Shown: positions 1 to 54,030 of the stretch, in pieces | Position numbering within the stretch: the first letter of the stretch is position 1 | How the letters are laid out: the number at the start of each line of letters is the position of its first letter | Sequence record: PQ231202.1 | Strand: one strand, 5' to 3' | Origin: Escherichia phage BSBP01 | DNA: 54,030 bases | The notes under the pieces: generated by a model | What the model was told of the DNA's origin: nothing | Databases searched by the model: none | The model's input: only the letters and a program-made list of their open reading frames with translations | Program-made: the position numbers and the translations under genes

Positions 1-127
1 TCGGGATGAGGAGTAACCCAAATAAAAGCCTGAACTTTCTTTCTGCACAACACAATCAGCGCAACTAAGCCGTATCGCTACGGTATGCCAGACGCTCTCT
101 TGAGCCTTTTGAACAGAGGCATAACTG
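1..127. repeat. Exact 127-bp direct repeat of 53904-54030 (terminal redundancy or circular-assembly overlap)
   Basis: First 127 nt are identical to the last 127 nt of the window. Confidence 0.9.
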
Positions 128-749
128 TTGGAGGTAAATTGGCGGATTCGGTGAACTCCACGTTCACAATTACACAGTCGGCCTCGGATGCTTCATCCCT
201 ACCCCATCGTGCAGGTTTAATTAACTCTACGAATCCATTGAATTTGGTGACCGATACGTTGGTCAGACGCTGTGGCCTTTACGCGGCCAACGTGCCATTA
301 ATGCTGGCAAGACAGAGCTAACGTTCTCAAGCACTTTGGCGAGGATGTTCTCGGACACTGTTTTAGGAAGTGACCACCTGAACGTCTCGTGTTCATTACG
401 TTGACTTTACGGAGTCATCGGAGCTTCGTTCTCAAGCACGCCGTTTTCTTCTTTGGCCGGAGTCAAGCCGCAAGCCTTTGTCTCGGTGGACTAACCTTCT
501 CACACTAACGATGTGTAGCGGGACGTTCCAATCCTAGGAAGCAGCAATTTTAATTGCTATGCCCAGAGCAATTTGCAGGTTTGTTTGAGTTGGAGTCCTG
601 CTTCCAAACGCATGGGCTTACACCATCATCACAACAAGTTGCTAGAGTCTCGTTATTTAAAGTCGCGCACTCCCTCGACTATGATATACGTGTATTTAAA
701 GTCCCGTACCGGACTGCCAAATGAAATGCGATGGCGAGCATTTGTTCAC

Positions 750-959
750 TCACTGTCGGGTAAGTTTGGAACACTTTTGTGCCCACGTTTCATTGTGGAC
801 TAAAATCTGTGTTTTGGTTTCGCGTGACAAAACTTTCACTTCTGCAACATCCAAATAGATTGGTTGTGCAATTAAGCAATAATCACTTACGAACCCACTT
901 TGAGAGCAACTCACTATCGACATTGCTATCAGAACTGCTAGACACTTCTTTCTGAACAT
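750..959 (-). CDS. Putative o-spanin (outer-membrane lipoprotein), overlapped with the i-spanin in another frame
   Basis: ATG at 959 inside ORF 750..1076; N-terminus MFRKKCLAVLIAMSIVSC has a lipobox (IVS-C); short Cys-containing mature part. Confidence 0.45.
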   Translation of the reverse strand: MFRKKCLAVLIAMSIVSCSQSGFVSDYCLIAQPIYLDVAEVKVLSRETKTQILVHNETWAQKCSKLTRQ

Positions 960-1119
960 GCGTTTTAATCTCGATAGATTCTTTAATGGAATCGAATTGC
1001 TTCTCTGTGGCTTCCTGACGCTCCTCGGCTTTGCCTGAGCTTTTGCCTTTGAGGAACACTGCAATAATAATACCAAATGCAGTCAGGACGCCAAGAACTA
1101 TTGATTTAAGCTGTTGCAT
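883..1119 (-). CDS. Putative i-spanin-like type II membrane protein
   Basis: ATG start with AAGGTGA Shine-Dalgarno upstream; single N-terminal TM segment then charged periplasmic domain; o-spanin start embedded in it. Confidence 0.4.
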   Translation of the reverse strand: MQQLKSIVLGVLTAFGIIIAVFLKGKSSGKAEERQEATEKQFDSIKESIEIKTHVQKEVSSSSDSNVDSELLSKWVRK

Positions 1120-1831
1120 AAATCACCTTAGATGGCGCACGCACCACTTGAGCAGTCGTTGTCGCCAGCACCAGGAACGATTGCTTCTTCGTCCTGCTTT
1201 TTCTTGAGTTCTTCAATTGCTTCTTCGGCAGCACCGAAGTCTAAATTATCAAGTGCATCAAAATCCATGAGGACTCCAGTGTTGCGGGTTATTAAAAATA
1301 GCCCAGAGCCGTTATGCAGATATTAACAATTGTCTGCGAACGGGCTGGGCTTGGTAAGGTGGGGGGGTTTTGATAACGCAGGTTTTCCCGAACTGCGAGG
1401 CTTGTAGCAAGACAGCCGCATTACTTTGCGAATGCCAGCAGGATTGATAGTCCGACCGTCTTTGCTTAGGCAACCTGATTTAATCTACCTTTGTAGATAC
1501 CATCGGTTAGAGCAGTTTATTTCCATGCTAAGGGCAACTCACTTTAAATGAATTAAGTTTGTACTCTGTCACACTGCATCGCCCAGGTGTGCAGCCTAAG
1601 GTTGTCGGTTCATCGCAGAATACAAATTAATTATTGCTCCGATTTATTAATCACATCTCGAAGCCACAATGCGCCAAATTTGGTTACGTGGGATTGGAAG
1701 ACCACGGAGAGGACTTAAATTTAATTAAGCCGCAACTCGCATTTCAGAATCATTTGCACTTGTGTTTAAATGAATAAAACAGTCGCAATAACTCCAGGCA
1801 GTTTAGGCCCGTCGTAAGACTCAGAAAACTA

Positions 1832-1890
1832 CTTCAATAACACCACTCGTAAGTAATGTTATTGAAGCCCACTCTTCCTTTCAGAGTGGG
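1832..1890 (-). terminator. Two tandem perfect hairpins (10-bp and 8-bp stems) followed by a U-rich tract on the minus strand
   Basis: cttcaataac..gttattgaag and cccactct..agagtggg inverted repeats, about 77 nt downstream of the stop of gene 1967..2305. Confidence 0.3.
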
Positions 1891-1966
1891 TTCAAGGCAG
1901 CACCGGAAAACTTCCAGTGCATGCCAGATCGATTTAGCCTAGTCTCTCAAGTTTGCCATCGGCAAC

Positions 1967-2305
1967 TTAGAATACCGGAGCTTCTTCAACAGCAGCTTCA
2001 GCAGCTTCTGCAACACTTGCGTCAGCAACTTTAGCTTCTTTCGGAGTATCGAACTTAGTACGCTCAACTTCCGGCTCACCAGATTCAACCCACGGCAGGT
2101 AGAATGCCAGGAACTGCTCGATGGTGTTCTTCTGCATGGAGCGAGAACGGTCGATAGCGCCAACGGTGTTCAGGTACGCTTCGGCAGCTTTCTCAATTTT
2201 AGCACCGTTTTCCAGTTTGAAGTCATGTGCATTACACTCTGCTTCGGTCAGGAACAGGGAACCATCGTTAGCTTCGTACTGAGTTACGGTTACAATCTTA
2301 GCCAT
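1967..2305 (-). CDS. Hypothetical protein with acidic Ala/Glu-rich C-terminus ending in Phe
   Basis: 112-aa ORF; C-terminus AEAAEAAVEEAPVF. Confidence 0.55.
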   Translation of the reverse strand: MAKIVTVTQYEANDGSLFLTEAECNAHDFKLENGAKIEKAAEAYLNTVGAIDRSRSMQKNTIEQFLAFYLPWVESGEPEVERTKFDTPKEAKVADASVAEAAEAAVEEAPVF

Positions 2306-2380
2306 TTGTATATACCTTATATTGAATAGTTTTGCACGCCACGGTGACGTGACTTAGATAAAATTAAAGAGCCTTTCTCT

Positions 2381-2406
2381 TTCCACATCCAACTAATGTT
2401 TCAGAA
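2381..2406 (-). promoter_or_regulatory. Copy 1 of conserved intergenic motif (plus-strand TTCAnnTCCAACTAATGT), candidate phage RNAP promoter
   Basis: Near-identical about 20-bp element recurs 7 times, always intergenic and in the same orientation upstream of minus-strand genes. Confidence 0.3.
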
Positions 2407-2428
2407 CTGCTCTGATTCGTCAAACGAC

Positions 2429-3103
2429 TCAATATCTATTGAATCGTTCTAGTGTTTTATTTACTAAATCCTTTGTCTCATCGACAGTGAGTTCAGTGAT
2501 GATTGATTCGTCATAACCCTCAATCTGGATTGCTACAAAACGCCCAACTCCAGTCACAGTGAGTCGGTTTGTTCTGTCACGAACAACTACACCAGCTTCT
2601 TGCGCGACTGCTCGCAACAATTTCCAGCGTAAAGTTCGATTTGGCACAGCAAAGCCCTTTGCCGAGAACAACTCTTTCATGAGTTCTCCAAGACAAACAG
2701 CTTCAATGTTTTGTCCTCTTCCAACTAATTCTTGCAACAGGCACAGTGTCAACATTTCTAAATTGTTGAAGTGTCCAGCGCGCTCCAAATTAAAGAACTC
2801 TGGAGGAACAGTTGAACGAGATTTAACAGCTTGCTTATATGCACGTTCTTCTTCCTGTGCAGCAAGCATTAGCATCTCTGGCTTGATGTATTTCATAGCA
2901 GAGAAGCCAGCGCGTGTGGCTTTAATTATGCGACAAGCCTCTTTCATCTTGTAGCGTTGCCACTCACCGCGCTTCGATTCTGGATTAAAATGGACCCACA
3001 TAATGATAACATCTTCCTTGGCAAGATAGACGGCATCATTATCATTGAGCCATTGCTTACACGTTGATAGTGCAATCTCTTTGTCATCATCATGATAAGA
3101 CAT
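2429..3103 (-). CDS. Hypothetical protein
   Basis: Long ORF; start placed at internal ATG (MSYHDDD) 2 nt past the stop of the upstream gene. Confidence 0.55.
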   Translation of the reverse strand: MSYHDDDKEIALSTCKQWLNDNDAVYLAKEDVIIMWVHFNPESKRGEWQRYKMKEACRIIKATRAGFSAMKYIKPEMLMLAAQEEERAYKQAVKSRSTVPPEFFNLERAGHFNNLEMLTLCLLQELVGRGQNIEAVCLGELMKELFSAKGFAVPNRTLRWKLLRAVAQEAGVVVRDRTNRLTVTGVGRFVAIQIEGYDESIITELTVDETKDLVNKTLERFNRY

Positions 3104-3104
3104 T

Positions 3105-3431
3105 TTAGTGGCCTTGTAGGATACGTTTGTTCGCAGTTTCTGCGTCGATTCCCAAATCAACTAATGTCACCAAGCACTGCGAAATCCGCTCTTGCGCAGC
3201 TTTCTCCAGAATTTGGTATTTTTCGTTGTCAACGCCTAACACATTCTTGGCATGAATGAGTGTAGCCATTAGACCATGACCCAAAGCAACAGCTTGCATT
3301 GCCTGGAGTTCAAAGTTAATTGTGATGCCAGCGAGTTCGTGCTCTTTCTGGATAATCTCAATCAACTCTTCTTTAGATTTGTCTTGTAAGTTCAAAATGG
3401 AACTCCGTAAACTGGTTGGTTTGTTGTCCAT
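3105..3431 (-). CDS. Hypothetical protein
   Basis: 108-aa ORF in the co-directional gene array. Confidence 0.5.
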   Translation of the reverse strand: MDNKPTSLRSSILNLQDKSKEELIEIIQKEHELAGITINFELQAMQAVALGHGLMATLIHAKNVLGVDNEKYQILEKAAQERISQCLVTLVDLGIDAETANKRILQGH

Positions 3432-3712
3432 TCGCGGGTTGCGATTTGCATGGACTTGTTTGGGCCGCAGTAGAAATATTTCTTAACTTCTGCAAGGGTG
3501 TATTTAGCACTACATTCGAGTATATCTTTGAAAGTGTGCTTCCAGAACCCGTCCTTCTCAGAAATTCTTACGGTGAAGTTGTTGGTCCCGTTGTAATACC
3601 AACGCCCACCAACGAGAACGAAGTGGATTGTTTCTTCCTCCTCTTCCCCACTTGGCGAAGACATTAGCACATTTCTTAACGTCAAAACTTTAGCAGAATG
3701 CTTACGAACCAT
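3392..3712 (-). CDS. Hypothetical protein
   Basis: ORF 3392..3736 with start moved to the internal Met to limit overlap. Confidence 0.45.
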   Translation of the reverse strand: MVRKHSAKVLTLRNVLMSSPSGEEEEETIHFVLVGGRWYYNGTNNFTVRISEKDGFWKHTFKDILECSAKYTLAEVKKYFYCGPNKSMQIATREWTTNQPVYGVPF

Positions 3713-3911
3713 TTTGCAACTCCTTAATTTTGGCAATTAAGTCGCGCATGATTTTAGGGCCAATAGCCAAGTCACCAGTCATATCATAAAGGTCACTGCC
3801 TATTGCTTTTGCATTATTCTCCCAACCCTCAATAAGTTCTAACAATTCTTCAATTGTGTAGCCCTTAAACTGAAAGTTTTCGTTATTAATTACGCCGTAT
3901 TTTTGAACCAT
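3702..3911 (-). CDS. Hypothetical protein
   Basis: 69-aa ORF. Confidence 0.45.
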   Translation of the reverse strand: MVQKYGVINNENFQFKGYTIEELLELIEGWENNAKAIGSDLYDMTGDLAIGPKIMRDLIAKIKELQNGS

Positions 3912-4460
3912 AGGAACTCTCCAATTTTCGATTCAGTGTTTGTGACTTCTCTTCTCATCTTTTGGCCCATGAAACAGGCCACAGAGTTGCGAAAATAGCC
4001 CTGTTTTAGGGCCATAGTCCAACCGTTTGTGTCAATTCTGGATAACTGCATTGGCGAAGGGTTACTCCCGTTAGGGTGCGGCCTACGCATCATATCTGCA
4101 TAGCAGCCTGGCAAGCTGCGGAGGCCACAGAGGCTTTGCAACCCTTCCCAATACATTCACCCAATCCACCTGCTTTGGCATAGCTGGTGGCGCGGTTTTG
4201 TGCGGATTATGCCACTCTAAGCCCTGTTTGTCCGACTTCCTCAGAGCACCAGCAGCTTGTGGCACAAACCTATTTTCGAATGACTAACATAAGCATGAGG
4301 CACAACCCTCTAATTATTCAGCCCTAACAGCTTGCTTATTTAGTTCCAATTCATCCCAATACATCGCCTATAACAAGTGAATAGCTTTTCTGCGAAGAAG
4401 TATTCCGGCCCTTTGGCCTATGTTAAAAAGATAAATGTATATGATGGAAACATTCCATCT

Positions 4461-4550
4461 TGAAGTTCCCTCGCGCAATCGGAAGGACTCGAACCTTTCA
4501 CTCCACCCTTGTGCACAGGGCTTCTACCCAGACGATATGGAAGGAACTTC
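4461..4550 (-). ncRNA. tRNA-like structured element (non-canonical; possibly degenerate tRNA)
   Basis: Minus strand carries a T-arm-like AAAGG-TTCGAGT-CCTTC, an anticodon-like hairpin GCCCT-GTGCACA-AGGGT and a closing stem GAAGTTC/GAACTTC, but spacing is not canonical. Confidence 0.2.
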
Positions 4551-4564
4551 AATGATGTTGTCTC

Positions 4565-4589
4565 TTCAATTCCAACTAATGTTTCAGAA
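4565..4589 (-). promoter_or_regulatory. Copy 2 of conserved promoter-like motif
   Basis: cttcaattccaactaatgtttcagaa. Confidence 0.3.
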
Positions 4590-4651
4590 TTATTCCAATA
4601 TTCCAAACAAAAAGAATAATAAGAATAAAATTAAATAAATGAAGAAAGTGC

Positions 4652-4681
4652 TTGACACCCATTTGGCGATAAGTGTATAAT
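4652..4681 (+). promoter_or_regulatory. Near-consensus sigma70-type promoter on the plus strand (TTGACA-N18-TGnTATAAT)
   Basis: TTGACA at 4652-4657 and TATAAT at 4676-4681 with TG at 4674-4675 and an AT-rich upstream tract; points opposite to all genes. Confidence 0.35.
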
Positions 4682-4706
4682 GCCTTTCTTCCCTAAGAGG
4701 TCAGAA

Positions 4707-4730
4707 TCAAATTCTACTAATGTTTCAGAA
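4707..4730 (-). promoter_or_regulatory. Copy 3 of conserved promoter-like motif (variant)
   Basis: tcaaattctactaatgtttcagaa. Confidence 0.25.
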
Positions 4731-4791
4731 TTAAGCCGAAGGCCAATGCGAGTACAAAACCCGCTTGGCACTTCGACGGAACAGCCTGGAA

Positions 4792-5028
4792 CTACACTGC
4801 CTTCCAATCTGAATCAAACAGTTCCTTCGGTCTTGTATAAATTATCGAATTAATTCCCAAGAAAGTATGATTTCCATACTTCTTAACTTCCTGGTAAGCA
4901 AACCCATCTACCCAATTGCCGCAGTGGGTTTTAATCTTTGTAGCAAACAGAATTCGATAGTAGTGACCACGAGGCTGGTGGAAGAGAATATCTTCTGGCT
5001 TGATTGAGTTGATATTTAAATCAGACAT
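4792..5028 (-). CDS. Hypothetical protein
   Basis: 78-aa ORF overlapping the next gene by a few nt. Confidence 0.45.
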   Translation of the reverse strand: MSDLNINSIKPEDILFHQPRGHYYRILFATKIKTHCGNWVDGFAYQEVKKYGNHTFLGINSIIYTRPKELFDSDWKAV

Positions 5029-5563
5029 TTAGGAATAATACTCCTTCAGAGAAGATATAGTCGCTGCCGAAGTCTTTCACAATTGCTTCCCAATCAATAT
5101 ATGGTGCAAGGCGGTCTGGAATATCCAGTGCTTCACTTTGCTTGAAGTAGTCTGCAATTGAATCGCAACGAGTAATGAACATGTCGTTCAAATCATTCAC
5201 AGTGAAAATATCAATATCACCACTGCGGAATGCTGCAAGAATTACATCCAAATCGGTGTCAACAAGCAGCTCATTGAACTTATCATACTTGCGAATGCTG
5301 AACAGGCCATTGGCAAAGCAAACTTCTGTTACATCTGCTTCACTTGATTCAAGTATGTCATAAGTCCCATCTTCTGGGTATTCGATGCCGTATTCTTCAT
5401 GCAAATAATCCCGCATGTCGAAATCATAGTGACGCCAAGACAGGCCATCAATCCACGCATCTACAAATTCAGAATTAGTTTCGCCTGTGTAGAAACGAAC
5501 CAATAAGGTTTCATCTCTACGCCAGGACTTAAGATTTTCTATTGCTTGGATAATGGTGCTCAT
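5021..5563 (-). CDS. Acidic protein, possible ArdA-like antirestriction (DNA mimic) protein
   Basis: 180 aa, highly Asp/Glu-rich; C-terminal segment resembles the ArdA C-terminus by eye. Confidence 0.4.
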
Positions 5564-5838
5564 ATGCTCTCCATTGTGTCAGTTAATGCACTATGTATTT
5601 TACGAAGTTTTACTAATCTTTCCTCGCTATTTTTAATAAGCGTCCGCATAATAGCTTCTTTCTCATTGAAGCTAATTTTCATGGAAGTTTCTCCAACCTC
5701 CATATAAGCATTTAATCGAACTTCATCGCTTAGATTCAGCGCAGACATTTGATGCAATTCTTTCTTTGCCTTATCTATACGGGCATAGTGATGCTGAATC
5801 TCTGCTGGTATGTCTTGATAATTCATCGGATTCTCCAT
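5560..5838 (-). CDS. Hypothetical protein
   Basis: 92-aa ORF. Confidence 0.45.
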
Positions 5839-5846
5839 TGATGAAG

Positions 5847-6260
5847 TTATGCTGGAAGTTCGAAGTGCGGCATATCAATCAGCTTCTTCTTACCTGGTGC
5901 AAGTGGTGGATACGGCTGATTTTCATCAATACGGCTCCAGTTCCCACCCCAACGAATGGTAATTCCAAGCTCTTTTGCAGCTTTGAACATGTGATGAGCT
6001 AAAACTTTGAATCGTTCGAGGTCATTCCAGTCAATTGGATATGGTGCAATGTCCAAAGCGTTACCAGACATGTGTCGGCTTACTGAAACTTTGGTTGCAC
6101 CTTGTTTTAACAGTTCTTGTTGACGTTCATAAGAGCGTAAACCTTCCAAAACAGTCACATCAAAAGGCATGGTTTCACATGCCCGTTTGAAAACTGCAAC
6201 TAATGAAGGATTTACTCCCTTAAGTCGGTCTAAAGAACGTTGACCGAGCTTAACATTCAT
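5847..6260 (-). CDS. L-alanyl-D-glutamate peptidase (M15 family) endolysin-type enzyme
   Basis: [11 protein letters not shown] and DMPHFE zinc-ligand motifs typical of M15 peptidases such as the T5 endolysin. Confidence 0.75.
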
Positions 6261-6535
6261 TATTTGCCCTTTAACGCATCGTTTAAAGTGTTGTTTAACA
6301 GTGTGTTGAGGTTATCAAGTTCATCAAATGATGCCTGAGCCTTGGTAACTTCATCAACAAGTAATGCTCGAAGTACTGCGTGCTCAACAAGCACCCATCC
6401 GTCAATACAGTCGATGAAAACTTTAACTTTATCAACTGGAGCATTTAAATCAAAGGCCGACAAGTCAGATTTGGCATTATCTAGCTTACCTTTTGCCTTG
6501 CTTAGTTCAACTGGAACTTGGTCAATCGAAATCAT
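6260..6535 (-). CDS. Hypothetical protein
   Basis: 91-aa ORF, start adjacent to the stop of the upstream gene. Confidence 0.45.
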   Translation of the reverse strand: MISIDQVPVELSKAKGKLDNAKSDLSAFDLNAPVDKVKVFIDCIDGWVLVEHAVLRALLVDEVTKAQASFDELDNLNTLLNNTLNDALKGK

Positions 6536-6765
6536 TGAAAGCTATTCCCACTAGGGTGAATGGTTAATTTGAAGGATACTAACTCTTTATTGATTGAGGT
6601 TGTTCCAATAACTGTTGCCTCAAACAACATAGATTTAGAAGTTTCCTTCCCCACACGTTCCAAGTATTTTACAACTCGGTCGTGAATTACTGCCCACTGG
6701 CGATATTCGCAATCAGATTCCAGCAGGTATTGAACCCCATCAATGGTAAATTCGGTTGAAGTCAT
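6532..6765 (-). CDS. Hypothetical protein
   Basis: 77-aa ORF with 4-nt overlap coupling. Confidence 0.45.
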   Translation of the reverse strand: MTSTEFTIDGVQYLLESDCEYRQWAVIHDRVVKYLERVGKETSKSMLFEATVIGTTSINKELVSFKLTIHPSGNSFQ

Positions 6766-7121
6766 TTCTTCTCCGCACAGCTGGTGGATAAGATAGGGTA
6801 GTTTGCTTTGAGGAAGTCTCCGTCACGGAAAATCTGAAGTACAAGTTTGTCTTCATGATTTATAAACAGTGCAGCAAACCTGCTATCTTTAATGTTGTAA
6901 AACAAAACTGTTGCAGGATTGGGTTCATCACTTGGAACCTCTATCCAAACACCAGCTTCAGGAATTATTGACGCAATCAGAGGTTGGCTATCTCCAATAT
7001 TATCAATTACAAGAGCATATGCTCCACATTTGAAGTTCTTTGTTGACGCTTTAGACTCAAAGCTGAAGAACGCCAAAACAATTAATGCTAAGGTATAAAT
7101 AATGATGTATTTAAGTCTCAT
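6762..7121 (-). CDS. Putative secreted protein
   Basis: N-terminal signal-like hydrophobic segment MRLKYIIIYTLALIVLAFFSFESKA. Confidence 0.45.
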   Translation of the reverse strand: MRLKYIIIYTLALIVLAFFSFESKASTKNFKCGAYALVIDNIGDSQPLIASIIPEAGVWIEVPSDEPNPATVLFYNIKDSRFAALFINHEDKLVLQIFRDGDFLKANYPILSTSCAEKK

Positions 7122-7173
7122 AATTCCTCCAATAATTAATCGAGGCCACTCGAAGTGGAATGACCTCTGTTAA

Positions 7174-7878
7174 TTACAGCTTCTTGATAAGCTCTGCGGA
7201 TTTGCTTGCAGCAACTTTCATTTCATCGCGTGCGGCTTTAGAGATTGATGCCTTGTCCACGCGAATATTACAGTTACCAACTGCAATCTTGCCATCTTCT
7301 GTTGGCGGAAGCTGAGTTAACTCCAGCATTTGCTCTAGCTTTTGCAGAAGAATGCGTTGTGCTTCGATTGCATTTTGAATATTTAATGTTTCCATTACTG
7401 CTCTCACCTTTCTTGAGAATGTTCCAGTTAGTGCCAGGCGTACTTGCAAACCTTTGACGCCAGCATAGTCCACATTCACTTTATTGGCTGGCGAATGTGG
7501 ATGTTTGTACACGTTTGTTACAGTTGCCCAATTGCCATTTACCCAAATAACATCGCCAACTTCCACATCTTTTCCGAGAACATCTTCTTCATCGGATATT
7601 TCCTGCTTCTTGAACTCCTCCACAGGAAGGAATACTGGATTTATTTGGTTAGGGAACTCAATTGTTGGGGTTTCCAAGGCTGGTGGTCTGTCAAGCAACT
7701 TGACTATACGACCAAGTTCAAAATTAAAGTACCCACCAGAATATTGCAGTTGAACTACATCACTAAATCGAAGTATATTTACAATTAAATATTCTCTGTT
7801 GTTATAGACTAATACATCACCAGTTTTAACCAGATTGGCTGGTATTTCGACAACCTTAGTTCCCATGATATTCCTCAC
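7174..7878 (-). CDS. Hypothetical protein
   Basis: 234-aa ORF. Confidence 0.55.
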   Translation of the reverse strand: MRNIMGTKVVEIPANLVKTGDVLVYNNREYLIVNILRFSDVVQLQYSGGYFNFELGRIVKLLDRPPALETPTIEFPNQINPVFLPVEEFKKQEISDEEDVLGKDVEVGDVIWVNGNWATVTNVYKHPHSPANKVNVDYAGVKGLQVRLALTGTFSRKVRAVMETLNIQNAIEAQRILLQKLEQMLELTQLPPTEDGKIAVGNCNIRVDKASISKAARDEMKVAASKSAELIKKL

Positions 7879-7987
7879 GCATTACTGCACAGTGTTTGCA
7901 AACCCAAATGGTTACATAATCGTTTTCGTGTGAAATTTCCCAATTATGTAGCCCTATAAAACATAAGATTTTCATAGGGCATCTCTA

Positions 7988-8365
7988 TTAGAACGGAATG
8001 TCGTCGTCGAAGTCTTTCGGCTCGTTCGGGTTGTAGTTGCTATTCTTCGTCTGTTGCTGAGCAGGTGCTTGCTGTTGTGCAGAAGGTTGCTGGCGTGGCT
8101 GTTGCTGTTGAGCGGCAGCTTGAGGTTGAGCTTTGGCTTTAGCTTTCTCTTCACGCTTACGCATCATTTCATCAACTTGTTCCTGAGTCATGATGGTGAG
8201 TTCCAATGAGGTAAATTCGGTGTTGCCAGCTTTCTTATTCCAGCCAGACACCCAATACCAGATACCTTCTACGTTAATGCGACCACGAACATCTGGATGA
8301 TTTTCAGCTTTCTTGAAGCTGTTGTTGCCCAGAATACCAGTGTTTAAATCGTTGAATTGTGCCAT
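7988..8365 (-). CDS. Small SSB-like protein ending in the host SSB tail motif DFDDDIPF
   Basis: N-terminal about 60-aa domain, Gln/Ala/Pro-rich linker, C-terminus DFDDDIPF matching the E. coli SSB tip as recalled. Confidence 0.55.
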   Translation of the reverse strand: MAQFNDLNTGILGNNSFKKAENHPDVRGRINVEGIWYWVSGWNKKAGNTEFTSLELTIMTQEQVDEMMRKREEKAKAKAQPQAAAQQQQPRQQPSAQQQAPAQQQTKNSNYNPNEPKDFDDDIPF

Positions 8366-8437
8366 GATTAATTTCTCTTTAAGTTAATTACAGTTTAAGT
8401 TTCAGTGACATTGCTAACCACGGAATAGCTTTGTCTC

Positions 8438-8458
8438 TCTTCAAATCCAACTAATGTT
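8438..8458 (-). promoter_or_regulatory. Copy 4 of conserved promoter-like motif
   Basis: cttcaaatccaactaatgtt, about 75 nt upstream of the SSB-like gene. Confidence 0.3.
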
Positions 8459-8499
8459 AGATTAATCATGGACACCTACAAGAGATGCCCATTGTTAAT

Positions 8500-8733
8500 T
8501 TAACGAGTCAGTTTGTCAAAGTACCACATATCTTTGGTAATCCACTCACCGCTTGGTGATTTAATGTAGCAACTACCATTGATTGTGTATTTGAACTCTG
8601 CTTGCTGCAATTCTGCAAAGGTTTTGCATTCATATTTGTAAACAAAGTATGTAGGCAGTCCAATGACAACCAGAACGGACAGCAACATTAGTACGAAAGG
8701 CACTACAATATCTTTCATAACCCAATTCATCAT
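8500..8733 (-). CDS. Small membrane protein
   Basis: N-terminal TM segment VVPFVLMLLSVLVVIGL. Confidence 0.4.
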   Translation of the reverse strand: MMNWVMKDIVVPFVLMLLSVLVVIGLPTYFVYKYECKTFAELQQAEFKYTINGSCYIKSPSGEWITKDMWYFDKLTR

Positions 8734-8832
8734 ATCCCCGCTTGTAGAAGGAGTAGGTTTGCAAAACCCAGAATAACTGTAAGTATAACGACACTGATAG
8801 TGAGTGTCAGTATTATATATTTGATACTGCCC

Positions 8833-9120
8833 TCACATTACCTTTGATACAGGAATTGGGTCGATTGTGGTTTCAGGTTTATACCAACTTACTTCGCCAG
8901 AATCTTTAACAAGCTCCCACAAATTGGAGAATGTACGATAAGATAAATTGCGGTTATCATCATTAACGACAAAACCCAAAGGAGATTGAATATACGCACC
9001 GAGTGTACCGTTGTTGCGAGGAACCCCGTCACCACGACCTGCGACGATTTTGTATTCTTTACCGTTGGTAAAGTTGTAATTTGTTTTACCAACATAACGC
9101 AAAATTGAATTCTTGTTCAT
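8833..9120 (-). CDS. Hypothetical protein
   Basis: 95-aa ORF. Confidence 0.45.
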   Translation of the reverse strand: MNKNSILRYVGKTNYNFTNGKEYKIVAGRGDGVPRNNGTLGAYIQSPLGFVVNDDNRNLSYRTFSNLWELVKDSGEVSWYKPETTIDPIPVSKVM

Positions 9121-9437
9121 TTCTTAACTTTCTCCCATTTAGATAGGCCACCTTCGAGGTTGAAGATGCGGTTACAACCAGACTCATCTTTAATGACAAA
9201 TTGAGTTCCGGTCAATTGAATTGGCTCAAGTGCACCAAACAGCACTTTAGGTTTTGATAGGCTGGTGGCAAGAACAACATAAACTTTGCTTGGGCAAATA
9301 TCAAAAGCAAAGTCACGAGTGTAAACCAAATCACCAACTTTCAAATATGCTGGCAACATGCGACCTGTGGCTGGGTCACGCTGTAAACGAGTACGCTGTT
9401 TCATAAATGCTCCAAGTTGATTAATAATATTCAGCAA
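9117..9437 (-). CDS. Hypothetical protein
   Basis: 106-aa ORF. Confidence 0.45.
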   Translation of the reverse strand: MLNIINQLGAFMKQRTRLQRDPATGRMLPAYLKVGDLVYTRDFAFDICPSKVYVVLATSLSKPKVLFGALEPIQLTGTQFVIKDESGCNRIFNLEGGLSKWEKVKK

Positions 9438-9466
9438 CCACTCTCGCTACAAAGTGGTTGAGGAAA

Positions 9467-9697
9467 TTATTTGACTTCTTCCCAAGACCAGATTCCACCC
9501 TCCAAAGGAACACTTTCTCCTTCTTCAAAGTACGAATAACCATTGGCGTCTTTACGGTCGCTGTCTTTTGAAATACTTATGCGAGGCTCGATTCCATAAC
9601 CTCGCTTCACATGCATAACCCTTCCCTCAATCACATCACCAACCTTTGGTGAGTTTGCTCCATAAGAGGTTGATTTTACACATTTAAACTTTGTCAT
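9467..9697 (-). CDS. Hypothetical protein, paralogue of 9694..9921
   Basis: Shares N-terminal KFKCV-ST and a W-W motif with the adjacent ORF. Confidence 0.45.
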   Translation of the reverse strand: MTKFKCVKSTSYGANSPKVGDVIEGRVMHVKRGYGIEPRISISKDSDRKDANGYSYFEEGESVPLEGGIWSWEEVK

Positions 9698-9921
9698 TGT
9701 AATGCGCCTTGTTCACAAATGTCTGCAAATTCTGCACGATGGTCACGCTGCCATGTCCAGAATGCACCATTCATAGGAACGACAGCACCTTTACGGAATG
9801 CTGGAGAAATGCTTTCAGCAGATTTGGTTACTTTAAATTCCAAAGGCGAAATAGCTTCACCTTCAATGATTAAGCCAACTGGAACGTAGTCTTTGGTTGA
9901 AGCAACACATTTAAATTTCAT
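9694..9921 (-). CDS. Hypothetical protein, paralogue of 9467..9697
   Basis: Tandem duplicate, see above. Confidence 0.45.
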   Translation of the reverse strand: MKFKCVASTKDYVPVGLIIEGEAISPLEFKVTKSAESISPAFRKGAVVPMNGAFWTWQRDHRAEFADICEQGALQ

Positions 9922-9923
9922 GA

Positions 9924-10127
9924 TTAACCTTTTGGTGGAATATTTCCACTATTGTCTATTAACTTTCCACGATAAATATTAAACCCACAAGCAACACAGA
10001 ATGCATTATCCAAAACTACAGGACCATACATTCCAACTGCTTCATGTGCAACATGGTCTACATCAATGCTATTGCAGCGAGGACATATTACTACATCCTC
10101 TTCGTCAAAGTTCATGATATAAAACAC
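9924..10127 (-). CDS. Small zinc-ribbon protein
   Basis: CPRC...CVAC cysteine pairs. Confidence 0.45.
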   Translation of the reverse strand: MFYIMNFDEEDVVICPRCNSIDVDHVAHEAVGMYGPVVLDNAFCVACGFNIYRGKLIDNSGNIPPKG

Positions 10128-10410
10128 CTAATTCTGATTCAAGTTTAAATTCACGAAAGAAATCCAATGTTACAAATCGGATTTTACCTTCATCATCAAC
10201 TACGTTACAAGACATTTCGGAATGGACCATACGGCCCATCTTCAAGGCGACTTCTGAAAGGTTTGCTTCACCAGTTCCAGATATAACACGGTAAATCTTA
10301 TACGGCTCGAAACCTGCCAAAGAGTTATTACGGCGTGGTACGAGCATCATGCCAGTTTTAGTAGCCATAATAACTCCGATATTAAAAGTACATGAATGCT
10401 CCAACAACAA
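10105..10410 (-). CDS. Hypothetical protein
   Basis: 101-aa ORF. Confidence 0.45.
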   Translation of the reverse strand: MLLEHSCTFNIGVIMATKTGMMLVPRRNNSLAGFEPYKIYRVISGTGEANLSEVALKMGRMVHSEMSCNVVDDEGKIRFVTLDFFREFKLESELGVLYHEL

Positions 10411-10465
10411 GGAACACGAGTGGGAACATCAGAATACAGAATACAAGTTTCTTTACAATATCCAT

Positions 10466-10684
10466 TTATTTCACCAGGAAGTAGAGAACAATCAGGAATC
10501 CAACACATGCAATAATGGTTGGCATATACTTATCACGAGCACGAGGAACATATTGTTGCTGTTTAGTCTTGCCTTCCAAATGATTCATTAATTCAGTATG
10601 ATTCATTTGTTGCAGAAATGTGTTGAATTGCTGGTCGTTCATTATTTGTTCCTTAGCTTTACATTCTTCCCAACAAGTACACAA
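10466..10684 (-). CDS. Small tail-anchored membrane protein
   Basis: C-terminal TM segment IIACVGFLIVLYFLV. Confidence 0.35.
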   Translation of the reverse strand: MCTCWEECKAKEQIMNDQQFNTFLQQMNHTELMNHLEGKTKQQQYVPRARDKYMPTIIACVGFLIVLYFLVK

Positions 10685-10981
10685 TCTTTAAGCCATCGTG
10701 TTTTTAGATTTGCTGGGAACCAGGATTTAAATTCTTCGGAGTAAACCCTTGTGAAATGGAATTCGGGTGTGGTTAGTATGAGCATCCCACCACCAGTTCT
10801 TAGTAGCAGATTCTCGTAACTCACTTAATACTCCAATTCCCAAATACCAGGTTAACTATTTTAGCCACTTTACGTGCTGGCATACGAGGATTTGCAGCTC
10901 TCGCTAATTTCTTAGCCTTACGCTTTGAAGCACCGTACATAGCCATGTAGGTAACCGTTTTGGTCATATATTTGAGCTTCT

Positions 10982-11164
10982 TCATTTTCCACTCCGAGCA
11001 GCATCAAGCTGTTCTTCAAGAAGATTGATGTGTTGGCCTAAGAACAAGGCCATTTCACGAGAAATTACAACAGATTCGATTTTCGGATTTTCTGCCACTT
11101 GCTTAACACCTTGCAGGAAACTCCAAAGACTCACTTCTTCATTTTCGAACATGGTTAACCTCAA
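10982..11164 (-). CDS. Hypothetical protein
   Basis: 60-aa ORF. Confidence 0.35.
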   Translation of the reverse strand: MRLTMFENEEVSLWSFLQGVKQVAENPKIESVVISREMALFLGQHINLLEEQLDAARSGK

Positions 11165-11394
11165 TAGAAGTTTGCTGCCAGATTTTCCAACACTTTGACA
11201 GTCAAAACATCATCGTTAAGTTGTTGGAAAGTGATATCAATCCCAACTTCATCTTTAATACGAACAACAAGCTCACTTAAAATAGTGTCAGCCCAACCAC
11301 AATAGTTGACAATAATTCTCTCTTGAAGGAATTCTACTTTCTCTTCGTAAGAGGCCAACTCGATTAAGTCAGCCTTTAATTTAAACTGTGTCAT
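11161..11394 (-). CDS. Hypothetical protein
   Basis: 77-aa ORF. Confidence 0.4.
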   Translation of the reverse strand: MTQFKLKADLIELASYEEKVEFLQERIIVNYCGWADTILSELVVRIKDEVGIDITFQQLNDDVLTVKVLENLAANFY

Positions 11395-11579
11395 CTTGCC
11401 TCCAGAATTTGATTTAATCCACTGAACACGATTTCTTCATGTTCGTCAGTTGTACATGCATTGATGTAATCAAAGTCATAACCAACAAACTTCTCCGCCC
11501 ACTCCTGTAAACGAAGTAAAGAATTGAAGTACAACCTTTGCTCTACACCATTTAATTTGAAGAAGACGATGAAGTCCAT
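11391..11579 (-). CDS. Hypothetical protein
   Basis: ORF 11391..11663 trimmed to the internal Met to avoid overlap. Confidence 0.35.
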   Translation of the reverse strand: MDFIVFFKLNGVEQRLYFNSLLRLQEWAEKFVGYDFDYINACTTDEHEEIVFSGLNQILEAR

Positions 11580-11581
11580 GA

Positions 11582-11824
11582 TTAGCCTCTTACTTTCAGG
11601 AAGTCTGGATGTGCGGCAGTTGCCACAACTTTGTGATGTTTGTCGTTCTGGATTGCTTGCCAAACATATTCAGGATATGCGGCATTCTTCCACACCAGTT
11701 TGTTTTCGTAAATTGATGTGCCACACATTAGGTCTGCCAACATTATTGCTCTGGTCCTAGTATTAACCAAAGCATGAGAAACAACGCCATCACGATTAAT
11801 GTATTGATAGAGTGCATAATTCAT
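11582..11824 (-). CDS. Hypothetical protein
   Basis: 80-aa ORF. Confidence 0.4.
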   Translation of the reverse strand: MNYALYQYINRDGVVSHALVNTRTRAIMLADLMCGTSIYENKLVWKNAAYPEYVWQAIQNDKHHKVVATAAHPDFLKVRG

Positions 11825-11826
11825 AA

Positions 11827-12033
11827 CTAAACTCCGTATCTCTTGTATTTGTCGCCTTTGGAGACTTCCAAATATTCCTCAAATGTGAAAGTCCTCTCCT
11901 TGCTGTTTAATCTTGCCAACGACAAGTCTGCAACAAATTCGGCATTAAAACCTTTGTTAGAGGTCTTTCTCATGTGTGCCCCACCTCGTGTAAAGAATGT
12001 TGCACCTTCTGGTAAATCTTCGAAATTAGTCAT
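11827..12033 (-). CDS. Hypothetical protein
   Basis: 68-aa ORF, first gene after the repeat-rich non-coding region. Confidence 0.4.
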   Translation of the reverse strand: MTNFEDLPEGATFFTRGGAHMRKTSNKGFNAEFVADLSLARLNSKERTFTFEEYLEVSKGDKYKRYGV

Positions 12034-12323
12034 TTTATTCTCCTAAGTTAAAAGAAAACTCCCTACAGAACGATTGTGGAGGTCTTGTCTTACCTCAGTC
12101 CACCTTAAAGTTGTAGGGAGTTATATAGTATTCCTGTGTGTGCCGCCATCAGGGACTTCCTAGTCTGGTGGGCGCGTCGCAATCCAGCAATATACCACAC
12201 GTTTTTCACAGGCTATATATGTGACACACAAAGTGTCTAAAAACTACAATGATTAGCTTGGAGACATAATCTCTCTAAAATCTGTCACACAATTTCAGCA
12301 GAATTTACAGAGATTTGGTCTTA

Positions 12324-12340
12324 TTCACATGCAACTAATG
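12324..12340 (-). promoter_or_regulatory. Copy 5 of conserved promoter-like motif (variant)
   Basis: ttcacatgcaactaatg. Confidence 0.25.
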
Positions 12341-13238
12341 ATAAATGGACATGCTTAATTGCAACTAACTCATCTGCCAAATAGACGAATTTTGTCACAA
12401 TTAAACATGCGTCATTAATTACAGGTTTACTCCCATCTTGGAATGTATTTGGCACATTAAGATTGGAGCAAGTAGGTACGGAAAACCGACCATGTACAGC
12501 ATAATAAAACAAATTAAATAAAGGGTTTTATCCCAATATTGTCACAATATTACATGCGATGATAAAGCCTTCGCTTGGCTGGAAGCCAGTATTCATGCGG
12601 GTTGCAAGAATATTGGGTCAATACTGATACAGCTATTACATGCGAAATTGGCACAAATACTGTTACAAAATTAACATGCCAGATTGGTAGACGATTGTAT
12701 CTTCGAGGTGATTAGTCCTCTAACAATTCTGCCACATTCCAACATGCCAATTTGTAGCAATATTTACATGCCATACTGCGACGCAATTGTCACAATATTT
12801 GTTGCTCAAAATCGGGGCGGCTTCTGCGTGTAAACGAGAGGCTTTGCTCCGACTCTTCTCTTCTTTCGAATTCTGATTGAAAGAAAGAAGCATGTCCAAA
12901 AGTTCCAGTCTTGTAAAAGTTATCTCCCGGCTTGTGGGTGGGCCTTGATAATAGGAGTAACAGGTTGTCCGCTATTTTGTGCACTGAGCTAGGATTGAAT
13001 CCAGATTGCACTTTACTAGGTGGCGAACCAAGATTGAAACTAATAGACATGCTATAGGTGAAGTACAAGTTTCGAAGTATATAATCCTACTCTTTGCCAT
13101 GGTTGCTGGAACTATGGGTAGCTAATCCAGGGAGTTCGACAATTGCCACATTGCCACAACACTTTGACTCAAGCTGTCATGCTGAATGTTTCTAGAATGA
13201 TTCAACATTACATGCGGAATATTTATCCGTATTCTTTT

Positions 13239-13258
13239 ACTTCACATCCAACTAATGT
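13239..13258 (-). promoter_or_regulatory. Copy 6 of conserved promoter-like motif
   Basis: cttcacatccaactaatgtc, just downstream of the RNAP gene. Confidence 0.3.
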
Positions 13259-13361
13259 CGAATATTGAAACAATATTACATGCAGCAATATTGCTTGAAT
13301 ATTGGGATTTAGTTGTTGATGCACAAGAATAGGGCCAGTGTTTCCACCAGCCCCGTTTCTC

Positions 13362-15302
13362 TTATTGACAGAAGTAGTAAGCGTGTTCGCTCATCAGAAG
13401 CTCTTCGGTTACGATGTTCTCATGATACATCTGAATGCCACCGAGTTGCTTAGACAGATTCTCGAATTGATTGTTGGTTACGAAGATTTCAACATATGCT
13501 GCACGAATAACTTCCATCATACGTGGAGCATCTGCCAAACAGCAACGGAAACAATCGTGGATTGAAGTGAAACCACGAAGACCAGCTTCTTTAGCTTTAA
13601 CAGCAACAGTACGAGCAACCAATGCGTCGATACCTTGAATATAGTTGACTACGAAAGTACGCTTGAATTCCTCTTTAGTAGGATTGGATTCACGAATGGT
13701 CCAAGGTTTCTCTTCCTGAATCTGGCCAAAGATAACACGAGTTTGAGAGTCAACACGAATGCTGAATGCATCACAGATTTCACGAGATGGGAAGCAAGGC
13801 TTCATTACAACCTGACCATCAGTGTGCTTATAGGTGATGTATTCCTTGTTAAGCTCAACACAACGTTGATATGCAGCATCAGCAGCTTTCTCAATGAACA
13901 TGTTAATCTTAGCACCCAATGCGTTATGGATTGCTTCCACACACAGTTCAGCAAATGCCTCAGCCTTCTCAACTGGAATCTGAAGAGATGCAGTCATGTA
14001 AGAGATAAAGTCAGAAGAACCAGTTAAAGCAGCTTTACCACCACCATACTGAATAGCCATGTATGGAGTTTTGATAAACTTACGACCAGCTTTCGGATTC
14101 AAGAACTCTTCCATGATTTCAACAGAAGGTTTCATTGAAGACTTATCCAGCAGCTTCAACAGTTCACGAAGACTCAACTGGTATGGGTCAGATGCTTTAG
14201 TCTCAGAATCAACCAGACCTGTTGCACGAGCCATTTCCATGTTACCAGCAATGAATGCCAGATACTGAGTACCAGAACATTTAGCATCTAAGCCAAAGCC
14301 TACACGAGAATCGCATTCACCTGTAGTCTCAAACTTGAACCAATCCAGAGCCAGACGAACATAAGTGAATGGCTTAGAAGGACGTTCAGCTTTAGGCATG
14401 TTCATCATGCGAGCAAGTGAACCAGCTGGATTCTGAGCAACATAAGTTAAACGTTTAGCAGAGCACCAGTCTCCACCAGAAATGTCTTCCAGCTCAGCCA
14501 TGAACATGTTGTATGCAATGGTAGTAGAACCATCTTCGTTAAACTTCTTAACGATGTTCTCAACATTGTGAGAATACAAGCAACGAGCAAAGTCAGAGGA
14601 TTGTGGGTTAGGACCAGCACATGCTACATGATACAGGCGACCACGGTTATCAGCAAAGTAGTCAGAATAGAGTGTATCCTGAGTCATCATTGCTACAGCA
14701 TTGTTCCAAACATGGAGTTCAGTCTGGATTGCTTCTGGCATCTGCAAGCCACCATAAGTACGTTGTTCAAGCATGGACTGGATGATGCGAACCATCTCAG
14801 TCTCCACATGGTACTCAGTATCTTGCAGGAATTCGATTGCAGCTTTCAGAGTTTTGGATGGCTTAACTTTGCCACCTTTAACGAAAGGCTTGCGACGAGA
14901 TTCAGATGTAACACGCTCAGTGAATGGCACTGCTGTGTCTTTGGTTGTAACCAGTTCAACCCATGTGTCAGTTTGTTGGAATGACTTGTCTTCGTTCATG
15001 GTGATGAAGCCGAAGTGCTTAGCCAGACCAATGAGGTTGATAGCTGGGTCAACATAGTGCATTGCTTTCAAATCGTTGTTGTAGCGATTGGCATCAGCAA
15101 TAGAAGCAGAAGCCAGCTCAACCATCGCAATGGCAGGAACAACATCATCACGTGTGAAAGACGTCATCATCTTGAATATGGCTAAGGCAGCAATAGCACA
15201 AGTCTGAGGCTGCATATAGTTCTGCTTCTCTTTGGCACGGTATACCAGAGCAGTGATAGCAGGAACAACAGATTTGATAGTTTGAGTGGTGATAGTAGTC
15301 AT
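13362..15302 (-). CDS. Single-subunit T7-like DNA-dependent RNA polymerase, N-terminally minimal (646 aa)
   Basis: Motif A LDAKCSGTQY, motif B RKFIKTPYMAIQYGGG, motif C TSIHDCF and a VNYIQGID segment align to T7 RNAP catalytic motifs. Confidence 0.8.
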   Translation of the reverse strand: MTTITTQTIKSVVPAITALVYRAKEKQNYMQPQTCAIAALAIFKMMTSFTRDDVVPAIAMVELASASIADANRYNNDLKAMHYVDPAINLIGLAKHFGFITMNEDKSFQQTDTWVELVTTKDTAVPFTERVTSESRRKPFVKGGKVKPSKTLKAAIEFLQDTEYHVETEMVRIIQSMLEQRTYGGLQMPEAIQTELHVWNNAVAMMTQDTLYSDYFADNRGRLYHVACAGPNPQSSDFARCLYSHNVENIVKKFNEDGSTTIAYNMFMAELEDISGGDWCSAKRLTYVAQNPAGSLARMMNMPKAERPSKPFTYVRLALDWFKFETTGECDSRVGFGLDAKCSGTQYLAFIAGNMEMARATGLVDSETKASDPYQLSLRELLKLLDKSSMKPSVEIMEEFLNPKAGRKFIKTPYMAIQYGGGKAALTGSSDFISYMTASLQIPVEKAEAFAELCVEAIHNALGAKINMFIEKAADAAYQRCVELNKEYITYKHTDGQVVMKPCFPSREICDAFSIRVDSQTRVIFGQIQEEKPWTIRESNPTKEEFKRTFVVNYIQGIDALVARTVAVKAKEAGLRGFTSIHDCFRCCLADAPRMMEVIRAAYVEIFVTNNQFENLSKQLGGIQMYHENIVTEELLMSEHAYYFCQ

Positions 15303-15368
15303 TTGTAAGTCTCCAAGATTGTGTATGATTTAACTGAAACGGATTATAATAGCGTAGCCATTACACAA

Positions 15369-15384
15369 TTCACTTCCAACTAAT
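15369..15384 (-). promoter_or_regulatory. Copy 7 of conserved promoter-like motif, about 70 nt upstream of the RNAP gene
   Basis: ttcacttccaactaat. Confidence 0.3.
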
Positions 15385-15550
15385 ATCACAAACCTGTGCC
15401 ATTGTTACAACAGCACGGAGACTTTGACCTTGACCCATAAGCGAAGCGCCTAACTTGGTGTTGTTTGAAAGCCGATAGGCTGTAGGAAAAAGTTGGAGTA
15501 GGGACCGTATTTAAGTCCGATAGGACGTTGGGCTTCCCCTCCCCGCTGGC

Positions 15551-15815
15551 CCAAAAATAAAATTATAATATTGCCACAATTCTAGTCTCGTTAATATCGT
15601 AACAATTCGAGTATCGTAGCTTTGTTACGAATTCTAGTCTCATTAATTCTGTAGCAATATTGAAAATAAAAAAAAAATTATAAAAAAAATTATTTAATAG
15701 TCGGTTTTCCATTCGAACAAATTTCGGCGAGATACAGTTGACCGACCATGTACCATTTGGTTTTAACTTTACGCATTCCTAATATTACTCTTAATATTGT
15801 AGCAATATTGGGAAT
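15551..15815. repeat. AT-rich non-coding region with direct and inverted repeats and poly-A runs
   Basis: aattctagtctc at 15578 and 15630; inverted repeat cgtaacaa/ttgttacg at 15598-15629; TGTAGCAATATT copies also seen in the 12.3-13.3 kb region. Confidence 0.45.
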
Positions 15816-15925
15816 AAATAAATATTTAATTTACTTGTCTTATTCTAGCTCAAAGAGAAACGACGCTAACGCATCGAATCTCTTCTCGCATATAACTGAC
15901 AAACGTCAGCCTTCACCGTATCCAA

Positions 15926-17026
15926 TCATAGTTCAAATCCGCCTAGAGCATTGGTGTCAACTTCGGAGTCAATCTGCCCAACAAGGTACGAACTAATCTC
16001 CGTTTCTTGTGGAGCTACTTGTACAGCATCCGAATTCAACCATGCGTTAATCCAAGGAATCGGGTTAGTAGCACCTTTGAATGGAGCATCCAATCCAACT
16101 GCTTGCATACGAATATTCGTGATATATTCCACATATCCGCACAGAATTTGCTTGTTTAAGCCAATCATTGAGCCATCTTTGAACAAATAATCAGCCCAAT
16201 CTTTCTCTTGTTGGGCCACATTTTCGAACATTATTTGGCATTCTTGACGGCATTCTTTAGCAATTTCAGCCATTTCTGGGTCATCAACACCACTTGCAAG
16301 AAGGTTCAGCATGTGCTGAGTTCCGGTCAAATGGAGTGCTTCATCACGAGCAATTAAGCGAATAATCTTGGCATTTCCTTCCATTAACTTGCGTTCAGCG
16401 AAGGCAAATGAGCAAGCAAAGCTAACATAGAAGCGGATTGCTTCCAGTGCATTAATGGACATGAGGCATAAATACAGCTTCTTCTTAAGCTCACGAAGAG
16501 AAACTTTATCTTCATGCAGATGCCACATGGAAGTCAGATGTTGAAGCTCGTCATAATATTGGGAGATACCAATTGCACGCATTTTAATGTGCTCATTCTC
16601 CACAATTTCATCGAAAATTACGCTTGGGTCTGTAACAATGTTACGGATAATATGCGTGTAAGAACGAGAGTGAATTGTCTCTGAGAATGACCAAGTTTCA
16701 ATCCAAGTTTCCAGCTCAGGAATGCTCACAATTGGAAGCAAAACTGTAGTTGGTCCACGTCCCTGAATGGAATCAAGCAGGATTTGGTATCGTAAATTGC
16801 TAGTGAAGATGTGCTTCTCGCATTCAGGCAGACCAGCATAGTCAATTCTGTCCTGGCTAACATCAACCTCCTCAGGTCGCCAAAAGAAAGATAACTGCTT
16901 CTCGATTAACTTCTCGAAGATGCTGTACTTCTGTTGGTCATATCGAGCAACATTAACGTTCTGGCCAAAGAACATTGGCTCTAGTAGTTGGTTATTCTTG
17001 GTTTGTGAAAAGGTAGTGTAAGCCAT
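15926..17026 (-). CDS. nrdB: Class Ia ribonucleotide reductase small subunit
   Basis: Very close to enterobacterial NrdB along its length ([37 protein letters not shown]..); no nrdA found in the window. Confidence 0.9.
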
Positions 17027-17580
17027 TACAGATTTCCTAGATACTCATAGAATTTATGGCCACCATAACGTCCCAAACCTTTAACATTCTTGAAGTTGCA
17101 CTTCTCCGATGCTGTACAAAAGTGGGTTGCTTTGGTGACAGAGGGTTGATTAAATAGTACAAAAGATATTGCAACATTAATAGTGTCCAGAACTTGTTGT
17201 TGTTCTGTGGCATAATTAATCTTTGCTACATGCTTCCATTGAGCATTCTTCTTCTTTGCTTCTCGTGTCCATGCAAATTGGTTGCGTTGATAGACAACAT
17301 CACAAACGGTGTTAGCGAATGGCTTCCCGAACTCAGTTCTATTACGGACGACATTAGCTACCAGAATCTTTCCATGTTTGTCTTCTCCGCGAGCTTCATA
17401 CCAGATAACTTTAGTGTAGCATTCTAGCTCTTTGCGTTGTGAAGAAGATAGTTTCAGACTTCCATTTAAATAAGAGTGACTTGCAAAATCTGTAATAGCA
17501 GAATTCACTGCCCCAACCGAAGCTGGGGCGTTGATGTGAACTAAAGCTGTCAGAAGTGCAAGGACTTTGAATGATAACAT
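17026..17580 (-). CDS. Secreted SleB/CwlJ-type cell-wall hydrolase, probable endolysin
   Basis: N-terminal signal-like segment; [17 protein letters not shown] motif of the Hydrolase_2 family; immediately downstream of the holin. Confidence 0.7.
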
Positions 17581-17597
17581 TCGAGTTCCTTACCATT

Positions 17598-17939
17598 TCA
17601 TCGTGCCTTCTTGAACCACGTCAAAGGATTAAGTTGTTTGATTGCGCCAGAGAAACTTTCCCTGACAGTTGTGATAATGAGGTTGGCACCAATGACACCA
17701 ATCACAATAGCTAACACCAACTGCATAGTGACGTTAGTTGTGAAAGTTTCAAATGTACCTGCGACCTGAAATGCAAACAGCCCGATTAAGCTACATAGCG
17801 TCGCATCCAGCAACGCTTTGCTTAAGCCCTCACTCTCATATGCACCACGGATTAAAGCCGTCAGGCCAGCCAACAGTCCATGCCAAACGCCGTATTGGTG
17901 CATTGCTTCCCAAATCATCTGGAAAGTTTGTCTATCCAT
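17598..17939 (-). CDS. Putative holin
   Basis: 113 aa, three predicted TM segments, basic C-terminus, directly upstream of the hydrolase. Confidence 0.55.
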   Translation of the reverse strand: MDRQTFQMIWEAMHQYGVWHGLLAGLTALIRGAYESEGLSKALLDATLCSLIGLFAFQVAGTFETFTTNVTMQLVLAIVIGVIGANLIITTVRESFSGAIKQLNPLTWFKKAR

Positions 17940-18469
17940 TAGAATTCATTCCAGTCGATTGTTTCGGTTAGGTCGAGTTGAGACAGTTTGATACGCTTCT
18001 TCTTAAGTTTAACAAGCAGCTCGTTGTCAGACTTCTTGGCCATACCAAGCTCAACCATGTCGATGAGAATGCCAATTTCTTCCGTCAATGGTGCAAGTTT
18101 CTTCTTACGCATAAACTCGTTATATTTCACACGGTTTTCTTTATGCTCGACAAACTTCTCGCCATCAAACTTCCAAAAGTGTCTGTTTTCTTCAACACCC
18201 TCTGGCAGCGACTCCAGCTCAACTATGTTCCCACCCAGCGGTGTAGCCACAGTATCACCAGGGCCAAAGTCAATGTGTCGAATAGTCCCATCATTTTCGT
18301 ACACAACTTTGGCTGTACCGTCCTTTAAAGAATCACGAATTTTATACCAACATGTTCCATTCTCGTCACAACCGAAGAGAATCTTGTGCTCGTCCTTGAG
18401 CACTTGTTGGCTTTCAGTCAGGTTCGTATTCTCAACAAACCCTTCATACTTACACAGAATAGCTGTCAT
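17939..18469 (-). CDS. Putative tail fibre assembly (chaperone) protein
   Basis: 176 aa, directly downstream of the last fibre gene. Confidence 0.5.
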   Translation of the reverse strand: MTAILCKYEGFVENTNLTESQQVLKDEHKILFGCDENGTCWYKIRDSLKDGTAKVVYENDGTIRHIDFGPGDTVATPLGGNIVELESLPEGVEENRHFWKFDGEKFVEHKENRVKYNEFMRKKKLAPLTEEIGILIDMVELGMAKKSDNELLVKLKKKRIKLSQLDLTETIDWNEF

Positions 18470-19802
18470 ACCATGTTCCGTTCACATATTTCTGGAGTTT
18501 ACGACGACCAACGAGGTCTATAAGTTCGTCGGCAGTTTGGTTGATTACAGCGGTGATTACCCAACCAGATTCATCTCGATACCCGTAGCCACGCCATGCG
18601 GCAGTCTCTTGGTAGGAGGCCAGGCGAATGTCACCTATGAAAGAATCCATTACCCACTTCTCTCGTGCAAATCGGAATGCGTCACCACCGCCAGTGTAGT
18701 CAATGTTGCCATCATTCTGGAATGACCAGTTGTGTATATCACCATTGTCACCACGTCGGGAGATTATAGGAATTGAGAAATCATTATTTTTGCTGTATGC
18801 ACCAAACGAAATATGAGTTCCATACCCTTGACCAGTTGTTACAGTTTGGAGTGTCAAGATTGGGACCCAGGCATCTGGACCAACTTCACAGTCGTACACT
18901 CCATAAGGGACGTGCCCATCTGCCTCTTGACCCCAACCACGGCCCCAAGTTATGCCGCGATACTGCCCCTTCAGGAACAGCTTGAAGTCTTGACCAGTTC
19001 CACGTAAAGCTAACTGATTGTATCCTTCTGCGATAATGCGTGCAGTGTAGTCTGAACTAGAGTTTGCATAGTGGAAGTCGATGTATGGATAGTTGTTAAA
19101 CAACTCTACTGAACCAACTTCTGTGGTACGGTCACGCTGGTTTACTCGTGCAAGCTCTCTCCAAGCGGCCCAATTCTTCGAGGAATCAAGTGTACGACTG
19201 CGAACCCAAACGTTTCCGTATATTGATGTGTAACGCTGTTGAACACCATATGCAGTTGGCAAAACTTCCAGTGTACCAGCATTTGCTGCCGGATAACCAC
19301 CAGCAGAGCCAGCAACAGCATCAGACTCTTGATAGTAAACACCAACATCTGACGCACTTTTAAGCAAATCAATGTTGAAGTTTGAGGCATTTTTGCAAGC
19401 CATTACAGCGTGTGCTGTGTACGTCCTGCTGCCAGACGGACCTTGTGAGTAATACATAATTGGCGGTCGTGCTGCCTGACCATGTGTTACTAAGATAGAG
19501 GCATTGCTGTTATCAGAAATCCCAAGAACAGTTATGATTACATATGCCCCACTGGACTTCTCAAGGTCCCACTTCTGTAACTCTGGTGGAACGTTTACAG
19601 CAGAGTGCATCTCAACATATAGAACTTCACCATTGGTGAATGTGTATGTATTGAAATTGAAGTTTGTTACAAATGCTGTGGCTGGAATCTGGGCATTCTT
19701 TTGTCCAACAGTGATTACTTCACCACGAGCAGTGCCTGCATTTAAGAATGCAGCAGACTTTAAGGCGGCAATTAAGCCGCCAAATGACCAACCTTTAGCC
19801 AT
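18450..19802 (-). CDS. Tail fibre or receptor-binding protein
   Basis: 450 aa, Gly/Ser/Thr/Asn-rich, last of three fibre-like genes. Confidence 0.55.
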   Translation of the reverse strand: MAKGWSFGGLIAALKSAAFLNAGTARGEVITVGQKNAQIPATAFVTNFNFNTYTFTNGEVLYVEMHSAVNVPPELQKWDLEKSSGAYVIITVLGISDNSNASILVTHGQAARPPIMYYSQGPSGSRTYTAHAVMACKNASNFNIDLLKSASDVGVYYQESDAVAGSAGGYPAANAGTLEVLPTAYGVQQRYTSIYGNVWVRSRTLDSSKNWAAWRELARVNQRDRTTEVGSVELFNNYPYIDFHYANSSSDYTARIIAEGYNQLALRGTGQDFKLFLKGQYRGITWGRGWGQEADGHVPYGVYDCEVGPDAWVPILTLQTVTTGQGYGTHISFGAYSKNNDFSIPIISRRGDNGDIHNWSFQNDGNIDYTGGGDAFRFAREKWVMDSFIGDIRLASYQETAAWRGYGYRDESGWVITAVINQTADELIDLVGRRKLQKYVNGTWYDSYSV

Positions 19803-19811
19803 TACATTACC

Positions 19812-21203
19812 TTATAAAGTAGAGATTTGGTTTGGTGTCATTTTGAAATCCCAAACTCGGAAGTTGCGAACAGCATAGTTTCTTGATGTTGGATGGAAAT
19901 GAATCTGAGGATACCTGCCAACACATGCAGCCGCACCATTCTGCGAGGCATCAGCAGCCACACGAACACCGTCAACATATATTTCAAGTCCAGTGGTCGT
20001 ACTTAGGGTTGCAGCAATACGATACCAGCGATTCACTCGGTTAGGGAGATTATAGTAAATCCAGTCACTAGCACCAGAGGCATTTCGGTTAAGGTTGAGC
20101 TGCCCCTTGTTCTGCAAATAGAAGTCTATGTACTCACTATTCAACCCATTTAAGGAGAAGAATACGCCAACAGAGTCGTCACTGCTCGGCGCACGAGGCG
20201 AGTTGGAAAGAACATCTACACAGATTGTGCAGTCTGTAAATCCGTATCCCGCACCTTCGTAAAGAGTTTCTCTAACATCCTGCCCAGCAGTTCTGTACAG
20301 AGCACCACCATAATCGTTGTTAAAATACAGACTGTCGGAGGCATTGATTGCACCCTTGCCAGAGTTGATATTAAAATCACCAATCAAGTGCTGACAGAAA
20401 TTTGGCGCAGGCACTGCATACTTTGGTTCTTCTCGCGCCTTAACTTCTGCAAATGTCGCATCAGTAATAATTCGGGAGTTGGTGTTTGTTGATGCCTTGC
20501 CAACAACCGGAACACCACTGGCATCCAGCCCAATACGTTCGTCACCTGACTGCATATAAAGGCCAGCAGGACCAAACGACAACTTAGAAGTTCCGCTTAC
20601 ATCAAACAGCATACCTTGCTGGAATGTAACAGGTCCGGTGTAAGTACCACCAGTGACAGGAACAGCACCTGCCTGGGCAGCAGTTACTTTGTGTGGATTG
20701 TTTCGGTCATTGGCATGACTCGCAACAAAGGCATTGTACTGAGAAATCAGCGAATCGATTTGTGCTTTGTTGTATGCACCAATCATGTTGGCTGTCAGTC
20801 GATGTGGGTTGGAAGTGGTATCTGCGATGTGTGCAGAAATCTTACTAACAATATTATCGTAGTCGTAACGAGATACTTGAATAGCACTTGCAGCCCACTG
20901 CCCCAAGTTCTCACTAGGACGTAAAGTACGGCTGGGAGAACCGACAGTTGCAACATAAACAGTTCGAGTTGCATCATCCCACACGAGGGAACCAAGTCCA
21001 TACTGAACATCGGTTCCCCATTCGAAGACACCACGCTCAGCCAGTGCTAGGAGAGTAGTGTCAACCTTATACTGCAAATAGTTAAGAACCTGGAAGGTTG
21101 GGATTTCTGCAATCCACCCTTGAAGATACTTGGCATCCCCAGGGTCACGCCGTAGGTTGGCATTGTTTGAAGTCCAGACTCTATTAAGTTTTGGTCTTAA
21201 CAT
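19812..21203 (-). CDS. Tail fibre protein
   Basis: Shares NPHK-T..Q-G..P-GGT-TGP-TF motif with 21203..22402. Confidence 0.6.
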   Translation of the reverse strand: MLRPKLNRVWTSNNANLRRDPGDAKYLQGWIAEIPTFQVLNYLQYKVDTTLLALAERGVFEWGTDVQYGLGSLVWDDATRTVYVATVGSPSRTLRPSENLGQWAASAIQVSRYDYDNIVSKISAHIADTTSNPHRLTANMIGAYNKAQIDSLISQYNAFVASHANDRNNPHKVTAAQAGAVPVTGGTYTGPVTFQQGMLFDVSGTSKLSFGPAGLYMQSGDERIGLDASGVPVVGKASTNTNSRIITDATFAEVKAREEPKYAVPAPNFCQHLIGDFNINSGKGAINASDSLYFNNDYGGALYRTAGQDVRETLYEGAGYGFTDCTICVDVLSNSPRAPSSDDSVGVFFSLNGLNSEYIDFYLQNKGQLNLNRNASGASDWIYYNLPNRVNRWYRIAATLSTTTGLEIYVDGVRVAADASQNGAAACVGRYPQIHFHPTSRNYAVRNFRVWDFKMTPNQISTL

Positions 21204-22402
21204 TATCGTCTCGCAAGCATAGAGATTTGGTTAGCAGAAAGTCTTGGATATACCTCAAAGAATCTTAGAGCCATTACATTCTTATCTGCAAAGAGTTTGT
21301 TATCAATGTAGTCTTTCAGGTCAAGTCCGTTTGGAAAGCTGAAAGAGTCTTCATTAGAAGTTCGCATAACTACATCAACTTCATCGGTAGTAACTGCAAC
21401 AACCACAGTGGTCGGGATATTGTAGGTTGGTCCAAAGAACTTCATCCCATTGTTGGAGATGTTAAATCCGCCATACCAAAATTCTGGGGAAGCGGTTGTC
21501 TCAACAGTCCATAAACCAACAGACTCCGCATCATTAATGTCTTCATGAAAGTCAGCACGAAGCATTGGCACAGGGAGTGCAAACTGGTTTCCATACTTAA
21601 TGTTGAACTTGTTGTAGTTTGCTTCCGTAATGATTTCAAAAGCACCAGCGGAGTTTATGAACCACGCATGACCACTACTGTCCACACCAATTGCAGTAGT
21701 CCCATTAACCAATTCGAATATGCCAGTCGAATCATTTCGGTGTACATATTGTGAAACACCACTACCAGCATGCGCTTCTTTGGTGAAAGTTATCGGTCCT
21801 GTGAAAGTCCCACCAGATGTTGGAAGTGTTCCAAGCTGTTCTGGAGTTACCCTGTGGACAGATGCACCGGTTCTGGAGATGTGATATGGGATTGTTGTAA
21901 CTCGTTCGTCGCTGGCGAATCTGTCGTACACATATTCTTGAAGGTATGTCCCATCAACAATTGTGTCTACAGTATCTTTATGGGGGTTCTGTTCTGCCAT
22001 ATGAGCATTGAACACATTCTTGAGATATTGAACCTTTTCATTAAACTTAATAAGGTTTGTCTCAAGAACCTCTTGCCAACCACTTCCGGAGGTTGGAGGA
22101 CTTATATTGCCAGGAATCTCTTCCCGCTTCTGATAAATCTTACCATCAACTATTGCAAAAGCGCCAAGCGAATATGTTACGGTATCGCACCATTGCAATA
22201 TCCCACCAACCAACATATCTCGAATCTTAACGTCAGTGATTTGAGTTAAGAAGTTCTGCCATTGTTCGGGAGGCTTTTCAGCTTCCCAGCCGACATTTTC
22301 GTATCGGTCTGGGATATAGGATGGTGCAGTCGTATCCAAGTCGGGGTCAAGTGCTTCGCCATCCTGCGCCCAATATTCTGGGTAATTCAAACGATTTGTC
22401 AT
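21203..22402 (-). CDS. Tail fibre protein (proximal)
   Basis: Fibre motif as above; follows the baseplate genes. Confidence 0.55.
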   Translation of the reverse strand: MTNRLNYPEYWAQDGEALDPDLDTTAPSYIPDRYENVGWEAEKPPEQWQNFLTQITDVKIRDMLVGGILQWCDTVTYSLGAFAIVDGKIYQKREEIPGNISPPTSGSGWQEVLETNLIKFNEKVQYLKNVFNAHMAEQNPHKDTVDTIVDGTYLQEYVYDRFASDERVTTIPYHISRTGASVHRVTPEQLGTLPTSGGTFTGPITFTKEAHAGSGVSQYVHRNDSTGIFELVNGTTAIGVDSSGHAWFINSAGAFEIITEANYNKFNIKYGNQFALPVPMLRADFHEDINDAESVGLWTVETTASPEFWYGGFNISNNGMKFFGPTYNIPTTVVVAVTTDEVDVVMRTSNEDSFSFPNGLDLKDYIDNKLFADKNVMALRFFEVYPRLSANQISMLARR

Positions 22403-23043
22403 CGGTTCTCCGGTGGATAAACTTTAGAAACATATTGGAGTTCAATAGCACCACCATTGTCCGAAAGAGTTATGGAGATGCCAACAGGCTTAAAGTCTGG
22501 AAGCATGTAAGCCAACAACACTTTCTCTGCAACTGACAGTGTGTTATGCACTTGGTAATGTAGAGTCTGGAATCCTTCAATGATTTCAAGATTCAGACTG
22601 CGACCAAGAACAAGGTCCACATAAACAATCAGTTCTTCGATTGTGCAGCTTCCTACAACCTTGCGGATACGTGCACGTATTGCATCTTTAAGTTGAGTAT
22701 CGGTACGAACAAAGTCACCAGAGTCCCGGTCACCATCTGACTTCAAAATGCCACCAACGCCAGGATTATTATCATCTCCGGCAGGGAATGCGCTTGGGTC
22801 AGAATAGAAACCGAAGTACCCAAGTGGTGCAGCACCATAGATAGTACGGCTGGCACCAACGAGGTATGCAATATCATCAACCATAACGCCAAATGAATCG
22901 GCAAGGTATCGGTATTTAACAGACTCTTCTTGAGCATTCTGGACGAGCTTTAACTCGTCCAAGAAAATCTGAATGTACGCCCGTAAGTTTGGAGAATCGC
23001 TATACTGCATTAGCAGCATATCTAAACCAGATTTACCAGCCAT
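22399..23043 (-). CDS. Baseplate or tail protein (gpI/gp48-like position)
   Basis: Position after the J-like baseplate gene. Confidence 0.45.
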   Translation of the reverse strand: MAGKSGLDMLLMQYSDSPNLRAYIQIFLDELKLVQNAQEESVKYRYLADSFGVMVDDIAYLVGASRTIYGAAPLGYFGFYSDPSAFPAGDDNNPGVGGILKSDGDRDSGDFVRTDTQLKDAIRARIRKVVGSCTIEELIVYVDLVLGRSLNLEIIEGFQTLHYQVHNTLSVAEKVLLAYMLPDFKPVGISITLSDNGGAIELQYVSKVYPPENR

Positions 23044-23051
23044 TATTAACC

Positions 23052-24206
23052 TTATGGTGTTTCAGTGAAAACTACAGACGCAGATGTGGCTACAGCCTTC
23101 TTGTCAATGTCCAGTTCGATTGTAGCAATTCCAGTTGGACTTACAGAAGTACCAATGAATAATGAATCAACCTGAACACCGTTAGTAGCGTCCATGATAG
23201 GCTTGAAACATTCTGACCAGATAACAGAATCACCTGGATTCAGGGAGTTGATATACTCCATCATAGCCGTTTGCAACTGGCGTGCCGCATCGTTGGAACT
23301 AATATTAGAACCAGGGCGACGCTTGAATGTACCAGTTACATAAATGGTTGCATCTTCTGGACGACTGAACTTAATTTCGTGCGAATAGCCTTTACTATCG
23401 TAGATAGATACGGATGTAGTACCATGGGTAGGAACACCGCCCGTTTTGGAGGAATAAATTCGACGAGCAATTTCGTCTTCTGTTCCACCCTCTACGACAA
23501 CAAATACTGTACCCGAAGGCTGAGTCCCAATAGGAGCGCCGGTATCATTATCACGAATACGAATGTAAGAAAGATTAAGGTCAGCGAGTGCAGCGTAAAT
23601 AGCTTCAACAAATGCTGAACCGCTGTGCGCAGTAGTTCTGTCACGGCGGATACGAAGTGCTGGGTCAGACTCATAATCCACACCTGTTTGCCCAATCTCT
23701 GGGTTGTTAACTGATTCCCAACCTGCGACTGTGGTAACAATTTTATTAACAGTGTTAGCAGCAATGTAATATTCTCCAGACTCAGTTGCTACTGCCGTAA
23801 CAGTTCCTGGAATAATACAATCATACTGTGTTTTGAAATTCATTGTCCCGTCACTGACAATAGAGCCAGCAGGGACAAGAGTGCCAGCCTGACCAACACA
23901 ACGAACACCAACACGAGATGGCCAATTGACCAATCGCTTTGTGAAGGTCAGTTCGCAGATGTTGTCCAGACCAACCTTCTGCATTGCACCAGGACGATAG
24001 GCATTGAATACCATTTCAGCCTGTTGCCAACACTTAGAAATTTCTTCTGAAATAATTCCAATAACCTGTCCATCTGGGCCTTCTGGACTAATGTCGAAGT
24101 TGGCACCGAACACGCTACGGAATCTGCTATTAATGTGCGACACGATTTCTTGAACAGGCTTCTGTACGAACCCGTTTTCAGTCACGCCGTACTGGATTGT
24201 TGCCAT
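23052..24206 (-). CDS. Baseplate J-like protein
   Basis: 384 aa; overall resemblance and position typical of Baseplate_J. Confidence 0.6.
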   Translation of the reverse strand: MATIQYGVTENGFVQKPVQEIVSHINSRFRSVFGANFDISPEGPDGQVIGIISEEISKCWQQAEMVFNAYRPGAMQKVGLDNICELTFTKRLVNWPSRVGVRCVGQAGTLVPAGSIVSDGTMNFKTQYDCIIPGTVTAVATESGEYYIAANTVNKIVTTVAGWESVNNPEIGQTGVDYESDPALRIRRDRTTAHSGSAFVEAIYAALADLNLSYIRIRDNDTGAPIGTQPSGTVFVVVEGGTEDEIARRIYSSKTGGVPTHGTTSVSIYDSKGYSHEIKFSRPEDATIYVTGTFKRRPGSNISSNDAARQLQTAMMEYINSLNPGDSVIWSECFKPIMDATNGVQVDSLFIGTSVSPTGIATIELDIDKKAVATSASVVFTETP

Positions 24207-24553
24207 GTTAAGTAATCCTCAAGACTTCCATAATCTGAGATAGCAATGAATGAAACTCTTACTTCACGCTCACGAAAGTCAGCATCAATATTTATAGAGA
24301 TAAGTTGTTGAACACCTGGGGTGCTCCGAATGACGTTGGCGATGGCTGCTTCAATGTCAGCAGTTCTGACAGTCTTAGTGAAGATTCCCTCGAACCAAGG
24401 GAGGCCAGTGGTCGTGTCATGTTTCCATTCTCCGAACACTGTTAATAATCTGCACTTAACTATTTGAGCAACCTCTTCTACACCACCGACCCTGGTTGCA
24501 CCACGACCAATAATAATATCGTGGTTAGAATCTAACAGTAAGTTTCCAGCCAT
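24182..24553 (-). CDS. Baseplate protein (gp25/gpW-like position)
   Basis: 123 aa between spike and J-like genes. Confidence 0.45.
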   Translation of the reverse strand: MAGNLLLDSNHDIIIGRGATRVGGVEEVAQIVKCRLLTVFGEWKHDTTTGLPWFEGIFTKTVRTADIEAAIANVIRSTPGVQQLISINIDADFREREVRVSFIAISDYGSLEDYLTWQQSSTA

Positions 24554-25344
24554 TATTTCATCGGCCCTACATCGCCGCCTTCTGGGTTAGTGTGGGTGTG
24601 TTCGTTAACCGTGACTCCGTTAATGGTGAACGTACCCTGTTGAACCATATCGCCTGTAATCGACATTGTTCCACCACTGCCACCTGACACTGACATTCCT
24701 CCGAGAACGGTGAGTGATTTTGTAACTGTGGTGTCGCCATCCAAAAGGATTTGCGGCGAGATAACAGACGCTTTTTCTGTCGCTTCAATTACTATCTCCG
24801 AATCTTTCGTGATTGTAATCTTTGCAGCACCAGTAATAAGTTCTACCTTTCCGTCACCATGAAGAGTCAGACGTTGGTCACGACTTGCATTTCGGAGTTC
24901 AGTAACTCCTGCATTAAATCCTGGTATTGCACCTGGAATTGGTTGTATCCCAATAATACACACAGCAGAGTTGTGAGAGAACAACTGACTGAATGCTGGG
25001 GCAGGCCTTCCACCAATCATTCCAGCAGAGTCTTTATTCTCTGCCAACCAATGTTCAATCCCTCGTTGAGCAAAATGAACATAACAAGGAGTACCATCTG
25101 GGACCGGATGTGTTAGACTCCAGCCGCCACCTTGGATGAACTGCACAGGAACATTTCTGAGCCGCTTCTTCTTTTCTAAGGTGTAGGCATTGGTGTAGCC
25201 TGTAAATAGGTTTTCGATTGCAAGCTGCACCTCACAGGTTTGAGTTACAGCATCGAAGTTATAAATATGGCCTGGGTATCCTGTATTAACAGTTGCAGAC
25301 CTTACATCGTTGTTATGACTCGCCACGTTCAAGTACACTCGCAT
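24553..25344 (-). CDS. Baseplate central spike (gpV-like) with C-terminal HTH apex motif
   Basis: C-terminus SITGD..GTFTINGVTVNEHTHTNPEGG, resembling HxH iron-binding spike tips. Confidence 0.55.
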   Translation of the reverse strand: MRVYLNVASHNNDVRSATVNTGYPGHIYNFDAVTQTCEVQLAIENLFTGYTNAYTLEKKKRLRNVPVQFIQGGGWSLTHPVPDGTPCYVHFAQRGIEHWLAENKDSAGMIGGRPAPAFSQLFSHNSAVCIIGIQPIPGAIPGFNAGVTELRNASRDQRLTLHGDGKVELITGAAKITITKDSEIVIEATEKASVISPQILLDGDTTVTKSLTVLGGMSVSGGSGGTMSITGDMVQQGTFTINGVTVNEHTHTNPEGGDVGPMK

Positions 25345-25675
25345 CTACAATGAAGAGGAACATTTGTCGCCAAGTGTATACCTCTTCTCCTGGACTTACA
25401 GTATTCGCAACGTACATGTTTGGCAGTGGTGTGCTGTATTGCTTAAGAATATCAACACCGCCGCGAATGGGGATTCCATAAATCTTTTCAGATGAACCCC
25501 AAGCAAGGTCAAACATGTAACAGTTTAAATACTCGTTTAAATACAATGCAGACATTTTAACTGTGACACCACGAAACTCGAAAGATACATCCTTTGAGGT
25601 ATCGTATGGTACAGTCTTCACATACCCTGGTGGGAGTAGTGATAATATCTCTTGCATAGCTTGTTGTTCTGTCAT
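25313..25675 (-). CDS. Tail or baseplate protein
   Basis: 120-aa ORF inside the tail module. Confidence 0.4.
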   Translation of the reverse strand: MTEQQAMQEILSLLPPGYVKTVPYDTSKDVSFEFRGVTVKMSALYLNEYLNCYMFDLAWGSSEKIYGIPIRGGVDILKQYSTPLPNMYVANTVSPGEEVYTWRQMFLFIVDASVLERGES

Positions 25676-26574
25676 TTGAACAGCTTCCCTTTAACCGAGG
25701 ACAGAGGAGATTCCAGTTTGGCAAGTTTATCTTTTAACGTACCAAGCTGGCTCACTGCCGTAGCGCCAACTGCACCCAGACCTGGGAGAGCTATGCCAGC
25801 ACCGCCGAGAGCACCTATTCCAACACTTTGGGCAATCTTTGCAAACTCTGAATAGTCTGTCATTGATTGCATTGCTTTTCGAGCTTCAATTGCGAGCGTA
25901 TCTTCTCCGATGACTTGCAACTCTTCCAGTGTAATTTCAACAGCCAGAATTGCAGAAGTCATTTTGTCAGTCTTAGTTCGAATGCCAGTTACTACACAAT
26001 TCAAATAAGGACCGATGATAGTGGAGATGTACAGCTTAGTTCCACTTGCCCGAAAGCCATTAAACAATTCGTAGGTAGACTGGATTCGGTTGCTTGTTTC
26101 GAATGCAGAAGCAACAGCACCAGCAGCAGAGCCTAAGATTGGTATGATTGGGTTATTAAAGATTGCACCAGTTGCAACAGACAACCCTTGTACTGATGCA
26201 GTCCACATGGCAGAGTTCTGCATGTTGGAAGCAACGGCAGTTAACTTGAGGACTCGGTTATGCTTGATGATGTGGTCACTGACTAAGAAGCTAGAGCTTA
26301 CAGGAAACTTAGTAACTGTAGACTGAGCATCATGTTCTTCACTAACCATTGCATCAAACTTGAAAGAGTTGAAACTTTCTGGTGCATCGGAAGTAACCAA
26401 CGATTCGAGAGTCTTGGCAATTCCACCAAAGGCTTTGCCAAACAGTCCTTCATCTTCCTTCTGTGCAACTGGCCCATTTGACCACATAATTACAGACGGG
26501 TTATGCCCATAACTAAAAGATTTTGCGAGCGTGGAGATTCCATCGCCCAACAAACTTGTATCTATTAATGCCAT
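25672..26574 (-). CDS. Tail or baseplate protein
   Basis: 300-aa ORF inside the tail module. Confidence 0.45.
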   Translation of the reverse strand: MALIDTSLLGDGISTLAKSFSYGHNPSVIMWSNGPVAQKEDEGLFGKAFGGIAKTLESLVTSDAPESFNSFKFDAMVSEEHDAQSTVTKFPVSSSFLVSDHIIKHNRVLKLTAVASNMQNSAMWTASVQGLSVATGAIFNNPIIPILGSAAGAVASAFETSNRIQSTYELFNGFRASGTKLYISTIIGPYLNCVVTGIRTKTDKMTSAILAVEITLEELQVIGEDTLAIEARKAMQSMTDYSEFAKIAQSVGIGALGGAGIALPGLGAVGATAVSQLGTLKDKLAKLESPLSSVKGKLFK

Positions 26575-27680
26575 TAGAAAGACTCCATCGCCATTCCACT
26601 GTTTAAATACATTTGCTGCCAGGCAGCTTCTTTGCTGCCCATCACAGTGTTGCCACCTATGATGGCAGTGATGGATGTTTGGAATGTTACTTCATGGGTA
26701 GAACCATGATGAACAACTTCTGTGATGAAGTATTTATCTTCCATAGCCCATCTAAATATGCTCTGGTCTGTATTAAGAACAATACCTTTACCAGTTACAG
26801 ATGTAACACCATTTGCCAACAATTCCTCGCCCAACAGCGGTGACACATCCAGAATCATTCCTGGTTGATAGCTTGCATTGAGGAAGGTATTTAATGAGAA
26901 TGTCTTAATTCCAGAGATTGGGTTTCCAATAACTTGGTTAGCATCAAGCTTAATCGGTTCCCTATCTCTAGACATTCTATCTACAGCATCTTTGTTGCCA
27001 TAGGTATCTGGGAAGATTTGAATCTCACCAGTGGTTATAGAGAACAGAAGATTGTACTCACCGAGCAACGTTCTGAACTCTTCGAGGAATGTATCGTGAA
27101 ACACTCGGCCCAATTTGAGTACAGACTTAAATGTAGACTCTTCTACACCAAATGATGAAATGGTTGAGAACCCATAGTCAGCACACATAGAACGGATGGC
27201 ATCTTCAAGTGTGGTACCATTTGGTATATCCCTCATTTGAGTAAATGTAGTTGATGCACCATATGCTTTGGAGATGCAGAACAATTGTGTGACATGTTCT
27301 GGAGGACGTCTAAATCCCACTGCGTTTGTTACTATGCCAGAGAAGATTGTTGGGAGTTTAGGGCCAATTTCAATCCTAACTTCTGAATCAACCTGCTCTG
27401 CACCTTGATACTTGCTATGACCAGCGTTAACTCCACGCTCGTCTTCAAGGTAACCTGCACGAATTTCAATATACATATCACCATAGGATTTATCTTGGAG
27501 GAATTTAACCTCGTCAATCCCTAGGTTGTATAGAGTAATGTCGGCAGTGTCGACAGGCCAACCAACAGTTGACCGGATGGTGAAATCAATTCTGTGAGAT
27601 TTAAACACAGACTTAGTTTCAGGGTCATCCTTGCGAGAGACAACTATCTCTATACCACGCATCCACGGCATGTTATACAC
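26574..27680 (-). CDS. Tail or baseplate hub protein
   Basis: 368 aa immediately downstream of the tape measure gene. Confidence 0.45.
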   Translation of the reverse strand: MYNMPWMRGIEIVVSRKDDPETKSVFKSHRIDFTIRSTVGWPVDTADITLYNLGIDEVKFLQDKSYGDMYIEIRAGYLEDERGVNAGHSKYQGAEQVDSEVRIEIGPKLPTIFSGIVTNAVGFRRPPEHVTQLFCISKAYGASTTFTQMRDIPNGTTLEDAIRSMCADYGFSTISSFGVEESTFKSVLKLGRVFHDTFLEEFRTLLGEYNLLFSITTGEIQIFPDTYGNKDAVDRMSRDREPIKLDANQVIGNPISGIKTFSLNTFLNASYQPGMILDVSPLLGEELLANGVTSVTGKGIVLNTDQSIFRWAMEDKYFITEVVHHGSTHEVTFQTSITAIIGGNTVMGSKEAAWQQMYLNSGMAMESF

Positions 27681-27746
27681 CTATTGAAATTAATACACAT
27701 TCAAATAATGTTAAAGAGGTAACCGGGACGAATCCCGGCACCATTC

Positions 27747-30700
27747 TTACCTGCGTTCCATTGCACCATTGCCCATGTTGATTGTTTGGGTAACAGTTTG
27801 TCCATTTGGAGTCGATACGGTTGCAGAGGCTTGCTTGTTGTTTACGGTTGCCTTCACTTCCACGTTAACCACGGTTGGTTGAGTTTGTCCATAAGACAAT
27901 CCATTACGTGTAAAGCCAGCAGCACCCTCAACAATTGCATCACCCTGATTAGCCCACTCACGATATTTCTTGACACGATTCTGAGCCTGTAAAGGAACAG
28001 CATTGAGCCAATCAGTTCCGTGTTTGTTGATAGCATCATCAACAGTTCCGGCACCATCAGTGTACGCAGCCATAGCCTTCTCTACGTCACCATTATATCG
28101 CTTGAGCATTGCATCATAGTAGTCACGACCAACGCGAGCACGTTCTTCCAGTGAGTTATCTTTGGCAGGACGAACACCAAAGCCAGGGTCACGGGCAGTT
28201 GAATCAAGAACCTGCATACGACCTTTAGCACCAGTTGGCGATGTAACCACCGAACCATCTGCGTTCAAATCGCGGTTCCCTGACTCTTCTCCTGCGATAA
28301 AGTCATAAACATTACGTGCTGCATCGGCTGTACCGTTGGAGGCCACACGCATCGTTCTAGCGGCATCGCCACCTGCCTCAATAAAGGTGCTGCCATATGA
28401 GATTGCAGCTTGCGGAACAGCGTAACCAGGCAGTACACCAGCACGCTCCGTCTGCGCGATTCCTAGCTGTGCAACGCCTTCGGCATAGTTTGAGTCGGCT
28501 CCGCGCTTAACGTTCGCCTCAGCCTCGCCCATGCTGTATTCTGTGCGGTCGTAGGCACGAGCCATACCATCCAGACCAGCCATTTGCATAGCGCCAGCGA
28601 TACGCGCCTGACTCCAGCCACGTTCCTTACCACGCTCACGGGCAATGCGTGTTAACGCAACAGGGTCGCCCTGTGCCTGCCTAATGTCACCAATGGTTAG
28701 TAACCCACGGGTTCCAACAACAATGTTGGCAGCGGCGCTGGGGTCGCCATTTAGCAGGGTGTTGTAGGCACTATGTGTGGTTTGATTAAGTCGGTTGGCT
28801 TGCTGAGAGTTAAGCCCTAACATCTCCAAGCCCTGAGTCATGGAAGAATATGCGTTAGGATTATTTACACCAGCGTCTAACGAATTGCCATAGAAGTCGT
28901 TCAGACCTTCCAGAGCTTCGTTACCAATTTGGGTAGCACCAATAGCCATACCAGCGACACGACCCCACGGAGTCATCATCATGGCATTCATAGCACCATT
29001 GGACAAAGAGCCAATACTGCCACCAGCTACGCCAGCAGCCAATGCCCCACCCATGCGACCGAAGTCATCACCAAAACTTCCACCAGCTTGCCACCCACGA
29101 CGTCCACCACCGCCACCAGAACCACCACCGCTAATGCCATAGCTACTGGCATCAAATGTATCCCAGAAGCCACCGCCACCACGACCATCATTTCCACCAA
29201 AGTCGGCATCTTGTCCACGCAGTTTGTTTTCTTCCTGTGCAGCAAGAATACCTTTCTTGACAGATACTGCCATCGAGTCATTGCCAGTCGTGCTGTCAGA
29301 GCCTACGGCAGAAGTCGTGGCCTCACCAATTCCAGCATCAGTGCGATTGCCTATGAATGGGTCATCAGGTGTTCCGGCTACGGCAGAATACCCACGAGTC
29401 GACCTTTGCTTAACATCTTTCCAGATGCCATCGCCAGTCATTGCAGCACGAGCACCCTTGATTAATTCATCATTAGGTAAGTCTGGATTATCTTCAACAA
29501 ACTTTCGACCAGCATTGAGGCGCCCAATAGTAGAATCAATCTTATCTTTGTTGCGCTCGTACCATCCCTCGTCTTTCTCAATCCACTCAGATACCGTCTT
29601 GTCTCCGATTGTCTGAGAGAACAGTGCACGACTACGGCCAGATACAAGCAAGCCAAATTGAATTTGGTCGAAATAGTCCTTATGCTCGCCAGCAGAGAGA
29701 TTAGAAAACTTTTTAGCCCTTTCAGGATTCTTGTGTTCCCAAATCGCGTCATCACCGATAAGGCCATCTGGAGAATACATGAACGACGGATAATTGTCAT
29801 TTGTTATTGCGCCAGCTTGCTCGATATCGAATCCAAACTCTTTGGCGACACGGTTACGAGCAATTTCTTCCGTCCGATGACCTGCTTCGAACATTCTTTT
29901 AGTAAATTCACTTGGCCCCTTTCCGCGTTGTAGGCCAATTTTATCAACCATTGCAGCCCAAGGTCGGGTGTATTCATTGTTGCCAAGAAACGAACCAACA
30001 GTGGAGCCAGTAATGTCGTATTGTTTGCGGAAGTCCAACCATTCCTGAGTTCCCTGTTCCATGTTGTGATAATGGATTGGGCCTTCTTTCGGAGCTGGTT
30101 GTGGAGCAGAGTCCAAGTTAGATATAGCAATACTCTCACGACGAGCGCGAGCAGAGTTCCAACTCGTTGGTGAATCGAGTTGCGCAATAAACTCTGTTGA
30201 AGGACTTAGTTCGGCAGGTTCAGTATTTCTTAAGCGTTCAGCAGGGTCAAATGTCTTACTTACTTCTGCCTCATTATATTGGTGAGCATTCTCAAGAACA
30301 CCACGGATGGATGCACCAGAGTAGCGAGGGTCGTCGCCAATATCTTTCTTAAGATTCTCATACCCAGAACGAACATCTGTAATGTCTGCATAGCGGGAAG
30401 CAGAATCAAGAATCAAATCTCTGTCAGAAGATTGAGTGCGGTACGCGTTCATTCCTCTTTCAGCATCACCAGAATATACCTTTGCCGCAGACTTAACTAC
30501 GCTAGAAACATCTTGGTACAAAGTCCTACTTACATCAGACCAGCCTGGCGAGCCAGACAAGGACGCAGATAATGAGTATTCGGCATTAATACCGCTGCCA
30601 AATGAACCAAGTGGTAAACCAGATGCGTTAAGTGGCTGTCGAGGGTGTTGGATGCCACCAACAATTGATTCAGAGCCAAGTTTAGGCAATGAATCCATGT

Positions 30701-31418
30701 ATGAAAGTTTTGGCCCCGACTTATTTCCTACATTCATTGCAGATACAGCAGCAACTTCTCGGAAGTTTTGCGGCAATTCTGATTCTAAACGTTTGGCTAC
30801 ACGATAAACATCTCGTGCATAGCGGTCTGGGTTGTCGTATTGTTCACGGTCAACATACATGTGGGCAAGATAGCCGAACGACTTGGCAATATCTCCACGG
30901 TTTGTGGAATACTCGCCCATAATGTCGCCTGCATAATGTCCAGGAAGCTCCGGCATTATATCTTGATGGCCTGTCAGCGTATCACGCATGTACGCATTAA
31001 GCATTCCCCAATGACCTTCCGGTTTGTTCGGGTTTGCTTTGGGCATGTGCATCCACACATCATCGGCGGATACACCTAATTTCTCCATGTAGGCATGTAC
31101 AGCTTCTACATGGTGACTTGGACCGTTCATTGCAGCATGAAATGTTTCAGTCAGTCCAGCACCAGAAATCATTTGTGCGATATGAGCTGAGTCTGAAATC
31201 ATGTCGGAAGTACCATAAGAGATGCCATCATCTTCTGTATAGGTTTCTTCCATAAGCTGTGAATTTGTTTCCATCCAACCAGAGGCAGCACTTGATTCAA
31301 GTTGCTGTGCCATATCTCGTTTGCGCATACCTGGATTGAATGACAGACCATATTGAGCACCCAAGCCAATCAATTCGGCTTCAGACATTCTCATTAAATC
31401 TTTTAAGTTATTAGCCAT
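27747..31418 (-). CDS. Tail tape measure protein with lytic transglycosylase (SLT) domain
   Basis: 1223 aa; Gly-rich repeats; TGAKGRMQV ... AAYTDGAGTV SLT-like motifs. Confidence 0.75.
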   Translation of the reverse strand: MANNLKDLMRMSEAELIGLGAQYGLSFNPGMRKRDMAQQLESSAASGWMETNSQLMEETYTEDDGISYGTSDMISDSAHIAQMISGAGLTETFHAAMNGPSHHVEAVHAYMEKLGVSADDVWMHMPKANPNKPEGHWGMLNAYMRDTLTGHQDIMPELPGHYAGDIMGEYSTNRGDIAKSFGYLAHMYVDREQYDNPDRYARDVYRVAKRLESELPQNFREVAAVSAMNVGNKSGPKLSYMDSLPKLGSESIVGGIQHPRQPLNASGLPLGSFGSGINAEYSLSASLSGSPGWSDVSRTLYQDVSSVVKSAAKVYSGDAERGMNAYRTQSSDRDLILDSASRYADITDVRSGYENLKKDIGDDPRYSGASIRGVLENAHQYNEAEVSKTFDPAERLRNTEPAELSPSTEFIAQLDSPTSWNSARARRESIAISNLDSAPQPAPKEGPIHYHNMEQGTQEWLDFRKQYDITGSTVGSFLGNNEYTRPWAAMVDKIGLQRGKGPSEFTKRMFEAGHRTEEIARNRVAKEFGFDIEQAGAITNDNYPSFMYSPDGLIGDDAIWEHKNPERAKKFSNLSAGEHKDYFDQIQFGLLVSGRSRALFSQTIGDKTVSEWIEKDEGWYERNKDKIDSTIGRLNAGRKFVEDNPDLPNDELIKGARAAMTGDGIWKDVKQRSTRGYSAVAGTPDDPFIGNRTDAGIGEATTSAVGSDSTTGNDSMAVSVKKGILAAQEENKLRGQDADFGGNDGRGGGGFWDTFDASSYGISGGGSGGGGGRRGWQAGGSFGDDFGRMGGALAAGVAGGSIGSLSNGAMNAMMMTPWGRVAGMAIGATQIGNEALEGLNDFYGNSLDAGVNNPNAYSSMTQGLEMLGLNSQQANRLNQTTHSAYNTLLNGDPSAAANIVVGTRGLLTIGDIRQAQGDPVALTRIARERGKERGWSQARIAGAMQMAGLDGMARAYDRTEYSMGEAEANVKRGADSNYAEGVAQLGIAQTERAGVLPGYAVPQAAISYGSTFIEAGGDAARTMRVASNGTADAARNVYDFIAGEESGNRDLNADGSVVTSPTGAKGRMQVLDSTARDPGFGVRPAKDNSLEERARVGRDYYDAMLKRYNGDVEKAMAAYTDGAGTVDDAINKHGTDWLNAVPLQAQNRVKKYREWANQGDAIVEGAAGFTRNGLSYGQTQPTVVNVEVKATVNNKQASATVSTPNGQTVTQTINMGNGAMERR

Positions 31419-31586
31419 TGTCTTCTTCTTTAGGTTTTAATTCATTACGCAAATCAAGTATTGCGTGGAAGGTCAACAAATCCATAATAGAGTAGGTCCC
31501 ATCTTGTAACTCTTTAAGAGAACAGAGTGAACTGTCCTCTATTACAGGACGGTGCAAGAAGTATTTTATTTCCGGGAACTTTGCAG

Positions 31587-32045
31587 TTAAATCGTTTCCG
31601 GACTCGAATTCTTCTGCTCGGCCATCTTGGATGCTTCCACCGCCTCCAATCGTCTGCGTTCGTTGAGTTCGAGCCCTTGCTTGAAAAAATCAAGGAAGTT
31701 CGATTCCAGAACAAATGCAAACACATGGTGCATGAGCATCAAGTTGCCGTTGTATTTCATCTGCATAGTGCGTGGAGTAACTTCGACACCATCAATGGTT
31801 GCCATACACACCACACGTTTAATTAATTCTGTTACTTCATTACTCGTCCCACCTTGCTGCATTAAATAAATAATGTCTGCAAAGTTATATTTATTCTCAA
31901 CGAATGGGAAGATTGAAGTTCCGAGTTTCTGAACAAGCTCGACTTGAAGGTCAAGAGCTTGGCTGGCACTCAATTGACGAGTACCAACCAAGACTACATC
32001 ACCAGAGTCGGCTTGTAACTCGCGTTGACGAAGTTCACAAGCCAT
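31587..32045 (-). CDS. Putative tail assembly chaperone
   Basis: 152 aa between tube and tape measure genes. Confidence 0.4.
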   Translation of the reverse strand: MACELRQRELQADSGDVVLVGTRQLSASQALDLQVELVQKLGTSIFPFVENKYNFADIIYLMQQGGTSNEVTELIKRVVCMATIDGVEVTPRTMQMKYNGNLMLMHHVFAFVLESNFLDFFKQGLELNERRRLEAVEASKMAEQKNSSPETI

Positions 32046-32060
32046 GCTCTTACCTTAATG

Positions 32061-32516
32061 TTATACGCCGATTTCTGGATACTGGCCAGTTACGATGGTG
32101 AGGCGCTCTACAAAGATTGCCCACATGTTGGATGTAAAGGTTACACCACGAACAATGGCAGGCTGTTGCAGGATTGCACCGTTAACACCATTAACCAGAA
32201 CGTCACCCATCTTATCCACCAACTGAATCTGCAAAGGTTCCCACAGGGATTTGTTACCAGACAGGCCAGTTGCACGAGTAAGCTGTGCACGTTGATACAG
32301 AATTTCATTCCAGTCTGCCGTTTGCAGCAGAGGGAAAGTAATAACCCCAGACTGGTCAGCAGTGGTTGCTACAGCAAGTTTGCCGTAAGCATCCATTACA
32401 GGAACGTGTTGTGGCACGTTGTAGCGTGCCGTAATAACAGATTGCCCAGCCTGAAAGCCGTCTACACGAGCACCATCAATCAGGAGGTCTGTATTATAAA
32501 ACGAATATTGCTTCAC
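32061..32516 (-). CDS. Tail tube protein
   Basis: 151 aa directly after the sheath gene. Confidence 0.55.
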   Translation of the reverse strand: MKQYSFYNTDLLIDGARVDGFQAGQSVITARYNVPQHVPVMDAYGKLAVATTADQSGVITFPLLQTADWNEILYQRAQLTRATGLSGNKSLWEPLQIQLVDKMGDVLVNGVNGAILQQPAIVRGVTFTSNMWAIFVERLTIVTGQYPEIGV

Positions 32517-32525
32517 TGTTCACCC

Positions 32526-33974
32526 TTACTGAATGAAGTTGCCAGTAATTACAGCACCCTGGATTGCACCGGAACCGATAGCAATAAAGGAAGTACCTTC
32601 CCAAATACGTTCACCCTTCTGCGACTGCAAGAGTTCCAACGGAGTCGAGATAACTTTGTAGCCTTCTGGGTAGAAGGTGCCTTCGTTATCGTAGCCCGGA
32701 GCGATAAGGCCGTTGGTCTTAGCGAGTTCAAGCGCCAGAGTTACTTGTTGGTTAACCATCGCTACACCAGTGTCCGTCCAAGGAATCTTGGTAGTGGAGG
32801 TGTAGAACAAGTTGAACACGTTCAGGCGAACTTTCTGAGTCAGCCATTCAACGCCCTGTACTGAATCGAACCAAGTCCCATCAGCCATACGACCGTTGAA
32901 GAACATGGTGTTGCCAGCAACAGAAATGAATGCGTTACCACCACAAGCGAGCAGTGCGCTTACCTGACCGGAAGACAAGTCAGCAGTGGAGATGCCTGGA
33001 CCTTTCTTGTATGCAAGAATAAGGACGGAGTTTGCAACGTTGAAGTTAACAGTGGATGCACGACCCAGGATAGAAACTTCTGGATATTCGTCGCCGTTCA
33101 CAGATGCGTCATAAACACACAAGGTGTTACGCAGGTTCTGATTCTTCGCACGACGGAAGCTGTTATTAGTGCCAGCAATCAGAATGTTTGCATCGTTGTC
33201 AGCCCAGCCAAATACTTTGCCAGAGGCTTCACACCATTTAGCAACAGACATTTGGTTGTCAACCGGAGTAGACTTGCCACGATACTGACGGTCCAGACCA
33301 ACGTAGAAGAAGTTGAACGGAGCATCGGCAATAGTTGCCAGGTCGGTGGAGATAGACAGTTCGTTCTTGCCATTAACAGTAACAGCATTGTCGGAAGACT
33401 GTAGCTTCAGGACTTCACCAACTTTACCACCGATGTTGCTAATGGTTGCGTTAACACCAGTTGCAGAAGAAGTCAGCTTAAACTTGCCAGCCTCTTGAGT
33501 TGCAGTAACGCCAGCACCTACAGCAGCTAATGCGCCAGTTACTAGTGTAGCAACTTCGCCAAAGTCAGCAGCAGCAGAGAAGTCAATTGGGTCAGTAACA
33601 TACTGAACACCGCTAACACTAAGTTGCAGGGTGGCAGCAGTTTCCAGCTTAATGGTTGCCAGAACAGCAGCAGTTGCAGCAGTTACAGTGGCAGGAGTTG
33701 CCGGAGTCAGAGTATCGTACTTGATAGCACCAACCAGGAAAGTCTTCGGAGTCGGCTTCTGGGAATACCATGCTGTAGCAGCTTTGGCAATCTCGCCACC
33801 TGGGAAGTCTGCGAGAACTTCTTTAAGGCTGGAATACGAACGGACCGGATACACGTCAACGGTCGGAACAAACTCTTTGCTCATGAACAGGAGCGGACCA
33901 AACCCATCAGTAGCAATGGCGTTCGGAGAGATTGCAATATCAACCTGAACTAAGTCAGAAATTGGAATTGACAT
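32526..33974 (-). CDS. Tail sheath protein
   Basis: 482 aa, Ala/Thr/Gly-rich, followed by tube gene. Confidence 0.6.
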   Translation of the reverse strand: MSIPISDLVQVDIAISPNAIATDGFGPLLFMSKEFVPTVDVYPVRSYSSLKEVLADFPGGEIAKAATAWYSQKPTPKTFLVGAIKYDTLTPATPATVTAATAAVLATIKLETAATLQLSVSGVQYVTDPIDFSAAADFGEVATLVTGALAAVGAGVTATQEAGKFKLTSSATGVNATISNIGGKVGEVLKLQSSDNAVTVNGKNELSISTDLATIADAPFNFFYVGLDRQYRGKSTPVDNQMSVAKWCEASGKVFGWADNDANILIAGTNNSFRRAKNQNLRNTLCVYDASVNGDEYPEVSILGRASTVNFNVANSVLILAYKKGPGISTADLSSGQVSALLACGGNAFISVAGNTMFFNGRMADGTWFDSVQGVEWLTQKVRLNVFNLFYTSTTKIPWTDTGVAMVNQQVTLALELAKTNGLIAPGYDNEGTFYPEGYKVISTPLELLQSQKGERIWEGTSFIAIGSGAIQGAVITGNFIQ

Positions 33975-33976
33975 TA

Positions 33977-34495
33977 TTAAACCTTTTTGGTTGTGATAAG
34001 TGTATTACCATCATAGAAGTTGCCACCAACATATGCGCCAGACATGACCCCAATGGGACTCAAATCTTCACGTATAATATTGAATTGCATTTTAACCGCT
34101 TGGCGAACTTCCCAATTGGTTTCCATTTGTATGGTGGCAAGATTTAAAGGTTCTTTACCAAGAGCAGCAAACTTCTCCTGCTTCAATTTGGCTTGAACAT
34201 CGGGACGGTAAAACGAATTATCAAACTTGATAAATTCATCACCCTCACGAGAAAACATTATTGCAAACGTCAGGATGCGCACGCCACGGGTACGAAACAT
34301 CTCTTCACCGTTAACGGTTACTATTCTGTTTTCGTCAAAGCCCGGATTAGTGCTTGATAGACATTTGATTGCGGCATACTCACCATGAGGTCTGGGAGCA
34401 TTAATTTGCATGTTGTAGGTAAACTTTGGAATACCTACACACACATCTACAATCTCCTTCATGGATTGTAGTTCTTCGAGTCGAATATCCATCAC
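33977..34495 (-). CDS. Head-tail joining or tail completion protein
   Basis: 172-aa ORF between capsid and sheath genes. Confidence 0.4.
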   Translation of the reverse strand: MMDIRLEELQSMKEIVDVCVGIPKFTYNMQINAPRPHGEYAAIKCLSSTNPGFDENRIVTVNGEEMFRTRGVRILTFAIMFSREGDEFIKFDNSFYRPDVQAKLKQEKFAALGKEPLNLATIQMETNWEVRQAVKMQFNIIREDLSPIGVMSGAYVGGNFYDGNTLITTKKV

Positions 34496-34908
34496 TTCTC
34501 CAGTACGCGTGCAGCAATTACAGAGAAGAATCCGGCATCTTCATAATCGTTTATTGCTATAACTTTATACTGAATGCCATAAACAGTGATGATTGATTTC
34601 ATCGGCATCTCAGTACGACTATGAATCTTCATGAATGCTGGTTGACGCTCACCAACATCCGTTGCTTTAAGCTGTTGGCCAGCTACGCCAGAATCCCTGT
34701 CCCCATATGCAATAGGAGTACAGCGGAATTTCTTTGGAGGTTCCCAAGAATCTTCCACCCAATTATTAAGATTGTCGTAGTGACCCTCTACATATACTGC
34801 AAGAGTAGGACGACCCGTGGTCGTGTACCTGTTGAAAGCTAGGCGTTGATTAATCAAAACTGTGACCCAGGGCTTACCCTCGGCCCAGCAAATGCCATGC
34901 GCCGCCAT
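34492..34908 (-). CDS. Head-tail joining protein
   Basis: 138-aa ORF, 4-nt overlap. Confidence 0.4.
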   Translation of the reverse strand: MAAHGICWAEGKPWVTVLINQRLAFNRYTTTGRPTLAVYVEGHYDNLNNWVEDSWEPPKKFRCTPIAYGDRDSGVAGQQLKATDVGERQPAFMKIHSRTEMPMKSIITVYGIQYKVIAINDYEDAGFFSVIAARVLEK

Positions 34909-35243
34909 TGTAAATAACGTTGACCGTACACGGTTGACATGAAATCAGCTTCGATATATGGGATAGTCGAAATGATTCGGTCGCTGAACTCTACCTGCAC
35001 ATCGTCTACATCAGTACGACTTACAGGCATAGCTGGCATTGCGGCATCACCGGGCATTAAGTCATCAATTGTTGAAGACCAGTGCGCGACAAGTGATGCC
35101 ATAGCTGGGTCATAAAACCCACACCAACGCGATTCGATTGTTCCCATCACAAGTTTTGCATCTTCAACTAATATGTCAAAACGTGCTTGGGTCATGTCAG
35201 CCATAGCCGGATAACGTTTCACCAAATCGGTTAGTGTTATCAT
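34854..35243 (-). CDS. Head-tail joining protein
   Basis: 129-aa ORF. Confidence 0.4.
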   Translation of the reverse strand: MITLTDLVKRYPAMADMTQARFDILVEDAKLVMGTIESRWCGFYDPAMASLVAHWSSTIDDLMPGDAAMPAMPVSRTDVDDVQVEFSDRIISTIPYIEADFMSTVYGQRYLQWRRMAFAGPRVSPGSQF

Positions 35244-35684
35244 TTACGCCAACTTATCGTAGAGTGCCAGTTTAACGTCTTCCTGCATACCTTTGATATC
35301 AATACCATTCTTAGTCAGAATAGCATCAATGTCAGGCATACCAACTTTCACACGTTCAACAATGGTAAGAGAACCAGCTTTGATTGCTTCTTTAACCAGG
35401 TTGACTTTGCGAGTTTTGCCAGTGCTGTAATACTCTTTAATGACAAGAGCTTCTTTACCAGTCTTAACAGAAGCACCGATATTCTCGTCATCAAGCGGAA
35501 CCACTTCTTCGCGCAGTTCTTCAACTTCCGTCAGAGATGCCGTAAGAGATTTGTAGATTTCGTCATCGATTTCTACAGTTGCGCCACCAGGAATGTGAAC
35601 AAAGTCCAGCTCAGATTTGCCAGACTTTCCCTTCTTATAGAAGAAGAATTGAAGGTTGCGTGATTCGTTGTTCTTAATCTGCAT
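35244..35684 (-). CDS. Hypothetical structural protein
   Basis: 146-aa ORF after the capsid gene. Confidence 0.45.
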   Translation of the reverse strand: MQIKNNESRNLQFFFYKKGKSGKSELDFVHIPGGATVEIDDEIYKSLTASLTEVEELREEVVPLDDENIGASVKTGKEALVIKEYYSTGKTRKVNLVKEAIKAGSLTIVERVKVGMPDIDAILTKNGIDIKGMQEDVKLALYDKLA

Positions 35685-35730
35685 TACTATTTCTCTTAAG
35701 TTATGGGCGAGAATAGTCCCGCCCTATTTA

Positions 35731-36738
35731 TCAGATGCCGGAGTTGATGGAGATTGCTGCCGGATACATCGCTTGGAAGCCAGCGAAACGACCACGGCCA
35801 GGAACTTCATAAACCAGACCATGAAGCTGTACCGGTTGCCAGGTCAGTGGCAGAGGCTCACGCAGACGGAAAGTACGGTTGCCCATTGCATTGCGGCAAA
35901 CAACAACGAAGCAATCGGAGCCAGAATCGCCGTGACCTTTGATTGCGTTCAGACCCTTGATTTTATCGCGGGAGTTGATGAACTGGTTGTTGTCAATGAA
36001 GAACTGACCAATCGTCTTATCAGACTGTTCAGAACGTGCAGTGTTGAAGATGTACTGCTCATGCTCAACAGGCATCCAGATTTCGTCCGGGCGCATGATT
36101 TTCAGAGTAGAAGCATACATTGCAGACACAGCAGTGGTCAGGTCAGCAATAACTTCGGTCGGAGTCTTCTCGGCCCACTTGGTAGAACCACCAGCACCAG
36201 CAGCAACAGTTGCTTTGGTAATGTCTGGGTTTTCGAAGAAGCCAACAAAGCCGTTAGCTTTATCGCCATACCATGCAGCAGAGTTAACATACTGCTCGTA
36301 ACCACGGATAGCAGCATTTGCTTTACGGGTTTCCAGCGGGAGGCCAGTAACAGCAGCAGACGCTACTTCGTCAATATCGTAGTCGAATGCAGTACCAACT
36401 GATTTAACAGGGATGCTGTATTCTTTACCAGAAATGCTGGACTTCGGCAGGTCGGTTGCACGGGCGTTAATTACCTGAGCTTTACCAACATGGTTGTAAG
36501 AACGGTAGGTCAGAGTGTTTACGCCAGCACCACCAGTAGTGTCCACACCGAAAGCAGCACGAGCTTCCAGTTCTGGATACAGAGTGTCATAAGTTTGAGC
36601 TTCAATGAACTCAAGCTGGCGTTGAAAGAATACTGCATCGTCGTCATTCAGGACAACAGTGCCAGAATCCTGAATACGGGTGATAGCGTCGTTCAGTTCA
36701 AATTCAGAACCGTCCGCCAGTTTAATCATCTTTGGCAT
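35731..36738 (-). CDS. Major capsid protein
   Basis: About 335 aa in the head module; start placed at ATG 36738 because the ORF-track start at 36771 is TTG. Confidence 0.65.
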   Translation of the reverse strand: MPKMIKLADGSEFELNDAITRIQDSGTVVLNDDDAVFFQRQLEFIEAQTYDTLYPELEARAAFGVDTTGGAGVNTLTYRSYNHVGKAQVINARATDLPKSSISGKEYSIPVKSVGTAFDYDIDEVASAAVTGLPLETRKANAAIRGYEQYVNSAAWYGDKANGFVGFFENPDITKATVAAGAGGSTKWAEKTPTEVIADLTTAVSAMYASTLKIMRPDEIWMPVEHEQYIFNTARSEQSDKTIGQFFIDNNQFINSRDKIKGLNAIKGHGDSGSDCFVVVCRNAMGNRTFRLREPLPLTWQPVQLHGLVYEVPGRGRFAGFQAMYPAAISINSGI

Positions 36739-36793
36739 GTAAATTAATCCGTTTTGTTTGATGAGGCGCAACCATTAATTGCGCCATTGCAAC

Positions 36794-37066
36794 TTAAGCC
36801 TTCGGCGTAATGGTAATTTCTTTGGTCGCAGTTACGCTAGAGGTTGTTTTGTTTGTTGCCTTGATTGTCGCAGAAGTGGCTGTAGTCGTTGCATTGAGTA
36901 CAGTCACAGTGCCGTTTGCCGCCACAGAAACACCAGCTACAGCAGGAGTAACGGCGAAGTTGTAATCTGTTGCTGTGGAGTTCTCAAACTTAAATAGCTT
37001 GTCCACAGTTACAGTGGCATCAGAGGCAGATGCGTCCGCAGTTACAGTCCCTGCTACAGCAGACAC
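36794..37066 (-). CDS. Small Ig-like (Ala/Thr/Val-rich beta) protein
   Basis: 90 aa, repetitive A/T/V/S composition. Confidence 0.45.
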   Translation of the reverse strand: MSAVAGTVTADASASDATVTVDKLFKFENSTATDYNFAVTPAVAGVSVAANGTVTVLNATTTATSATIKATNKTTSSVTATKEITITPKA

Positions 37067-37086
37067 CGTAGGAGCTGGAGGTGGCG

Positions 37087-37560
37087 TTACGGCTTTGGGA
37101 CTACGTTAATCATGACCGGGACAACATCGCCAGCGGAAGCCGGATAACGCAGGGCAGTCAGGTTGGTTGCTTTAGTATACCCAGCACCAACACCGCCAAA
37201 TTCACCTTTAGTGGATACGCCAATGTTCTTGTCGGTGATTGCAGTTTTCAGTTTGACCATGATTGGGCCAGACAGCATAACACCCAGAGGCCAGCCAACT
37301 TTGATTGCAACAGTACCGTCACCAGGACGGGTAGCGGATTCGATGTTAATCTGGCGCATAGTAATGCCCAGAACAGTGCCATCAGAACCAATACCAGGTT
37401 TAACCTGATTAGAAGCTGTACCTTGAACAACAGCCAGACCAAAGTTTGCCATTTCTTCTTCGGCAACGTAGGTCAGGCGCTGGGAGTTGGTGGTAGCCAG
37501 GCCATATTGTTCACCTGCATATGCTTCACCAGTATTAATAGACCAATCTTGCTTTGGCAT
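37087..37560 (-). CDS. Head protein (possible decoration or scaffold-associated)
   Basis: 157 aa between scaffold-like and capsid genes. Confidence 0.45.
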   Translation of the reverse strand: MPKQDWSINTGEAYAGEQYGLATTNSQRLTYVAEEEMANFGLAVVQGTASNQVKPGIGSDGTVLGITMRQINIESATRPGDGTVAIKVGWPLGVMLSGPIMVKLKTAITDKNIGVSTKGEFGGVGAGYTKATNLTALRYPASAGDVVPVMINVVPKP

Positions 37561-37569
37561 TGTCTTACC

Positions 37570-38634
37570 TTATAAAGAGTTGAAGCGTTCTAAACGACGT
37601 TTGTTAGCTTCTTCGGAAATAGAAACTTTAGGTTTACGAGCTTCTGAATCTTTCTTAGCAGAGAATTGCATAGACTGATTCAGGGCATCTCCCAAAGTAA
37701 TGGAATCGCAATCTTCAAGAGCTGCATCGAAACGGGCGGAGATATAGTCTTCGCTCTTATCGCTGAAATCCTTGTCATGCAATTTATTAACTACAGCCAA
37801 CTTAATTTCTGCATCGGTCTTGCCGGAGAAATCGAGGTTGGAGAACTCGTCGCCAAGACGGGCCACATCAACAAGCAATGCTGTACGAGCAACTACACGT
37901 TTGTCTACCTCAGCCTGAATAGCTTCATCGGATAGTCGTGCAGTTTCTGCATCAGCAAGTTTCTGTTCAAGGGCACTAATCTTGTCAAGCGCTGCATCAC
38001 GCTCTGCTTCAACAACATCAAAGGTTGCCTTATCAACAATGGCAATCTCTTCACCAGAGTCACCAATGCGGGTAGTCTGAGCACGACCACGAACAACAAT
38101 TGCAGCATGGTTAGGGATAATGCGAACTTTATCGAAGTCGGCTTCACCATCTTCTGATACAGCCAGTTCAGCATTATGGCCCAAGGAGATTTGGTCAACA
38201 CCAGAATCAACTAATCGAATAGCTTGCTCGTCATTCAAAACGATTGATGCAGCCAAGAAAGAACCGTCTGCAACTGGACGCCCTTCGATGAACCCTTTCT
38301 GGAGTTCTTTGTTGTTCTTGATGTTAACATCATTTTTCGGATGGCCGATAGTAACCGGAATTGAGCGACAACCTTCAATGGTTGCTTCATCAAATAATAC
38401 TTCCGGCTTGGTACGAACACGGCAAATAGATTCTGGGTCCAGATGTTTTGCGATTTCACCAAGCTCTTTTGCTTTGTACAGCATGATGCCAGTACGAGCG
38501 ATGGTGCATTCTGCAATCATTTCGCCAGAGTCACGTAAACGACGGGTCGTTAAAGTAGCCTTGTCGTTCAACAAAACTACTTCATTCACGGTATCTTCGT
38601 CGTTAAGCTGAACCAGGTTTTGGTTTTGCTTCAC
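37570..38634 (-). CDS. Head morphogenesis protein (possible prohead protease and scaffold fusion)
   Basis: Coiled-coil Ala/Glu-rich C-terminal half; GTG at 38634 with AAGGG upstream, overlapping the portal 3' end; start uncertain (alternative ATG at 38520). Confidence 0.45.
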   Translation of the reverse strand: MKQNQNLVQLNDEDTVNEVVLLNDKATLTTRRLRDSGEMIAECTIARTGIMLYKAKELGEIAKHLDPESICRVRTKPEVLFDEATIEGCRSIPVTIGHPKNDVNIKNNKELQKGFIEGRPVADGSFLAASIVLNDEQAIRLVDSGVDQISLGHNAELAVSEDGEADFDKVRIIPNHAAIVVRGRAQTTRIGDSGEEIAIVDKATFDVVEAERDAALDKISALEQKLADAETARLSDEAIQAEVDKRVVARTALLVDVARLGDEFSNLDFSGKTDAEIKLAVVNKLHDKDFSDKSEDYISARFDAALEDCDSITLGDALNQSMQFSAKKDSEARKPKVSISEEANKRRLERFNSL

Positions 38635-39919
38635 TTGCGTTACCCTTTTGGATGTTAGGAGGATTAGGATTTGGCTTGCCAAGGTCACAAGTTCCGAACA
38701 CGCCCGAATGGAACATGACTTCGTTTGCAACTTCGGCAGTGATAGTACCGTTGTTAACCAGCAGGTCAACAGCAAATGCCAAATCTTTAGCTCGCTTCGC
38801 TTTCTCAACGTTGGATTCAGGGAAGATATCTAACCATTCGTAGTTATATTCTTCGATGCCAAAGTGCGCCTGGACAATCTTGTCTACCACATCTAAACGA
38901 GGGTCGAACACAGAAGTCTGCAAGCCTGTCAACAAGTCGATATAGTTTACGAGGTCAGATTCGCCCGTAGCATTCATACCGTCTGGAGATGCAGAAAGGA
39001 AACGTGTAGCCGGAATACCAACTGCGGCAGCAACTATCTTCAAGTATTCCCAAATCAAATCTTTCACACCAGACAGTGCAATTGACTTGGTGTCATACTT
39101 CTCAGTATTGTCGAGAATTAAGACATTATAAATACTCTTTGCCAGCTTCATAAGTTTGAAGCGCTTCATCACAGCAGCTTCACCTTCCGGTGATGTAAGC
39201 AGAGATTGTAAGCCTTCGACAGTTACCACATCAATGGTGGCTTCTTGGGCGAGGCTGGCAGCAGCAGCAGCAGTTGTGTAGAATTGGTCAATCGTTTTCA
39301 GCAGTGGAATAAGTACCGAATCGGAATACCACATGTTACGTTGGAATTCGAACAGCGGCAGTTCAGTACCCTCGAACCGAAGGAAACGAGTGTAGTGGAT
39401 ATAGCCGGGATACCCAGCCAAAGTGTAATACTCTGGCAAACCATAGTGAGGACTCAAAGGGTCCAGAACCATAGTCCCTGCGGCAAATAAGCGTGAGCGG
39501 TCAATAACTCTCATGGATTTAATACATCCAGTCTTCAAGTTATCCAGTCGCAATGGTGTATCAAGTTTTCCCGTACCTTTCAGGTCGAGCAGAACAAATG
39601 AAGTACCATACAATCTGGCCCATTGATATGCCTCACGGAACAGCTTACGAATACGAAGTTTCTTATCCGCTTTGCGTCCTTCTTCACTATCAATATGTCG
39701 CCACTTACGCGTCATGTCTTGAGGAATGACGGTACACACTTTCTGTGCAACCCAATCCTCACGGAAGCGGTTCATAAGTTCGCGATAGTTCGCGTTCTTG
39801 TTTGAGAAAGTCCACTGGTTGAAAGTAGACTTATCTGCTTGACCGCCCAACCCCGTTACAAGGTTTTCTAACCCATCTGCAACTTTAACAGAAAGATTGT
39901 TTTTCTTCTTGGAAGTCAT
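38603..39919 (-). CDS. Portal protein
   Basis: 438 aa immediately downstream of the terminase large subunit. Confidence 0.65.
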   Translation of the reverse strand: MTSKKKNNLSVKVADGLENLVTGLGGQADKSTFNQWTFSNKNANYRELMNRFREDWVAQKVCTVIPQDMTRKWRHIDSEEGRKADKKLRIRKLFREAYQWARLYGTSFVLLDLKGTGKLDTPLRLDNLKTGCIKSMRVIDRSRLFAAGTMVLDPLSPHYGLPEYYTLAGYPGYIHYTRFLRFEGTELPLFEFQRNMWYSDSVLIPLLKTIDQFYTTAAAAASLAQEATIDVVTVEGLQSLLTSPEGEAAVMKRFKLMKLAKSIYNVLILDNTEKYDTKSIALSGVKDLIWEYLKIVAAAVGIPATRFLSASPDGMNATGESDLVNYIDLLTGLQTSVFDPRLDVVDKIVQAHFGIEEYNYEWLDIFPESNVEKAKRAKDLAFAVDLLVNNGTITAEVANEVMFHSGVFGTCDLGKPNPNPPNIQKGNASEAKPKPGSA

Positions 39920-40143
39920 TATTTCTTCCTTAGAATAGTTCCATTACCCTTAACAATTTGAATGTTGTCGGAGGTGTGGAGTCGCAGATTCGACTCGTGC
40001 TTTAACTTAACACAGTCGCTCTCTGTGGTAGAAACTGCCTCAATCACACATAAAATGTTTCCTTCCAAATCTTGAATCTGGAAGGAGTTGTTCTTGCGTG
40101 AGCGGGCATCTAAACGAGTGATAACCGCCATATTTACATCCAT
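39919..40143 (-). CDS. Hypothetical protein
   Basis: 74-aa ORF between terminase and portal. Confidence 0.35.
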   Translation of the reverse strand: MDVNMAVITRLDARSRKNNSFQIQDLEGNILCVIEAVSTTESDCVKLKHESNLRLHTSDNIQIVKGNGTILRKK

Positions 40144-42179
40144 GCGGAGTAGTTGGCACTTGGGCCTGAGAATTCGATTGCAACCATATCTGAAACGTTA
40201 TCGACACAATCGTCGTGTCCAGTACCACTACCCAAAGAAGTGAATCCAAGTATTTCACGTCTAACATGGTCGATGTGTTCATGACCAGCAGGGAAGAATA
40301 TTCTCTTTTGCGAGAAATATGGGATTGCGTTAAGGAATCGAGTTACCTTGTCATTACCATTAATCCCATCACGAGGCAATGGCAAAACTCGGACACTCCC
40401 ATCTCTGATAAATTGTTGGTTCAAGAATTGTCCGGCAGACTTGTCTTCCATGTACAGTGCACGAGGAATACAACCTACGCATTTCAAGTCCAACTTGTTG
40501 CATTTGTTCCAGAAGTCGATGATAGCAGTCTTGAGTTCTGGAGTTTCAAACTTACCGAGCATAATATCTAAACAATAAACGTCACGCTCTTTAGTCACGC
40601 CCCAATGCTTAAGGACCGAATAATCAGAATAAGATTTGGCAGTTGATGCCGTATCCGCTGTAATAAAACTTCTGACTATGCGACTTCTGTCGAAAACGTC
40701 TGGCTCATACTCTTGCCACCAATCTTCTTTGATAAGGCCGTGGCCTTGTGCAGATGGGTCGCCAGCATACTGTGAATTGTATGTGTATGGGTTAGACTCT
40801 TTCATTGCCTCCAGAGATTCTAAGCTCTTACGTGAAGGCCATAATGCAGACTTCTCTTCCTTCCTGTTCAAATTATACAGAATGGGAATAGCATGAGTGT
40901 AGTTCTGCTTCTTGATTAACTTATCATACCATTCAGCACTTCCAACACCTTTCTCAATAATCGCTGGGATATTGAGATAATGGTATTTATCAGAAGAGCC
41001 ACCACGGAGTATATAACCAACTAAATCCTGGTCGTGAACCCGCTGCATGATGATAACCATTGGTGTACGGGCACACTTAATTTGGTTTCCGTACGAATCA
41101 GTTATGCAACCATCGTTGGCAAGGCGTGACATAAAGGTGTTATCAAATCGGTCGTTGATTTCTGCTCGAACTGTGTCAGAGTAGGCATCCTTAGGTTTGA
41201 TAACGTCATCCACCACGAAACAGCCAGAGTATTTTGCAACAAGAAGTCCAGCACCTTTACCAGTTAGCTTACCACCAGTAGGTACTGCGTGCATAACTCC
41301 AGCTTTGGTTGTACCCCAGCGTTCAAGAGAACGTTTGTTAGGGTCGATTCTCACCTTCGGGAATATTCGTTGGAACAGTGGGTCCATCATTACAGCACGG
41401 ATGTAACCACTCGATTCAAGAACAACGTCTTCTGCATACGAGGTGATAATGTTATGGCTTGATTCATTGTGGCAAAATGAATACAAGGGTAATGCGATAC
41501 TCATAAGCTGAGTCTTAGAGTGTCGTGGAGGAATGGTCACTATTAAGCGGTCAATCTCACCATCAACAACCTTCTGACCAACACTGAATATTACATCGTG
41601 AAAGTCTTGTGCTTGAAATGGAAATCCCATCTGAATATGGAACTGCCATTTACCAAAGGCTTCGAAACTTTTCATCAAGATTTTGCGAACACGTTCTGCA
41701 ACCTTGGCAGGGATTACAGTTGGGTCCACGTTATGTGGGTCATGCAGAATCTTGTCTACAAGTTCATCGGTGTTATCATGCTCCGAGTTTGGCTCCTCTA
41801 GTGTGGAACCTGCAACACGGTCAGTAACACCTGCTTGAATACCTTTCTTCAACTCATCTGCATAGGCAGTTGAGTCTTTCTTGTCGCCAGAGCGAAGACG
41901 CTCAAGTTGTGCTCTGAAAACGGAACGCAATACAGCATCGTTTTCAAGACCCTGGCCTTCTAACTCTGCTTGAATTTGTTCTTCATAGCTGTCAACTATT
42001 GCAGTATTTTCTGAAATATATCGACGGAGCAATGGCAAAGATAGAATACAGAATCTTTCTCTTGAGACTTTTAATACGTCACCGTAGTGCTTGGCAAGAT
42101 ACGAGGCTACTGTATCATTAAACTCCGGTCCGAGGTCATCAGTCTTTGACATTGATTCGTTCTCTTTGTTTTTAATCAC
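40134..42179 (-). CDS. Terminase large subunit
   Basis: ATPase P-loop-like TIPPRHSKTQ and C-terminal nuclease motif GHDDCVDN. Confidence 0.85.
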   Translation of the reverse strand: MIKNKENESMSKTDDLGPEFNDTVASYLAKHYGDVLKVSRERFCILSLPLLRRYISENTAIVDSYEEQIQAELEGQGLENDAVLRSVFRAQLERLRSGDKKDSTAYADELKKGIQAGVTDRVAGSTLEEPNSEHDNTDELVDKILHDPHNVDPTVIPAKVAERVRKILMKSFEAFGKWQFHIQMGFPFQAQDFHDVIFSVGQKVVDGEIDRLIVTIPPRHSKTQLMSIALPLYSFCHNESSHNIITSYAEDVVLESSGYIRAVMMDPLFQRIFPKVRIDPNKRSLERWGTTKAGVMHAVPTGGKLTGKGAGLLVAKYSGCFVVDDVIKPKDAYSDTVRAEINDRFDNTFMSRLANDGCITDSYGNQIKCARTPMVIIMQRVHDQDLVGYILRGGSSDKYHYLNIPAIIEKGVGSAEWYDKLIKKQNYTHAIPILYNLNRKEEKSALWPSRKSLESLEAMKESNPYTYNSQYAGDPSAQGHGLIKEDWWQEYEPDVFDRSRIVRSFITADTASTAKSYSDYSVLKHWGVTKERDVYCLDIMLGKFETPELKTAIIDFWNKCNKLDLKCVGCIPRALYMEDKSAGQFLNQQFIRDGSVRVLPLPRDGINGNDKVTRFLNAIPYFSQKRIFFPAGHEHIDHVRREILGFTSLGSGTGHDDCVDNVSDMVAIEFSGPSANYSAWM

Positions 42180-42357
42180 AATCCACTAATGGCTGAGTTT
42201 GCACGGGATTGATGCGAATGATGCTGCCTAAACCAGAATCGGCCTTTAAATACAGGCGGTTTAGTGGCATGTATGAATCACAGATAGGACATTGCTGCGT
42301 TATGAAATCATCTTCTGCAATTTCATAATGGCAGTTTGGACATTGTATTGTGCGCAT
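42172..42357 (-). CDS. Small zinc-ribbon protein
   Basis: CPNC...CPIC. Confidence 0.4.
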   Translation of the reverse strand: MRTIQCPNCHYEIAEDDFITQQCPICDSYMPLNRLYLKADSGLGSIIRINPVQTQPLVDCD

Positions 42358-42412
42358 AAGCGACTCCGAATAAGATAGGAGGCCAGATAGCCTCCCTAAT
42401 TATGCGTGTCGC

Positions 42413-42742
42413 TTAATATTTAATATCGCTCCAGGCCATATCTTTATAGAAATCTTCAAGATATGCTTGGGTAGAACCAACAACCACCACAATCTTAAAT
42501 GGCAGTATCAGCGGCTTAACAGCCGACATTAAATCTTCGCGCCCACGCTTGATACGTTCGACGTTCTTGATTGTGTTTTCACCATGTGGAAGCATGAAAA
42601 CGATAACATCCGCACCTGTTTCATTGCGAACTGCAAGTGCACGGGTGAGATAAGTCCCGCCACCAGTAGAGGTGACATTAGACTTGAGGTATGCAAATTT
42701 AACTTTGCGGTTATTTACTACAACAGGTGAGGACAGTTTCAT
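42413..42742 (-). CDS. Hypothetical protein
   Basis: 109-aa ORF. Confidence 0.45.
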   Translation of the reverse strand: MKLSSPVVVNNRKVKFAYLKSNVTSTGGGTYLTRALAVRNETGADVIVFMLPHGENTIKNVERIKRGREDLMSAVKPLILPFKIVVVVGSTQAYLEDFYKDMAWSDIKY

Positions 42743-42759
42743 TTCAGATAGGTTCCAGA

Positions 42760-43359
42760 TTATTTGTAACGTTCGGCCCCATGAGTGTGGGAACCAGTGA
42801 TTTCAACAGTTCCTGGCAAAGACACTTTCACACCACCATCACCAGTAATAGAGATGCTGTGTGAGTGTAAACCGTCAGGAATATGTGGCCTTTCATGCGG
42901 TCCAAGTTCAACACGACCAGTCGAGCCAAAGCCACCTTCACCACGACCAGTTGCATTCAAGCGGTCAACTTCAACGAAATGGTGTTGAGTAGCTTTACTA
43001 ACTTGCACCTGACAAATACGTTCACCTGGTTGAACCACAAAGGCTGTGTCCGAGTCGTTGTGCAACTTAACCATAAGATTGCCACGATAATCGGAGTCCA
43101 GAATTCCTGTGCAATTTGCCAAGCGGATGCCAGACTTAAAGCCATGACCAGAACGGCTATGTACTTTGAGTTCGTATCCAACTGGAATCTCGAATTGGAG
43201 GCCAGTATCGAAAACAGCAGAGCAGCCGGGATTGATAACAACAGTGCTATCGGAGATAGTGCAAACGTCAGCAGCAGCAGCGCCAGCAGTAGCGTACACA
43301 GGTAATTTCGCATTGGGATGCACTCGTTTAACTGCAACAACTTGGGTCATACAAGACAT
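42760..43359 (-). CDS. dut: dUTP pyrophosphatase with about 45-aa C-terminal extension
   Basis: All five dUTPase motifs (AGAAAADV, RSG, GILDSDYRG, RICQ, RGEGGFGSTG), then extension ending SITGDGGVKVSLPGTVEITGSHTHG. Confidence 0.85.
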   Translation of the reverse strand: MSCMTQVVAVKRVHPNAKLPVYATAGAAAADVCTISDSTVVINPGCSAVFDTGLQFEIPVGYELKVHSRSGHGFKSGIRLANCTGILDSDYRGNLMVKLHNDSDTAFVVQPGERICQVQVSKATQHHFVEVDRLNATGRGEGGFGSTGRVELGPHERPHIPDGLHSHSISITGDGGVKVSLPGTVEITGSHTHGAERYK

Positions 43360-43361
43360 GA

Positions 43362-44000
43362 TTATTTCTCTACTTGATAAGTTACGCGTTCAATCCAGTT
43401 GAACACTTTGAATACAGAATCACCCACTTTACCATCAACTAAATGTTCGTCCACTGTTACGCGGGTAGGTGTGTCTGGGAGGTTGATGTATCTGCGAGAA
43501 TCGCCCGTGAAATCAAAACCATCACGATGCAAACGCACAATGAGGACAAAATCATAAGCAGACTCAATGGCAACGACTTCATCACCAAAACCGCCATCGG
43601 GATAAATGACATTAATAATGCCACCCATACGCCCCGCGAGTTCTTCAACACGAGCAGCTTCAACCTTACCGAAGTAGTCTTGTCCGTAGCGAGGTTTATA
43701 CACATCTTCGCTAACGTGAATAAGAGCCTGACGAGGTGTTCTGCCACCAAGACCTGCAAGGGAGATAGAGTCTTTGAGGTCACGGTCCGAAGCGTAGTGA
43801 ATAAACTTGTCCACATCAACTTGAAAGTGTTTGGCAGTATGCTCATACAGTGCATCCTTAAACTGGTGTTTAATGAACTTGCGCTTACCGAGAAAGTATG
43901 GTTCCTCGGCAGCAACAATCTTATTTGCGATGGTGTCTTTACCGCAGCCAGGAGGTCCATTGAGAATAACAGCTAGTCGCTTAATCAAAACTTTCCTCAC
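43362..44000 (-). CDS. P-loop nucleotide or nucleoside kinase
   Basis: Walker A ILNGPPGCGKDT; start uncertain because the longest ORF overlaps the ligase 3' end. Confidence 0.55.
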   Translation of the reverse strand: MRKVLIKRLAVILNGPPGCGKDTIANKIVAAEEPYFLGKRKFIKHQFKDALYEHTAKHFQVDVDKFIHYASDRDLKDSISLAGLGGRTPRQALIHVSEDVYKPRYGQDYFGKVEAARVEELAGRMGGIINVIYPDGGFGDEVVAIESAYDFVLIVRLHRDGFDFTGDSRRYINLPDTPTRVTVDEHLVDGKVGDSVFKVFNWIERVTYQVEK

Positions 44001-44736
44001 TTTTGTCTGCACGTAAACGAACGAGTGACGGGAACCGGAACTTACCAGCTTCTGTCTTCTCACGATATCGAACTTGCATAATCGAACCAATTAGCTCGTG
44101 GCGATGTTCCCACAACCACTTACGAATCAATGTGTTAGATTCTGGAATACCGTGGTCTGCCAGACAATCTTTCACCATTGAACCAGCACTGCCGTAGTTC
44201 GAAGAGATAGAACCACACATACCTTTAAGAGCACCAGTACCTTCTTTCATACCAGTAATCTTCACATCGGCGTATTTATATGGTACAATCTTCCACCACT
44301 TACCTTTTGCATCACGGACAATGATACCTTCATGACCAAGCGCCAGATATTTATCCATCAATGCCTTAAGGTTTTCATTGCTTGGGTCTTTGCACCAGCC
44401 GATGTACAAGCGTGGGTCAACAGCACCATCACTCAACTCATACACATTGTCCTGGGTTAGTGGGATGCTTGGCGGGTCAATACGTCCGAGGATGCTAGAA
44501 GTCTCATTCCAACTATTACGGAATATCTCAGCATCTCTGAACTGTAAGTGGTCCAAATGAGGTAGGGGTTTGGAATTACGACTCCAGACACTACCTGATT
44601 TATTACGGATAGCTCGAATTCCGTCAATCTTGATGAAGAGTTCACAGCGCCCTTTGATACGGCAGTCTGGGTCTTCCCAATCATGTGCGTGAGCCTTTGT
44701 GTATCTTGTACCATCATCGAGGAGCTTAATAGACAT
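43981..44736 (-). CDS. Compact ATP-dependent DNA ligase
   Basis: Motif I KIDGIR near residue 34, EGIIVR, WWKIVPYK, and motif VI-like FRFPSLVRLRADK. Confidence 0.6.
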   Translation of the reverse strand: MSIKLLDDGTRYTKAHAHDWEDPDCRIKGRCELFIKIDGIRAIRNKSGSVWSRNSKPLPHLDHLQFRDAEIFRNSWNETSSILGRIDPPSIPLTQDNVYELSDGAVDPRLYIGWCKDPSNENLKALMDKYLALGHEGIIVRDAKGKWWKIVPYKYADVKITGMKEGTGALKGMCGSISSNYGSAGSMVKDCLADHGIPESNTLIRKWLWEHRHELIGSIMQVRYREKTEAGKFRFPSLVRLRADKSEESFD

Positions 44737-45250
44737 TAAGATTCTTTCTCAGGTATTCTCGAACAGCATTCTTGCGTCCGATTTTGGTTTTAGGAACTGG
44801 CTCTATTTTAGCAAGATTGCACTTGGCAATTTGCTCTTCGTCAGACAATTTGGCAAATGCAATACACTTCTTCTCAATGACTGCATCACGTCGTGATACA
44901 CCATATCGTTCCATGTATGTAATAATGCCGTGACAATCTTTACACAGCAATTCCAAATCTTCTGGCTGAACCAGTAAAAGGTTGTCCACAAAGCGGTGCA
45001 GGTCTTCCAATTTAAGGAGGCCACCAACTTGGACTTTGTGGTTTACTTCAATATCTTTGAGCTTATACAACTTCTTGCAATGGTAGCATTGAATGTGGAA
45101 GATTGGTTTCTTTGAGTCACCAACCTTCAATGCAATGCGTCGAGATTGTATTAGCGCGAGTTTGCTTGGGTGTTTAGACCAAACACTTCGAATAGCAGAT
45201 TGGAGCCAAGATACAAACTTGGCTTCCGTTCCACAATAACCGTAAGCCAT
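44726..45250 (-). mobile_element. HNH homing endonuclease (free-standing)
   Basis: CYHC ... NH ... CKDCH pattern; between exonuclease and ligase genes. Confidence 0.65.
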
Positions 45251-45261
45251 TCCAACTCCAA

Positions 45262-46323
45262 TTATTTCTGGAGGTACTCTTCTTGAGTGAGGATACGATT
45301 CTCTTTAAGGTCAAAGTATTCGTTAATGTTCTTGTAATGCCACAAGCGAACACAATTACCTTTTTCAATTTGATGGTGCATGTAAACAAGACGGCCCACT
45401 TTGAGCAGCTCTTGTTCCCAACCATCTCCGAAGCGCACAATATATGCACCAATAACTTTCTTCAAACCTTCTGCATAGGAGGTTGTACCATCCAGCATCT
45501 CGAATGAAGCAACTGCACCAATGCCATCACGACGGAAATAAGTTTCTCCGGCTTTGGCACCAGTTTTGTAAATTCTTTCTTCAAGAACTCCGCAACCCAT
45601 AACGTTATCCGTTGAGTCGCCAATAAGCAATTGATGCAGGAAGAATTTGGGGCCATTGCCTTTAACTTCTTTCTTCTTCGACTTGCCATTATCCTTGATG
45701 ATTAATTTGAGTTCACCATAATCTTTAGGGATTACGATTTTCTCACCAATACCCTGGGTTTCACGTTCCCATTGGTAATGTTTGATTACTGGACCAACAC
45801 CACCGTTCTGCCCGATTTGGCGCAAGTCTTTGTCCAACGATGCAATCCAGACTTCATCATATGTGCAAGGACCAATGCGCTTGAGGCTCTTAATCTCATT
45901 ACGTTTGCCCATTGTTGCTTCGTATTCATGACGGGCGAATACAGCCAGAAGGTCATCTGCTTCCAGACCTTTCATCCACATCCCATTCCATGCAACCATA
46001 ATATGTGCTTTCGCATTCTTGAGGTTTTCTGGACGCCATACGTTATCACGGTTGCCCTTATAGTCAGGAGCAAATACGTGCCTCATGGTTTCAGATGGGG
46101 ATACAAAACTCATAATCTCCGTAGCGCCAGAGCGCTTGGCGAGGAACTCCATTTTGGAGTCTATGGACATTTGAATCTTAGCAAAGTTAATATCTTCGGG
46201 GTCTTTGCCATACTCTTCCGCAGCGCAGTGGCTGAATGCAACCATGTCTGCATCTACAAGAAGCAGAACTCGTTTCTTACTCACTTTGGTAAGCTCCAAA
46301 TTAAAGGCTCCCGAAGGAGCCAT
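45262..46323 (-). CDS. 5'-3' exonuclease (T7 gp6-like FEN)
   Basis: LLLVDADMVAF and LLIGDSTDNVMGCG motifs. Confidence 0.7.
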   Translation of the reverse strand: MAPSGAFNLELTKVSKKRVLLLVDADMVAFSHCAAEEYGKDPEDINFAKIQMSIDSKMEFLAKRSGATEIMSFVSPSETMRHVFAPDYKGNRDNVWRPENLKNAKAHIMVAWNGMWMKGLEADDLLAVFARHEYEATMGKRNEIKSLKRIGPCTYDEVWIASLDKDLRQIGQNGGVGPVIKHYQWERETQGIGEKIVIPKDYGELKLIIKDNGKSKKKEVKGNGPKFFLHQLLIGDSTDNVMGCGVLEERIYKTGAKAGETYFRRDGIGAVASFEMLDGTTSYAEGLKKVIGAYIVRFGDGWEQELLKVGRLVYMHHQIEKGNCVRLWHYKNINEYFDLKENRILTQEEYLQK

Positions 46324-46331
46324 ATTTATAA

Positions 46332-47198
46332 TTAGAACGGCATACCTGTACCGCCAGCAGCACCACCTTCCGCTTCACGCTGTGCTTTTGCAGCAGCCTG
46401 TGCTTCCAGTTCAGCTTTCATAGCTGCATCAACTTCTTCATCAGAAGCCTGATTCGGTACAGCGCCTTCATCGGCAGGTTTGCCGCCTAACAGTGCAGAC
46501 AGCTTGGTCTTGTAGAAATCAACACCGGAAGTAATACGGTTCTTGATTGCATACGGAGATTCGCCACCAGGCAGCTTGTTGAATACTTCCAGGTCCGGCT
46601 CAGACATGTCGAAGAAGACAGTCGGGTTAACCAGTGCTTTAGCTTCTTTCTTCTCTTTGGATTTCATCGGAGAGAAGGTAGCAACTTTGTTCGCAACCTG
46701 ACCCGCATTCTTACCTGACTGCTTGGTATATTGAACAATGCCAACAATCAGAGGTTCGCCCAACCAATCCGGCAGGTTCTTGGCAGGATGGCCCTGAATG
46801 CCTTGTTCCAGATTAGGTTTAACTTCCAGTGCATCAATCGCCTTAGCGAATTTGTAGATGTGGGAGTTCTCACCCATGAAGCCGTCAGCATTATAGGTAA
46901 ACTCAAAGTCAAACCAACGCGGCTTGTCTTCAAGATTCTTCGCCATCATGATGCCGTCATCTTCGTCTGGGTCTTGGACCATGACCATTTTACCTTCACT
47001 GTCAACTTCTTTCATGTACTCGTCGAGCAGTTCGAAAGTCACCAGAAGTTTCAGAGACGGGGTAGGATATTTAGCAGAACCAGGCTGTAAGCCCAGGTCG
47101 ATAATACGGCAAACACGAGCAGGATAACCACCCGCTTCCAGTAATGGTGCAGCAGAAGGAGTCTTGTTCGAGGCCAGTGTAGGAGCAGCAAATGCCAT
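46332..47198 (-). CDS. Putative ssDNA-binding or annealing protein (T7 gp2.5-like position), C-terminus ending PF
   Basis: 288 aa, acidic C-terminal region ending GTGMPF, located between polymerase and exonuclease. Confidence 0.35.
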   Translation of the reverse strand: MAFAAPTLASNKTPSAAPLLEAGGYPARVCRIIDLGLQPGSAKYPTPSLKLLVTFELLDEYMKEVDSEGKMVMVQDPDEDDGIMMAKNLEDKPRWFDFEFTYNADGFMGENSHIYKFAKAIDALEVKPNLEQGIQGHPAKNLPDWLGEPLIVGIVQYTKQSGKNAGQVANKVATFSPMKSKEKKEAKALVNPTVFFDMSEPDLEVFNKLPGGESPYAIKNRITSGVDFYKTKLSALLGGKPADEGAVPNQASDEEVDAAMKAELEAQAAAKAQREAEGGAAGGTGMPF

Positions 47199-47214
47199 TT
47201 TGAGTACCTTTAAA

Positions 47215-47460
47215 TTACAGTTGAGTGATAACTAGGGAGAAGTCCAGGTCGTTCATACAAGAGATTAACTCTTGCTCATTGACGACAGGACCAGATAAAG
47301 TTTTAATGAATGCCTGATACATTGAATTGGCAGCATAATCACTTCCAAATAATGTTCCAGCATTCTCGGTAATTACAGACAGCACAGCTTCCCGTGCGTC
47401 TTCACCTTTCTTGACAAAATGGAAATGGTCCACTTTGTCGAATATAGATACAACAACCAT
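47215..47460 (-). CDS. Hypothetical protein
   Basis: 81-aa ORF. Confidence 0.45.
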   Translation of the reverse strand: MVVVSIFDKVDHFHFVKKGEDAREAVLSVITENAGTLFGSDYAANSMYQAFIKTLSGPVVNEQELISCMNDLDFSLVITQL

Positions 47461-47954
47461 TAGTGAATCTCTGCGTAGTTATCGCCAAATTGTACATCAC
47501 ATGCACAATCACGATTGAGTTTAAGTTCTTTGTTGGTCCGGTCCATTGCTTCATTAAGCAAGTCCGTCCACAAATCACGGAAACCTTTCTTAACTTGGAG
47601 AATCAATTCATCATGGAATTGTCCAGACAGAAGCGGGTCACAGCCCCAACGTTCATTGCAAATTGCAATAATGTTGTTACACCAAATATCAAACACATAT
47701 GCACCAGTACCCTGACACAATGTGGAGAAGCGGTCTTTCTCGGTGCGCAATGAATACCAGAATTTGTTTACTGGATTCTGTTGCCACATCTGACCATCAA
47801 CTGTGATAACTTTGGTGTTTGCAGCAATCTCTTTAATAGACCAGTTCAAGTCCCAATATGCTTTATGCAGTCGTGCAGCAGTAGTCTGGTCACAGCCAGC
47901 AGAACGAGCTACAGTTGGCACACCAGCACCATATTGACCATTTACATTGTTCAC
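47460..47954 (-). CDS. DNA polymerase, C-terminal fragment (rest of motif B and motif C)
   Basis: Begins GQYGAG completing motif B; contains QFHDELIL motif C; ORF opens with GTG immediately after an in-frame stop. Confidence 0.75.
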   Translation of the reverse strand: MNNVNGQYGAGVPTVARSAGCDQTTAARLHKAYWDLNWSIKEIAANTKVITVDGQMWQQNPVNKFWYSLRTEKDRFSTLCQGTGAYVFDIWCNNIIAICNERWGCDPLLSGQFHDELILQVKKGFRDLWTDLLNEAMDRTNKELKLNRDCACDVQFGDNYAEIH

Positions 47955-48083
47955 ATGAAGTCGTTAATTTCATGCCGGAACGAATCCAGCTGCATGTCAC
48001 CATGCAGAGCAGACTATATCATCACCGACCTATGTCGGGTCCCCCGTTTCCACCCACTTGGGTGTACGCCTTACGGCTAGTCG

Positions 48084-48521
48084 TTACACGTTCATGAAAG
48101 CATCTTGACAATCGTGATGAAGCTGGTGGCAACGCTTACAAAGCAACTCAAAGTTGCTCCTAACATTATTGCTTCTATCATGGTCACGATGATGAATCAC
48201 ACGTTCCGTATAGTGTACGTTCAGCAGATTCTTACCACACCTTTCACAACACTTAAGTTCTTCAAGCATTTCCTTTCTGGCACGTACATATTCACCTTTG
48301 CCGGAAGAGTAGGTTTTGCTTTCTGGACCTTTTGCGTGTTCAAAGTTTCCAGTGCCAGCACCACAGTTTATACCTTTCTTAATACACTGATTAACATAAG
48401 AACGGTCTCTGCACTCTTGCGCTGCAATATCAGAACAAGGTTTGCACTTGGAACTTCTTGGTCCTGTGGGAATGAACATCTCTCCACAAGAACATTTCTT
48501 AGGTTGGTAATTTCTTTTCAT
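48084..48521 (-). mobile_element. HNH homing endonuclease inserted inside the DNA polymerase gene
   Basis: Cys-rich zinc motifs and HHRDHD..N..CKRCHQLHH; lies between the two polymerase fragments. Confidence 0.8.
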
Positions 48522-48590
48522 GCTTCGCTCGGTATTGTCTCTGCGGCAGAGAGTTCCACCGAATTAAAGGGATTTTACATGCGCATCAAT

Positions 48591-50048
48591 TTACGCATAG
48601 TTTGTAGTCTTAAACATTGGACGTTGTTTACACTTCTTAATCCCGTCCTTGTGGTCCTGAGATTCCTGTTCGGTAATAAATCCACCAATTACGCCGATTG
48701 CAAGGTGAGCATCATAGTCTGGTGCCAACTGCTTCTTAACGTATTCAGGGTCATACATCCATTGGAAGTGGTGTTTACAGCGGTCTTCCAGTGAACACAA
48801 GTCAGAGCCTAACTGTTCGTAGTCTTCGCGCCACGCTTCCAACATTGAACGCAGTTCTTCACCGCCAAATACACGAATAGAAGGGAGGTTAACAAGTTCG
48901 CGGTGTTTAAGACGTAAAGTATTGGTAAGGCCACCACATCGTGCAGTAAGGTATCCGTCTTCATCGACGTCGCGAAGGAAACCGTTAACAACAGAGAGAC
49001 GGTGTTTATATACGCCCATCCCAATAAGATGTTGAATACCAGAGTCGGGGTTTCTTTCCGCCAGCTTATGCAAGCTCGGACATATTTCAGGATTGCCATC
49101 TTCATCCTTCACAGTGATTTGTGGAATCTGGCGAGTTTCACCTGTTTCCTTATTACGGTCGAACTTAAAGGTTTCTGGTTCCCAACCTAGGCTGAACAAC
49201 CAATCTTTGATTTGAACATGTGAACCAGCATTAGGCTTCTTGTAACCTTTAAGAACCTTGATAGCCAGGTCTGGGTCTTTCCAGTCCAAACCGTTCGCAT
49301 CACAAATAGCCTTCCACTTAATTCCAGTGGCAGACAGTTGCCCGTTCATCTTGTGGCATTTAGCTGGACGGGTCTTGATAACATACTCCGGAACACGAGG
49401 CATTGATGCCTCCAATGCGTCCGTCTTCTCTTTAATCATTGGTTCCAGCTTGGCCTTAAATGCCAATGCCTTCTCAATGTTCAGCTTCCAGCGAGTGCGT
49501 TGTTGAATAACTTGTTGACGAGCTTTTGTCATCAGATATTCAACGAAGCGTTTAACTTCGCCAGGAGATTTATAAATCTTCAAGAGTTGAATGTATTGCT
49601 GTTCCCACAGCTTCAACTGAATCTTGCAGTCTTCCATCACACGATGGTTGTACTCTTCTTGAGTTTGATTTTCCCAATCTTCAATGACTGGTTTTGGCAC
49701 ACCAAACTCTTCGCCGTAACCTTCTAAGCCGTGCTTAACACGACGAGGTTGCAGATACCAACTAATAAACAAAGTATCAATAAACACACACTTGGAGGTA
49801 TCGTATCCAAGGAATATGAGCGCTTCATTATCAAAGCACATACTATTGTGCATGACCAGCGTAGGTCCGGTATCCAAGAATGCTTGTACAGATTTTCTGT
49901 CAGTCCACTCTATTACATTCTCTTCCCTGGTTTGTATATCTATAAAACCAATATTGTGCAGACGAGGTGCGGACTGTTGCTTCATTTGCTCAAGCAAGCC
50001 TGTAGTCTCTATATCTGCGGCATACATATTATTCCAAGGGTATAACAT
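48591..50048 (-). CDS. DNA polymerase (family A), N-terminal fragment with 3'-5' exonuclease domain
   Basis: Exo motif AADIETTG; ends ...RPMFKTTNYA inside motif B. Confidence 0.8.
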   Translation of the reverse strand: MLYPWNNMYAADIETTGLLEQMKQQSAPRLHNIGFIDIQTREENVIEWTDRKSVQAFLDTGPTLVMHNSMCFDNEALIFLGYDTSKCVFIDTLFISWYLQPRRVKHGLEGYGEEFGVPKPVIEDWENQTQEEYNHRVMEDCKIQLKLWEQQYIQLLKIYKSPGEVKRFVEYLMTKARQQVIQQRTRWKLNIEKALAFKAKLEPMIKEKTDALEASMPRVPEYVIKTRPAKCHKMNGQLSATGIKWKAICDANGLDWKDPDLAIKVLKGYKKPNAGSHVQIKDWLFSLGWEPETFKFDRNKETGETRQIPQITVKDEDGNPEICPSLHKLAERNPDSGIQHLIGMGVYKHRLSVVNGFLRDVDEDGYLTARCGGLTNTLRLKHRELVNLPSIRVFGGEELRSMLEAWREDYEQLGSDLCSLEDRCKHHFQWMYDPEYVKKQLAPDYDAHLAIGVIGGFITEQESQDHKDGIKKCKQRPMFKTTNYA

Positions 50049-50055
50049 AATTACC

Positions 50056-50463
50056 TCAGTATTTTGGAGTATTCTTCATGTGCCAATTTTCGTGACACTG
50101 CTTACAAAGCCATCTTACCATCAAGGGTTTCGAATAGTCGTCGTGGTGTGCCTCCAGCTTCTTATCTTGAGTACACATCATACATCTGTTTGGTTTAACT
50201 ATCCTTCCAAACTTAAGTGCAGCATTTACCAAACTTCTTGCACGCTCCCTCTCAGGCCGCACTTCTCGGTATCTTTTGCACCTGGCATTGTTGAGTTCCC
50301 GCTCTCGTTCAATATTACGAACAGGCTTCTCTGGTAATGGTGCAGATTTGTACTCTGCACGGTACTTTAAGCTTTTGCACAACTTGCACCAAGATGAACT
50401 CTTGTGAAAGCCTGCTTCATCTTTAGGTACTTTGCACTTAGGACAAATTTTCATCATTTCCAA
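50056..50463 (-). mobile_element. HNH-type endonuclease (free-standing)
   Basis: CPKC, CKLC and C-terminal HHDDYSKPLMVRWLCKQCHENWH. Confidence 0.55.
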
Positions 50464-50518
50464 TTATTGTAAAGTGAGGGCTACGCTGGTGGGCGAACCA
50501 TGCAGCGCAGCAGCTCTG

Positions 50519-52282
50519 TTATTGATGTGGACCGTTCTTCTTAGTAAGCTGAACAATCTCTTTGGTTTCGAACAGCGAGTCATCCCAAGAACGTTGAATA
50601 ATTCGACCAGATTCGGTGTCATAATACGTCTTGAAGCCTTCTGTTTTACCACTCTTACGAGCTTTGATGGAACGAATAATAGAACAGTTTGGGTCAACTG
50701 CCTGGCTATTACGCTCAAAGCCGAACATACCATGAGAATATTTAGCAGCAGCACGTGAGCCAGTAAAGTCTGACTTCTTGATACGTCCACCATCTTCATG
50801 AGGTCGCTGACCTTTTGCAACAGGGTTAAGGTGCGACAGAATATTTACATGGAACTGATATTGGTCTGCCAGCTTAGTAATATCTGCATACAGCTTACCC
50901 AAGAAGTCGTTCTTCTCTGAGGCAGAAATCCCTTCCGATAAGTAGGTTAAGTTATCAAGGACAAACATATCAATGTCTGGTCCAATCTGACGAAGAATCG
51001 TCTTTAACCCATCCCAGGTTTCATAAGGGTCTTCTCCAGCTTGCTTGCGGTCCCAAATCTCCATGTTACGAAGCATCTTCGCAGCAGTTTGACGGAACTT
51101 AGCTTCATCATATCGAGGGTCTTCACGAGTAAACGCAGGTTCCCAATATGGCAAGTTGTCATTAAGGCCAGCCATTCGGCGCAATGTTTCTGTAGGAGTT
51201 TCCTCCATGTATGCAGTAAACACTCCCCAATCGTGCTTGGTAATGTTGTGATGCACAATCTGACGGGACAGCGTAGTTTTACCACCACCTTCTGCACCAC
51301 CGATTGTAATAACTTCGGCTCGACGTTGACCAAACATTAAGTCGGTTAACTTTGGCCAAGGATAGTCCACACCCTGTTCAACCTCGTCATCAAGCTCTTC
51401 CATAAGAAGTTCTTTGTTGACAAGTGCTGTAGGCAGAGGACGAGCCGCACGGAACACAACAGCAGATTGAGTAGCTTTGAGCAAGCCACGCTTCAAACAA
51501 TCGTTGGCATCGTTAGCTGGAAGTGTTGCAATCATTGCACCAGGCAACAATCGACACGCTTCTTTTGCAGCTTTACGTCCAGGTTCGTCATCATCAAATA
51601 CGATAACAACCTGTTCCCAACGTTGCTTAATTTCTTCTGCAACTGGTGACAAACATTTGTGTACGGAATCACTCCCGTCACTCAAACTAATTACAGCAAA
51701 ATCCAAATCTTCATATGCACCACCACGGTTCATAGTCTTGAGGATTTGACGCAATGCGATACAGTCTTCTTCACCTTCAGTGATGAACAATGTCTTACCG
51801 CCAATTGCTTTTGCAGCCAACCAGTTGTAGGGTTCGTTGCCTTGTGTATCGCCAACAGACCACATAACTTTCTTGTTCAGAAGTTTAATCTTCCAACGAA
51901 CAAGTTTGCCATTTTTGGTGTAGCCATGTGCCAGAGCATTTGGAGTCTTCCCATCATACTCTGAATACAGAAGTCGAACACCAGCAGCTTTCCAGAATTC
52001 TGGTTCGATGCTGCGATGGGTTAAATCAAACGGAGGACAAGCAGTGATTTCATCAACTTCTTCCTGAATTTCTTCTGGAGTCTTGACTTTAATCTCTGGA
52101 ATGTTCTCCGGATTATTGCCATAAGGATTTGGTACTAGAACGCCACACGCAAAGCAGTAACCAGAGAAGTTCTTATTACCAGCTTCATCGACATTCAACC
52201 AAACCTGTAAAGACTTGCCAGATGTGGATTTACAGTCTGGTACATCGTGCTTAATCTTAGCCACACATTGCTTGACGTTCAT
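50519..52282 (-). CDS. Bifunctional DNA primase-helicase (T7 gp4-like)
   Basis: N-terminal zinc finger, TOPRIM FITEGEEDCIAL and VFDDDEPG, helicase P-loop GGAEGGGKTT. Confidence 0.85.
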   Translation of the reverse strand: MNVKQCVAKIKHDVPDCKSTSGKSLQVWLNVDEAGNKNFSGYCFACGVLVPNPYGNNPENIPEIKVKTPEEIQEEVDEITACPPFDLTHRSIEPEFWKAAGVRLLYSEYDGKTPNALAHGYTKNGKLVRWKIKLLNKKVMWSVGDTQGNEPYNWLAAKAIGGKTLFITEGEEDCIALRQILKTMNRGGAYEDLDFAVISLSDGSDSVHKCLSPVAEEIKQRWEQVVIVFDDDEPGRKAAKEACRLLPGAMIATLPANDANDCLKRGLLKATQSAVVFRAARPLPTALVNKELLMEELDDEVEQGVDYPWPKLTDLMFGQRRAEVITIGGAEGGGKTTLSRQIVHHNITKHDWGVFTAYMEETPTETLRRMAGLNDNLPYWEPAFTREDPRYDEAKFRQTAAKMLRNMEIWDRKQAGEDPYETWDGLKTILRQIGPDIDMFVLDNLTYLSEGISASEKNDFLGKLYADITKLADQYQFHVNILSHLNPVAKGQRPHEDGGRIKKSDFTGSRAAAKYSHGMFGFERNSQAVDPNCSIIRSIKARKSGKTEGFKTYYDTESGRIIQRSWDDSLFETKEIVQLTKKNGPHQ

Positions 52283-52286
52283 TTAT

Positions 52287-52967
52287 TTATTCCTGGTTGG
52301 TCAGAGCCTTCCAACAAATTGGGAATAGTTCTGACATGATTTTATTCACTTCTTCCGCAAACAAGCGAACTTCATATTGCGCATGTTCGGAGGAACGTTG
52401 ATTATACATAGATGCCCAGCCATAAAGTGAGCCAGTCCAAATCCATTCAGTCATCATGGATTGTGGAAGAACCATGCGAGCTTGCTCTGGGGCAATCCCC
52501 AAACCAATTAACGTTTCATACTCTGCGATGCAAGCCTTGTTATAGCTTTCCATGCGATAATGAATATCGTCAGCAAAATCTTGTGGCAACGGTTGTGCAG
52601 TCTGAGTCATCAACTTTTCAGGACGACCAAATACAACACCTGGAACAAAGCATTCAATAGAGATTGCTTCGCCATCTTTGTAACGACGGCTAACCTCATT
52701 CCAACTAAAGCCAGTTTGATGTTTGCCAAGCTGACGTGCAATGAAGATTGGAGCTTTGCAACGCAATGTTACCTGTGCATGACGGAACGGCGTAATGTGT
52801 TTATGCTTTGCAAGAAACTCAATCAGCTTCTCGTCACGTAAAGATATTTCATGTGACTCTGCACCATAAGAAACTCGTGCAGCATTAACAGTTGTGAGGT
52901 CGCTGCCCATTGAATCTACTAATGTTGCGGTTATTTGTGGCTTAACCATTATTTGCGTATTCTCCAT
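52287..52967 (-). CDS. thyX: Flavin-dependent thymidylate synthase ThyX-like
   Basis: Aligns by eye along its length to ThyX; RHR position reads KHQ. Confidence 0.7.
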   Translation of the reverse strand: MENTQIMVKPQITATLVDSMGSDLTTVNAARVSYGAESHEISLRDEKLIEFLAKHKHITPFRHAQVTLRCKAPIFIARQLGKHQTGFSWNEVSRRYKDGEAISIECFVPGVVFGRPEKLMTQTAQPLPQDFADDIHYRMESYNKACIAEYETLIGLGIAPEQARMVLPQSMMTEWIWTGSLYGWASMYNQRSSEHAQYEVRLFAEEVNKIMSELFPICWKALTNQE

Positions 52968-53394
52968 GATATATTTTTCTTGCTACCTTGATAGCAGCCT
53001 CGGCATCTTCGAGATTGTCAAAGCTGCCAACGTATATTCGTTTACCATCTCCAACACGAATCCTCGCCACAAACTTTCCGCGAGCATCTTTATGCACACC
53101 TTTTACCCCAGATGTGTTGTTAGAGTTAATTCTTCTGTTGTGACAGTTCTGCAACTGTGTTGCTTCTCGCAGGTTGGATGGAACATCGTTAAAAGTGTTT
53201 CCATCAATATGGTCAACCTTATCTACAATCTTGCCAGTATTCATGTAGTACACAAGTACGTGCCTGCAAACACTGTAGTGCTTGCCGCCAAGGTATAGTG
53301 CTGTTTTGGCGTACCTTCCACTGCAAGTCCAATTTATTTGGTCAAACCTTTTTGCAGCCGTGTCTAACACAAATTTCTTGGACAGCCTATTCAA
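52942..53394 (-). mobile_element. HNH endonuclease with AP2-type DNA-binding domain
   Basis: HIDGN..N HNH core and GVKGVHKDARGKFVARIRVGDGKRIYVGSF AP2-like segment. Confidence 0.65.
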
Positions 53395-53453
53395 TGTTTG
53401 CTCTCCGGTTCATATGGTGGGAGATAAATTAGCTCCGCACCATGATAATGGTA

Positions 53454-53684
53454 TTATTTTAATGACGCCTGAATTTCTTTCATAGACGCATTTAGTACAG
53501 AACGCTTTTCATATTCGCGTTGATTGTACGTGTTTGTCAGTGCTTCCGCAGCTTCTATTGACAAGATTGCAAAACCGCCAAAGGCATTGCGAACTTCTTC
53601 AATATCCATGTGCAGGACTTCACTTGTGATTTGGCTGGCTATTACGGCCTTATAAATCTCTTCGGCAATTTCAGCAGTTTTCAT
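53454..53684 (-). CDS. Hypothetical protein
   Basis: 76-aa ORF, first gene after the junction non-coding region. Confidence 0.4.
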   Translation of the reverse strand: MKTAEIAEEIYKAVIASQITSEVLHMDIEEVRNAFGGFAILSIEAAEALTNTYNQREYEKRSVLNASMKEIQASLK

Positions 53685-53880
53685 GTTTCTCTCCAGTTAA
53701 AATTTAAGTAAGTGCCCTGAGTATTACAAAACACTTATTAAATTTGATTCGAACCGCCCAAGTGAATCAGCCTTGTTTATGGGGACCATCGGGGAAAAGT
53801 ATAAACCCGCTTAATGCTCGCATCATGTTTGAACATTAAGAACCCTCGACTTGCATATTTCATGTGTATAGGAACATAGT

Positions 53881-53897
53881 CTGGATTTTGAATCCAG
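53881..53897. other. Perfect hairpin (7-bp stem CTGGATT/AATCCAG) adjacent to the terminal repeat
   Basis: ctggattttgaatccag. Confidence 0.3.
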
Positions 53898-53903
53898 CTA
53901 ACT

Positions 53904-54030
53904 TCGGGATGAGGAGTAACCCAAATAAAAGCCTGAACTTTCTTTCTGCACAACACAATCAGCGCAACTAAGCCGTATCGCTACGGTATGCCAGACGCTC
54001 TCTTGAGCCTTTTGAACAGAGGCATAACTG
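53904..54030. repeat. Second copy of the 127-bp terminal repeat
   Basis: Identical to 1-127. Confidence 0.9.

What the first reader, a model, noticed from the sequence alone, without database searches (positions are those of the whole stretch)
750..17939. Lysis functions are dispersed over three loci with two different muralytic enzymes
A holin and a signal-peptide SleB-type hydrolase sit at 17026-17939, an M15 L-Ala-D-Glu peptidase at 5847-6260, and an overlapped i-spanin/o-spanin pair at 750-1119. The tape measure protein also carries an SLT domain. The genome therefore encodes two distinct endolysin-type enzymes plus a virion-associated lysin.
Basis: partly seen in the sequence, partly recalled or inferred. 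Interest (0 to 1): 0.5.

Follow-up and report, generated by a model that had tools for sequence, protein, structure and literature searches.

The report
Ordinary dispersed phage lysis genes
The window is the whole genome of a phiEcoM-GJ1-like coliphage (family Chaseviridae), and its scattered lysis genes are all real but already annotated the same way in its published relatives, so the finding is correct and ordinary.

Summary
Every gene call in the finding holds. Holin: 17598-17939(-), lambda S family. Exported SleB/CwlJ-type hydrolase: 17026-17580(-). Signal-less M15 L-Ala-D-Glu peptidase: 5847-6260(-). Overlapped i-/o-spanin pair: 883-1119 and 750-959(-). The 1223-aa protein at the tape-measure position has a C-terminal SLT domain.

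The window is a circularised assembly of a Carltongylesvirus (Chaseviridae). GenBank records of 4HA13, ST32 and Myduc already carry the same annotations, so the layout is known.

Dispersal is partly an effect of where the assembly was opened. On the linear genome, bounded by direct terminal repeats (DTR), the peptidase and the spanins lie in the middle-gene region. Holin and SleB-like close the late operon. T7 is laid out much the same way.

New here: all eight Chaseviridae genera sampled pair the exported Hydrolase_2 enzyme with a second, signal-less peptidase-type wall hydrolase. That partner is M15_4, M15_3 or CHAP depending on genus. In Nefertitivirinae the two genes are adjacent. This suggests both enzymes serve lysis, but no experiment shows it. 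T5-like phages and Certrevirus also carry this pairing.

The export signal looks like a cleavable Sec signal peptide, not a SAR (signal-arrest-release) anchor. Interest is low.

The parts
17598..17939 (-). Class I holin of the lambda S family, 113 aa. Its ATG overlaps the stop codon of the tail-fibre assembly gene (TAATG).
   Evidence: Pfam PF05106, 2.1e-8 (34.9 bits against a cut-off of 23.8); PHROG 126, 2e-18. Hydrophobic segments and a basic C-terminal tail, KKAR. Start/stop overlap read. Orthologues are annotated as class I holin in 4HA13 and Myduc.
17026..17580 (-). Exported SleB/CwlJ-type (Hydrolase_2) cell-wall hydrolase, 184 aa, with an N-terminal signal sequence [24 protein letters not shown]|V.
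   Evidence: Pfam PF07486, 1.1e-15; PHROG 938. Catalytic E62 and two phage-specific cysteines, C54 and C93, are invariant. Weak match to SleB 4f55. Signal-peptide-like N-termini in 10 homologues.
5847..6260 (-). Cytoplasmic (no signal sequence) M15 L-alanyl-D-glutamate endopeptidase, 137 aa, in the middle-gene region between the SSB and antirestriction genes.
   Evidence: Pfam Peptidase_M15_4, 1.3e-8; PHROG 465, 1.5e-54. PDB matches 23ri, 8q2g, 2mxz and 5opz at 2e-24 to 9e-18. No hydrophobic segment. Zinc and catalytic residues H63, D70, D129, H132 read.
883..1119 (-). i-spanin, 78 aa, with an N-terminal transmembrane segment at residues 7-25 and a charged periplasmic tail.
   Evidence: PHROG 1026, Rz-like spanin, 3.8e-19. 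Transmembrane segment found. The phiEcoM-GJ1 orthologue is listed among two-component spanins in PMC6139136.
750..959 (-). o-spanin, 69-aa lipoprotein precursor (lipobox I-V-S-C18, Ser at +2). The gene starts inside the i-spanin gene in the +1 frame and runs past its end (overlapped architecture).
   Evidence: PHROG 1275, 5.9e-18. Sequence and frame read.
27747..31418 (-). 1223-aa virion protein at the tape-measure position. It carries a C-terminal SLT lytic-transglycosylase domain (about nt 28017-28346) and an internal YqaJ-like nuclease domain (about nt 29634-30044).
   Evidence: Pfam SLT, 1.6e-7, and YqaJ, 3.5e-12; PHROG 19855. 64% identical to the 4HA13 tape measure protein, which was detected in virions (PMC9699118). 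The GEES...GAKGRMQ motif is read.
17939..18469 (-). Tail-fibre assembly gene immediately upstream of the holin. This is context that places the holin and SleB-like genes at the end of the late operon.
   Evidence: Pfam Caudo_TAP, 8.9e-8; PHROG 136.
15861..15876 (-). Terminator-like hairpin after the RNR-beta gene, the likely end of the late transcript that carries the holin and SleB-like genes.
   Evidence: Consensus scan only. Weak evidence.

Best explanation
This is the normal three-step Gram-negative lysis system of a Carltongylesvirus, with its genes spread through the genome as in T7.

Shown by sequence:
- A lambda-S-type class I holin and an exported SleB/CwlJ-type glycan-cleaving enzyme are the last morphogenesis-linked genes of the late operon.
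- A signal-less M15 L-Ala-D-Glu endopeptidase sits in the middle (DNA-metabolism) region.
- An overlapped i-/o-spanin pair sits further along the same region.
- The tape-measure protein carries an SLT domain.

Inferred mechanism:
- The peptidase accumulates harmlessly in the cytoplasm from mid-infection.
- The SleB-like enzyme is exported by Sec late in infection. It is most likely cleaved to a soluble periplasmic form and stays ineffective while the membrane is energised.
- When the holin triggers, the membrane is depolarised and perforated and the peptidase is released.
- The wall is then attacked at both the glycan strands and the peptide stems.
- The spanins finally fuse or disrupt the outer membrane.
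- The SLT domain on the tape measure acts at entry, not at lysis.

Both wall enzymes are taken to be real lysis components, additive or partly redundant.
For: - Domain and catalytic-residue evidence for every part.
- The holin ATG overlaps the tail-fibre assembly stop codon. The SleB-like gene follows 17 nt later with a Shine-Dalgarno sequence, and its stop overlaps the next ATG. This points to one late transcription unit.
- Family survey. All eight Chaseviridae genera sampled keep Hydrolase_2 plus a second signal-less peptidase-type hydrolase. It is M15_4 in Carltongylesvirus, Sabourvirus, Loessnervirus and Faunusvirus. It is M15_3 in Myducvirus (2e-30). It is CHAP in the same SSB-to-antirestriction slot in PM1.
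- In Nefertitivirinae (Aeromonas H1, Shewanella Spp001) M15_3 lies directly upstream of Hydrolase_2, just after the tail fibres.
- An unrelated 101-kb viral contig has M15_3, Hydrolase_2 and a multi-TMD protein in a row.
- Replacement of the partner by a different fold, and adjacency of the two genes in one subfamily, both argue that the partner's wall-degrading activity is the selected function and belongs to lysis.
- The same pairing occurs in T5-like phages, where the M15 enzyme sits next to the holin (PMC11180984). It also occurs in Certrevirus, where the SleB-like protein has a signal peptide and is toxic when expressed in E. coli (PMC7344957).
Against: - No genetic or biochemical test exists for either enzyme in any Chaseviridae phage, as far as the held literature shows.
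- Conservation of two enzymes does not prove that both act at lysis.
- A soluble, active periplasmic muralytic enzyme made before holin triggering should be dangerous to the infected cell. The model needs an unproven restraint.
- Among 80 diverse Hydrolase_2 loci from IMG/VR, only one had an M15 or CHAP gene within 10 kb. This used narrow home-made profiles. The pairing is therefore not a general property of Hydrolase_2 phage enzymes.
- Two GenBank records call the enzyme a SAR endolysin.
Confidence: 0.55

Rival explanations
1. Only the SleB-like enzyme next to the holin is the endolysin. The middle-region peptidase has another job or is a dispensable back-up. Possible other jobs are wall remodelling during infection, help with superinfection or entry, or a T7-gp3.5-like regulatory role on the phage RNA polymerase.
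For: - Holin and SleB-like genes are adjacent in every Cleopatravirinae genome examined.
- The Myduc annotators name this protein the endolysin and call the M15 protein only a 'putative peptidase'.
- The M15 gene sits where T7 has its lysozyme gene 3.5, in a phage with a T7-like RNA polymerase. The T7 layout is from my own knowledge.
Against: - A polymerase-binding role would not survive replacement by CHAP (PM1) or M15_3 (Myduc), which have different folds.
- In Nefertitivirinae the peptidase sits in the late cluster beside the SleB-like gene.
- Close homologues (EndoT5, RB49-type) are solved L-Ala-D-Glu peptidases. EndoT5 is referred to as the T5 endolysin in PMC7344957 and PMC10487532.
Confidence: 0.2
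2. The M15 peptidase is the true holin-dependent endolysin, as in T5. The exported SleB-like protein is an accessory periplasmic wall-modifying enzyme that is not needed for lysis.
For: - A canonical three-TMD large-hole holin is what a signal-less endolysin needs.
- In T5-like phages the M15 enzyme is next to the holin and the SleB-like gene is elsewhere (PMC11180984).
Against: - In this family it is the SleB-like gene that is linked to the holin.
- Hydrolase_2 is the invariant member of the pair across all eight genera, while the peptidase is swapped.
- A Certrevirus SleB-like protein is toxic in E. coli, and its CR3 homologue has been implicated in lysis (PMC7344957).
Confidence: 0.1
3. The SleB-like enzyme is a SAR (signal-arrest-release) endolysin. 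It would be tethered inactive in the inner membrane by an uncleaved N-terminal anchor and released when the holin depolarises the membrane. This is a variant of the best explanation that differs only in how the enzyme is restrained.
For: - GenBank annotations for 4HA13 and DE15 say 'SAR endolysin'.
- The segment V6-A24 reaches a mean Kyte-Doolittle score of 1.64 over 19 residues.
- SAR would neatly solve the premature-lysis problem.
Against: - In all 10 homologues the hydrophobic core is only about 9-14 Leu/Val/Ile-rich residues.
- The core is followed, often after a proline, by a small-x-small site: VGA, ASA, VHA, HKA, AQA or SQA. That is the anatomy of a cleavable Sec signal peptide.
- SAR domains are described as longer and rich in Gly, Ala and Ser (my own knowledge).
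- The Myduc annotation states 'No TMD - endolysin (not SAR)'.
Confidence: 0.3

Closest known systems
Lysis gene set of other Cleopatravirinae (phiEcoM-GJ1, ST32, vB_EcoM-4HA13, Myduc, PM1, Y2-like Erwinia phages)
   Same: Same genes in the same order and relative positions. In 4HA13 these are L-Ala-D-Glu peptidase gp20, i-/o-spanin gp34/35, tape measure gp67, class I holin gp78 and endolysin gp79. ST32 Table 2 lists two 'endolysins' and a holin. Proteins identical to the window's are present in TH25 (M15, 100%) and EcoM1 (SleB-like, 100%).
   Different: Nothing of substance. The window lacks the tRNA-Arg of GJ1. Like GJ1 and ST32, it has an RNR-beta gene appended after the SleB-like gene.
Phage T7 lysis genes (3.5 amidase, 17.5 holin, 18.5/18.7 spanins); from my own knowledge
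   Same: The wall enzyme lies in the middle DNA-metabolism region near the SSB gene. The holin lies directly after the tail-fibre genes. The spanins are at a third site. The phage has a single-subunit RNA polymerase.
   Different: T7 has one wall enzyme (Amidase_2 fold, also a polymerase inhibitor), a class II holin and spanins near the terminase genes. Here there are two wall enzymes of other folds, and one of them is exported.
T5-like phages (Demerecviridae): M15 L-Ala-D-Glu endolysin plus SleB-like hydrolase
   Same: The same two enzyme families occur in one genome, and the SleB-like protein has a signal-peptide-like N-terminus (PMC11180984; PMC3326045).
   Different: The linkage is reversed. 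In T5 the holin sits next to the M15 enzyme and the SleB-like gene stands alone in the early region.
Certrevirus / Vequintavirinae (CB7, phiTE, rV5, CR3)
   Same: There is no single lysis cassette. They have a SleB-like protein with a signal peptide plus a second wall enzyme (T5-like M15 in CB7 and phiTE), and the spanins lie elsewhere (PMC7344957).
   Different: These are large myoviruses of about 140 kb. The candidate holin is a small two-TMD protein. In other members the second enzyme is a lysozyme-like protein rather than a peptidase.
Secreted endolysin Lys44 of oenophage fOg44; from my own knowledge
   Same: An endolysin with a cleavable Sec signal peptide that is exported before lysis and only becomes effective when the membrane is de-energised by the holin. 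This is a possible model for how the SleB-like enzyme is restrained.
   Different: Gram-positive host and a different catalytic fold. No evidence here for the same regulation.

Membership tests
Hydrolase_2 (SleB/CwlJ) cell-wall hydrolase | Match to Pfam PF07486 above the gathering score | tested here: met
   58.5 bits against a cut-off of 27, E 1.1e-15, covering the whole model.
Hydrolase_2 (SleB/CwlJ) cell-wall hydrolase | Catalytic glutamate in the E-(A/S)-R-G-E motif | tested here: met
   E62 in YEARGE is invariant in 6 homologues and aligned with GESRGE of B. cereus SleB 4f55.
Hydrolase_2 (SleB/CwlJ) cell-wall hydrolase | Glycan-strand cleavage (lytic transglycosylase products) on host peptidoglycan | not testable with these tools
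   Needs muropeptide analysis.
SAR endolysin | Uncleaved, weakly hydrophobic, Gly/Ala/Ser-rich N-terminal membrane anchor long enough to span the bilayer | tested here: inconclusive
   The hydrophobic core is about 9-14 residues and Leu/Val-rich. It is followed by Pro and a small-x-small site in 10 homologues, which looks like a cleavable signal peptide. No dedicated predictor was available.
M15 L-alanyl-D-glutamate endopeptidase endolysin (EndoT5 / RB49 type) | Sequence homology to the family and to solved members | tested here: met
   Peptidase_M15_4, 35.7 bits against a cut-off of 25. PDB 8q2g at 4e-24 and 2mxz at 1.1e-19. PHROG 465 at 1.5e-54.
M15 L-alanyl-D-glutamate endopeptidase endolysin (EndoT5 / RB49 type) | Zinc ligands H-x6-D...H plus a catalytic Asp | tested here: met
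   SRH63MSGNALD70 and D129MPH132 are read directly. The same motifs are conserved in 4HA13, Fougasse and Faunus.
M15 L-alanyl-D-glutamate endopeptidase endolysin (EndoT5 / RB49 type) | Acts as the lysis enzyme released by the holin | not testable with these tools
   It has no signal sequence, so it would need a holin. The function itself is untested.
Class I holin, lambda S family | Pfam PF05106 match, small size, three transmembrane segments, charged C-terminus, linkage to an endolysin gene | tested here: met
   34.9 bits against a cut-off of 23.8. Two strong hydrophobic segments and one weaker N-terminal one, with a KKAR tail. It lies next to the SleB-like gene. TMHMM and Phobius disagree (2 versus 3 TMDs) for the 4HA13 orthologue.
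Class I holin, lambda S family | Dual-start holin/antiholin motif | tested here: inconclusive
   M1, M8 and M13 are present, but there is no clear Met-Lys-Met-type motif.
Two-component spanin, overlapped architecture (Rz/Rz1-like) | i-spanin with an N-terminal TMD. o-spanin with a lipobox Cys, starting inside the i-spanin gene in the +1 frame and ending beyond it. | tested here: met
   TMD at residues 7-25. Lipobox IVS|C18 with Ser at +2. ATG at 959, which is 160 nt after the i-spanin ATG, giving the +1 frame. 77-nt overlap. PHROGs 1026 and 1275.
Two-component spanin, overlapped architecture (Rz/Rz1-like) | Complex that spans the periplasm and disrupts the outer membrane | not testable with these tools
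   The i-spanin is short (78 aa, about 53 periplasmic residues) and has no Cys. Function is not shown.
Tape measure protein carrying a virion-associated lysin domain | Gene between the tail tube/chaperone and baseplate genes; protein present in virions; muralytic domain with a catalytic Glu | tested here: met
   Gene order is sheath, tube, a 152-aa ORF, the 1223-aa protein, then baseplate (4HA13 annotation). 64% identity to the 4HA13 tape measure, which was found by MS. SLT 31.4 bits against a cut-off of 21.3, with the GEES motif. Virion presence is inferred from the orthologue only.

The most novel reading that the evidence does not exclude
The two wall enzymes may form an obligate, ordered pair rather than redundant endolysins. 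The SleB-type enzyme would be exported ahead of time but would be nearly inert on intact, peptide-decorated peptidoglycan. This would echo spore SleB/CwlJ, which need muramic-delta-lactam, that is, muramic acid without a peptide stem. The holin-released peptidase (M15_4, M15_3 or CHAP) would strip or cut the stems and so license glycan cleavage. Holin control of one cytoplasmic enzyme would then gate a pre-positioned periplasmic one. This would explain why Chaseviridae, T5-like phages and some Certrevirus pair Hydrolase_2 with a peptide-cutting enzyme, and why the partner can be swapped for another fold.
Probability: 0.12. Interest if true: 0.55.

Novelty: already known. Interest (0 to 1): 0.2.

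Why it matters
For this window it matters little. The annotation is confirmed and matches published relatives.

The modest added value is comparative. A whole phage family keeps an exported SleB-type enzyme together with a replaceable cytoplasmic peptidase, and two other phage groups do the same. Yet nobody has tested which enzyme lyses the cell, or how an exported muralytic enzyme is kept harmless in a Gram-negative host.

That is a tractable question about the regulation of lysis. It also bears on the choice of enzymes from these phages as antibacterials.

Tried and rejected
- **Second holin or antiholin beside the M15 gene.** The neighbours (6260-7121, 5560-5838) have no Pfam hit and only unknown-function PHROGs. 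The 119-aa protein at 6762-7121 has a signal peptide but no known family.
- **M15 as a T7-lysozyme-like regulator of the phage RNA polymerase.** Rejected. The slot holds CHAP in PM1 and M15_3 in Myduc, and the gene is in the late cluster in Nefertitivirinae.
- **General adjacency of Hydrolase_2 and peptidase genes.** Among 80 IMG/VR Hydrolase_2 loci with up to 10 kb of flank, only L081 had an M15_3 neighbour. My profiles were built from three sequences or one, so the negatives are weak. M15 genes more than 10 kb away, as in this family and in T5, are missed by design.
- **Pantoea phage PA1 'Chaseviridae endolysin' paper (PMC11538084).** The enzyme is an unrelated lysozyme-like protein and is not informative.
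- **tRNA at the GJ1 tRNA-Arg position.** None was found by ARAGORN or Rfam.
- **Papers not available.** The original GJ1 and Y2 papers are not held. The Myduc announcement says nothing on lysis.
- **Structure prediction.** Not run. The tool returns no coordinates, so it could not test the C54-C93 disulfide idea, and the domain evidence was already strong.

Full report
**What the window is.**
The first and last 127 bases of the 54,030-base window are identical. Essentially all long ORFs lie on the minus strand. Megablast places the window in Chaseviridae, Cleopatravirinae, genus Carltongylesvirus. These are phiEcoM-GJ1-like coliphages, with 82-95% identity over long stretches to Ecp_YSF, vB_Shi_2KOFFS, PO103-1, GJ1 and the Yersinia PYps phages. 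The window is therefore a complete, circularised assembly of one phage genome.

Real genomes of this family are linear, with direct terminal repeats of 2.3-3.1 kb that contain the RNA polymerase gene (PMC12842549; PMC8762354; 4HA13 record). Read in the direction of transcription, the physical order is:
- RNA polymerase (15302 to 13362)
- small early genes
- SSB (8365 to 7988)
- M15 peptidase (6260 to 5847)
- antirestriction gene
- spanins (1119 to 750)
- across the arbitrary break in the assembly, the replication genes
- terminase, head and tail genes, and tail fibres
- holin (17939 to 17598)
- SleB-like gene (17580 to 17026)
- RNR-beta

**The observation.**
- The 184-aa protein is a Hydrolase_2 (SleB/CwlJ) domain protein (1.1e-15).
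- The 113-aa protein is a lambda-S-family holin (2.1e-8).
- The 137-aa protein is an M15 peptidase. It matches solved L-Ala-D-Glu endopeptidases at 1e-19 to 2e-24, including EndoT5 and Serratia ChiX.
- The two small overlapping ORFs match the PHROG families of Rz-like spanins (3.8e-19 and 5.9e-18).
- The 1223-aa protein has an SLT domain near its C-terminus.

Catalytic residues are intact. These are E62 of the SleB-like protein, H63/D70/D129/H132 of the peptidase, and the GEES...GAKGRMQ motif of the SLT domain.

The o-spanin starts at 959, not at the TTG at 1076 that heads the mechanical ORF. Its precursor MFRKKCLAVLIAMSIVS|C has a standard lipobox. It lies in the +1 frame of the i-spanin and overlaps it by 77 nt.

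**Context of the late genes.**
The holin ATG overlaps the stop codon of the tail-fibre assembly gene. The SleB-like gene follows after 17 nt with a Shine-Dalgarno sequence, and its stop overlaps the ATG of RNR-beta. These genes therefore close the late operon. A terminator-like hairpin follows RNR-beta (weak evidence). The peptidase has no hydrophobic segment and must be cytoplasmic.

**Signal peptide or SAR.**
I compared the N-termini of ten SleB-like proteins. They came from seven Cleopatravirinae, two Nefertitivirinae and T5. All have one or two basic residues, a Leu/Val/Ile-rich core of about 9-14 residues, often a proline, and then a small-x-small site: VGA, ASA, VHA, HKA, AQA or SQA.

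It also agrees with the Myduc annotation 'No TMD - endolysin (not SAR)'. GenBank records for 4HA13 and DE15 say 'SAR endolysin'. I could not run a dedicated predictor, so I give about 2:1 for a cleavable signal.

Two cysteines, C54 and C93, are invariant in the phage proteins but absent from B. cereus SleB at the aligned positions. This fits a periplasmic, possibly disulfide-bonded enzyme, but that is inference.

**Is the layout new?**
No.
- The ST32 paper lists ORF24 'endolysin' (M15), ORF77 holin and ORF78 'endolysin' (SleB-like) (PMC6266442).
- The curated 4HA13 record, the ICTV exemplar, annotates L-Ala-D-Glu peptidase, i-spanin, o-spanin, tape measure, class I holin and endolysin at the corresponding places.
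- The GJ1 spanins appear in the spanin census (PMC6139136).
- The GJ1, ST32 and 4HA13 peptidases are aligned with EndoT5 in PMC10487532.
- The 4HA13 tape measure, 64% identical to the window's protein, was among the most abundant virion proteins by mass spectrometry.

Dispersed lysis genes are also familiar from T7, T4 and T5 (my own knowledge). The arrangement here resembles T7 most closely: wall enzyme near the SSB gene, holin right after the tail fibres, and spanins at a third site.

**What the comparison adds.**
I sampled eight genera of the family, and every one keeps the exported Hydrolase_2 enzyme together with a second, signal-less, peptidase-type wall hydrolase.

| Genus or group | Partner enzyme | Position |
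|---|---|---|
| Carltongylesvirus, Sabourvirus, Loessnervirus, Faunusvirus | T5-type M15_4 | middle region |
| Myducvirus | M15_3 (2e-30) | early-middle region |
| Suwonvirus (PM1) | CHAP/TIGR02594 (Pfam CHAP 2e-6, PHROG 1259 4e-46) | same slot between SSB and antirestriction gene |
| Nefertitivirinae (Aeromonas vB_AhydM-H1, Shewanella Spp001) | M15_3 | immediately upstream of Hydrolase_2, in one cluster after the tail fibres |

An unrelated 101-kb viral contig (L081) has M15_3, Hydrolase_2 and a multi-TMD protein in a row. The same pairing is described for T5-like phages, with the holin next to the M15 enzyme instead (PMC11180984). It is also described for Certrevirus (PMC7344957).

Two facts argue that the partner's wall-degrading activity is what selection keeps, and that it belongs to lysis. 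First, it can be replaced by a different fold. Second, the two genes are adjacent in one subfamily. Both facts also argue against a T7-lysozyme-like regulatory role. This is why I rank 'both enzymes take part in lysis' first.

**Limits.**
- No mutant or enzyme assay exists for this family in the literature I could search.
- The pairing is not general. Of 80 diverse Hydrolase_2 loci from IMG/VR, only L081 had an M15 or CHAP gene within 10 kb. My profiles were narrow, and distant partners are missed by design.
- How an exported muralytic enzyme is kept harmless until the holin fires is unknown. It might depend on membrane energisation, as for Lys44 of fOg44 (my own knowledge). It might be SAR tethering. 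Or the peptidase may need to act first. The last is the most novel reading, and I give it about 12%.

**Verdict.**
The feature is the ordinary, already annotated lysis complement of a known phage genus. Interest is low. The only open biology is the division of labour between the two wall enzymes.

Noticed in passing
window 27747-31418 (-), domain at about nt 29634-30044 (aa 459-595): The virion protein at the tape-measure position contains a YqaJ-like PD-(D/E)XK exonuclease domain (Pfam 3.5e-12; PDB exonuclease 3syy, 2.3e-7). The P-D...E-x-K residues are invariant in orthologues from both subfamilies: 4HA13, PM1, Aeromonas H1 and Shewanella Spp001. The SLT domain, by contrast, is detected only in Cleopatravirinae. 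A conserved, apparently intact nuclease domain inside a tape measure protein is unusual. A text search for papers pairing 'tape measure' with 'YqaJ' returned 13 papers, none evidently about this from their titles and abstracts; I did not open them. This may be the most interesting thing in the window.
   Followed up: partly
window 1294-1355: A 62-bp stretch is 98% identical to many Stx2a-converting phages and other coliphages. It sits where phiEcoM-GJ1 has its tRNA-Arg. No tRNA is detected here. The inserted sequence reads as a hairpin followed by a T-run, so it may be a shared terminator-like element.
   Followed up: partly
window 1-127 and 53904-54030: An exact 127-bp repeat lies at the two ends of the window. 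This is most likely an assembly overlap from circularisation. The true terminal repeats of the family are 2.3-3.1 kb and include the RNA polymerase gene.
   Followed up: yes
window 15926-17026 (-): A ribonucleotide reductase beta-subunit gene is appended to the late operon, with its ATG overlapping the stop of the SleB-like gene. No ORF long enough to be an alpha subunit is visible in the window. PM1, 4HA13, Faunus and Nougat lack this gene at that position. Nefertitivirinae have both alpha and beta subunits next to the terminase gene.
   Followed up: no
window 6762-7121 (-): A 119-aa protein with a textbook signal peptide (MRLKYIIIYTLALIVLAFFSFESKA|S) and two cysteines lies two genes upstream of the M15 peptidase. 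It matches only an unknown-function PHROG (35432). It is a small secreted periplasmic protein of unknown role. A T4 RI-like lysis regulator is pure speculation.
   Followed up: partly
window 32526-33974 (-): The tail sheath protein is about 93% identical to TH25 and PYps phages but only about 64% identical to GJ1, ST32 and DE15, although those share about 91% DNA identity with the window in the early region. The structural module is mosaic within the genus.
   Followed up: no
L008 36722-37654 and L015 1277-2193: The Nefertitivirinae lysis clusters have no lambda-S-type holin and no recognisable lipoprotein o-spanin. Instead they have a protein of about 135-141 aa with one TMD and a Gln-rich coiled-coil-like tail, a 62-63-aa amphipathic protein without Cys, and a soluble 104-113-aa protein. 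This subfamily may disrupt the membranes by a different route.
   Followed up: partly
window 883-1119 (-): The i-spanin is only 78 aa, with about 53 periplasmic residues, and has no cysteine. Lambda Rz is about twice as long (my own knowledge). Whether such a short pair can bridge the periplasm is not obvious.
   Followed up: no

Follow-up and report, generated by a model that had tools for sequence, protein, structure and literature searches.

An overlapped two-component spanin pair of the catalogued phiEcoM-GJ1 type, predicted in a Carltongylesvirus coliphage

The manually curated spanin set of Kongari et al. 2018 (PMC6139136) holds the coliphage phiEcoM-GJ1 as a singleton of the overlapped ('ovl') class. 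SpaninDB places its i-spanin at 14724-14961 and its o-spanin at 14884-15094, with an overlap of 77 and register 1 (PMC6139136), and the supplementary tables give the two products as 78 aa and 69 aa (PMC6139136). The periplasmic domain of the i-spanin is described there as 55 residues with 64% helix and one coiled coil at 26-58, and that of the o-spanin as 52 residues with 42% helix and 17% strand (PMC6139136). Across spanin systems, at least one periplasmic cysteine is present in 507 of 528, and the commonest combination, which is also that of T4, is none in the i-spanin and two in the o-spanin (PMC6139136). Omission of the o-spanin from annotation, documented for 196 of the 528 systems, reflects a bias of gene callers (PMC6139136). 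Papers on the Chaseviridae and on phiEcoM-GJ1 give the spanins as annotations only (PMC13340011, PMC9699118), and we found no experiments on the spanins of the phiEcoM-GJ1-like family in this literature (PMC6139136, PMC13340011, PMC9699118).

The DNA analysed here is a stretch of 54,030 nt, referred to as the window. A megablast search with positions 600..1400 returned 109 phage records, with Carltongylesvirus of Escherichia, Shigella and Yersinia at the top (91-97% DNA identity), and the best-matching genomes are classified in the genus Carltongylesvirus (Chaseviridae; type phage phiEcoM-GJ1). Proteins of the relative vB_Shi_2KOFFS (2KOFFS) map around the entire window, and the genes for thymidylate synthase (52290..52934) and primase/helicase (50522..52282) lie at its far end. 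Thus, by its gene map, the window spans the whole genome of a phiEcoM-GJ1-like Carltongylesvirus in circularly permuted form, with its genes on the minus strand. The hosts of the related phages (Escherichia, Shigella and Yersinia) are Gram-negative, as is expected for phages with a two-component spanin.

A preliminary description had proposed a spanin-like gene pair near the start of the window, consisting of an ORF at 883..1119 with an ATG, a good Shine-Dalgarno and an N-terminal transmembrane (TM) helix, and of a second frame that starts at ATG 959, encodes a lipoprotein signal with lipobox IVS-C and runs past the first stop to 750 in the overlapped architecture. All of its coordinates proved correct, both genes are on the minus strand, and each of these features was recovered. 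The first gene, that of the i-spanin, spans 883..1119 (-) including the stop and encodes 78 aa from its ATG, as judged from the ORF and its translation. It is preceded by the sequence TAAGGTGATTT; from the upstream sequence and the duplex energy, its Shine-Dalgarno is AAGGTGA (1123..1129, -), located 4 nt 5' of the ATG and with a predicted pairing with the 16S 3' end of -10.2 kcal/mol. Codons 7-23 (1051..1101, -) encode the N-terminal TM helix IVLGVLTAFGIIIAVFL, and these residues are the top 17-residue hydrophobicity window of the protein, with a mean Kyte-Doolittle value of 2.92. After the helix comes a periplasmic domain of 55 hydrophilic residues that is mostly helical and has no cysteine. 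By this predicted topology, the 78-aa product is a type II inner-membrane protein, with the single N-terminal TM domain and periplasmic C-terminal domain by which Kongari et al. 2018 recognize an i-spanin.

The i-spanin matches PHROG 1026 "Rz-like spanin" over its full length (residues 1-78, 3.8e-19) and is 94.9% identical to gp31 of phiEcoM-GJ1. Its identity among close relatives is 78-97% (tblastn). Both spanins also have homologues in Erwinia phage Faunus (Faunusvirus), Escherichia phage 4HA13 (Sabourvirus), Pectobacterium phage PM1 (Suwonvirus) and Aeromonas phage phiA050, where identity is 33-40% for the i-spanin and 41-51% for the o-spanin. In all five aligned genera the i-spanin keeps a hydrophobic segment at its N-terminus, followed by an invariant KG.SSGK, and the motif D..D.EL...W.R is invariant at its C-terminus.

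The second gene, that of the o-spanin, spans 750..959 (-), from ATG 959 to the stop at 752..750 (included), and encodes 69 aa. A predicted signal peptidase II signal occupies 906..959 (-), with n-region MFRKK, h-region CLAVLIAMS and lipobox I-V-S-C; the lipobox corresponds to codons 15-18 at 906..917, and the residue that follows Cys18 is Ser19, not Asp. The N-terminus, MFRKKCLAVLIAMSIVS followed by the cysteine, conforms to the PROSITE PS51257-type rule (Cys18, three K/R within the first seven residues), and the lipobox agrees with the consensus [LVI][ASTVI][GAS]C (PMC6139136). In a rule-based check, the frame thus carries a lipoprotein signal with a lipobox and no Asp at +2. Under the Lol-avoidance rule, a residue other than Asp at +2 leads to sorting to the outer membrane; since Ser stands at this position, the o-spanin is predicted to be sorted there by Lol. 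These features predict an outer-membrane lipoprotein precursor whose mature part, Cys18-Gln69, has 52 residues. Two periplasmic cysteines, Cys28 and Cys63, are present in the o-spanin and none in the i-spanin, so that the o-spanin supplies the at least one periplasmic cysteine looked for in two-component spanins.

The o-spanin matches PHROG 1275 "Rz-like spanin" over residues 1-67 (2e-18) and is 97.1% identical to the phiEcoM-GJ1 frame 14885-15091 (tblastn). In seven diverse homologues, the lipobox Cys18, Y27-C28, P33-I34 and C63 are invariant. Its Shine-Dalgarno is weak (GAG, -3.0 kcal/mol), which we counted against the spanin reading. A longer form of the frame, from TTG 1076, was considered and rejected: a stop codon interrupts this frame 9 codons upstream of ATG 959 in 7 of 10 relatives, which fixes the start codon at that ATG.

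The 3' end of the o-spanin gene differs among relatives. In 2KOFFS an HNH homing-endonuclease gene (3232..3678) is inserted exactly at this end, replacing the last four codons, and the same is found in vB_EcoM_DE15. A 1-nt deletion in one relative (L012) ends the o-spanin right after Cys63-Ser64, and TH25, TH28, TH33, MLP1 and PYps3T match the o-spanin query to residue 66 only, with different C-termini. Given these variable ends, the residues after Cys63 seem dispensable, though other genera keep LTRQ(K).

The i-spanin gene stands first and the o-spanin gene next to it, which is the order of a two-component spanin. The o-spanin frame, at +1 relative to that of the i-spanin, opens within the i-spanin gene and continues 133 nt beyond the i-spanin stop, and this is what defines the overlapped architecture. 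The tblastn matches of both proteins land on the SpaninDB coordinates of phiEcoM-GJ1; by identity, lengths and overlap the pair belongs with that SpaninDB singleton, and by significant profile match its members belong to PHROG 1026 and PHROG 1275. The preliminary description had read the two frames as a spanin pair and had suggested a comparison with curated spanin sets. That reading is supported by the PHROG 1026/1275 matches and by the curated phiEcoM-GJ1 pair, a homologous pair that is indeed listed by Kongari et al. 2018. We conclude from the sequence that the two products are very probably the subunits of an overlapped two-component spanin of a phiEcoM-GJ1-like (Carltongylesvirus) coliphage. 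As such, the pair is an ordinary overlapped two-component spanin that is already catalogued and already known.

Searches of both proteins against Pfam (E <= 0.1) and NCBIfam gave no spanin model and no meaningful family. As a result, the assignment rests on topology, context and the labels of PHROG and SpaninDB, which are themselves bioinformatic. In genome records, the o-spanin is already annotated as "Rz1-like" in 2KOFFS, the Mangalitsa RefSeq, PYps23T and PYps16N and as "o-spanin" in 4HA13; it is unannotated in the phiEcoM-GJ1 RefSeq NC_010106 and in most genome records of relatives. The 78-aa i-spanin is labelled 'endolysin' in PO103-1 and several PYps phages (ON778463.1, MW147598-602) and 'L-alanyl-D-glutamate peptidase' in Pel53 (PP952070.1), a Carltongylesvirus-like genome with a doubtful-looking label as a phage of Staphylococcus hyicus. 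Many GenBank records of the genus miss the o-spanin or mislabel the i-spanin, and the value of the present analysis lies mainly in correct annotation.

With the pair, the lysis set of the phage would be complete, comprising holin, endolysin, i-spanin and o-spanin. The holin, 113 aa (17598..17939, -), is of the lambda-S type (PF05106 Phage_holin_3_1, 2.1e-8) and 100% identical to the product of a 2KOFFS gene annotated holin/anti-holin. The endolysin, 184 aa (17026..17580, -; Hydrolase_2, PF07486, 1.1e-15), is 98.9% identical to the annotated endolysin of 2KOFFS and has a hydrophobic N-terminus. The enzyme is SleB-type, and its N-terminus suggests a secreted or signal-anchor-release endolysin and not a cytoplasmic one. 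A second peptidoglycan peptidase, of the Peptidase_M15_4 family and 137 aa long, is encoded among the early genes at 5850..6260 (-).

We infer the lysis function of the pair from the established spanin model, that of lambda Rz/Rz1 and T4 PseT.3/PseT.2. Under this model, the i-spanin would stay anchored in the inner membrane, and the o-spanin would be lipidated, cut by signal peptidase II and taken by Lol to the inner leaflet of the outer membrane. Their periplasmic domains would then bind each other, through C-terminal, heterotypic contacts, across the peptidoglycan mesh. Because the i-spanin has no cysteine, disulfide-linked homodimers would be expected on the o-spanin side, via the invariant Cys28 and Cys63. 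Once holin and endolysin had cleared the peptidoglycan, the spanin complexes would be free to cluster and collapse, and this collapse would fuse the inner and outer membranes and complete lysis. Synthesis of the spanins early in infection would be harmless, since the complex would remain inactive as long as the wall is intact. At ~107 residues (55 + 52), the combined periplasmic length falls within the reported range of 62-300 but towards its lower end, a point that we counted against the spanin reading. The family is a possible compact model for the minimum length of a spanin complex.

The nearest upstream phage-type promoter is at 2401..2382, with the core CATTAGTTGGA, the same as in putative promoter 7 of GJ1, and no phage-type promoter was found closer to the spanin genes, so the pair is probably made with the middle genes. 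A scan of 1..2400 for sigma-70 promoters and terminators gave sites no more numerous than in shuffled sequence.

The pair is located ~16 kb from the holin and endolysin genes, amid DNA-metabolism genes, and this too was counted against the spanin reading. A position among middle and DNA-metabolism genes, distant from the other lysis genes, would suit a different explanation, namely that the two products are a real membrane protein and a real lipoprotein with a role other than lysis, for example in superinfection exclusion or receptor masking. Outer-membrane lipoproteins with such roles include Llp of T5 and Cor of phi80 and N15. The curated Pfam and NCBIfam spanin models that remained unmatched, and a literature in which we found no lysis phenotype for the family, can be read in the same direction. 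However, the spanin genes of T4 are also unlinked to its holin and endolysin genes (PMC6139136), and i-then-o pairing is strict in all Chaseviridae genera examined. Furthermore, in three unrelated phages, distant o-spanin homologues come directly after the gene for an endolysin or a holin, each with a short TM-anchored partner. These weaker homologues, at 30-39% identity among the matches listed, occur in the lambdoid phage mEp390 (order holin, holin, endolysin, i-spanin, o-spanin), in Pseudomonas phage AF (endolysin, Rz-like, Rz1-like) and in Pantoea phage PdC23 (lysozyme, holin, spanin, spanin). We therefore regard a non-lysis role as improbable.

Even less credible is the proposal that the 78-aa protein is a holin or an antiholin-type lysis regulator, with the lipoprotein acting independently. 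The protein is small and combines a single N-terminal TM helix with a charged C-terminal part, a combination also seen in some holins. However, a lambda-S-type holin (PF05106) is already encoded beside the endolysin, the match of the 78-aa protein to the PHROG i-spanin family covers all of its residues, and in every genus examined its C-terminal motif D..D.EL...W.R is found together with the o-spanin.

Support for two genes in the spanin pair also comes from the dual-coding overlap itself. Frame 0 of these 77 nt (883..959, -) specifies the C-terminus of the i-spanin, HVQKEVSSSSDSNVDSELLSKWVRK, and frame +1 specifies residues 1-25 of the o-spanin. In an alignment of the window with ten relatives, only 1 of 77 columns is variable in the overlap versus 59 of 293 in the flanks (35/160 in the i-only part, 24/133 in the o-only part); the Fisher p-value for these 11 sequences is 6.8e-6, a figure that overstates independence because the aligned sequences are kin. 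When the rearranged 3' end (nt 238-350 of the alignment) is left out, 14 variable columns remain in the o-only part, 9 of them at third codon positions. This is the pattern of variation that two superimposed constrained frames should give. Among the matches listed, the o-spanin frame is intact in about 45 close relatives (tblastn) and is better conserved than the i-spanin, at 95.7-100% versus 78-97% identity. The preliminary description had held that lack of conservation of the embedded frame in related phages would speak against its reading; the frame is kept in all close relatives listed and in four other Chaseviridae-type phages, and the reading is not refuted on this point. In addition, the 69-aa frame is the sole lipoprotein-rule ORF (ATG start, at least 40 aa) in the six frames of the 54,030-nt window, where shuffled sequence gives an expectation of 0.17 such ORFs per genome. 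By its conservation in relatives, the site variation and the fixed start codon, the second frame is a real gene. The contrary view, that only the 78-aa gene is real and the second frame is a chance ORF, may appeal to the missing annotation in most relatives' records and to the weak o-spanin Shine-Dalgarno, but the conservation data already refute it. The product is more conserved than the i-spanin, varies chiefly at third positions in the o-only part and hardly at all in the overlap, and shows 30-51% identity to homologues from other genera and from unrelated phages. It is also the genome's only lipoprotein-rule ORF against the 0.17 expected, and failure to annotate the o-spanin is a gene-caller bias seen in 196 of 528 systems (PMC6139136).

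Upstream of the spanin genes lies an ORF for a very acidic 46-aa product, MDFDALDNLDFGAAEEAIEELKKKQDEEAIVPGAGDNDCSSGACAI (1128..1268, -), which ends 8 nt before the i-spanin ATG and is probably in the same transcription unit as the spanin genes. It adjoins the i-spanin gene in the GJ1-like phages, Faunus (gp31) and phiA050, with a conserved C-terminal motif, NDCxxxxC[KA]I, in all of these, and it is absent from 4HA13 and PM1. No family match was obtained for it in PHROG, Pfam or NCBIfam.

Approximately 27 nt further upstream there is a stable 62-nt hairpin followed by a U-run (1294..1355, read on the minus strand; -23.7 kcal/mol, z = -5.1), whose presence we counted against the spanin reading. 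It is 98% identical to a segment in about 50 Stx-converting and other lambdoid phages, and in the one record checked, that of phage ev099, this segment is just downstream of a cI-like repressor gene. The hairpin is missing from other Carltongylesvirus genomes, where its place is taken by a tRNA-like gene that is annotated tRNA-Arg with a possible intron and that ARAGORN calls tRNA-Leu in GJ1. The hairpin looks like a horizontally acquired terminator. ARAGORN found no tRNA in the whole window, and Rfam gave nothing at the gathering threshold for the whole window or at the E-value threshold for 1..2000 and 53400..54030.

Two stretches near the cluster are poor in ORFs. Downstream of the o-spanin, ~1.1 kb (53685..54030 plus 1..749) contains no convincing ORF and no Rfam or tRNA match; its conservation among relatives is patchy, with short 88-95% identical pieces common to Erwinia phages, and in PM1 the equivalent gap holds a tRNA-Cys. 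The second stretch, 1269..1966, separates the gene at 1967..2305 from the spanin cluster and includes, downstream of that gene, a 17-bp hairpin with a T-rich tail (1831..1868, -).

Comparison with sister genera adds one minor new point: the two genes of their pair overlap by only 4 nt, and another signal peptide is used. The location of the spanin locus is constant across Faunus, 4HA13, PM1 and phiA050, ~1 kb upstream of a small gene, thymidylate synthase (thyX) and primase/helicase. In Faunus, 4HA13 and phiA050, the o-spanin ATG lies over the i-spanin stop (ATGA, 4-nt overlap, +2 frame), with the coding sequence for the signal peptide downstream. The GJ1-like phages have 77 nt of overlap and PM1 has 140 nt, in both cases in the +1 frame. 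In the window, the conserved mature domain (SDYC...) begins exactly at the i-spanin stop, and the part that encodes the conserved i-spanin C-terminus yields the o-spanin signal peptide when read in +1. Read likewise, this part gives MFRKKPLPILIQLSML... in phiA050 and MYRKKLLTVLIQLSI... in Faunus, peptides that are signal-like and have no lipobox. This latent peptide in the separated phages points to replacement of the signal peptide along with the change of architecture, in either direction. We lean slightly towards the view that the GJ1-like overlap may record the replacement of a signal peptide by overprinting, leaving two groups with non-homologous signal peptides on a homologous lipoprotein. 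If so, in the window phage and PM1 the latent +1 peptide would have gained a lipobox cysteine and been fused directly to the mature domain (SDYC...). An origin of the separated arrangement by tandem duplication was rejected, as the similarity between the i-spanin 3' and o-spanin 5' regions was no better than in shuffles for Faunus, 4HA13 and phiA050.

Comparable architecture transitions have been described in three other spanin families (Kongari et al. 2018, PMC6139136). If the overprinting scenario is true, the Chaseviridae would join these few families that cross architecture classes, with a visible intermediate; this would be an evolutionary footnote and not a new mechanism. The family is thus a possible model for interconversion between overlapped and separated spanins.

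Among known systems, the distant relatives in mEp390/HK639, AF and PdC23 share with the window o-spanin the DYC...P motif and a C-terminal cysteine. Each has a short upstream gene annotated as i-spanin (276, 249 and 306 nt, ~82-101 aa), and tblastn detected no similarity of these i-spanins to that of the window at E <= 1e-3. Unlike the window pair, these spanin genes directly follow an endolysin or holin gene.

Lambda Rz/Rz1 resembles the window pair in combining an inner-membrane anchor with an outer-membrane lipoprotein and in its presumed role in membrane fusion. In contrast, the lambda genes are embedded where the window genes are overlapped, and the periplasmic domains encoded in the window are much shorter. 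The cysteines also differ, with C99 and C152 in Rz and C29 in Rz1 (PMC6139136) versus 0 and 2 in the window pair. The Pfam models for lambda Rz and Rz1 (Phage_lysis, Rz1 lipoprotein) gave no match at E <= 0.1. On these comparisons, the relation of the pair to lambda Rz/Rz1 is one of functional analogy and not of membership in the same sequence families.

In T4, PseT.3/PseT.2 agree with the window pair in a cysteine-free i-spanin, two conserved o-spanin cysteines and lack of linkage to holin and endolysin (PMC6139136). The T4 genes are 'separated' by database criteria, whereas those of the window are overlapped, and no sequence similarity between the two pairs was found. The prototype of the overlapped architecture is P2 LysB/LysC, in which, as in the window, the o-spanin starts inside the i-spanin gene, in a different frame, and ends beyond it (PMC6139136). 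P2 was absent among the tblastn matches listed for the window spanins. The P2 pair is inside a lysis cassette (PMC6139136), and the window pair is ~16 kb from its holin and endolysin genes. The closest described system remains phiEcoM-GJ1, whose pair is the same in its lengths (78/69 aa), its 77-nt +1 overlap and its genomic position, with 94.9%/97.1% identity. The two phages differ here by a few substitutions and by the replacement of the upstream tRNA-like gene of GJ1 with the 62-nt hairpin in the window.

Follow-up and report, generated by a model that had tools for sequence, protein, structure and literature searches.

A conserved intergenic motif in Escherichia phage BSBP01 as a putative promoter class for the phage's own T7-type RNA polymerase

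The 2008 annotation of putative promoters in phage phiEcoM-GJ1 (GJ1) reportedly stems from the phiEcoM-GJ1 paper of Jamalludeen et al. 2008. The predictions were taken here from the GenBank features of the GJ1 record (NC_010106), in which 20-mers are annotated as 'putative phage promoter 1-9'. Eight consensus promoters were proposed for the same phage group in the PP101 paper, and the ICTV 2022 profile describes chasevirus promoters as "not yet identified". Our search of the literature on chaseviruses found no transcript 5' ends, in vitro transcription, binding data or other experimental validation, and the string of the motif described below matched only unrelated PCR primers. As a putative promoter, this motif is an ordinary, already predicted feature known since 2008; new here is the comparative support, namely its conservation as islands, its variant in Proteus phage Myduc, its absence from Nefertitivirinae and its placement relative to hairpins.

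The window analysed here, a stretch of 54,030 nucleotides (PQ231202.1), represents the complete genome, in circular assembly, of a Carltongylesvirus (Chaseviridae; related to ST32 and phiEcoM-GJ1), in which the minus strand carries all genes. The motif is a single conserved block, asymmetric and about 20-22 nt long, with the gene-sense consensus AACATTAGTTGGAwkTGAA, and its information content is high across about 22 positions and flat beyond. In a blind search for repeated 20-mers it was the top or near-top non-coding repeat in the window, GJ1, Y2, phiA050, PP101 and Myduc. We ran the plus-strand pattern of the initial annotation, TTCANNTCCAACTAATGT, with up to 2 mismatches against both strands of the window and obtained 7 matches compared to 0.06 expected by chance (2382, 4565, 8440, 12324, 13241, 15369 and 47338), all on the plus strand, which corresponds to gene sense on the minus strand. 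The copy at 4706/4707 has 3 mismatches to TTCANNTCCAACTAATGT and was recovered by a relaxed pattern and by a weight-matrix scan, which placed every one of its matches above threshold in the window on the gene-sense strand (16/16). All seven copies listed in the initial annotation are present, with starts within 2 nt of those it gave, and the common orientation it described extends to the full set of pattern and weight-matrix matches. The features of the left 13 kb and the adjoining polymerase gene are the following.

15369..15387, minus strand, motif copy GATATTAGTTGGAAGTGAA, 67 nt 5' of the RNA polymerase (RNAP) ATG
13362..15302, minus strand, gene for a single-subunit RNA polymerase of T7 type, 646 aa
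13331..13354, minus strand, intrinsic-terminator-like hairpin of 10 pairs then a T-rich tail, directly after the RNAP stop
13241..13259, minus strand, motif copy GACATTAGTTGGATGTGAA, just 3' of the RNAP gene and its terminator; GJ1 'putative phage promoter 1'
12324..12342, minus strand, motif copy ATCATTAGTTGCATGTGAA, about 290 nt 5' of the first small gene (ATG 12033); GJ1 promoter 2
8440..8458, minus strand, motif copy AACATTAGTTGGATTTGAA with the top score, 75 nt 5' of the SSB gene; GJ1 promoter 3
4706..4724, minus strand, diverged motif copy AACATTAGTAGAATTTGAT, first of a tandem pair; GJ1 promoter 4
4565..4583, minus strand, motif copy AACATTAGTTGGAATTGAA, second of the tandem pair, with about 300 nt free of ORFs downstream; GJ1 promoter 5
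2714..2732, minus strand, weak intragenic match AGAATTAGTTGGAAGAGGA; GJ1 'promoter 6'
2382..2400, minus strand, motif copy AACATTAGTTGGATGTGGA, 77 nt 5' of gene 1967-2305; GJ1 promoter 7

The sites at 13241, 12324, 8440, 4706, 4565, 2714, 2382, 47338 and 27694 correspond, in that order, to GJ1 promoters 1-9; the annotated GJ1 20-mers (nnACATTAGTTGGAnnTGAA) are identical to the window copies or differ by 1-3 nt, and synteny holds relative to the RNAP, SSB, gp28/gp29, gp39 and baseplate hub genes. The copy at 15369 also occurs in GJ1, where it is unannotated. This copy falls within the predicted left terminal repeat, about 130-150 nt from the predicted genome end, and its position before the polymerase gene needs a separate explanation, for which positive feedback and a role at the genome end are candidates. 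The match at 2714 is probably a false positive conserved as coding sequence, because TTGGAAG is retained there in all comparisons including Myduc, the genome in which the real copies differ.

We consider a putative promoter for the phage's own T7-type single-subunit polymerase the best-supported reading of the motif, with a probability of roughly 0.75; this was the function proposed in the initial annotation and it agrees with that given for GJ1. The 646-aa protein, the only polymerase found in the window, matches Pfam RNA_pol (E = 1.3e-18) and contains all catalytic motifs (DxRGRxY, D339, R407/K411/Y419 and H582-D583), and the best Foldseek matches of its model are T7 RNAP (E = 8.5e-15). On this modelled structure, whose mean pLDDT is moderate (69.6), the genome encodes an intact T7-fold polymerase. 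The enzyme is very diverged, sharing 14% identity with T7 RNAP and having an N-terminal part half as large, and model confidence is low over the putative specificity loop (residues 502-539). For these reasons T7-style recognition cannot be assumed; recognition of the motif copies by this polymerase is what we infer, with transcription probably starting in the purine run just after TGAA. Counting against a promoter function, 4 of the 7 strong copies have no nearby downstream gene. The distance of tens of nucleotides upstream of genes claimed earlier applies to the copies at 15369, 8440 and 2382 (67, 75 and 77 nt) but not to those at 13241, 12324, 4706 and 4565, downstream of which no convincing ORF appears for about 0.3-1.2 kb. 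Searches for tRNAs and Rfam families in the window and in the ORF-free stretch after the 4565 copy gave no matches. A tRNA-like T-arm sequence was seen within that stretch.

Comparison among relatives provided evidence that the motif is constrained as a set. Sense matches outnumbered antisense ones in eight Cleopatravirinae genomes scanned (12-19 vs 1-3) and in 4HA13, PYps23T and Myduc (16-20 vs 3). In MAFFT alignments of syntenic intergenic regions, such as the P5 site, the motif is nearly invariant and the flanks are diverged or unalignable, so that across the Cleopatravirinae genomes examined it stands out as an island of conservation within intergenic DNA that has otherwise diverged. In Myduc, whose polymerase is 66% identical, TTGGA is changed to TTGAG or TTGAA at all strong copies, a concerted change of the kind predicted for many sites that co-evolve with a single trans-acting reader. 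The motif was absent from the Nefertitivirinae scanned (Spp001 and pAh6.2TG; polymerase 33% identical). Genomes with and without the motif are separated by polymerase lineage, and the putative promoter sequence changes along with that lineage.

The copies sit between gene clusters, the exceptions being the weak intragenic matches at 47338, 42175 and 2714, and the motif usually follows a hairpin or terminator. Stable hairpins lie within about 25 nt upstream of 6 of the 10 sites tested (z = -2.6 to -6.8); a hairpin of -27.5 kcal/mol precedes the 4706 copy, and the one upstream of the 8440 copy has a stem with compensatory changes between genera. The terminator-like hairpin at 13331..13354 is found 70 nt before the 13241 copy. 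Separate from the motif, a palindromic repeat, AATATTGnnnCAATATT, is present in 8 copies flanking the polymerase gene.

The initial annotation had confined the motif to the left 13 kb, with no copy at 17-54 kb and with replication, structural and lysis genes left to the host polymerase in an N4-like division of labour. The consensus copies are indeed concentrated in the left 13 kb, but its own pattern matches 47338 and the weight matrix adds 27694 and 42175 on the same strand, which contradicts the claimed absence.

47338..47356, minus strand, weaker copy AACATTATTTGGAAGTGAT, inside an 81-aa ORF, about 140 nt 5' of a 288-aa gene; GJ1 promoter 8
42175..42193, minus strand, weak copy GCCATTAGTGGATTGTGAT, at the 3' end of a small ORF, directly 5' of the terminase large subunit gene
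27694..27712, minus strand, weaker variant AACATTATTTGAATGTGTA, in the 66-nt gap between the gene for a 1223-aa tail protein and the baseplate hub gene; GJ1 promoter 9

The copy at 27694 is intergenic, just 3' of a GC-rich terminator-like hairpin, which does not reach significance against shuffled sequence (z = -1.2) but has a stem with compensatory changes between genera. It occurs at the same place in 8/8 aligned genomes and is degenerate in Y2 and SSEM1. The copy at 47338 scores above threshold in the window, GJ1, PYps23T, 4HA13 and phiA050, and is doubtful as a promoter because it falls below threshold in PP101, Y2, SSEM1 and Myduc. The copy at 42175 recurs in relatives, with a conservation inseparable from coding constraint. 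Compared to GJ1, the late copies at 47338 and 27694 are more degenerate in the window. Host-type signals in the late region were at chance level, with 30 sigma-70-like matches vs 33.4 and 28 vs 29.9 in shuffled sequence, and no match of at least 11/12 in gene sense was present in any of the ten genomes scanned, the window included; the counts of the sigma-70 scans equalled those of shuffled sequence everywhere, a single perfect antisense match excepted. The N4-like division into early phage-polymerase and late host-polymerase transcription is therefore unsupported, late motif copies being present and late sigma-70-like signals at chance level. Weak or factor-dependent host promoters for late genes are possible.

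Under the phage-polymerase promoter reading, the host polymerase would make the first polymerase mRNA from the AT-rich region 15560-15900, which holds the sigma-70 promoter annotated in GJ1, and this transcript would terminate at the hairpin 3' of the polymerase gene. The phage polymerase would then initiate at the consensus copies of the left 13 kb, located at the start of the small-gene clusters, of the SSB cluster and of two untranslated stretches. For late transcription we infer that weaker variants before the baseplate hub gene, and possibly before the terminase gene, may supply the replication and structural genes together with read-through along the genome, in which all genes have the same direction.

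The perfect antisense match suggests an elaboration of this scheme that we regard as unlikely. A host sigma-70 promoter of perfect consensus at 4652-4681, with an A/T-rich upstream stretch, is bracketed by the tandem pair 4706/4565 and has the opposite orientation to all genes of the window. Its predicted start and that of the 4706 copy are about 17 bp apart and convergent, and both hexamers of the antisense promoter are perfect in six genomes while the spacer drifts. The motif copies may then be one half of an undescribed two-polymerase control design, in which the antisense promoter could be a host-polymerase roadblock or switch gating phage-polymerase traffic into the replication and structural genes, and transcription of the late genes would come mostly from read-through out of the left 13 kb; alternatively, the antisense promoter could be a transcription-primed replication origin.

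Since the comparative data show that one trans-acting reader constrains all copies without telling which, and function is unassigned for most proteins of the left 13 kb, the motif could also be the binding site of a factor other than the phage polymerase. Such a factor might be a DNA-binding regulator of the phage or, in the manner of T4 middle or late promoters, a phage-encoded sigma-like protein or activator that redirects the host RNA polymerase. We consider this improbable: the motif is asymmetric and 20-22 nt long, no conserved -10-like element lies at a fixed distance downstream, the palindromic AATATTGnnnCAATATT would suit a dimeric regulator better, and the presence or absence of the motif tracks the polymerase lineage.

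A DNA-processing site acting in nicking, at genome ends or in recombination, in place of a transcription start, has a very small probability. Nicks of T5-like or phiKMV-like phages fall on one strand, and by analogy the restriction of all motif copies to one strand could fit such a role. In Yersinia phage PYps23T, moreover, the published terminal repeat of 2,339 bp has each of its two boundaries within a motif copy, at an identical position, and these boundaries read ...ATTAGTTGGA/CGTGAA... and ...ATTAGTTGGA/TGTGAA... (the stroke marks the boundary). This coincidence is limited to the PYps23T record, and the motif was rejected as a genome-end or nick site. What spoke against this lead is that the termini of five other family members lie at another conserved box, CCTATCG^GAC^TTAAATACGGTCCC, which is also present in PYps23T and in the window; the termini at this box are exact repeats in the records of Y2, PM1 and JL1 and PhageTerm predictions for 4HA13 and Mangalitsa. 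A template switch or recombination between two motif copies would likewise yield the PYps23T boundaries. An RNA-level processing or stability signal in long polycistronic transcripts, to which the sense orientation and the position of the copies between gene clusters and adjoining hairpins would lend an analogy with the RNase processing sites that lie between gene clusters in T7 mRNAs, is just as improbable, given that the motif has no conserved pairing potential, that the conserved hairpins upstream differ in sequence while the motif does not, and that copies such as 15369 occur without an upstream gene being read.

Although the finding mostly re-derives the 2008 annotation, it supplies a specific and directly testable consensus for the putative chasevirus promoters. 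If the promoter reading is true, the 646-aa polymerase and its distinct 20-nt promoter would constitute a compact orthogonal expression pair, and the phage would show a myovirus joining a podovirus-style transcription programme to long terminal repeats that carry the polymerase gene.

Compared to N4, the window shares a phage-supplied polymerase activity of the T7 family and strong phage-type promoters concentrated in the early part of the genome. In contrast, the giant virion polymerase, hairpin promoters and two-subunit second polymerase of N4 were not seen in the window, where the largest ORF (1223 aa) encodes the tail protein; the motif is not a hairpin, weaker copies occur in the late region and no sigma-70 late promoter stands out. 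The likeness to the T7 group (Autographiviridae) comprises an asymmetric block of about 20 nt in many copies between gene clusters, co-oriented with the genes and often placed just after terminators, one copy directly after the polymerase gene, and a promoter that changes with the polymerase lineage. T7 has a tandem promoter pair, phi1.1A/phi1.1B, which the pair at 4706/4565 resembles. The motif bears a slight resemblance to what we take to be the T7, T3, SP6 and K11 consensus sequences, an ATTAG block at its upstream end being nearly all that is shared, and this counts against the promoter reading. The window differs from the T7 group in a polymerase of 646 compared to about 880 aa, in belonging to a myovirus with terminal repeats of roughly 2.7 kb that contain the polymerase gene, and in the concentration of its consensus copies in the left 13 kb, with weak variants only in the late region.

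A search of the window with the pattern proposed in the initial annotation, allowing up to 2 mismatches, returned 7 matches, all on a single strand, against 0.06 expected. A weight-matrix scan returned 16 matches above threshold, all 16 on the gene strand, compared with 0-5 matches on both strands together in shuffled sequence. Both searches bear out the observation of a repeated motif. Read in the gene sense, the copies follow AACATTAGTTGGAwkTGAA, often with TTCTGA on the 5′ side and a purine run such as GAGA on the 3′ side; the conserved block is asymmetric and about 22 positions long, and no element conserved at a fixed distance downstream of it was found. All seven copies originally listed were recovered (starts at 15369, 13241, 12324, 8440, 4706, 4565, and 2382), the more diverged one at 4706/4707 by a relaxed pattern and the weight matrix, but the list was incomplete, as 47338 is also matched by the original pattern and the matrix. 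The motif had been described as confined to the 13 kb next to the polymerase gene, which is contradicted by weaker copies at 47338, 27694, and 42175; consensus copies lie within the first 13 kb past this gene and weaker variants farther along. The copy at 27694 is a distinct variant (TTGAA, TGTA, then TTAATTTCAATAGG) inside a 66-nt gap, after a terminator and before the baseplate hub gene, and it occupies the same place in 8 of 8 aligned genomes, being degenerate in Y2 and SSEM1. A position tens of nucleotides upstream of a gene, also claimed for the copies, applies to 3 of the 7 strong ones but not to the other 4, where the next 0.3-1.2 kb has no convincing ORF.

The promoter idea is already published as a prediction for this phage group. 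The RefSeq record of the close relative phiEcoM-GJ1 (GJ1) carries nine "regulatory" features, "putative phage promoter 1-9", and the extracted features are the same 20-mers as the window motif, pairing one-to-one with 13241, 12324, 8440, 4706, 4565, 2714, 2382, 47338, and 27694. GJ1 also has the 15369 copy, the one ahead of the polymerase gene (about position 570 in that genome), but its record leaves it unannotated. Eight consensus promoter sequences were hypothesised for the group in the PP101 paper and restated in a 2021 review; we found no published transcript mapping or enzymology for any group member.

We assign a probability of about 0.75 to the reading that the motif is a promoter for the phage's own T7-type polymerase. 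Bases 1-127 of the window recur exactly at 53904-54030, so the window is a 53,903-bp genome assembled as a circle; this repeat is an assembly overlap of the circularised contig, and a biological repeat was rejected. Every long ORF lies on the minus strand. Megablast and tblastn placed the phage in the genus Carltongylesvirus, family Chaseviridae, and a 7-kb query (window 13000-20000) showed 93-95% identity to Shigella phage 2KOFFS and Escherichia phage Ecp_YSF. The features considered together with the motif copies are the following.

13362-15302, minus strand: single-subunit RNA polymerase, 646 aa (Pfam, T7 alignment, structure model)
15495-15524 and about 12841-12863: terminus boxes, matched to boundaries in Y2, PM1, JL1, 4HA13, and Mangalitsa
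4652-4681, plus strand (opposite all genes): perfect sigma-70 consensus TTGACA-18-TATAAT, between the 4706 and 4565 copies
12535-13303 and 15567-15809: palindrome AATATTGnnnCAATATT, 8 copies (0.5 expected)

The 646-aa ORF matches Pfam RNA_pol (E = 1.3e-18) and is 98% identical to the polymerase of ST32 and 92% to that of phiEcoM-GJ1. T7 RNA polymerase aligns to it over the DxRGRxY motif, motif A, and motif C, and the full set of catalytic residues and motifs is kept.

We compared Cleopatravirinae (GJ1, PYps23T, 4HA13, PP101, Y2, SSEM1, phiA050, and Myduc) with two Nefertitivirinae (Spp001 and pAh6.2TG). In a blind search for repeated 20-mers, the motif came first or nearly first among the non-coding repeats of the Cleopatravirinae genomes compared, each of which had 12-20 sense versus 1-3 antisense weight-matrix matches. 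In contrast, the Nefertitivirinae, with a polymerase of 33% identity, had just 1-4 weak sense matches (scores 10-12.5) versus 0-1 antisense. In syntenic intergenic alignments the motif forms a conserved island, and at the 4565-equivalent site AnCATTAGTTGGAnnTGA is invariant although the flanks are unalignable between genera. Proteus phage Myduc, whose polymerase is 66% identical, has TTGAG or TTGAA in place of TTGGA in all strong copies, a concerted change that is the expectation if many sites track one trans-acting reader. That such a reader is a factor other than the polymerase, for example a sigma-like protein or a regulator, we regard as unlikely. Myduc retains TTGGAAG in the weak intragenic counterpart of GJ1 "promoter 6" while its strong copies have shifted, so this annotated promoter is probably a false positive arising from coding sequence.

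In Aeromonas phage pAh6.2TG, a genome in which the motif is absent, we also observed eight sense-strand hairpins, GGCTC-N3-5-GAGCC, at 17985-19432, 23195, and 44471. Each is followed by (A/G)AAAG or ACAAGTCACTA, one carries a compensatory change (GGCAC...GTGCC), and the majority cluster directly past the polymerase gene. This hairpin, distinct from the motif, is a candidate signal belonging to another polymerase lineage.

The promoter reading fits a terminator-then-promoter layout at the heads of gene clusters in a genome transcribed one way, with consensus copies in the first 13 kb past the polymerase gene and weaker variants farther along. Stable hairpins were found at most about 25 nt upstream of 6 of the 10 sites tested (z = -2.6 to -6.8), and an intrinsic-terminator-like hairpin lies 3′ of the polymerase gene, 70 nt ahead of the 13241 copy. 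Between genera, compensatory changes occur in the stems of the hairpins ahead of the SSB and baseplate-hub copies, although the baseplate-hub hairpin does not reach significance against shuffled sequence (z = -1.2).

A function of the motif at DNA ends is very unlikely. It was suggested by PYps23T (NC_079178.1), in which the two ends of the published 2,339-bp terminal repeat each fall within a motif copy, at an identical point between ATTAGTTGGA and NGTGAA (positions 1, 2339/2340, and 52530/52531). However, Y2, PM1, JL1, 4HA13, and Mangalitsa terminate at another conserved box (left CCTATCG^GAC^TTAAATACGGTCCC, right GTCGGA-type). Left and right boxes are both present in the window and in PYps23T, in the latter about 140 bp upstream and about 340 bp downstream of the published boundaries. 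The likeliest origin of these boundaries is a switch from one motif copy to the other, probably by template switching or recombination, so the deposited ends may be wrong. Homology places the predicted terminal repeat of the window, direct and about 2.67 kb long, between about 15514-15519 and about 12851-12855; the RNA polymerase gene, its terminator, and two motif copies would fall inside it. Just outside the left end, and upstream of the right-hand repeat only, would lie the AT-rich stretch at 15560-15900 with GJ1's annotated host promoter. An RNA-processing signal is equally improbable, given that the motif itself lacks pairing potential and that one copy is only about 130-150 nt from the predicted genome end.

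The putative promoter at 4652-4681, antisense to all genes, is the sole perfect sigma-70 consensus in the window genome, with A/T-rich DNA upstream (about 4584-4650). The start predicted for it converges on that of the 4706 copy, about 17 bp away. Syntenically placed, a perfect copy with a diverged spacer occurs in GJ1 (unannotated), PYps23T, 4HA13, PP101, and phiA050, and none in Y2, SSEM1, or the Nefertitivirinae. It could be an origin, a promoter for antisense RNA, or a roadblock by host polymerase. The AATATTGnnnCAATATT palindromes flank the polymerase gene on either side and are restricted to non-coding DNA; GCATGT precedes several of them. They are conserved in GJ1 and phiA050 and may be operators bound by a dimeric regulator, or belong to the early host promoters. 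Separately, the ORF-free minus-strand stretch 4400-4560, 3′ of the 4565 copy, shows long-range pairing (TTGAAGTTCC ... GGGAACTTCAA) enclosing a tRNA-like T-arm, AAAGGTTCGAGTCCTT; ARAGORN and Rfam gave no match in this stretch, which could encode a degenerate tRNA or small structured RNA transcribed from the putative 4565 promoter.

Together, these results indicate that the motif is real and its first reading sensible, yet the claim that made it unusual fails. The N4-like division of labour suggested initially gains no support: the late region does carry motif copies, sigma-70-like matches there stay at the shuffled expectation, and N4's defining components are missing; no gene-sense sigma-70 consensus match of at least 11/12 was found in the whole window genome. 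The 27694 copy, which follows a terminator and holds its place in each of the eight aligned genomes, is an argument that the same promoter system would serve at least some of the late region. The AlphaFold model of the polymerase (mean pLDDT 69.6) has T7 RNA polymerase as its top structural matches (E = 8.5e-15), with 14% identity in the structural alignment. About 215 residues precede DxRGRxY compared to about 420 in T7, and the C-terminus reads YYFCQ where T7 has FAFA. The polymerase is a compact T7-type enzyme.

Follow-up and report, generated by a model that had tools for sequence, protein, structure and literature searches.

The window analysed here, i.e. the whole stretch of 54,030 nt from Escherichia phage BSBP01 (PQ231202.1), has identical first and last 127 nt and therefore corresponds to a circularised assembly of ~53.9 kb. 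By megablast, the phage was placed in the genus Carltongylesvirus (Chaseviridae, Cleopatravirinae), with the phiEcoM-GJ1/ST32-like phages. Over the 1.7 kb surrounding the promoter described below, megablast identities of 83–91% were obtained with Shigella phage 2KOFFS, Mangalitsa, ST32, SA91KD, Bp7, SKA49, MLP1 and several Yersinia phages, and phiEcoM-GJ1 was also recovered as a relative in a later search. All the ORFs with homologues are located on the minus strand in BSBP01, as in every annotated relative. The ORF at 13362–15302 codes for a T7-like single-subunit RNA polymerase (Pfam RNA_pol, E = 1e-18). In the phiEcoM-GJ1 record, the RNA polymerase gene comes first, preceded by the only annotated host promoter and followed by nine 'putative phage promoters', all of them on the gene strand. 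As for replication, the annotation of the relatives includes T7-like genes, namely a primase/helicase and a DNA polymerase.

The locus under study lies in an ORF-poor region, which the initial annotation had delimited at 4265–4790; the region is real and extends further than was proposed, from ~3912 to 4791. In the relatives, the same region consists of 860–1000 nt that are either unannotated or filled with tiny ORFs differing between records. Read along the minus strand, the ArdA-like gene (5563..5021) and a 78-aa gene (5028..4792) are followed by a hairpin (4774..4728), a first phage promoter copy, P1 (4733..4717), the sigma-70 promoter on the other strand (4681..4652), an A+T tract with repeats at 4590–4628, a second phage promoter copy, P2 (4592..4576), a tRNA-like hairpin region and ~540 nt of very conserved non-coding DNA, the next gene being found at 3911. 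The 'ArdA-like' label is itself weak, the Pfam ArdA profile giving E = 0.0078 and 17.3 bits, under the cut-off of 27. Concerning a possible host origin of the locus sequence, no match was found by sensitive blastn in 5,426 complete E. coli genomes. The features of the locus are the following:

4576–4592, minus strand: phage promoter copy P2, TAATTCTGAAACATTAG as read on this strand, divergent from the sigma-70 promoter
4593–4651, no strand: A+T-rich tract (80% A+T) between the divergent sigma-70 promoter (plus strand) and P2 (minus strand)
4641–4691, no strand: inverted repeat, GAAGAAAGTGC (4641–4651) and GCCTTTCTTC (4682–4691), which brackets the core promoter
4652–4657, plus strand: −35 hexamer TTGACA (6/6), invariant in all the Cleopatravirinae relatives examined
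4658–4675, plus strand: spacer CCCATTTGGCGATAAGTG of 18 bp, in which TTT (4662–4664) and TG (4674–4675) are invariant across genera
4676–4681, plus strand: −10 hexamer TATAAT (6/6), followed by a conserved G (GC in BSBP01 and most relatives)
4687–4690, plus strand: predicted transcription start, from the usual distance of 6–8 nt after the −10 hexamer
4717–4733, minus strand: phage promoter copy P1, convergent with the sigma-70 promoter
4728–4774, minus strand: terminator-like hairpin closing the early gene block, a rho-independent terminator being annotated at the homologous place in SA91KD
4792–5563, minus strand: 78-aa ORF (4792–5028) and ArdA-like ORF (5021–5563), to the mRNA of which the plus-strand transcript would be antisense

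The two hexamers and their spacing form an exact 12/12 match to the sigma-70 consensus, so that the plus-strand promoter, opposite to all genes, which the initial annotation had described as near-consensus, is a closer match than was stated. No other site with at least 11 of the 12 positions was found for spacers of 16–19 bp, on either strand of the 54-kb window. The number of exact matches expected by chance, estimated analytically from the base and dinucleotide composition, is 0.013–0.016 for N18 and ~0.05–0.06 for N16–19 (both strands, 53.9 kb), whereas shuffled sequences gave an expectation of 0.51 within one mismatch at N18. The 18-bp spacer of BSBP01 falls within the range of 17 ± 1 bp. 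The dinucleotide TG at 4674–4675 directly abuts TATAAT (TGTATAAT; context GTGTATAAT), one position too close to the −10 hexamer, and the TGnTATAAT extended −10 element formerly read at this place is consequently absent (the scanning tool also returned TG_before_second = no); such an element is optional for sigma-70 promoters. As to the candidate start bases (4687–4690), all are pyrimidines. The AT-rich tract reported upstream of the promoter was recovered, with the A+T content and limits listed above.

Within Carltongylesvirus, identical hexamers at N18 were found in eight of the nine loci, and in the ninth, that of Yersinia phage PYps23T, they are separated by N17 through a 1-nt deletion in the spacer. 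Position and orientation of the promoter are the same in every locus of the genus that was read. However, the whole block 4570–4780 is 92–97% identical within the genus, above the flanking genes, and conservation at this level is thus not specific to the promoter; only the comparison across genera discriminates.

At this wider level, TTGACA-N18-TATAAT was found with unchanged position and orientation in Sabourvirus 4HA13, Faunusvirus Faunus, Aeromonas phage phiA050 and Suwonvirus PM1. In 4HA13, Faunus and phiA050, the shared place is on the non-coding strand, between the ArdA-like/small-ORF pair and P2; the blastn match of these three phages to the window covers only ~60 nt around P2, and their ArdA-like proteins share 32–37% identity with that of BSBP01. 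Over the five genera, including that of BSBP01, the hexamers are 100% identical vs. 52% for the spacer, 43% for the 30 nt upstream and 42% for the 30 nt downstream. Beyond the hexamers, the invariant positions are the TTT of the spacer, the TG before the −10 and the G right after it. Within the 22 kb read for PM1 and the 13.7 kb read for Faunus, no second 12/12 match occurs. Metagenomic relatives were fetched via a neighbouring 19-nt anchor, and not via the promoter itself; most of the anchor matches (IMG/VR, metagenomes) were unrelated sequences of low G+C content, relatives being limited to L044, L119, L120 and L121. All three metagenomic relatives with sufficient flank carry the 12/12 promoter, one of them at N17. 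Altogether, the spacer is 17 bp long in PYps23T and L120 and 18 bp long in the other genera, a length of 17 or 18 bp being retained despite substitutions and a 1-nt deletion.

These counts bear on the reading by which the motif would be a chance match without function, or else the promoter of an unrecognised small plus-strand protein. One exact match per genome has a ~5% chance, and a 35-aa plus-strand ORF does start at 4747; the identity of the hexamers in five genera with diverged surroundings is, however, more than a chance match can explain, and the plus-strand ORFs are short and not conserved, the 35-aa frame shifting among close relatives and being absent in the other genera. A coding gene on this strand was therefore rejected, and this reading as a whole is considered extremely improbable. 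The motif is most probably (at roughly 85–90%) a true promoter used by the host sigma-70 RNA polymerase and maintained by selection, and, as judged by the alignments, it is under strong purifying selection in most Cleopatravirinae. Its firing in vivo, its start position and the role of its transcript are what we infer from the sequence. Exceptions to its conservation were also found. In Erwinia phage Y2 (Loessnervirus), TTGACA and TGTATAAT are kept merely 8 bp apart, and the A+T tract and P2 are lost, which indicates that the promoter function is dispensable in at least one lineage. In the subfamily Nefertitivirinae, no comparable motif was detected in the 50 kb searched for each of pAh6-C and Spp001.

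Regarding the neighbouring elements, the two promoter-like motif copies mentioned in the initial annotation could be located as P2 and P1. The phage promoter motif has five copies in the genome, all intergenic and in one shared orientation. The phiEcoM-GJ1 annotation lists P2 under the name 'putative phage promoter 5', and a promoter is also annotated for it in SA91KD. P2 is conserved across genera. In four genera, it is found directly behind the A+T tract, and in PM1 a P2-like copy occurs no closer than ~330 nt away. P1, on the other hand, is reduced to its 3' core, CATTAGT.G.A, outside Carltongylesvirus. At the terminator position, short G+C-rich hairpins were found in the other genera. The hairpin, the convergent sigma-70 promoter and the A+T tract are kept in all five genera, even where the full P1 is missing, and this layout is easier to reconcile with a function at the boundary than with one that depends on P1.

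Two other candidates were rejected at this locus. Coding through the promoter on the minus strand, which would involve a 58-aa ORF with a TTG start (4631–4807) and the small ORFs annotated in relatives, is contradicted by 1-nt indels in the relatives. As for a tRNA or tmRNA, none was found by ARAGORN in the window, nor at the locus in nine relatives.

The conserved feature could also be a hairpin in the minus-strand RNA, serving as a processing site or an attenuator in transcripts from P1 or from the early operon, the likeness to a promoter then being incidental. The minus-strand RNA of the inverted repeat indeed folds into a long hairpin that spans exactly 4641–4691 and is followed by a U-rich run, and dyads recur within the spacer of relatives. 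These spacer dyads are perfect over 6–7 bp, with differing sequences, in 4HA13, Faunus/L044, phiA050 and PYps23T (P ~0.01–0.03 each vs. shuffled spacers), and four of the five within-genus substitutions in the dyad arms create a Watson-Crick pair at a formerly mismatched position. A hairpin, however, constrains pairing and not sequence, and what is observed is the reverse: arms and loop vary freely from genus to genus, while the twelve hexamer positions and the spacing of 17–18 bp are invariant. Furthermore, the inverted repeat is not conserved beyond the genus, outer stem and U-run both being lost, and the z-score of the fold is a modest −1.9. Such a hairpin is consequently regarded as a very unlikely explanation. 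In BSBP01 itself, the spacer contains the imperfect dyad CACCCAT / ATAAGTG, which is not significant; the dyad is likewise weak and not significant in PM1, and its register shifts from one genus to another, so that an operator with a fixed register in the spacer was discarded.

If the promoter is active, the geometry of the locus predicts that a transcript starting near 4688 reads into the hairpin 4728–4774 and then runs opposite the ORFs at 4792–5563. No intrinsic terminator was found on the plus strand between 3000 and 7000, and the hairpin 4734–4774 has no U-run on this strand. RNAalifold returned 0 pairs for a consensus RNA structure across the five genera; no Rfam match was obtained at the gathering threshold over the whole window, nor at E ≤ 5 over 3800–4850. 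The single-sequence fold of the plus strand has a z-score of −2.3, a value that is attributed to the bidirectional terminator hairpin. Downstream of the promoter, the plus strand carries slightly more C than G, with a ratio of 1.2–1.3; this is compatible with termination by Rho and is no evidence for it.

The product, if made, would thus be an unstructured antisense RNA of undefined length, predicted to extend over the leader of P1 and the terminator and into the 3' portion of the early genes. With neither conserved ORF nor fold, Rfam match or terminator, it would have to work by base complementarity or by the process of transcription itself. Of the antisense or small non-coding RNA that had been proposed for this position, the antisense and non-coding geometry is retained, whereas a discrete small RNA finds no terminator, fold or Rfam match at the locus.

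Among the possible uses of the promoter, a role in cis at the boundary between early and middle genes is tentatively favoured, at somewhat below even odds for the statement as a whole, host-polymerase promoter and antisense transcript included. It is preferred because the part of the locus that is conserved in five genera consists of exactly the terminator hairpin, the convergent host promoter and the A+T tract. The host sigma-70 RNA polymerase would start a non-coding plus-strand transcript near 4688, and this transcript would run head-on into P1 and into the hairpin that ends the early block, and then antisense to the 78-aa and ArdA-like genes. Having no terminator of its own, it would probably be ended by Rho or by polymerase collision. 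Either the host polymerases fired from the promoter would collide with those leaving the early operon, or the plus-strand RNA would base-pair with the early mRNA at its 3' end; both options would result in a sharper termination or turnover of the early transcripts. The downstream genes would then rely on the phage polymerase starting at P2, just behind the sigma-70 promoter. The pyrimidine start bases count against this reading, and an 18-bp spacer between perfect hexamers may make for tight binding of the polymerase rather than for its productive escape.

Known phage systems offer partial parallels to this boundary role. In lambda, p_o gives rise to the oop RNA, a discrete cis-antisense RNA of 77 nt that is directed against the cII mRNA at its 3' end, is encoded close to ori and has its own intrinsic terminator. 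The BSBP01 promoter resembles p_o in being a host sigma-70 promoter of the constitutive type, placed opposite a phage operon and reading back into its 3' end, near an A+T-rich, origin-like region and with a (here predicted) non-coding product. Unlike the oop locus, it lacks a plus-strand terminator and a conserved fold, and BSBP01, a virulent phage that encodes an RNA polymerase, differs from lambda in these respects and shares no sequence similarity with it. In T7, one promoter annotated in the record (NC_001604), 'E. coli promoter A0 (leftward)', points against the rightward reading of the rest of the genome; it is again a host promoter opposed to the universal gene direction in a phage with a single-subunit RNA polymerase. 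A0 nevertheless precedes the early promoters, at position 224 and thus at the very left end of the genome, whereas the BSBP01 promoter is found ~10 kb inwards, where the early block ends, between phage promoters, and has an exact consensus over several genera. No established function is known for A0.

In the T7-like phage LUZ100, non-coding antisense RNAs were seen by ONT-cappable-seq, LUZ7 and LIT1 also being cited in this respect (PMC10134795). The common point is antisense non-coding transcription, predicted here, in an otherwise unidirectional genome, for which a regulatory role was proposed (PMC10134795). The antisense RNAs of LUZ100 belong to the structural region and were found as transcripts, while the BSBP01 promoter is situated at the early/middle boundary and was found at the sequence level.

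The suitability of the promoter for tight binding also points to another reading, namely that it is a binding site at which the host polymerase would act as a roadblock or 'sitting duck', gating P1 or the read-through from the early operon, or would tune P2 through supercoiling; this site may in addition be controlled by a DNA-binding protein specific for the spacer dyad or for the TATTCC repeats of the A+T tract. Perfect hexamers, pyrimidine start bases and the 18-bp spacer all suit strong binding. The predicted starts of P1 (near 4717) and of the sigma-70 promoter (near 4688) are ~29 bp apart, and the predicted polymerase footprints nearly abut. The perfect spacer dyads of the relatives and their pairing substitutions are also in its favour, as opposed to the weakness of the dyad in BSBP01 and PM1 and to its shifting register. 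Moreover, since P2 lies beyond the sigma-70 site, a polymerase block would not stop the transcription of the middle genes, and this reading is judged distinctly unlikely. Face-to-face promoters are known from coliphages 186 (pR/pL) and P2 (Pe/Pc), where transcriptional interference between two host-polymerase promoters serves the choice between lysis and lysogeny. The 5' overlap of the transcripts, of a few tens of bases, is comparable to that predicted at the BSBP01 locus, with the difference that one BSBP01 partner is a phage-polymerase promoter, complete only in Carltongylesvirus.

The A+T tract calls for a further alternative. The 60-nt window from 4588 is the second most A+T-rich of the genome, and the tract carries TTATTCC / TATTCC (4590–4604) and two GAATAA (4614–4628) in an inverted arrangement, i.e. 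the densest TATTCC/GAATAA cluster of the genome, with four copies in both orientations. By reading, more copies were seen in 4HA13, Faunus and phiA050, and nearly none in PM1. Compared by eye with the UP consensus, the tract matches partially (~6/9 in the proximal subsite). It may be a UP-like element, a protein-binding array or an unwinding element.

An element of a replication origin, in which the leftward sigma-70 promoter and the rightward P2 would unwind the A+T tract or prime DNA synthesis, is on these grounds the main rival to the boundary role, possible though on the unlikely side. It is in agreement with the two tandem phage promoter copies of Carltongylesvirus, 141 bp apart and separated by the 59-bp tract, with the iteron-like repeats, with the T7-like primase/helicase and DNA polymerase annotated in the relatives and with the non-coding DNA around the locus, which is more conserved than the flanking genes. 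The primary origin of T7 consists of the tandem phage promoters phi1.1A and phi1.1B and an A+T-rich region, and lambda ori is subject to transcriptional activation. In the T7 record, phi1.1A and phi1.1B are 75 bp apart. The BSBP01 locus thus shares with the T7 origin tandem phage-polymerase promoters, an A+T-rich stretch and a T7-like replication module; it differs by the host promoter inside it, none being known within the T7 origin, by a second phage promoter that is genus-specific and by not adjoining the RNA polymerase gene, which is ~8.6 kb away. The full P1 being genus-specific, the tandem layout is not general; PM1 combines a distant P2-like copy with nearly absent repeats, and Y2 has lost the promoter spacing, the tract and P2 altogether. 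In addition, the tract lies upstream, and not downstream, of the sigma-70 promoter. The cumulative GC skew is monotonic and therefore uninformative.

Elements of these readings could be combined in a composite control point, in which the host polymerase would be recruited to its strongest site in the genome, divergent with a phage promoter over an iteron-bearing tract; this proposal is regarded as doubtful. If it were true, the locus could be a bidirectional origin, with the host polymerase moving leftward and the phage polymerase rightward, or alternatively an insulator made of a terminator and a convergent promoter, by which the later genes would be strictly dependent on the phage polymerase. 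In either use, it is conceivable that binding of a protein to the spacer dyad or to the TATTCC repeats switches the locus off. An origin element or an insulator at this place would also illustrate how the host enzyme can be put to uses beyond early gene expression by a phage that encodes a polymerase itself.

Concerning the existing annotations, the sigma-70 promoter is not annotated in the records of phiEcoM-GJ1, SA91KD, Mangalitsa, 2KOFFS, Bp7, PYps23T, ST32, SKA49, MLP1, EcoM1, 4HA13, Faunus, phiA050 and PM1, and no mention of it was found in the ST32, 4HA13, Tiny and ICTV papers. In the ICTV profile, the phage promoters of chaseviruses are described as not identified so far (PMC12842549). 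A literature search for Chaseviridae transcript data returned none. The site would represent a new, unannotated antisense host-polymerase promoter in this phage, a small regulatory RNA from it being at most putative. The transcription programme of the Chaseviridae is essentially unmapped according to the same profile (PMC12842549), and the promoter adds a defined element to it that is open to experiment. No better host-polymerase site is present in the genome; the promoter lies on the non-coding strand and is exact in at least five genera in which the neighbouring proteins share about one-third amino acid identity. It also marks the boundary between a gene block ended by a terminator and the first widely conserved phage promoter. 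In practical terms, an antisense promoter with an exact consensus merits annotation in these genomes; several such phages are considered for therapy or biocontrol, and others are sources of orthogonal polymerase/promoter pairs.

A phage-polymerase promoter on the plus strand after the −10 hexamer was also considered and rejected. CTTAGTTGG-like cores were found at this place in phiA050, Y2, 4HA13 and Faunus and are absent in BSBP01, and the upstream specificity half of these cores mismatches the phages' own promoters.

Besides the antisense sigma-70 promoter (TTGACA 4652-4657, TATAAT 4676-4681, plus strand), the following features were recorded in the window or at the corresponding loci of related phages:

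3910-4450: non-coding block of about 540 nt, highly conserved within the genus
4455-4562, minus strand: tRNA-like element with a stable fold, a 13-bp closing stem and the T-loop-like motif GGTTCGAGTCC
4590-4628, both orientations: TTATTCC/TATTCC and GAATAA repeats between P2 (a putative phage-polymerase promoter copy) and the sigma-70 promoter
4658-4675: dyad symmetry in the promoter spacer, also in the homologous spacers of L005, L016, L017, L018, L044 and L120
5021-5563, minus strand: 'ArdA-like' gene with a weak Pfam ArdA match
2383-2409, 4566-4592, 4707-4733, 8441-8467 and 47339-47365, minus strand: five copies of a putative phage-polymerase promoter family
15560-15830, minus strand: A+T-rich region upstream of the RNA polymerase gene
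8-25 nt past the -10 hexamer, plus strand, in 4HA13, Faunus and phiA050 (together L016, L017 and L018) and in Y2 (L028): CTTAGTTGG / CTTTAATTG(G/A)
About 12.0 kb in Erwinia phage Y2 (L028, NC_019504), complementary strand: hexamer pair TTGACA and TGTATAAT, 8 bp apart

At the Y2 locus (TTGACACAAAACTGTATAAT), the short interval between the two hexamers looks like a 10-bp deletion, which would be expected to abolish promoter activity; this phage has also lost both the A+T tract and P2. As for the spacer dyad, its arms differ from phage to phage (ACAGAAT/ATTCTGT, ACAGAT/ATCTGT, ACACAT/ATGTGT, ACCAAT/ATTGGT and ACCCA/TGGGT), and the symmetry reaches significance on its own in each of four lineages but is weak in the window's phage and in the Suwonvirus PM1. 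Concerning the repeats, four copies of TTATTCC/TATTCC/GAATAA are present in the window, and visibly more TATTCC/GAATAA copies were seen upstream of the promoters of 4HA13, Faunus and phiA050 when the sequences were read by eye. The total length of the repeat region varies among phages, and the repeats themselves resemble iterons or the binding sites of a protein.

The five copies of the putative phage-polymerase promoter, with the minus-strand motif ..TTCTGAAACATTAGTTGGA..TGA, are all intergenic and all co-oriented with the genes. The ICTV profile describes the promoters of chaseviruses as still unidentified (PMC12842549), whereas the GenBank records of phiEcoM-GJ1 and SA91KD do annotate phage-polymerase promoters. 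The CTTAGTTGG / CTTTAATTG(G/A) motif of the initial transcribed region is similar to the phage promoter's 3' core read in plus orientation, and it is the inverted complement of the nearby core of P1 (the copy at 4717-4733 in the window); the window itself lacks the motif. Nowhere in the genome is the A+T content higher than in the region preceding the RNA polymerase gene, where it reaches 90% over 60 nt at 15642; this region contains the repeated motifs CAATATTGCTACA and (C)GAGACTAGAATT(G/C). In phiEcoM-GJ1, the host promoter annotated upstream of this gene reads TTGACG...GATATT, to which the antisense sigma-70 promoter compares as much nearer to consensus.

Within the genus, identity across the non-coding block is mostly 0.9-0.99, falling to 0.57 at 4090-4119; the flanking genes are less conserved (0.5-0.88). 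The block holds a core, at about 4282-4341 (CTCTAATTATTCAGCCCTAACAGCTTGCTTATTTAG), that recurs in 4HA13, Faunus, Y2 and phiA050. In phiEcoM-GJ1 a doubtful 'SbcC' ORF is annotated at the place of the block. The block may encode a non-coding RNA that has escaped recognition, or it may act in cis. The adjacent tRNA-like element is predicted to fold very stably (-42.5 kcal/mol, z = -4.0), and neither ARAGORN nor the Rfam tRNA model (E<=5) called it. It is the sole hypervariable cassette (57-77% identity) in non-coding sequence otherwise conserved at 92-99%, and its sequence exists in at least three unrelated versions.

The Pfam ArdA match of the 'ArdA-like' product is below the cut-off (E = 0.0078; 17.3 bits vs. 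27), and in several relatives the homologue goes under the name 'tail fiber protein' or 'replication inhibitor protein'; the records thus disagree on what this gene is. The window begins and ends with an identical 127-nt sequence (1-127 and 53904-54030), as is typical of the overlap that an assembler leaves on circularisation; the actual genome has been described as a linear molecule with ~3-kb terminal repeats (PMC12842549). Finally, PP952070.1, 'Staphylococcus phage Pel53' (host Staphylococcus hyicus), shares ~85% identity with the enterobacterial phage group across the locus and 94% over the 241-nt promoter region; this host label looks doubtful.

Follow-up and report, generated by a model that had tools for sequence, protein, structure and literature searches.

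A divergent ArdA-like protein encoded in the middle region of Escherichia phage BSBP01

The ardA-like gene and its genomic setting

The region under study in Escherichia phage BSBP01 (record PQ231202.1) contains, in the order of reading, an endolysin gene, a small reading frame termed orfX, the ardA-like gene and a second small reading frame, orfY, followed by a hairpin and by a conserved non-coding stretch (Table 1). A first-pass annotation had noticed here a strongly acidic protein of 180 aa, and this is indeed what the reading frame at 5021..5563 encodes: 39 aspartate and glutamate residues and 14 lysine and arginine residues result in a net charge of -25. Its strand, not stated at the time, is the minus strand. 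The isoelectric point is 3.82 by our own calculation; Biopython returns 4.05, the lowest value which its routine can give. In a comparison of 79 minus-strand ORFs, non-overlapping and 50 aa or longer, the protein has both the most negative charge per residue (-0.139, the next being -0.091) and the lowest pI (3.82, the next being 4.03); its acidity is therefore not an effect of chance composition. The ratio dN/dS, evaluated against three orthologs, is 0.09-0.20, and the reading frame is a real gene under purifying selection.

The gene overlaps orfX at its start and orfY at its end, which makes translational coupling of the three genes probable; the ardA/orfY overlap is retained in Faunus and 4HA13. 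No PHROG or PADLOC match was found for orfX, and an ORF of about 90 aa occupies its place in other genera too, while orfY matches PHROG 2652, of unknown function. The two ORFs of about 91 aa which flank the endolysin gene (5560..5838 and 6260..6535, both on the minus strand) show 22% identity over 60 aa in a BLASTP comparison (E 0.002) and are possibly diverged paralogs of unknown function.

The window, i.e. the whole stretch of 54,030 nt analysed, is a complete Carltongylesvirus genome (Chaseviridae, Cleopatravirinae, phiEcoM-GJ1-like), all the long genes of which lie on the minus strand. The phiEcoM-GJ1-like phages are myoviruses with a T7-like single-subunit RNA polymerase (phiEcoM-GJ1 record, ICTV profile). 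Over the gene region, BSBP01 shares 94% identity with Shigella phage vB_Shi_2KOFFS and 85-91% with many phiEcoM-GJ1-like phages. The first-pass annotation had put the ardA-like gene about 8 kb downstream of the RNA polymerase gene; measured from the polymerase stop codon, the distance to the start of the ORF is 7.8 kb. It is located about 10.4 kb from the conventional left end of BSBP01, and 7-11.5 kb from that end in the records with comparable coordinates, so that its position is conserved.

The first and the last 127 nt of the window (1..127 and 53904..54030) are identical, the signature of the overlap of an assembly circularised with k = 127, and the genome without this repeat measures 53,903 bp (1..53903). 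The true virion ends are absent from the record. Terminal repeats of Chaseviridae measure about 2.3-3 kb, and in the related phage PYps23T the ends are defined and carry terminal repeats of 2.3 kb.

Table 1. Features of the ardA-like locus of phage BSBP01, with coordinates in the window and the basis of each assignment
Feature	Position	Strand	Basis
ardA-like CDS, 180 aa + TGA stop; ortholog of phiEcoM-GJ1 gp22	5021..5563	-	ORF, ATG to TGA
Ribosome-binding site GGAGAG	5567..5572	-	3 nt upstream of ATG, read from sequence
orfX, 92 aa; stop overlaps ardA start (ATGA)	5560..5838	-	ORF
orfY, 78 aa, GJ1 gp23-like; start overlaps last 8 nt of ardA	4792..5028	-	ORF
Endolysin (Peptidase_M15_4), conserved upstream neighbour	5847..6260	-	domain match and synteny
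Single-subunit RNA polymerase gene	13362..15302	-	PF00940, E 1e-18
Putative phage-RNA-polymerase promoter, GJ1 'promoter 3' type, nearest upstream	8440..8459	-	TAACATTAGTTGGATTTGAA, 2-3 mismatches to GJ1 promoters
Next putative phage promoter, GJ1 'promoter 4' type, starting the following unit	4706..4725	-	GJ1 promoter match
Hairpin after orfY	4735..4776	-	stem-loop in fold of 4688-4800
Residues 1-13, predicted N-terminal helix	5525..5563	-	DSSP helix 2-13, pLDDT ~70
Residues 14-74, ArdA domain-1-like, approximate boundaries	5342..5524	-	E20-25, E33-38, H40-44, H50-58, E67-73
Residues 75-115, ArdA domain-2-like, helical, approximate boundaries	5219..5341	-	H76-82, H90-102, H105-114
Residues 116-180, ArdA domain-3-like	5024..5218	-	E129-132, H136-142, H150-155, H158-168, E169-172, E175-178
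Y155-I156-D157	5093..5101	-	aligned to Y137-I138-D139, Tn916 dimer interface 'anti-restriction motif'
L176-F177	5033..5038	-	aligned to essential I160-F161 'VF motif' of Tn916 ArdA

Orthologs, distribution and existing annotation

The gene family and its anti-restriction label are already known, near-identical genes of related phages having been so labelled since 2008. The ortholog gp22 of phiEcoM-GJ1 (YP_001595417) is annotated as 'anti-restriction protein', PHROG 14321, bearing the same name, matches end to end (E 1e-50), and the closest ortholog, 92.8% identical, is an annotated protein of Shigella phage vB_Shi_2KOFFS. Identity to the gp22 group is 79-93% within the genus and 32-37% in other genera; orthologs from Carltongylesvirus, Faunusvirus and Sabourvirus have the same length and occupy the same slot, between endolysin/orfX and orfY. 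The BSBP01 protein shows no difference of substance from this group, of which it represents another allele. No functional test of any chasevirus ArdA was found in literature searches.

By tblastn the gene was detected in 50 records, belonging to phages of Escherichia, Yersinia, Shigella, Erwinia and Aeromonas. The conserved non-coding region next to it likewise matches 50 records, with an identical organism breakdown, and the gene is present in 50/50 of them. The order endolysin-orfX-ardA-orfY is kept in all four genera whose locus was inspected, and its upstream part is also found on two metagenomic contigs; in the record of Aeromonas phage phiA050 the ardA-like gene is the only one annotated within the endolysin-orfY stretch. 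Judged from these comparisons, the gene is conserved in every detectable cleopatravirine chasevirus.

Sequence evidence for membership in the ArdA family

The C-terminal segment of the protein had been described, by eye, as resembling ArdA. This resemblance is borne out by Pfam PF07275, which aligns residues 104-171 to positions 88-147 of its 155-position profile, with a direct score (E 0.0078, 17.3 bits) below the 27-bit cut-off. The same cut-off is passed by two syntenic orthologs, 42% and 35% identical, which score 36.1 and 30.2 bits respectively, and further relatives score 32-36 bits against the same profile. All 13 members of the clade match Pfam ArdA. An exhaustive profile search yielded 154 relatives, and E values below 1e-3 against Pfam ArdA were obtained for 30 of 38 diverse relatives sampled.

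When the profile of this 38-sequence family was compared to the PDB, the top match was 2W82, the ArdA of Tn916 (E 1.4e-4). A profile match to ArdA, proposed at the first pass as a check of the assignment, was obtained with hhalign between the family profile and the enterobacterial plasmid ArdA WP_000129958.1, of the ColIb-P9/R64 type (97.6%, E 4e-12). The match spans residues 36-179, thus reaching into domain 1, and starts with A36-W37-I38-D39 facing AWLD of the plasmid protein, the AW(I/L)D segment of domain 1 being shared by the two. Pairwise similarity to the same protein is marginal in BLASTP (E 0.015). A profile built from relatives of Tn916 ArdA assigns 46 bits to the phage protein, a score not fully independent, as the set of relatives was drawn from matches of the phage profile.

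Narrower searches were less informative. A single-sequence phmmer search of the PDB returned only noise and missed ArdA; the profile of the close clade missed it too, and its weak match to PriL was rejected as spurious. The broader profile was needed to recover ArdA. By hhalign, the close clade aligned to the Tn916 sequence alone with 22% probability over 45 columns. The NCBIfam search gave no match and PADLOC no meaningful match for the ardA-like protein. Pfam matches to DUF6429, HTH_33 and DUF7698 were discarded, as they are short, far below the cut-offs and not common to the family. The results support the ardA-like ORF as encoding a divergent protein of the ArdA family, homologous along nearly all of its length.

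Predicted fold, domains and conserved motifs

An AlphaFold2 model of the protein was obtained with pLDDT 87.3 and pTM 0.78. In a Foldseek search of the PDB with this model, 2w82_B is the sole match with E <=0.001 (E 2e-4, 176 columns, TM 0.55/0.60); in a viral structure library, the top matches are 'antirestriction' proteins of 4HA13, Pantoea phage SSEM1 and Proteus phage Myduc. The order of the elements (three strands and short helices, a helical middle, three strands and three helices) is that of the published ArdA domains 1-2-3, and the protein is predicted to adopt the ArdA fold, with three small domains in a row.

Conservation varies along the chain. The predicted N-terminal helix is devoid of a Tn916 counterpart in the sequence alignment, residues 3-18 being opposite a gap in a MAFFT projection, and divergence is greatest in the N-terminal third, which Pfam ArdA does not detect. 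The domain-2-like region is covered by the Pfam and ArdA-profile matches of the orthologs. The domain-3-like region, corresponding to the dimerisation domain of Tn916 ArdA, is the best conserved part relative to both Pfam ArdA and 2W82.

Two motifs known to be essential in Tn916 ArdA have aligned counterparts in this last region. The first is the dimer-interface motif, in which Y137-I138 are essential (PMC2731889); its context is P-Y155-I156-D157-W in the phage protein and N-Y137-I138-D139-Y in Tn916 ArdA, and within the phage clade Y155 and D157 are invariant and I156 nearly so. The second is the VF motif, located in the central strand of domain 3, where F177 is the sole invariant column among the 38 diverse family members. 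Strong negative charge is also a constant of the family, the net charge of all members ranging from -15 to -35. Residues 116-140 are placed differently by hhalign and HMMER and their alignment to Tn916 is ambiguous; the count of retained acidic residues bridging the Tn916 interface is therefore ambiguous as well.

Tn916 ArdA (Orf18; 2W82, 7BTO, 7BTR), the only structural match above threshold in two structure searches, shares with the phage protein the predicted elongated three-domain fold, the YID and VF-type motifs, a pI of about 4 and a similar size. The two are about 19% identical; the phage protein differs by its additional N-terminal helix and by a longer loop preceding the first strand of domain 3. 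It is also less charged (-25 versus -32), with 14 basic residues instead of 6, and is carried by a lytic phage rather than by a conjugative element. The ArdA-like reading is thus upheld by the profile matches of the relatives, the predicted fold, the conserved motifs and the charge, and the existing annotation now stands on better evidence than that in the records, from profile-profile comparison, fold and motif conservation.

Transcription and timing

Matches to the promoters of phiEcoM-GJ1 (core ACATTAGTTGGA), which are themselves predictions of the GJ1 record, are found on the minus strand at 13241, 12324, 8440, 4706, 4565, 2714 and 2382. The unit containing the ardA-like gene would start at the site ending at 8459, from which the phage RNA polymerase would transcribe it, and would terminate at the hairpin which follows orfY. 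This hairpin is probably the end of the transcription unit, and the record of phage SA91KD has a rho-independent terminator annotated at the corresponding position. According to the ICTV profile chasevirus promoters are not yet identified, and the ardA transcription unit is therefore a prediction. Sense-strand sigma-70-like sites upstream of the gene are no more frequent than in shuffled sequence.

On this basis the protein would be made some minutes after infection, and not first, as is T7 Ocr. First expression from host-recognised promoters, the deployment of Ocr and of plasmid ArdA, was not found for the ardA-like gene. Nor does the leading part of the genome lack type I sites, a feature that could have accommodated late expression: its first 10 kb contain 5 EcoBI, 5 EcoAI and 5 EcoR124I sites. 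Given these sites and the mid-genome position of the gene behind phage promoters, protection of the entering DNA would come late. The genome is presumably injected whole by the contractile tail.

Restriction-site content of the genome

The content in restriction sites was evaluated on the unique part of the genome (1..53903). GATC is observed once, at 1927, against about 160 expected occurrences. CTGCAG is absent (23 expected) and AAGCTT occurs twice (32.5 expected); CTCGAG and GAGCTC, for which 5.3 and 5.2 sites are expected, are also absent. Palindromes recognised by type II enzymes are therefore avoided to an extreme degree. Type I sites (3 for EcoKI, 8 for EcoBI, 7 for EcoAI and 18 for EcoR124I) occur at about the expected frequency, with no significant avoidance. 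In the whole window CAGCAG, the EcoP15I site, is found 70 times on the plus strand (32-59 expected) and only 3 times in the opposite orientation (10-13 expected), the minority sites, read as CTGCTG on the plus strand, being at 5802, 14930 and 19426. In T7 a similar one-orientation bias of CAGCAG defeats type III enzymes, such as EcoP15I, which need inversely oriented sites.

The combination of type I sites which are not avoided with type II palindromes which are fits an active inhibition of type I enzymes. A possible evasion scheme would comprise palindrome avoidance against type II enzymes, CAGCAG in one orientation against EcoP15I-type enzymes and, for type I enzymes, whose targets are too varied to be avoided, an ArdA-like mimic; type II and III enzymes would be evaded passively and type I enzymes inhibited actively. 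Such a picture is useful for choosing therapeutic phages and their hosts.

Proposed function and alternative readings

The protein probably has the canonical ArdA function: it would be a DNA mimic blocking type I restriction-modification enzymes, as the first-pass annotation had suggested, and would be active as a dimer. Its dimerisation, target and activity are proposed here by analogy with characterised members of the family, and its timing from the position of the gene. By the family analogy (2W82; 7BTO/7BTR), two monomers would join head to head through the C-terminal domain to form a long curved rod, whose carboxylates would resemble the backbone phosphates along about 42 bp of bent B-DNA. 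The rod would fill the DNA-binding groove of the type I HsdM2-HsdS core, together with the adjacent HsdR contact, and the enzyme would thereby be unable to bind or cut unmodified phage DNA.

Activity of this type is documented for several relatives. The plasmid ArdA WP_000129958.1 blocks EcoKI in vivo, and served as the EcoKI-blocking control of Silas et al. (bioRxiv 10.1101/2023.04.06.535777). Plasmid ArdA acts on the type I systems of E. coli, a host range of target enzymes which the phage protein would share. The two differ in deployment: plasmid ardA belongs to the leading region and its expression upon entry is transient (PMC12707154), whereas the phage gene is found in mid-operon, behind phage-polymerase promoters. 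Single ArdA domains can also carry anti-restriction activity, as described for sArdN and sArdC (PMC12548430), which belong to the same superfamily but have one-third of the length of the full-length, three-domain phage protein.

An unlikely alternative is that the protein is a DNA mimic of the ArdA fold whose main target is other than a type I restriction enzyme, acting in mid-infection and not at DNA entry. Candidate targets would be a DNA-binding factor of the host, for instance H-NS, a type I-like or BREX-like defence system, or a modification methyltransferase acting on replicating DNA. The middle position of the gene behind phage-polymerase promoters, with predicted co-transcription with the SSB and endolysin genes, speaks in its favour, as does the presence of type I sites in the leading 10 kb, which makes early protection seem poorly timed. 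In addition, an effect on H-NS is reported for ArdA, Ocr and Arn, exerted by way of the N-domain in the case of ArdA (PMC12707154), E. coli gene expression can be altered by ArdA proteins (PMC13300388), and the N-terminal third is the portion most diverged and undetected by Pfam ArdA. Against it, each ArdA assayed in the studies consulted, whether plasmid, transposon, chromosomal or small, was active against one or more type I systems (PMC2731889, PMC12548430, PMC10149784), BREX and EcoPI are not inhibited by plasmid ArdA (PMC10149784), and the protein retains the two motifs on which the canonical structure depends, that of the dimer interface and the VF motif. A related proposal, to which a low probability is assigned, concerns deployment: a middle-class ArdA dependent on the phage polymerase would not act at DNA entry, unlike plasmid ArdA and T7 Ocr. 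Such a protein might shield newly replicated, unmethylated DNA, block host methylation, or be retargeted to a host factor or defence system.

It is very improbable that the product is an acidic protein unrelated to DNA mimicry. This reading derives from the names 'tail fiber protein' and 'replication inhibitor protein', given to orthologs in the records of MLP1, FXie-2024a, PYps3T/4T/16T/23T and Pel53. However, the gene is part of the early/middle region and distant from the structural genes, Pfam and PHROG searches retrieve no tail-fibre or replication family, and fold and profile evidence points to ArdA alone, so that the deviant labels look like errors of annotation transfer. The two labels, found in OK148439 (MLP1), PP107930, MW147598-MW147602 and PP952070 (Pel53), can be corrected accordingly. 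Pel53 is in addition listed with Staphylococcus hyicus as its host, despite a Carltongylesvirus-like genome; the mislabels and this host are probably errors of annotation or host assignment.

An Ocr-type mimic homologous to T7 gene 0.3, evoked by a similar charge density and pI and by the T7-like RNA polymerase of the phage, can practically be dismissed, being refuted at the homology level by the lack of sequence or fold similarity in any search. The gene had been noted as not lying at the extreme early end, unlike its counterpart in T7-type phages, and this holds. As a canonical ArdA, the protein would likely do the same job as Ocr, inhibition of type I enzymes by DNA mimicry, with comparable charge and also from a phage with a single-subunit RNA polymerase. 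Ocr is nonetheless not homologous; its gene is expressed before all others, while the DNA is entering, the protein mimics about 24 bp, and it blocks BREX, which plasmid ArdA does not.

A conserved sigma-70 consensus antisense to the ardA-like gene

A perfect sigma-70 consensus, TTGACA-N18-TATAAT (12/12), occupies plus-strand positions 4652..4681, in antisense orientation to all the genes, and is the sole match of at least 11/12 in the whole genome. Located 110 nt downstream of orfY, it points into orfY and ardA, and lies between the phage-promoter-like sites at 4706-4725 and 4565-4584 of the minus strand. Both hexamers and the 18-nt spacing are intact in GJ1, 2KOFFS, SA91KD, Erwinia phage Faunus, Sabourvirus 4HA13 and Aeromonas phage phiA050, while the spacer differs; the promoter is thus conserved across four chasevirus genera. 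Homologous positions are 9294 in phiEcoM-GJ1 and 3361, 1595, 2543(-), 2606(-) and 2462(-) in the other five records. In the distant genera the spacer contains an inverted repeat with compensatory changes (CAGAT..ATCTG, AGAAT..ATTCT, CACAT..ATGTG). No annotation of this promoter was found in the related phage records examined.

Just upstream of the -35 box an A+T-rich stretch contains conserved copies of TTATTCC (two) and GAATAA (two). The primary origin of T7 consists of twin phage promoters and an A+T-rich region. By resemblance to this arrangement, the region may be a replication origin or an operator. The antisense promoter could be the source of an antisense RNA or part of an origin-like region, and host-polymerase antisense transcription from it might control the ardA operon.

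The non-coding sequence at 4380-4800 matches 50 of 50 related phage records in blastn, including those of Erwinia and Aeromonas phages. Within its conserved portion at 4440..4560, on the minus strand, the sequence GGTTCGAGTCC, reverse complement of about 4487-4497, resembles a tRNA T-arm. ARAGORN detected no tRNA anywhere in the window, and Rfam gave no match in 3000-9000; in the phiEcoM-GJ1 record a tRNA-Arg is annotated elsewhere in the genome.

A further phage-promoter-like sequence, TGATATTAGTTGGAAGTGAA, is located at 15369..15388 on the minus strand, 67 nt upstream of the start codon of the RNA polymerase, and might let the phage polymerase transcribe its own gene. The site is identical in phiEcoM-GJ1 (19294), where it is unannotated.

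Follow-up and report, generated by a model that had tools for sequence, protein, structure and literature searches.

The open reading frame on the minus strand at positions 7988-8365 of the window (the whole stretch of 54,030 nt from Escherichia phage BSBP01, PQ231202.1) probably encodes the phage's own SSB (a protein binding to single-stranded DNA), built on a plan other than that of bacterial SSBs, in which a non-OB domain is combined with the hub peptide of the host. The sequence, architecture, conservation and genomic context of the protein, its lack of similarity to OB folds and its predicted topology were observed. The coding sequence is complete, with an ATG start and a TAA stop (7988-7990), and specifies 125 aa (14.3 kDa). 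According to AlphaFold and conservation, residues 1-60 (8186-8365, minus strand) constitute the core domain of the family, a four-stranded antiparallel beta-meander, and in one subfamily only, strand 4 is followed by a charged alpha-helix (MTQEQVDEMMRKREEKAKA; residues 61-79, 8129-8185, minus strand). Residues 80-117 (8015-8128, minus strand) make up a Gln/Ala/Pro-rich linker, predicted to be disordered from its pLDDT and composition, and residues 118-125 (7991-8014, minus strand) form the tip DFDDDIPF, in which every residue agrees with the C-terminal end of E. coli SSB.

Comparison with the translated chromosomal ssb of E. coli, which ends in ...SNEPPMDFDDDIPF before the stop, revealed that the phage protein ends in ...YNPNEPKDFDDDIPF (also given as ...NPNEPKDFDDDIPF, then TAA). 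BLASTP aligned no more than the two tails, with 9 of 10 positions identical, including all of the last eight, so that the host tip DFDDDIPF, recognized from the letters in an earlier, sequence-only reading of this DNA, was borne out. By our estimate, an exact C-terminal match of eight residues is expected by chance at ~1e-9 for ~80 genes, and a six-frame scan of the window found no other ORF with an acidic [ILVM]-P-[FWY] or acidic-aromatic end. In a phmmer search against PDB sequences, the linker and tail alone aligned, to SSB 7f2n. As in bacterial SSBs, a disordered linker (pLDDT <50 for residues 83-112) leads to DDDIPF and a free C-terminus, the stop codon following directly. The tip is also kept across the family; 101 of 149 representatives have an acidic-[ILVM]P[FWY] end, as do 91 of the 119 proteins from a second search, DDDIPF being the commonest ending. 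At the DNA level, likeness to E. coli ssb was confined to the ~27-35 nt coding for the tip. Recent capture of the 3' end of a host ssb was considered and rejected, since likeness to chromosomal or plasmid ssb stops at these 27-35 nt, with marginal E-values.

Fold prediction gave a folded N-terminal domain followed by a low-confidence segment and the tip. AlphaFold2 modelling of the full protein with 30 orthologues gave four strands and a helix, with very low confidence for residues 83-112, and modelling of residues 1-80 with 92 diverse sequences gave a beta-beta-beta-beta-alpha arrangement with a mean pLDDT of 89.7. The predicted strands span residues 10-14, 26-32, 35-46 and 49-58 (pLDDT 91-96), and the helix residues 61-79. 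The three parts proposed in the sequence-only reading, an N-terminal domain, a Gln/Ala/Pro-rich linker and the tip, thus agree with AlphaFold and composition, although the domain, put there at 60 aa, has a folded part of ~80 residues (~60 of beta-sheet plus the 19-residue helix). Alignment of 92 family members showed G10, N15, K18, P24, G28, G34, W38, W42 and S53 to be invariant and Y4, D5, N8, H23, D25, S40, K44 and F51 to be nearly so, and this N-terminal domain is the best conserved part of the protein family. Of the 149 representatives, 29 contain the helix motif MTxEE..K, and it is missing from all 119 short relatives. The linker lacks Gly and varies between orthologues in both length and sequence. 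The 60-residue core is not strongly basic, with a pI of 6.5 against a family median of 8.0.

Several lines of analysis indicated that the N-terminal domain is not the usual OB fold, as judged from profiles and the predicted model. A Pfam search of the ORF gave no match to PF00436 even at E<=10. NCBIfam SSB models aligned through the linker and tail only and far below their cut-offs (TIGR00621: 23.6 bits against a cut-off of 53.95, over linker and tail only). Profile comparison by hhalign gave a probability of 0.3% for the domain profile against one canonical SSB and of 0.2% against an alignment of 16 diverse phage and bacterial SSB OB domains; the score in the latter comparison (10.3) equalled the mean of column shuffles (10.3 +/- 2.1) and was reached by 89 of 200 shuffles, that is, at chance level. 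In addition, the helix of the model comes after the last strand, and not, as in the OB fold, between strands 3 and 4. Pfam, hhalign and AlphaFold fold prediction therefore all failed to show the full canonical OB fold of SSBs, which according to the sequence-only reading would make this simply an ordinary phage-encoded SSB. A half-OB arrangement, suggested by eye as either a first half (strands 1-3 plus helix) or a strand-4/strand-5 hairpin like those of E. coli SSB, was rejected on the chance-level calibrated hhalign result.

It is unlikely, in view of these data, that the protein is an ordinary OB-fold SSB so highly diverged or truncated that AlphaFold and profiles both missed it, for example a half barrel completed by oligomerisation. 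Such divergence would account for the collinearity of linker and tip with bacterial SSB, and NCBIfam SSB models do align residues 40-125 to strand-4/strand-5, linker and tail (E to 4.6e-7, far below cut-offs), but these scores stem mainly from the low-complexity linker and the tip. By eye, HPDVR, SGW and TEFTSLELTI-MTQEQVDEMMRK resemble DPEVR, ESW40 and a 22-residue stretch of the E. coli protein, and a second BLASTP HSP against E. coli SSB covers this similarity with E=1.6. A 2016 global survey of viral replication proteins also describes sequence-based detection of OB folds as notoriously difficult (PMC4889955). Against this stand the missing PF00436 match at E<=10, the hhalign results against the single SSB (0.3%) and the 16-sequence OB alignment (0.2%, at the shuffle mean), and a model that is a simple four-strand meander with the helix last.

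The nearest folds to the domain model appeared to be ssDNA binders, and its best fold and profile matches were the PC4/Sub1 transcription coactivators. According to a review (PMC7549692), the PC4-like group consists of small beta-beta-beta-beta-alpha units that engage single-stranded nucleic acid either as dimers or through tandem repeats, and the predicted phage model (mean pLDDT 89.7) has this topology, sharing its plan with the PC4-like, Whirly and Pur-alpha proteins (human PC4 CTD, MoSub1, T5 PC4-like 4bg7, BPSL1147, YdbC/DUF2128). The hhalign probability was 48% for the domain profile against human PC4 and 70-76% against an alignment of 16 PC4 sequences (58-76% over a wider set of runs), with a score of 28 that none of 300 column-shuffled PC4 alignments reached (10.0 +/- 2.3, maximum 19.5). 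The aligned register (phage 25-38 on PC4 76-89) pairs the family motif PD[YF]KGx[IV]N[IV]xGxEYW with RDFKGKVLIDIREYW of PC4, a segment that also resembles the broader family motif PD[YFV][KR]Gx[IV]x[IV][DE]GxxYW and that on our numbering includes F77 and W89, residues in contact with ssDNA. However, this register conflicts with the strands of the model, in that the turn between phage strands 2 and 3 falls halfway along PC4 strand 3. Since alignment and AlphaFold model disagree on individual strands, PC4 homology is unproven, and we describe the predicted domain as PC4-like in topology and possibly homologous, not as a member of the PC4 family. Single-domain and tandem-domain versions occur in both the PC4-like superfamily and the phage family; the PC4-like unit is completed by a helix, whereas most phage-family members have none. 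Pfam PC4 (PF02229) gave no match in the ORF, Foldseek against the PDB returned nothing significant, and no solved relative was found by sequence. Shiga toxin B, the best match of the domain profile (E=0.025), was taken as chance. To our knowledge, no PC4-like protein with a bacterial SSB linker and tip is known.

Bacterial SSBs (E. coli Ssb; PF00436, TIGR00621) follow the same three-part logic of DNA-binding domain, disordered linker and acidic tip as the phage protein, and the expected role, ssDNA coating and recruitment as a hub, is also the same. In addition to the last eight residues, the E. coli protein shares with it NEP upstream of the tip. In contrast, the bacterial DNA-binding domain comprises ~112 aa and the predicted phage domain ~60-80, the phage linker is Q/A/P-rich without glycine, and nucleotide homology to E. 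coli ssb does not extend beyond the tip codons. T7 gp2.5 and the SSB of HK620 similarly carry an acidic C-terminal tail ending in Phe that mediates protein contacts, and their genes, too, belong to a T7-like replication module or adjoin that of a recombinase; however, they are OB-fold proteins with tail sequences of their own (HK620 NDYPPF), whereas the phage protein is predicted to be non-OB and has the exact tip of the host. The tail of HK620 SSB is required by Sak4 (PMC5928155), so that a phage SSB tail recruits its cognate recombinase, and T7 polymerase and helicase bind the gp2.5 tail. A further likeness was to DUF736 (PF05284), which gave sub-threshold matches in 24 of 92 family members (best E=0.0016; none reaches the Pfam gathering threshold of 22.1 bits) and no match in the window protein. 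JGI names several close domain-profile matches 'DUF736 family', and a cluster look-up yielded no further names. No function of DUF736 was found in the literature, and the link explains nothing yet.

Searching 1.84 billion cluster representatives (50% identity clusters) with the domain profile revealed a very large family, with 3413 clusters matching at E<=0.001 and 415 at E<=1e-10, for which Pfam has no model. Members are mostly 65-190 aa long and share the N-terminal consensus YDNTNRGxLFKNDRKxxDxHPDYKGxINVxGVEYWxSAWxK, followed by a short linker. A tandem double domain was found in 17 relatives; this would fit a working unit made up of two domains, like that of Pur-alpha and PC4. With the N-terminal 74 residues as query, relatives appeared in 135 cultured phage records, mostly of Vibrio, Escherichia, Erwinia, Acinetobacter and Yersinia phages; a short relative as query added Burkholderia, Pseudomonas, Microcystis and Alteromonas phages. 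In these cultured phages the relatives are annotated 'SSB' or 'hypothetical', and none was found in the plasmid collection searched. P0053, a representative of 1158 aa, matched profile positions 37-75 in 20 separate places, but by its sequence it appears to be an artefact of translated low-complexity or repeat DNA and not a genuine relative with many domains.

Gene order was analysed for four short relatives in temperate-phage contigs, where distant relatives are 83-90 aa long. Two of the four come immediately after an ERF annealase gene, whose stop codon overlaps their start codon, one follows a YqaJ exonuclease that itself follows a 264-270-aa protein without a Pfam match, and the last follows a 242-aa protein. 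The position next to ERF or YqaJ (three of the four) is, by gene order, the slot of annealase-assisting phage SSBs. In one temperate lineage (L008 5308-5532 and L009 989-1213), the SSB-like gene is directly followed by an Acb2/Tad1-type hairpin-domain gene (PF24729); Acb2 and Tad1 are anti-defence proteins that sequester cyclic-nucleotide signals. The annotated SSBs of Vibrio phage phiVC8 (H49, H100) and Acinetobacter phage SH-Ab 15497 (H60) are also relatives by domain. We take the genomes of these two phages to contain 2-aminoadenine (Z), and if this is true, the family also serves the replication of modified DNA.

The window represents a near-complete phiEcoM-GJ1-like myophage genome (Chaseviridae, Carltongylesvirus), its closest match being phage PO103-1 with 92.8% identity (local 2.5 kb). 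The orthologue in phiEcoM-GJ1 is gp15, a 'putative single-stranded DNA-binding protein' whose note cites similarity to two other proteins; the label on orthologues dates from 2008 and is found on every annotated relative, apparently resting on similarity. The protein also matched PHROG 7364, 'single strand DNA binding protein' (E=2e-38; residues 1-89 against profile positions 1-91), whose functional label is an annotation. Papers on these phages list the gene as SSB from BLAST evidence only (PMC6266442), and the literature searched contained no experimental work on any family member. The GenBank and PHROGs labels may derive solely from the tail and the linker rich in Q. Phage flopper, an annotated relative, encodes T7-like functions, namely a single-subunit RNA polymerase (RNAP), a DNA polymerase of family A, a primase-helicase, a 5'-3' exonuclease and a ligase; the relatives, flopper included, have no second annotated SSB. 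A tblastn search with the OB domain of E. coli SSB found no match in the window. The ORF is thus the only recognisable SSB candidate of the phage, whose genome has a T7-like replication module.

The gene carries putative signals of its own on the minus strand. Some 75 nt upstream of the ATG, positions 8440-8459 hold a phage-RNAP promoter motif (TAACATTAGTTGGATTTGAA); it matches seven annotated phiEcoM-GJ1 promoters, and its position corresponds to 'putative phage promoter 3' of the phiEcoM-GJ1 orthologue. The presence of an own promoter fits a protein required in stoichiometric amounts. From reading of the sequence, AAGAG at 8373-8377, 7 nt before the ATG, is the probable ribosome-binding site. 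An 11-bp hairpin (GCCCUAUGAAA / UUUUAUAGGGC; 7951-7980), detected by RNA folding, begins 8 nt past the stop codon; its energy was -18.8 kcal/mol (z = -4.2), and none of 200 shuffles was equally stable. No U-tract follows it and the intrinsic-terminator scan did not call it; the hairpin may act as a phage-RNAP terminator, a pause site or a 3'-end stabiliser. Scans of the locus for sigma-70 promoters and intrinsic terminators stayed at chance level. The 20-nt promoter motif (consensus ~AACATTAGTTGGATGTGAA, as annotated in phiEcoM-GJ1) has eight copies in the window, all on the minus strand (2382-2401, 2714-2733, 4565-4584, 4706-4725, 8440-8459, 12324-12343, 13241-13260 and 15369-15388), and these mark early/middle transcription units of the phage.

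How the protein binds ssDNA, whether it forms dimers and which partners it has are inferred as follows. The ~60-residue beta-meander, with the helix in the subfamily, would bind ssDNA, probably as a dimer, through exposed aromatic residues (W36, Y37, W38, W42, F51) and basic residues (K18, K19, R27, R29, K44, K45) in a PC4-like manner. The disordered Q/A/P linker would present the acidic tip DFDDDIPF, whose terminal Phe and free carboxylate could enter the pockets normally taken by the tail of host SSB. Phage ssDNA coated in this way would recruit host Pol III chi, PriA, RecQ, ExoI and DnaG; in addition or instead, the partners may be the phage polymerase, primase-helicase and 5'-3' exonuclease, perhaps with the same evolved pocket. 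In either case, the phage protein would compete with host SSB for SSB-interacting partners.

The sequence-only reading had left a choice between a minimal SSB and a decoy that hijacks or titrates host proteins. As a pure decoy, the protein would not coat DNA at all and would flood the cell with SSB tips, drawing repair nucleases, PriA, RecQ and chi off host SSB. That role is improbable in our judgement, as are the outcomes proposed for it, shut-down of host replication and repair or protection of phage DNA ends. The tip is admittedly an exact host copy, the folded domain has a very small size and little basic character, and the early/middle region in which the gene is found also contains, close by, an anti-restriction gene and numerous small ORFs of the takeover type. 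However, it is the N-terminal domain, not the tail, that is best conserved over the 3413 clusters, and its invariant Trp, Lys and Gly fit a binding surface; a mere peptide tether would not need a conserved domain with invariant Trp and Lys. In temperate phages that are unrelated, family members also take the place of the SSB adjacent to annealases and exonucleases, the phage has a T7-like replisome and no other SSB, and the nearest folds are ssDNA binders. Of the two options, the minimal SSB was accordingly the one supported (no OB fold, PC4-like topology, sole SSB candidate, ERF/YqaJ slot). Hijacking survives as a side effect, since some competition with host SSB follows automatically from the exact host tip even for a DNA-binding protein, and it is disfavoured as the sole function by the N-terminal conservation and the recombination-module context.

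The same PC4/Sub1 matches that point to ssDNA binding could instead indicate a PC4-like transcription cofactor, aiding the phage single-subunit RNAP (or host RNAP) at melted promoters and not serving replication. Eukaryotic PC4, the N4 SSB and Drc of N4-like phages would be its models, phage ssDNA-binding transcription cofactors have precedent (PMC7145618), and the phage has its own RNAP with specific promoters. We nevertheless rate this role as very unlikely, because no transcription role is known for the host SSB tip and the family is widespread in phages without a phage RNAP, where it occurs in recombination modules. The roles of transcription cofactor and replication SSB are compatible and not mutually exclusive.

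Host-like acidic tails are frequent on phage SSBs. Orthologues of the gene already bear the label SSB in GenBank and PHROGs, so that its newness is smaller than implied in the sequence-only reading. What is apparently new is the non-OB DNA-binding part, the very large family without a Pfam model and the joining of a PC4-like module to the linker and tip of bacterial SSB. Neither PC4 nor phiEcoM-GJ1, nor any group of this kind, appears in the available part of the 2016 survey (PMC4889955), and the family would, if the assignment is true, add to the viral SSB groups of that survey. Only tentatively do we extend the SSB assignment to a large, Pfam-less family of phage 'mini-SSBs', in which a ~60-residue PC4-like, DUF736-related beta-meander may have displaced the OB fold non-orthologously with the bacterial linker and hub peptide kept; such proteins would serve as replication and recombination SSBs and compete for the host SSB interactome, and the DNA of the tip would perhaps be an HNH homing site.

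If the SSB assignment is true, ssDNA coating and the recruitment hub are evolutionarily separable modules of SSBs, the hub peptide and linker having been joined to a non-OB domain half the usual size. With its 14 kDa, its E. coli tip and a possibly dimeric state, the protein would then offer a convenient minimal tool for studies of SSB-partner recruitment, could be used in better recombineering pairs of annealase and cognate SSB, and could serve as a probe for how defence systems that sense phage SSBs separate self from non-self. Several thousand clusters of proteins labelled 'hypothetical' or resembling DUF736 would also gain a function. If, conversely, the protein does not bind DNA, a widespread database annotation is wrong.

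Two observations concern the neighbourhood and records of the ssb gene. In phage flopper (NC_048845.1), a gene for a 'DprA-like DNA recombination-mediator protein' (4032-4553) lies directly upstream of ssb, and at this position the window has merely a 135-nt intergenic region with the promoter (8366-8500). DprA is an SSB-associated RecA loader, and the position of this gene may be meaningful. A Carltongylesvirus-type ssb region was also present in PP952070.1, the 53.7-kb 'Staphylococcus phage Pel53' (host Staphylococcus hyicus); this host is probably a mis-assignment or contaminant, because all other relatives infect Enterobacterales.

Analysis of family C-termini revealed three orthologue clusters (P0010, P0015 and P0024) with 15 extra residues after IPF, ending in ...FD(S/E)(D/S)IPF-APIGLQEGRRYLHCI before the stop, and phages with this extension may manage without a free tip. 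Alignment of P0024 (L010 2810-3060) with the window (7860-8060, minus strand) showed that the DNA diverges exactly past the IPF codons; P0010, P0015, P0044, P0073 and P0188 also belong to this observation. In another frame, the diverged DNA encodes a 35-residue stretch that by eye resembles an HNH homing endonuclease at its N-terminal end. From these junctions it thus appears that the ssb stop codon has given way to a mobile endonuclease gene and that the tip has been buried, and the conserved DNA of DDDIPF and the stop may be a homing site for HNH endonucleases. Junctions of the form 'IPF-AP...' or 'PF-APEFR' were also found in P0044, which is an OB SSB of the canonical type, and in further members of the family, and endonuclease genes are annotated beside ssb in the records of Shigella phage 2KOFFS, Vibrio phage K292 and Bcep22.
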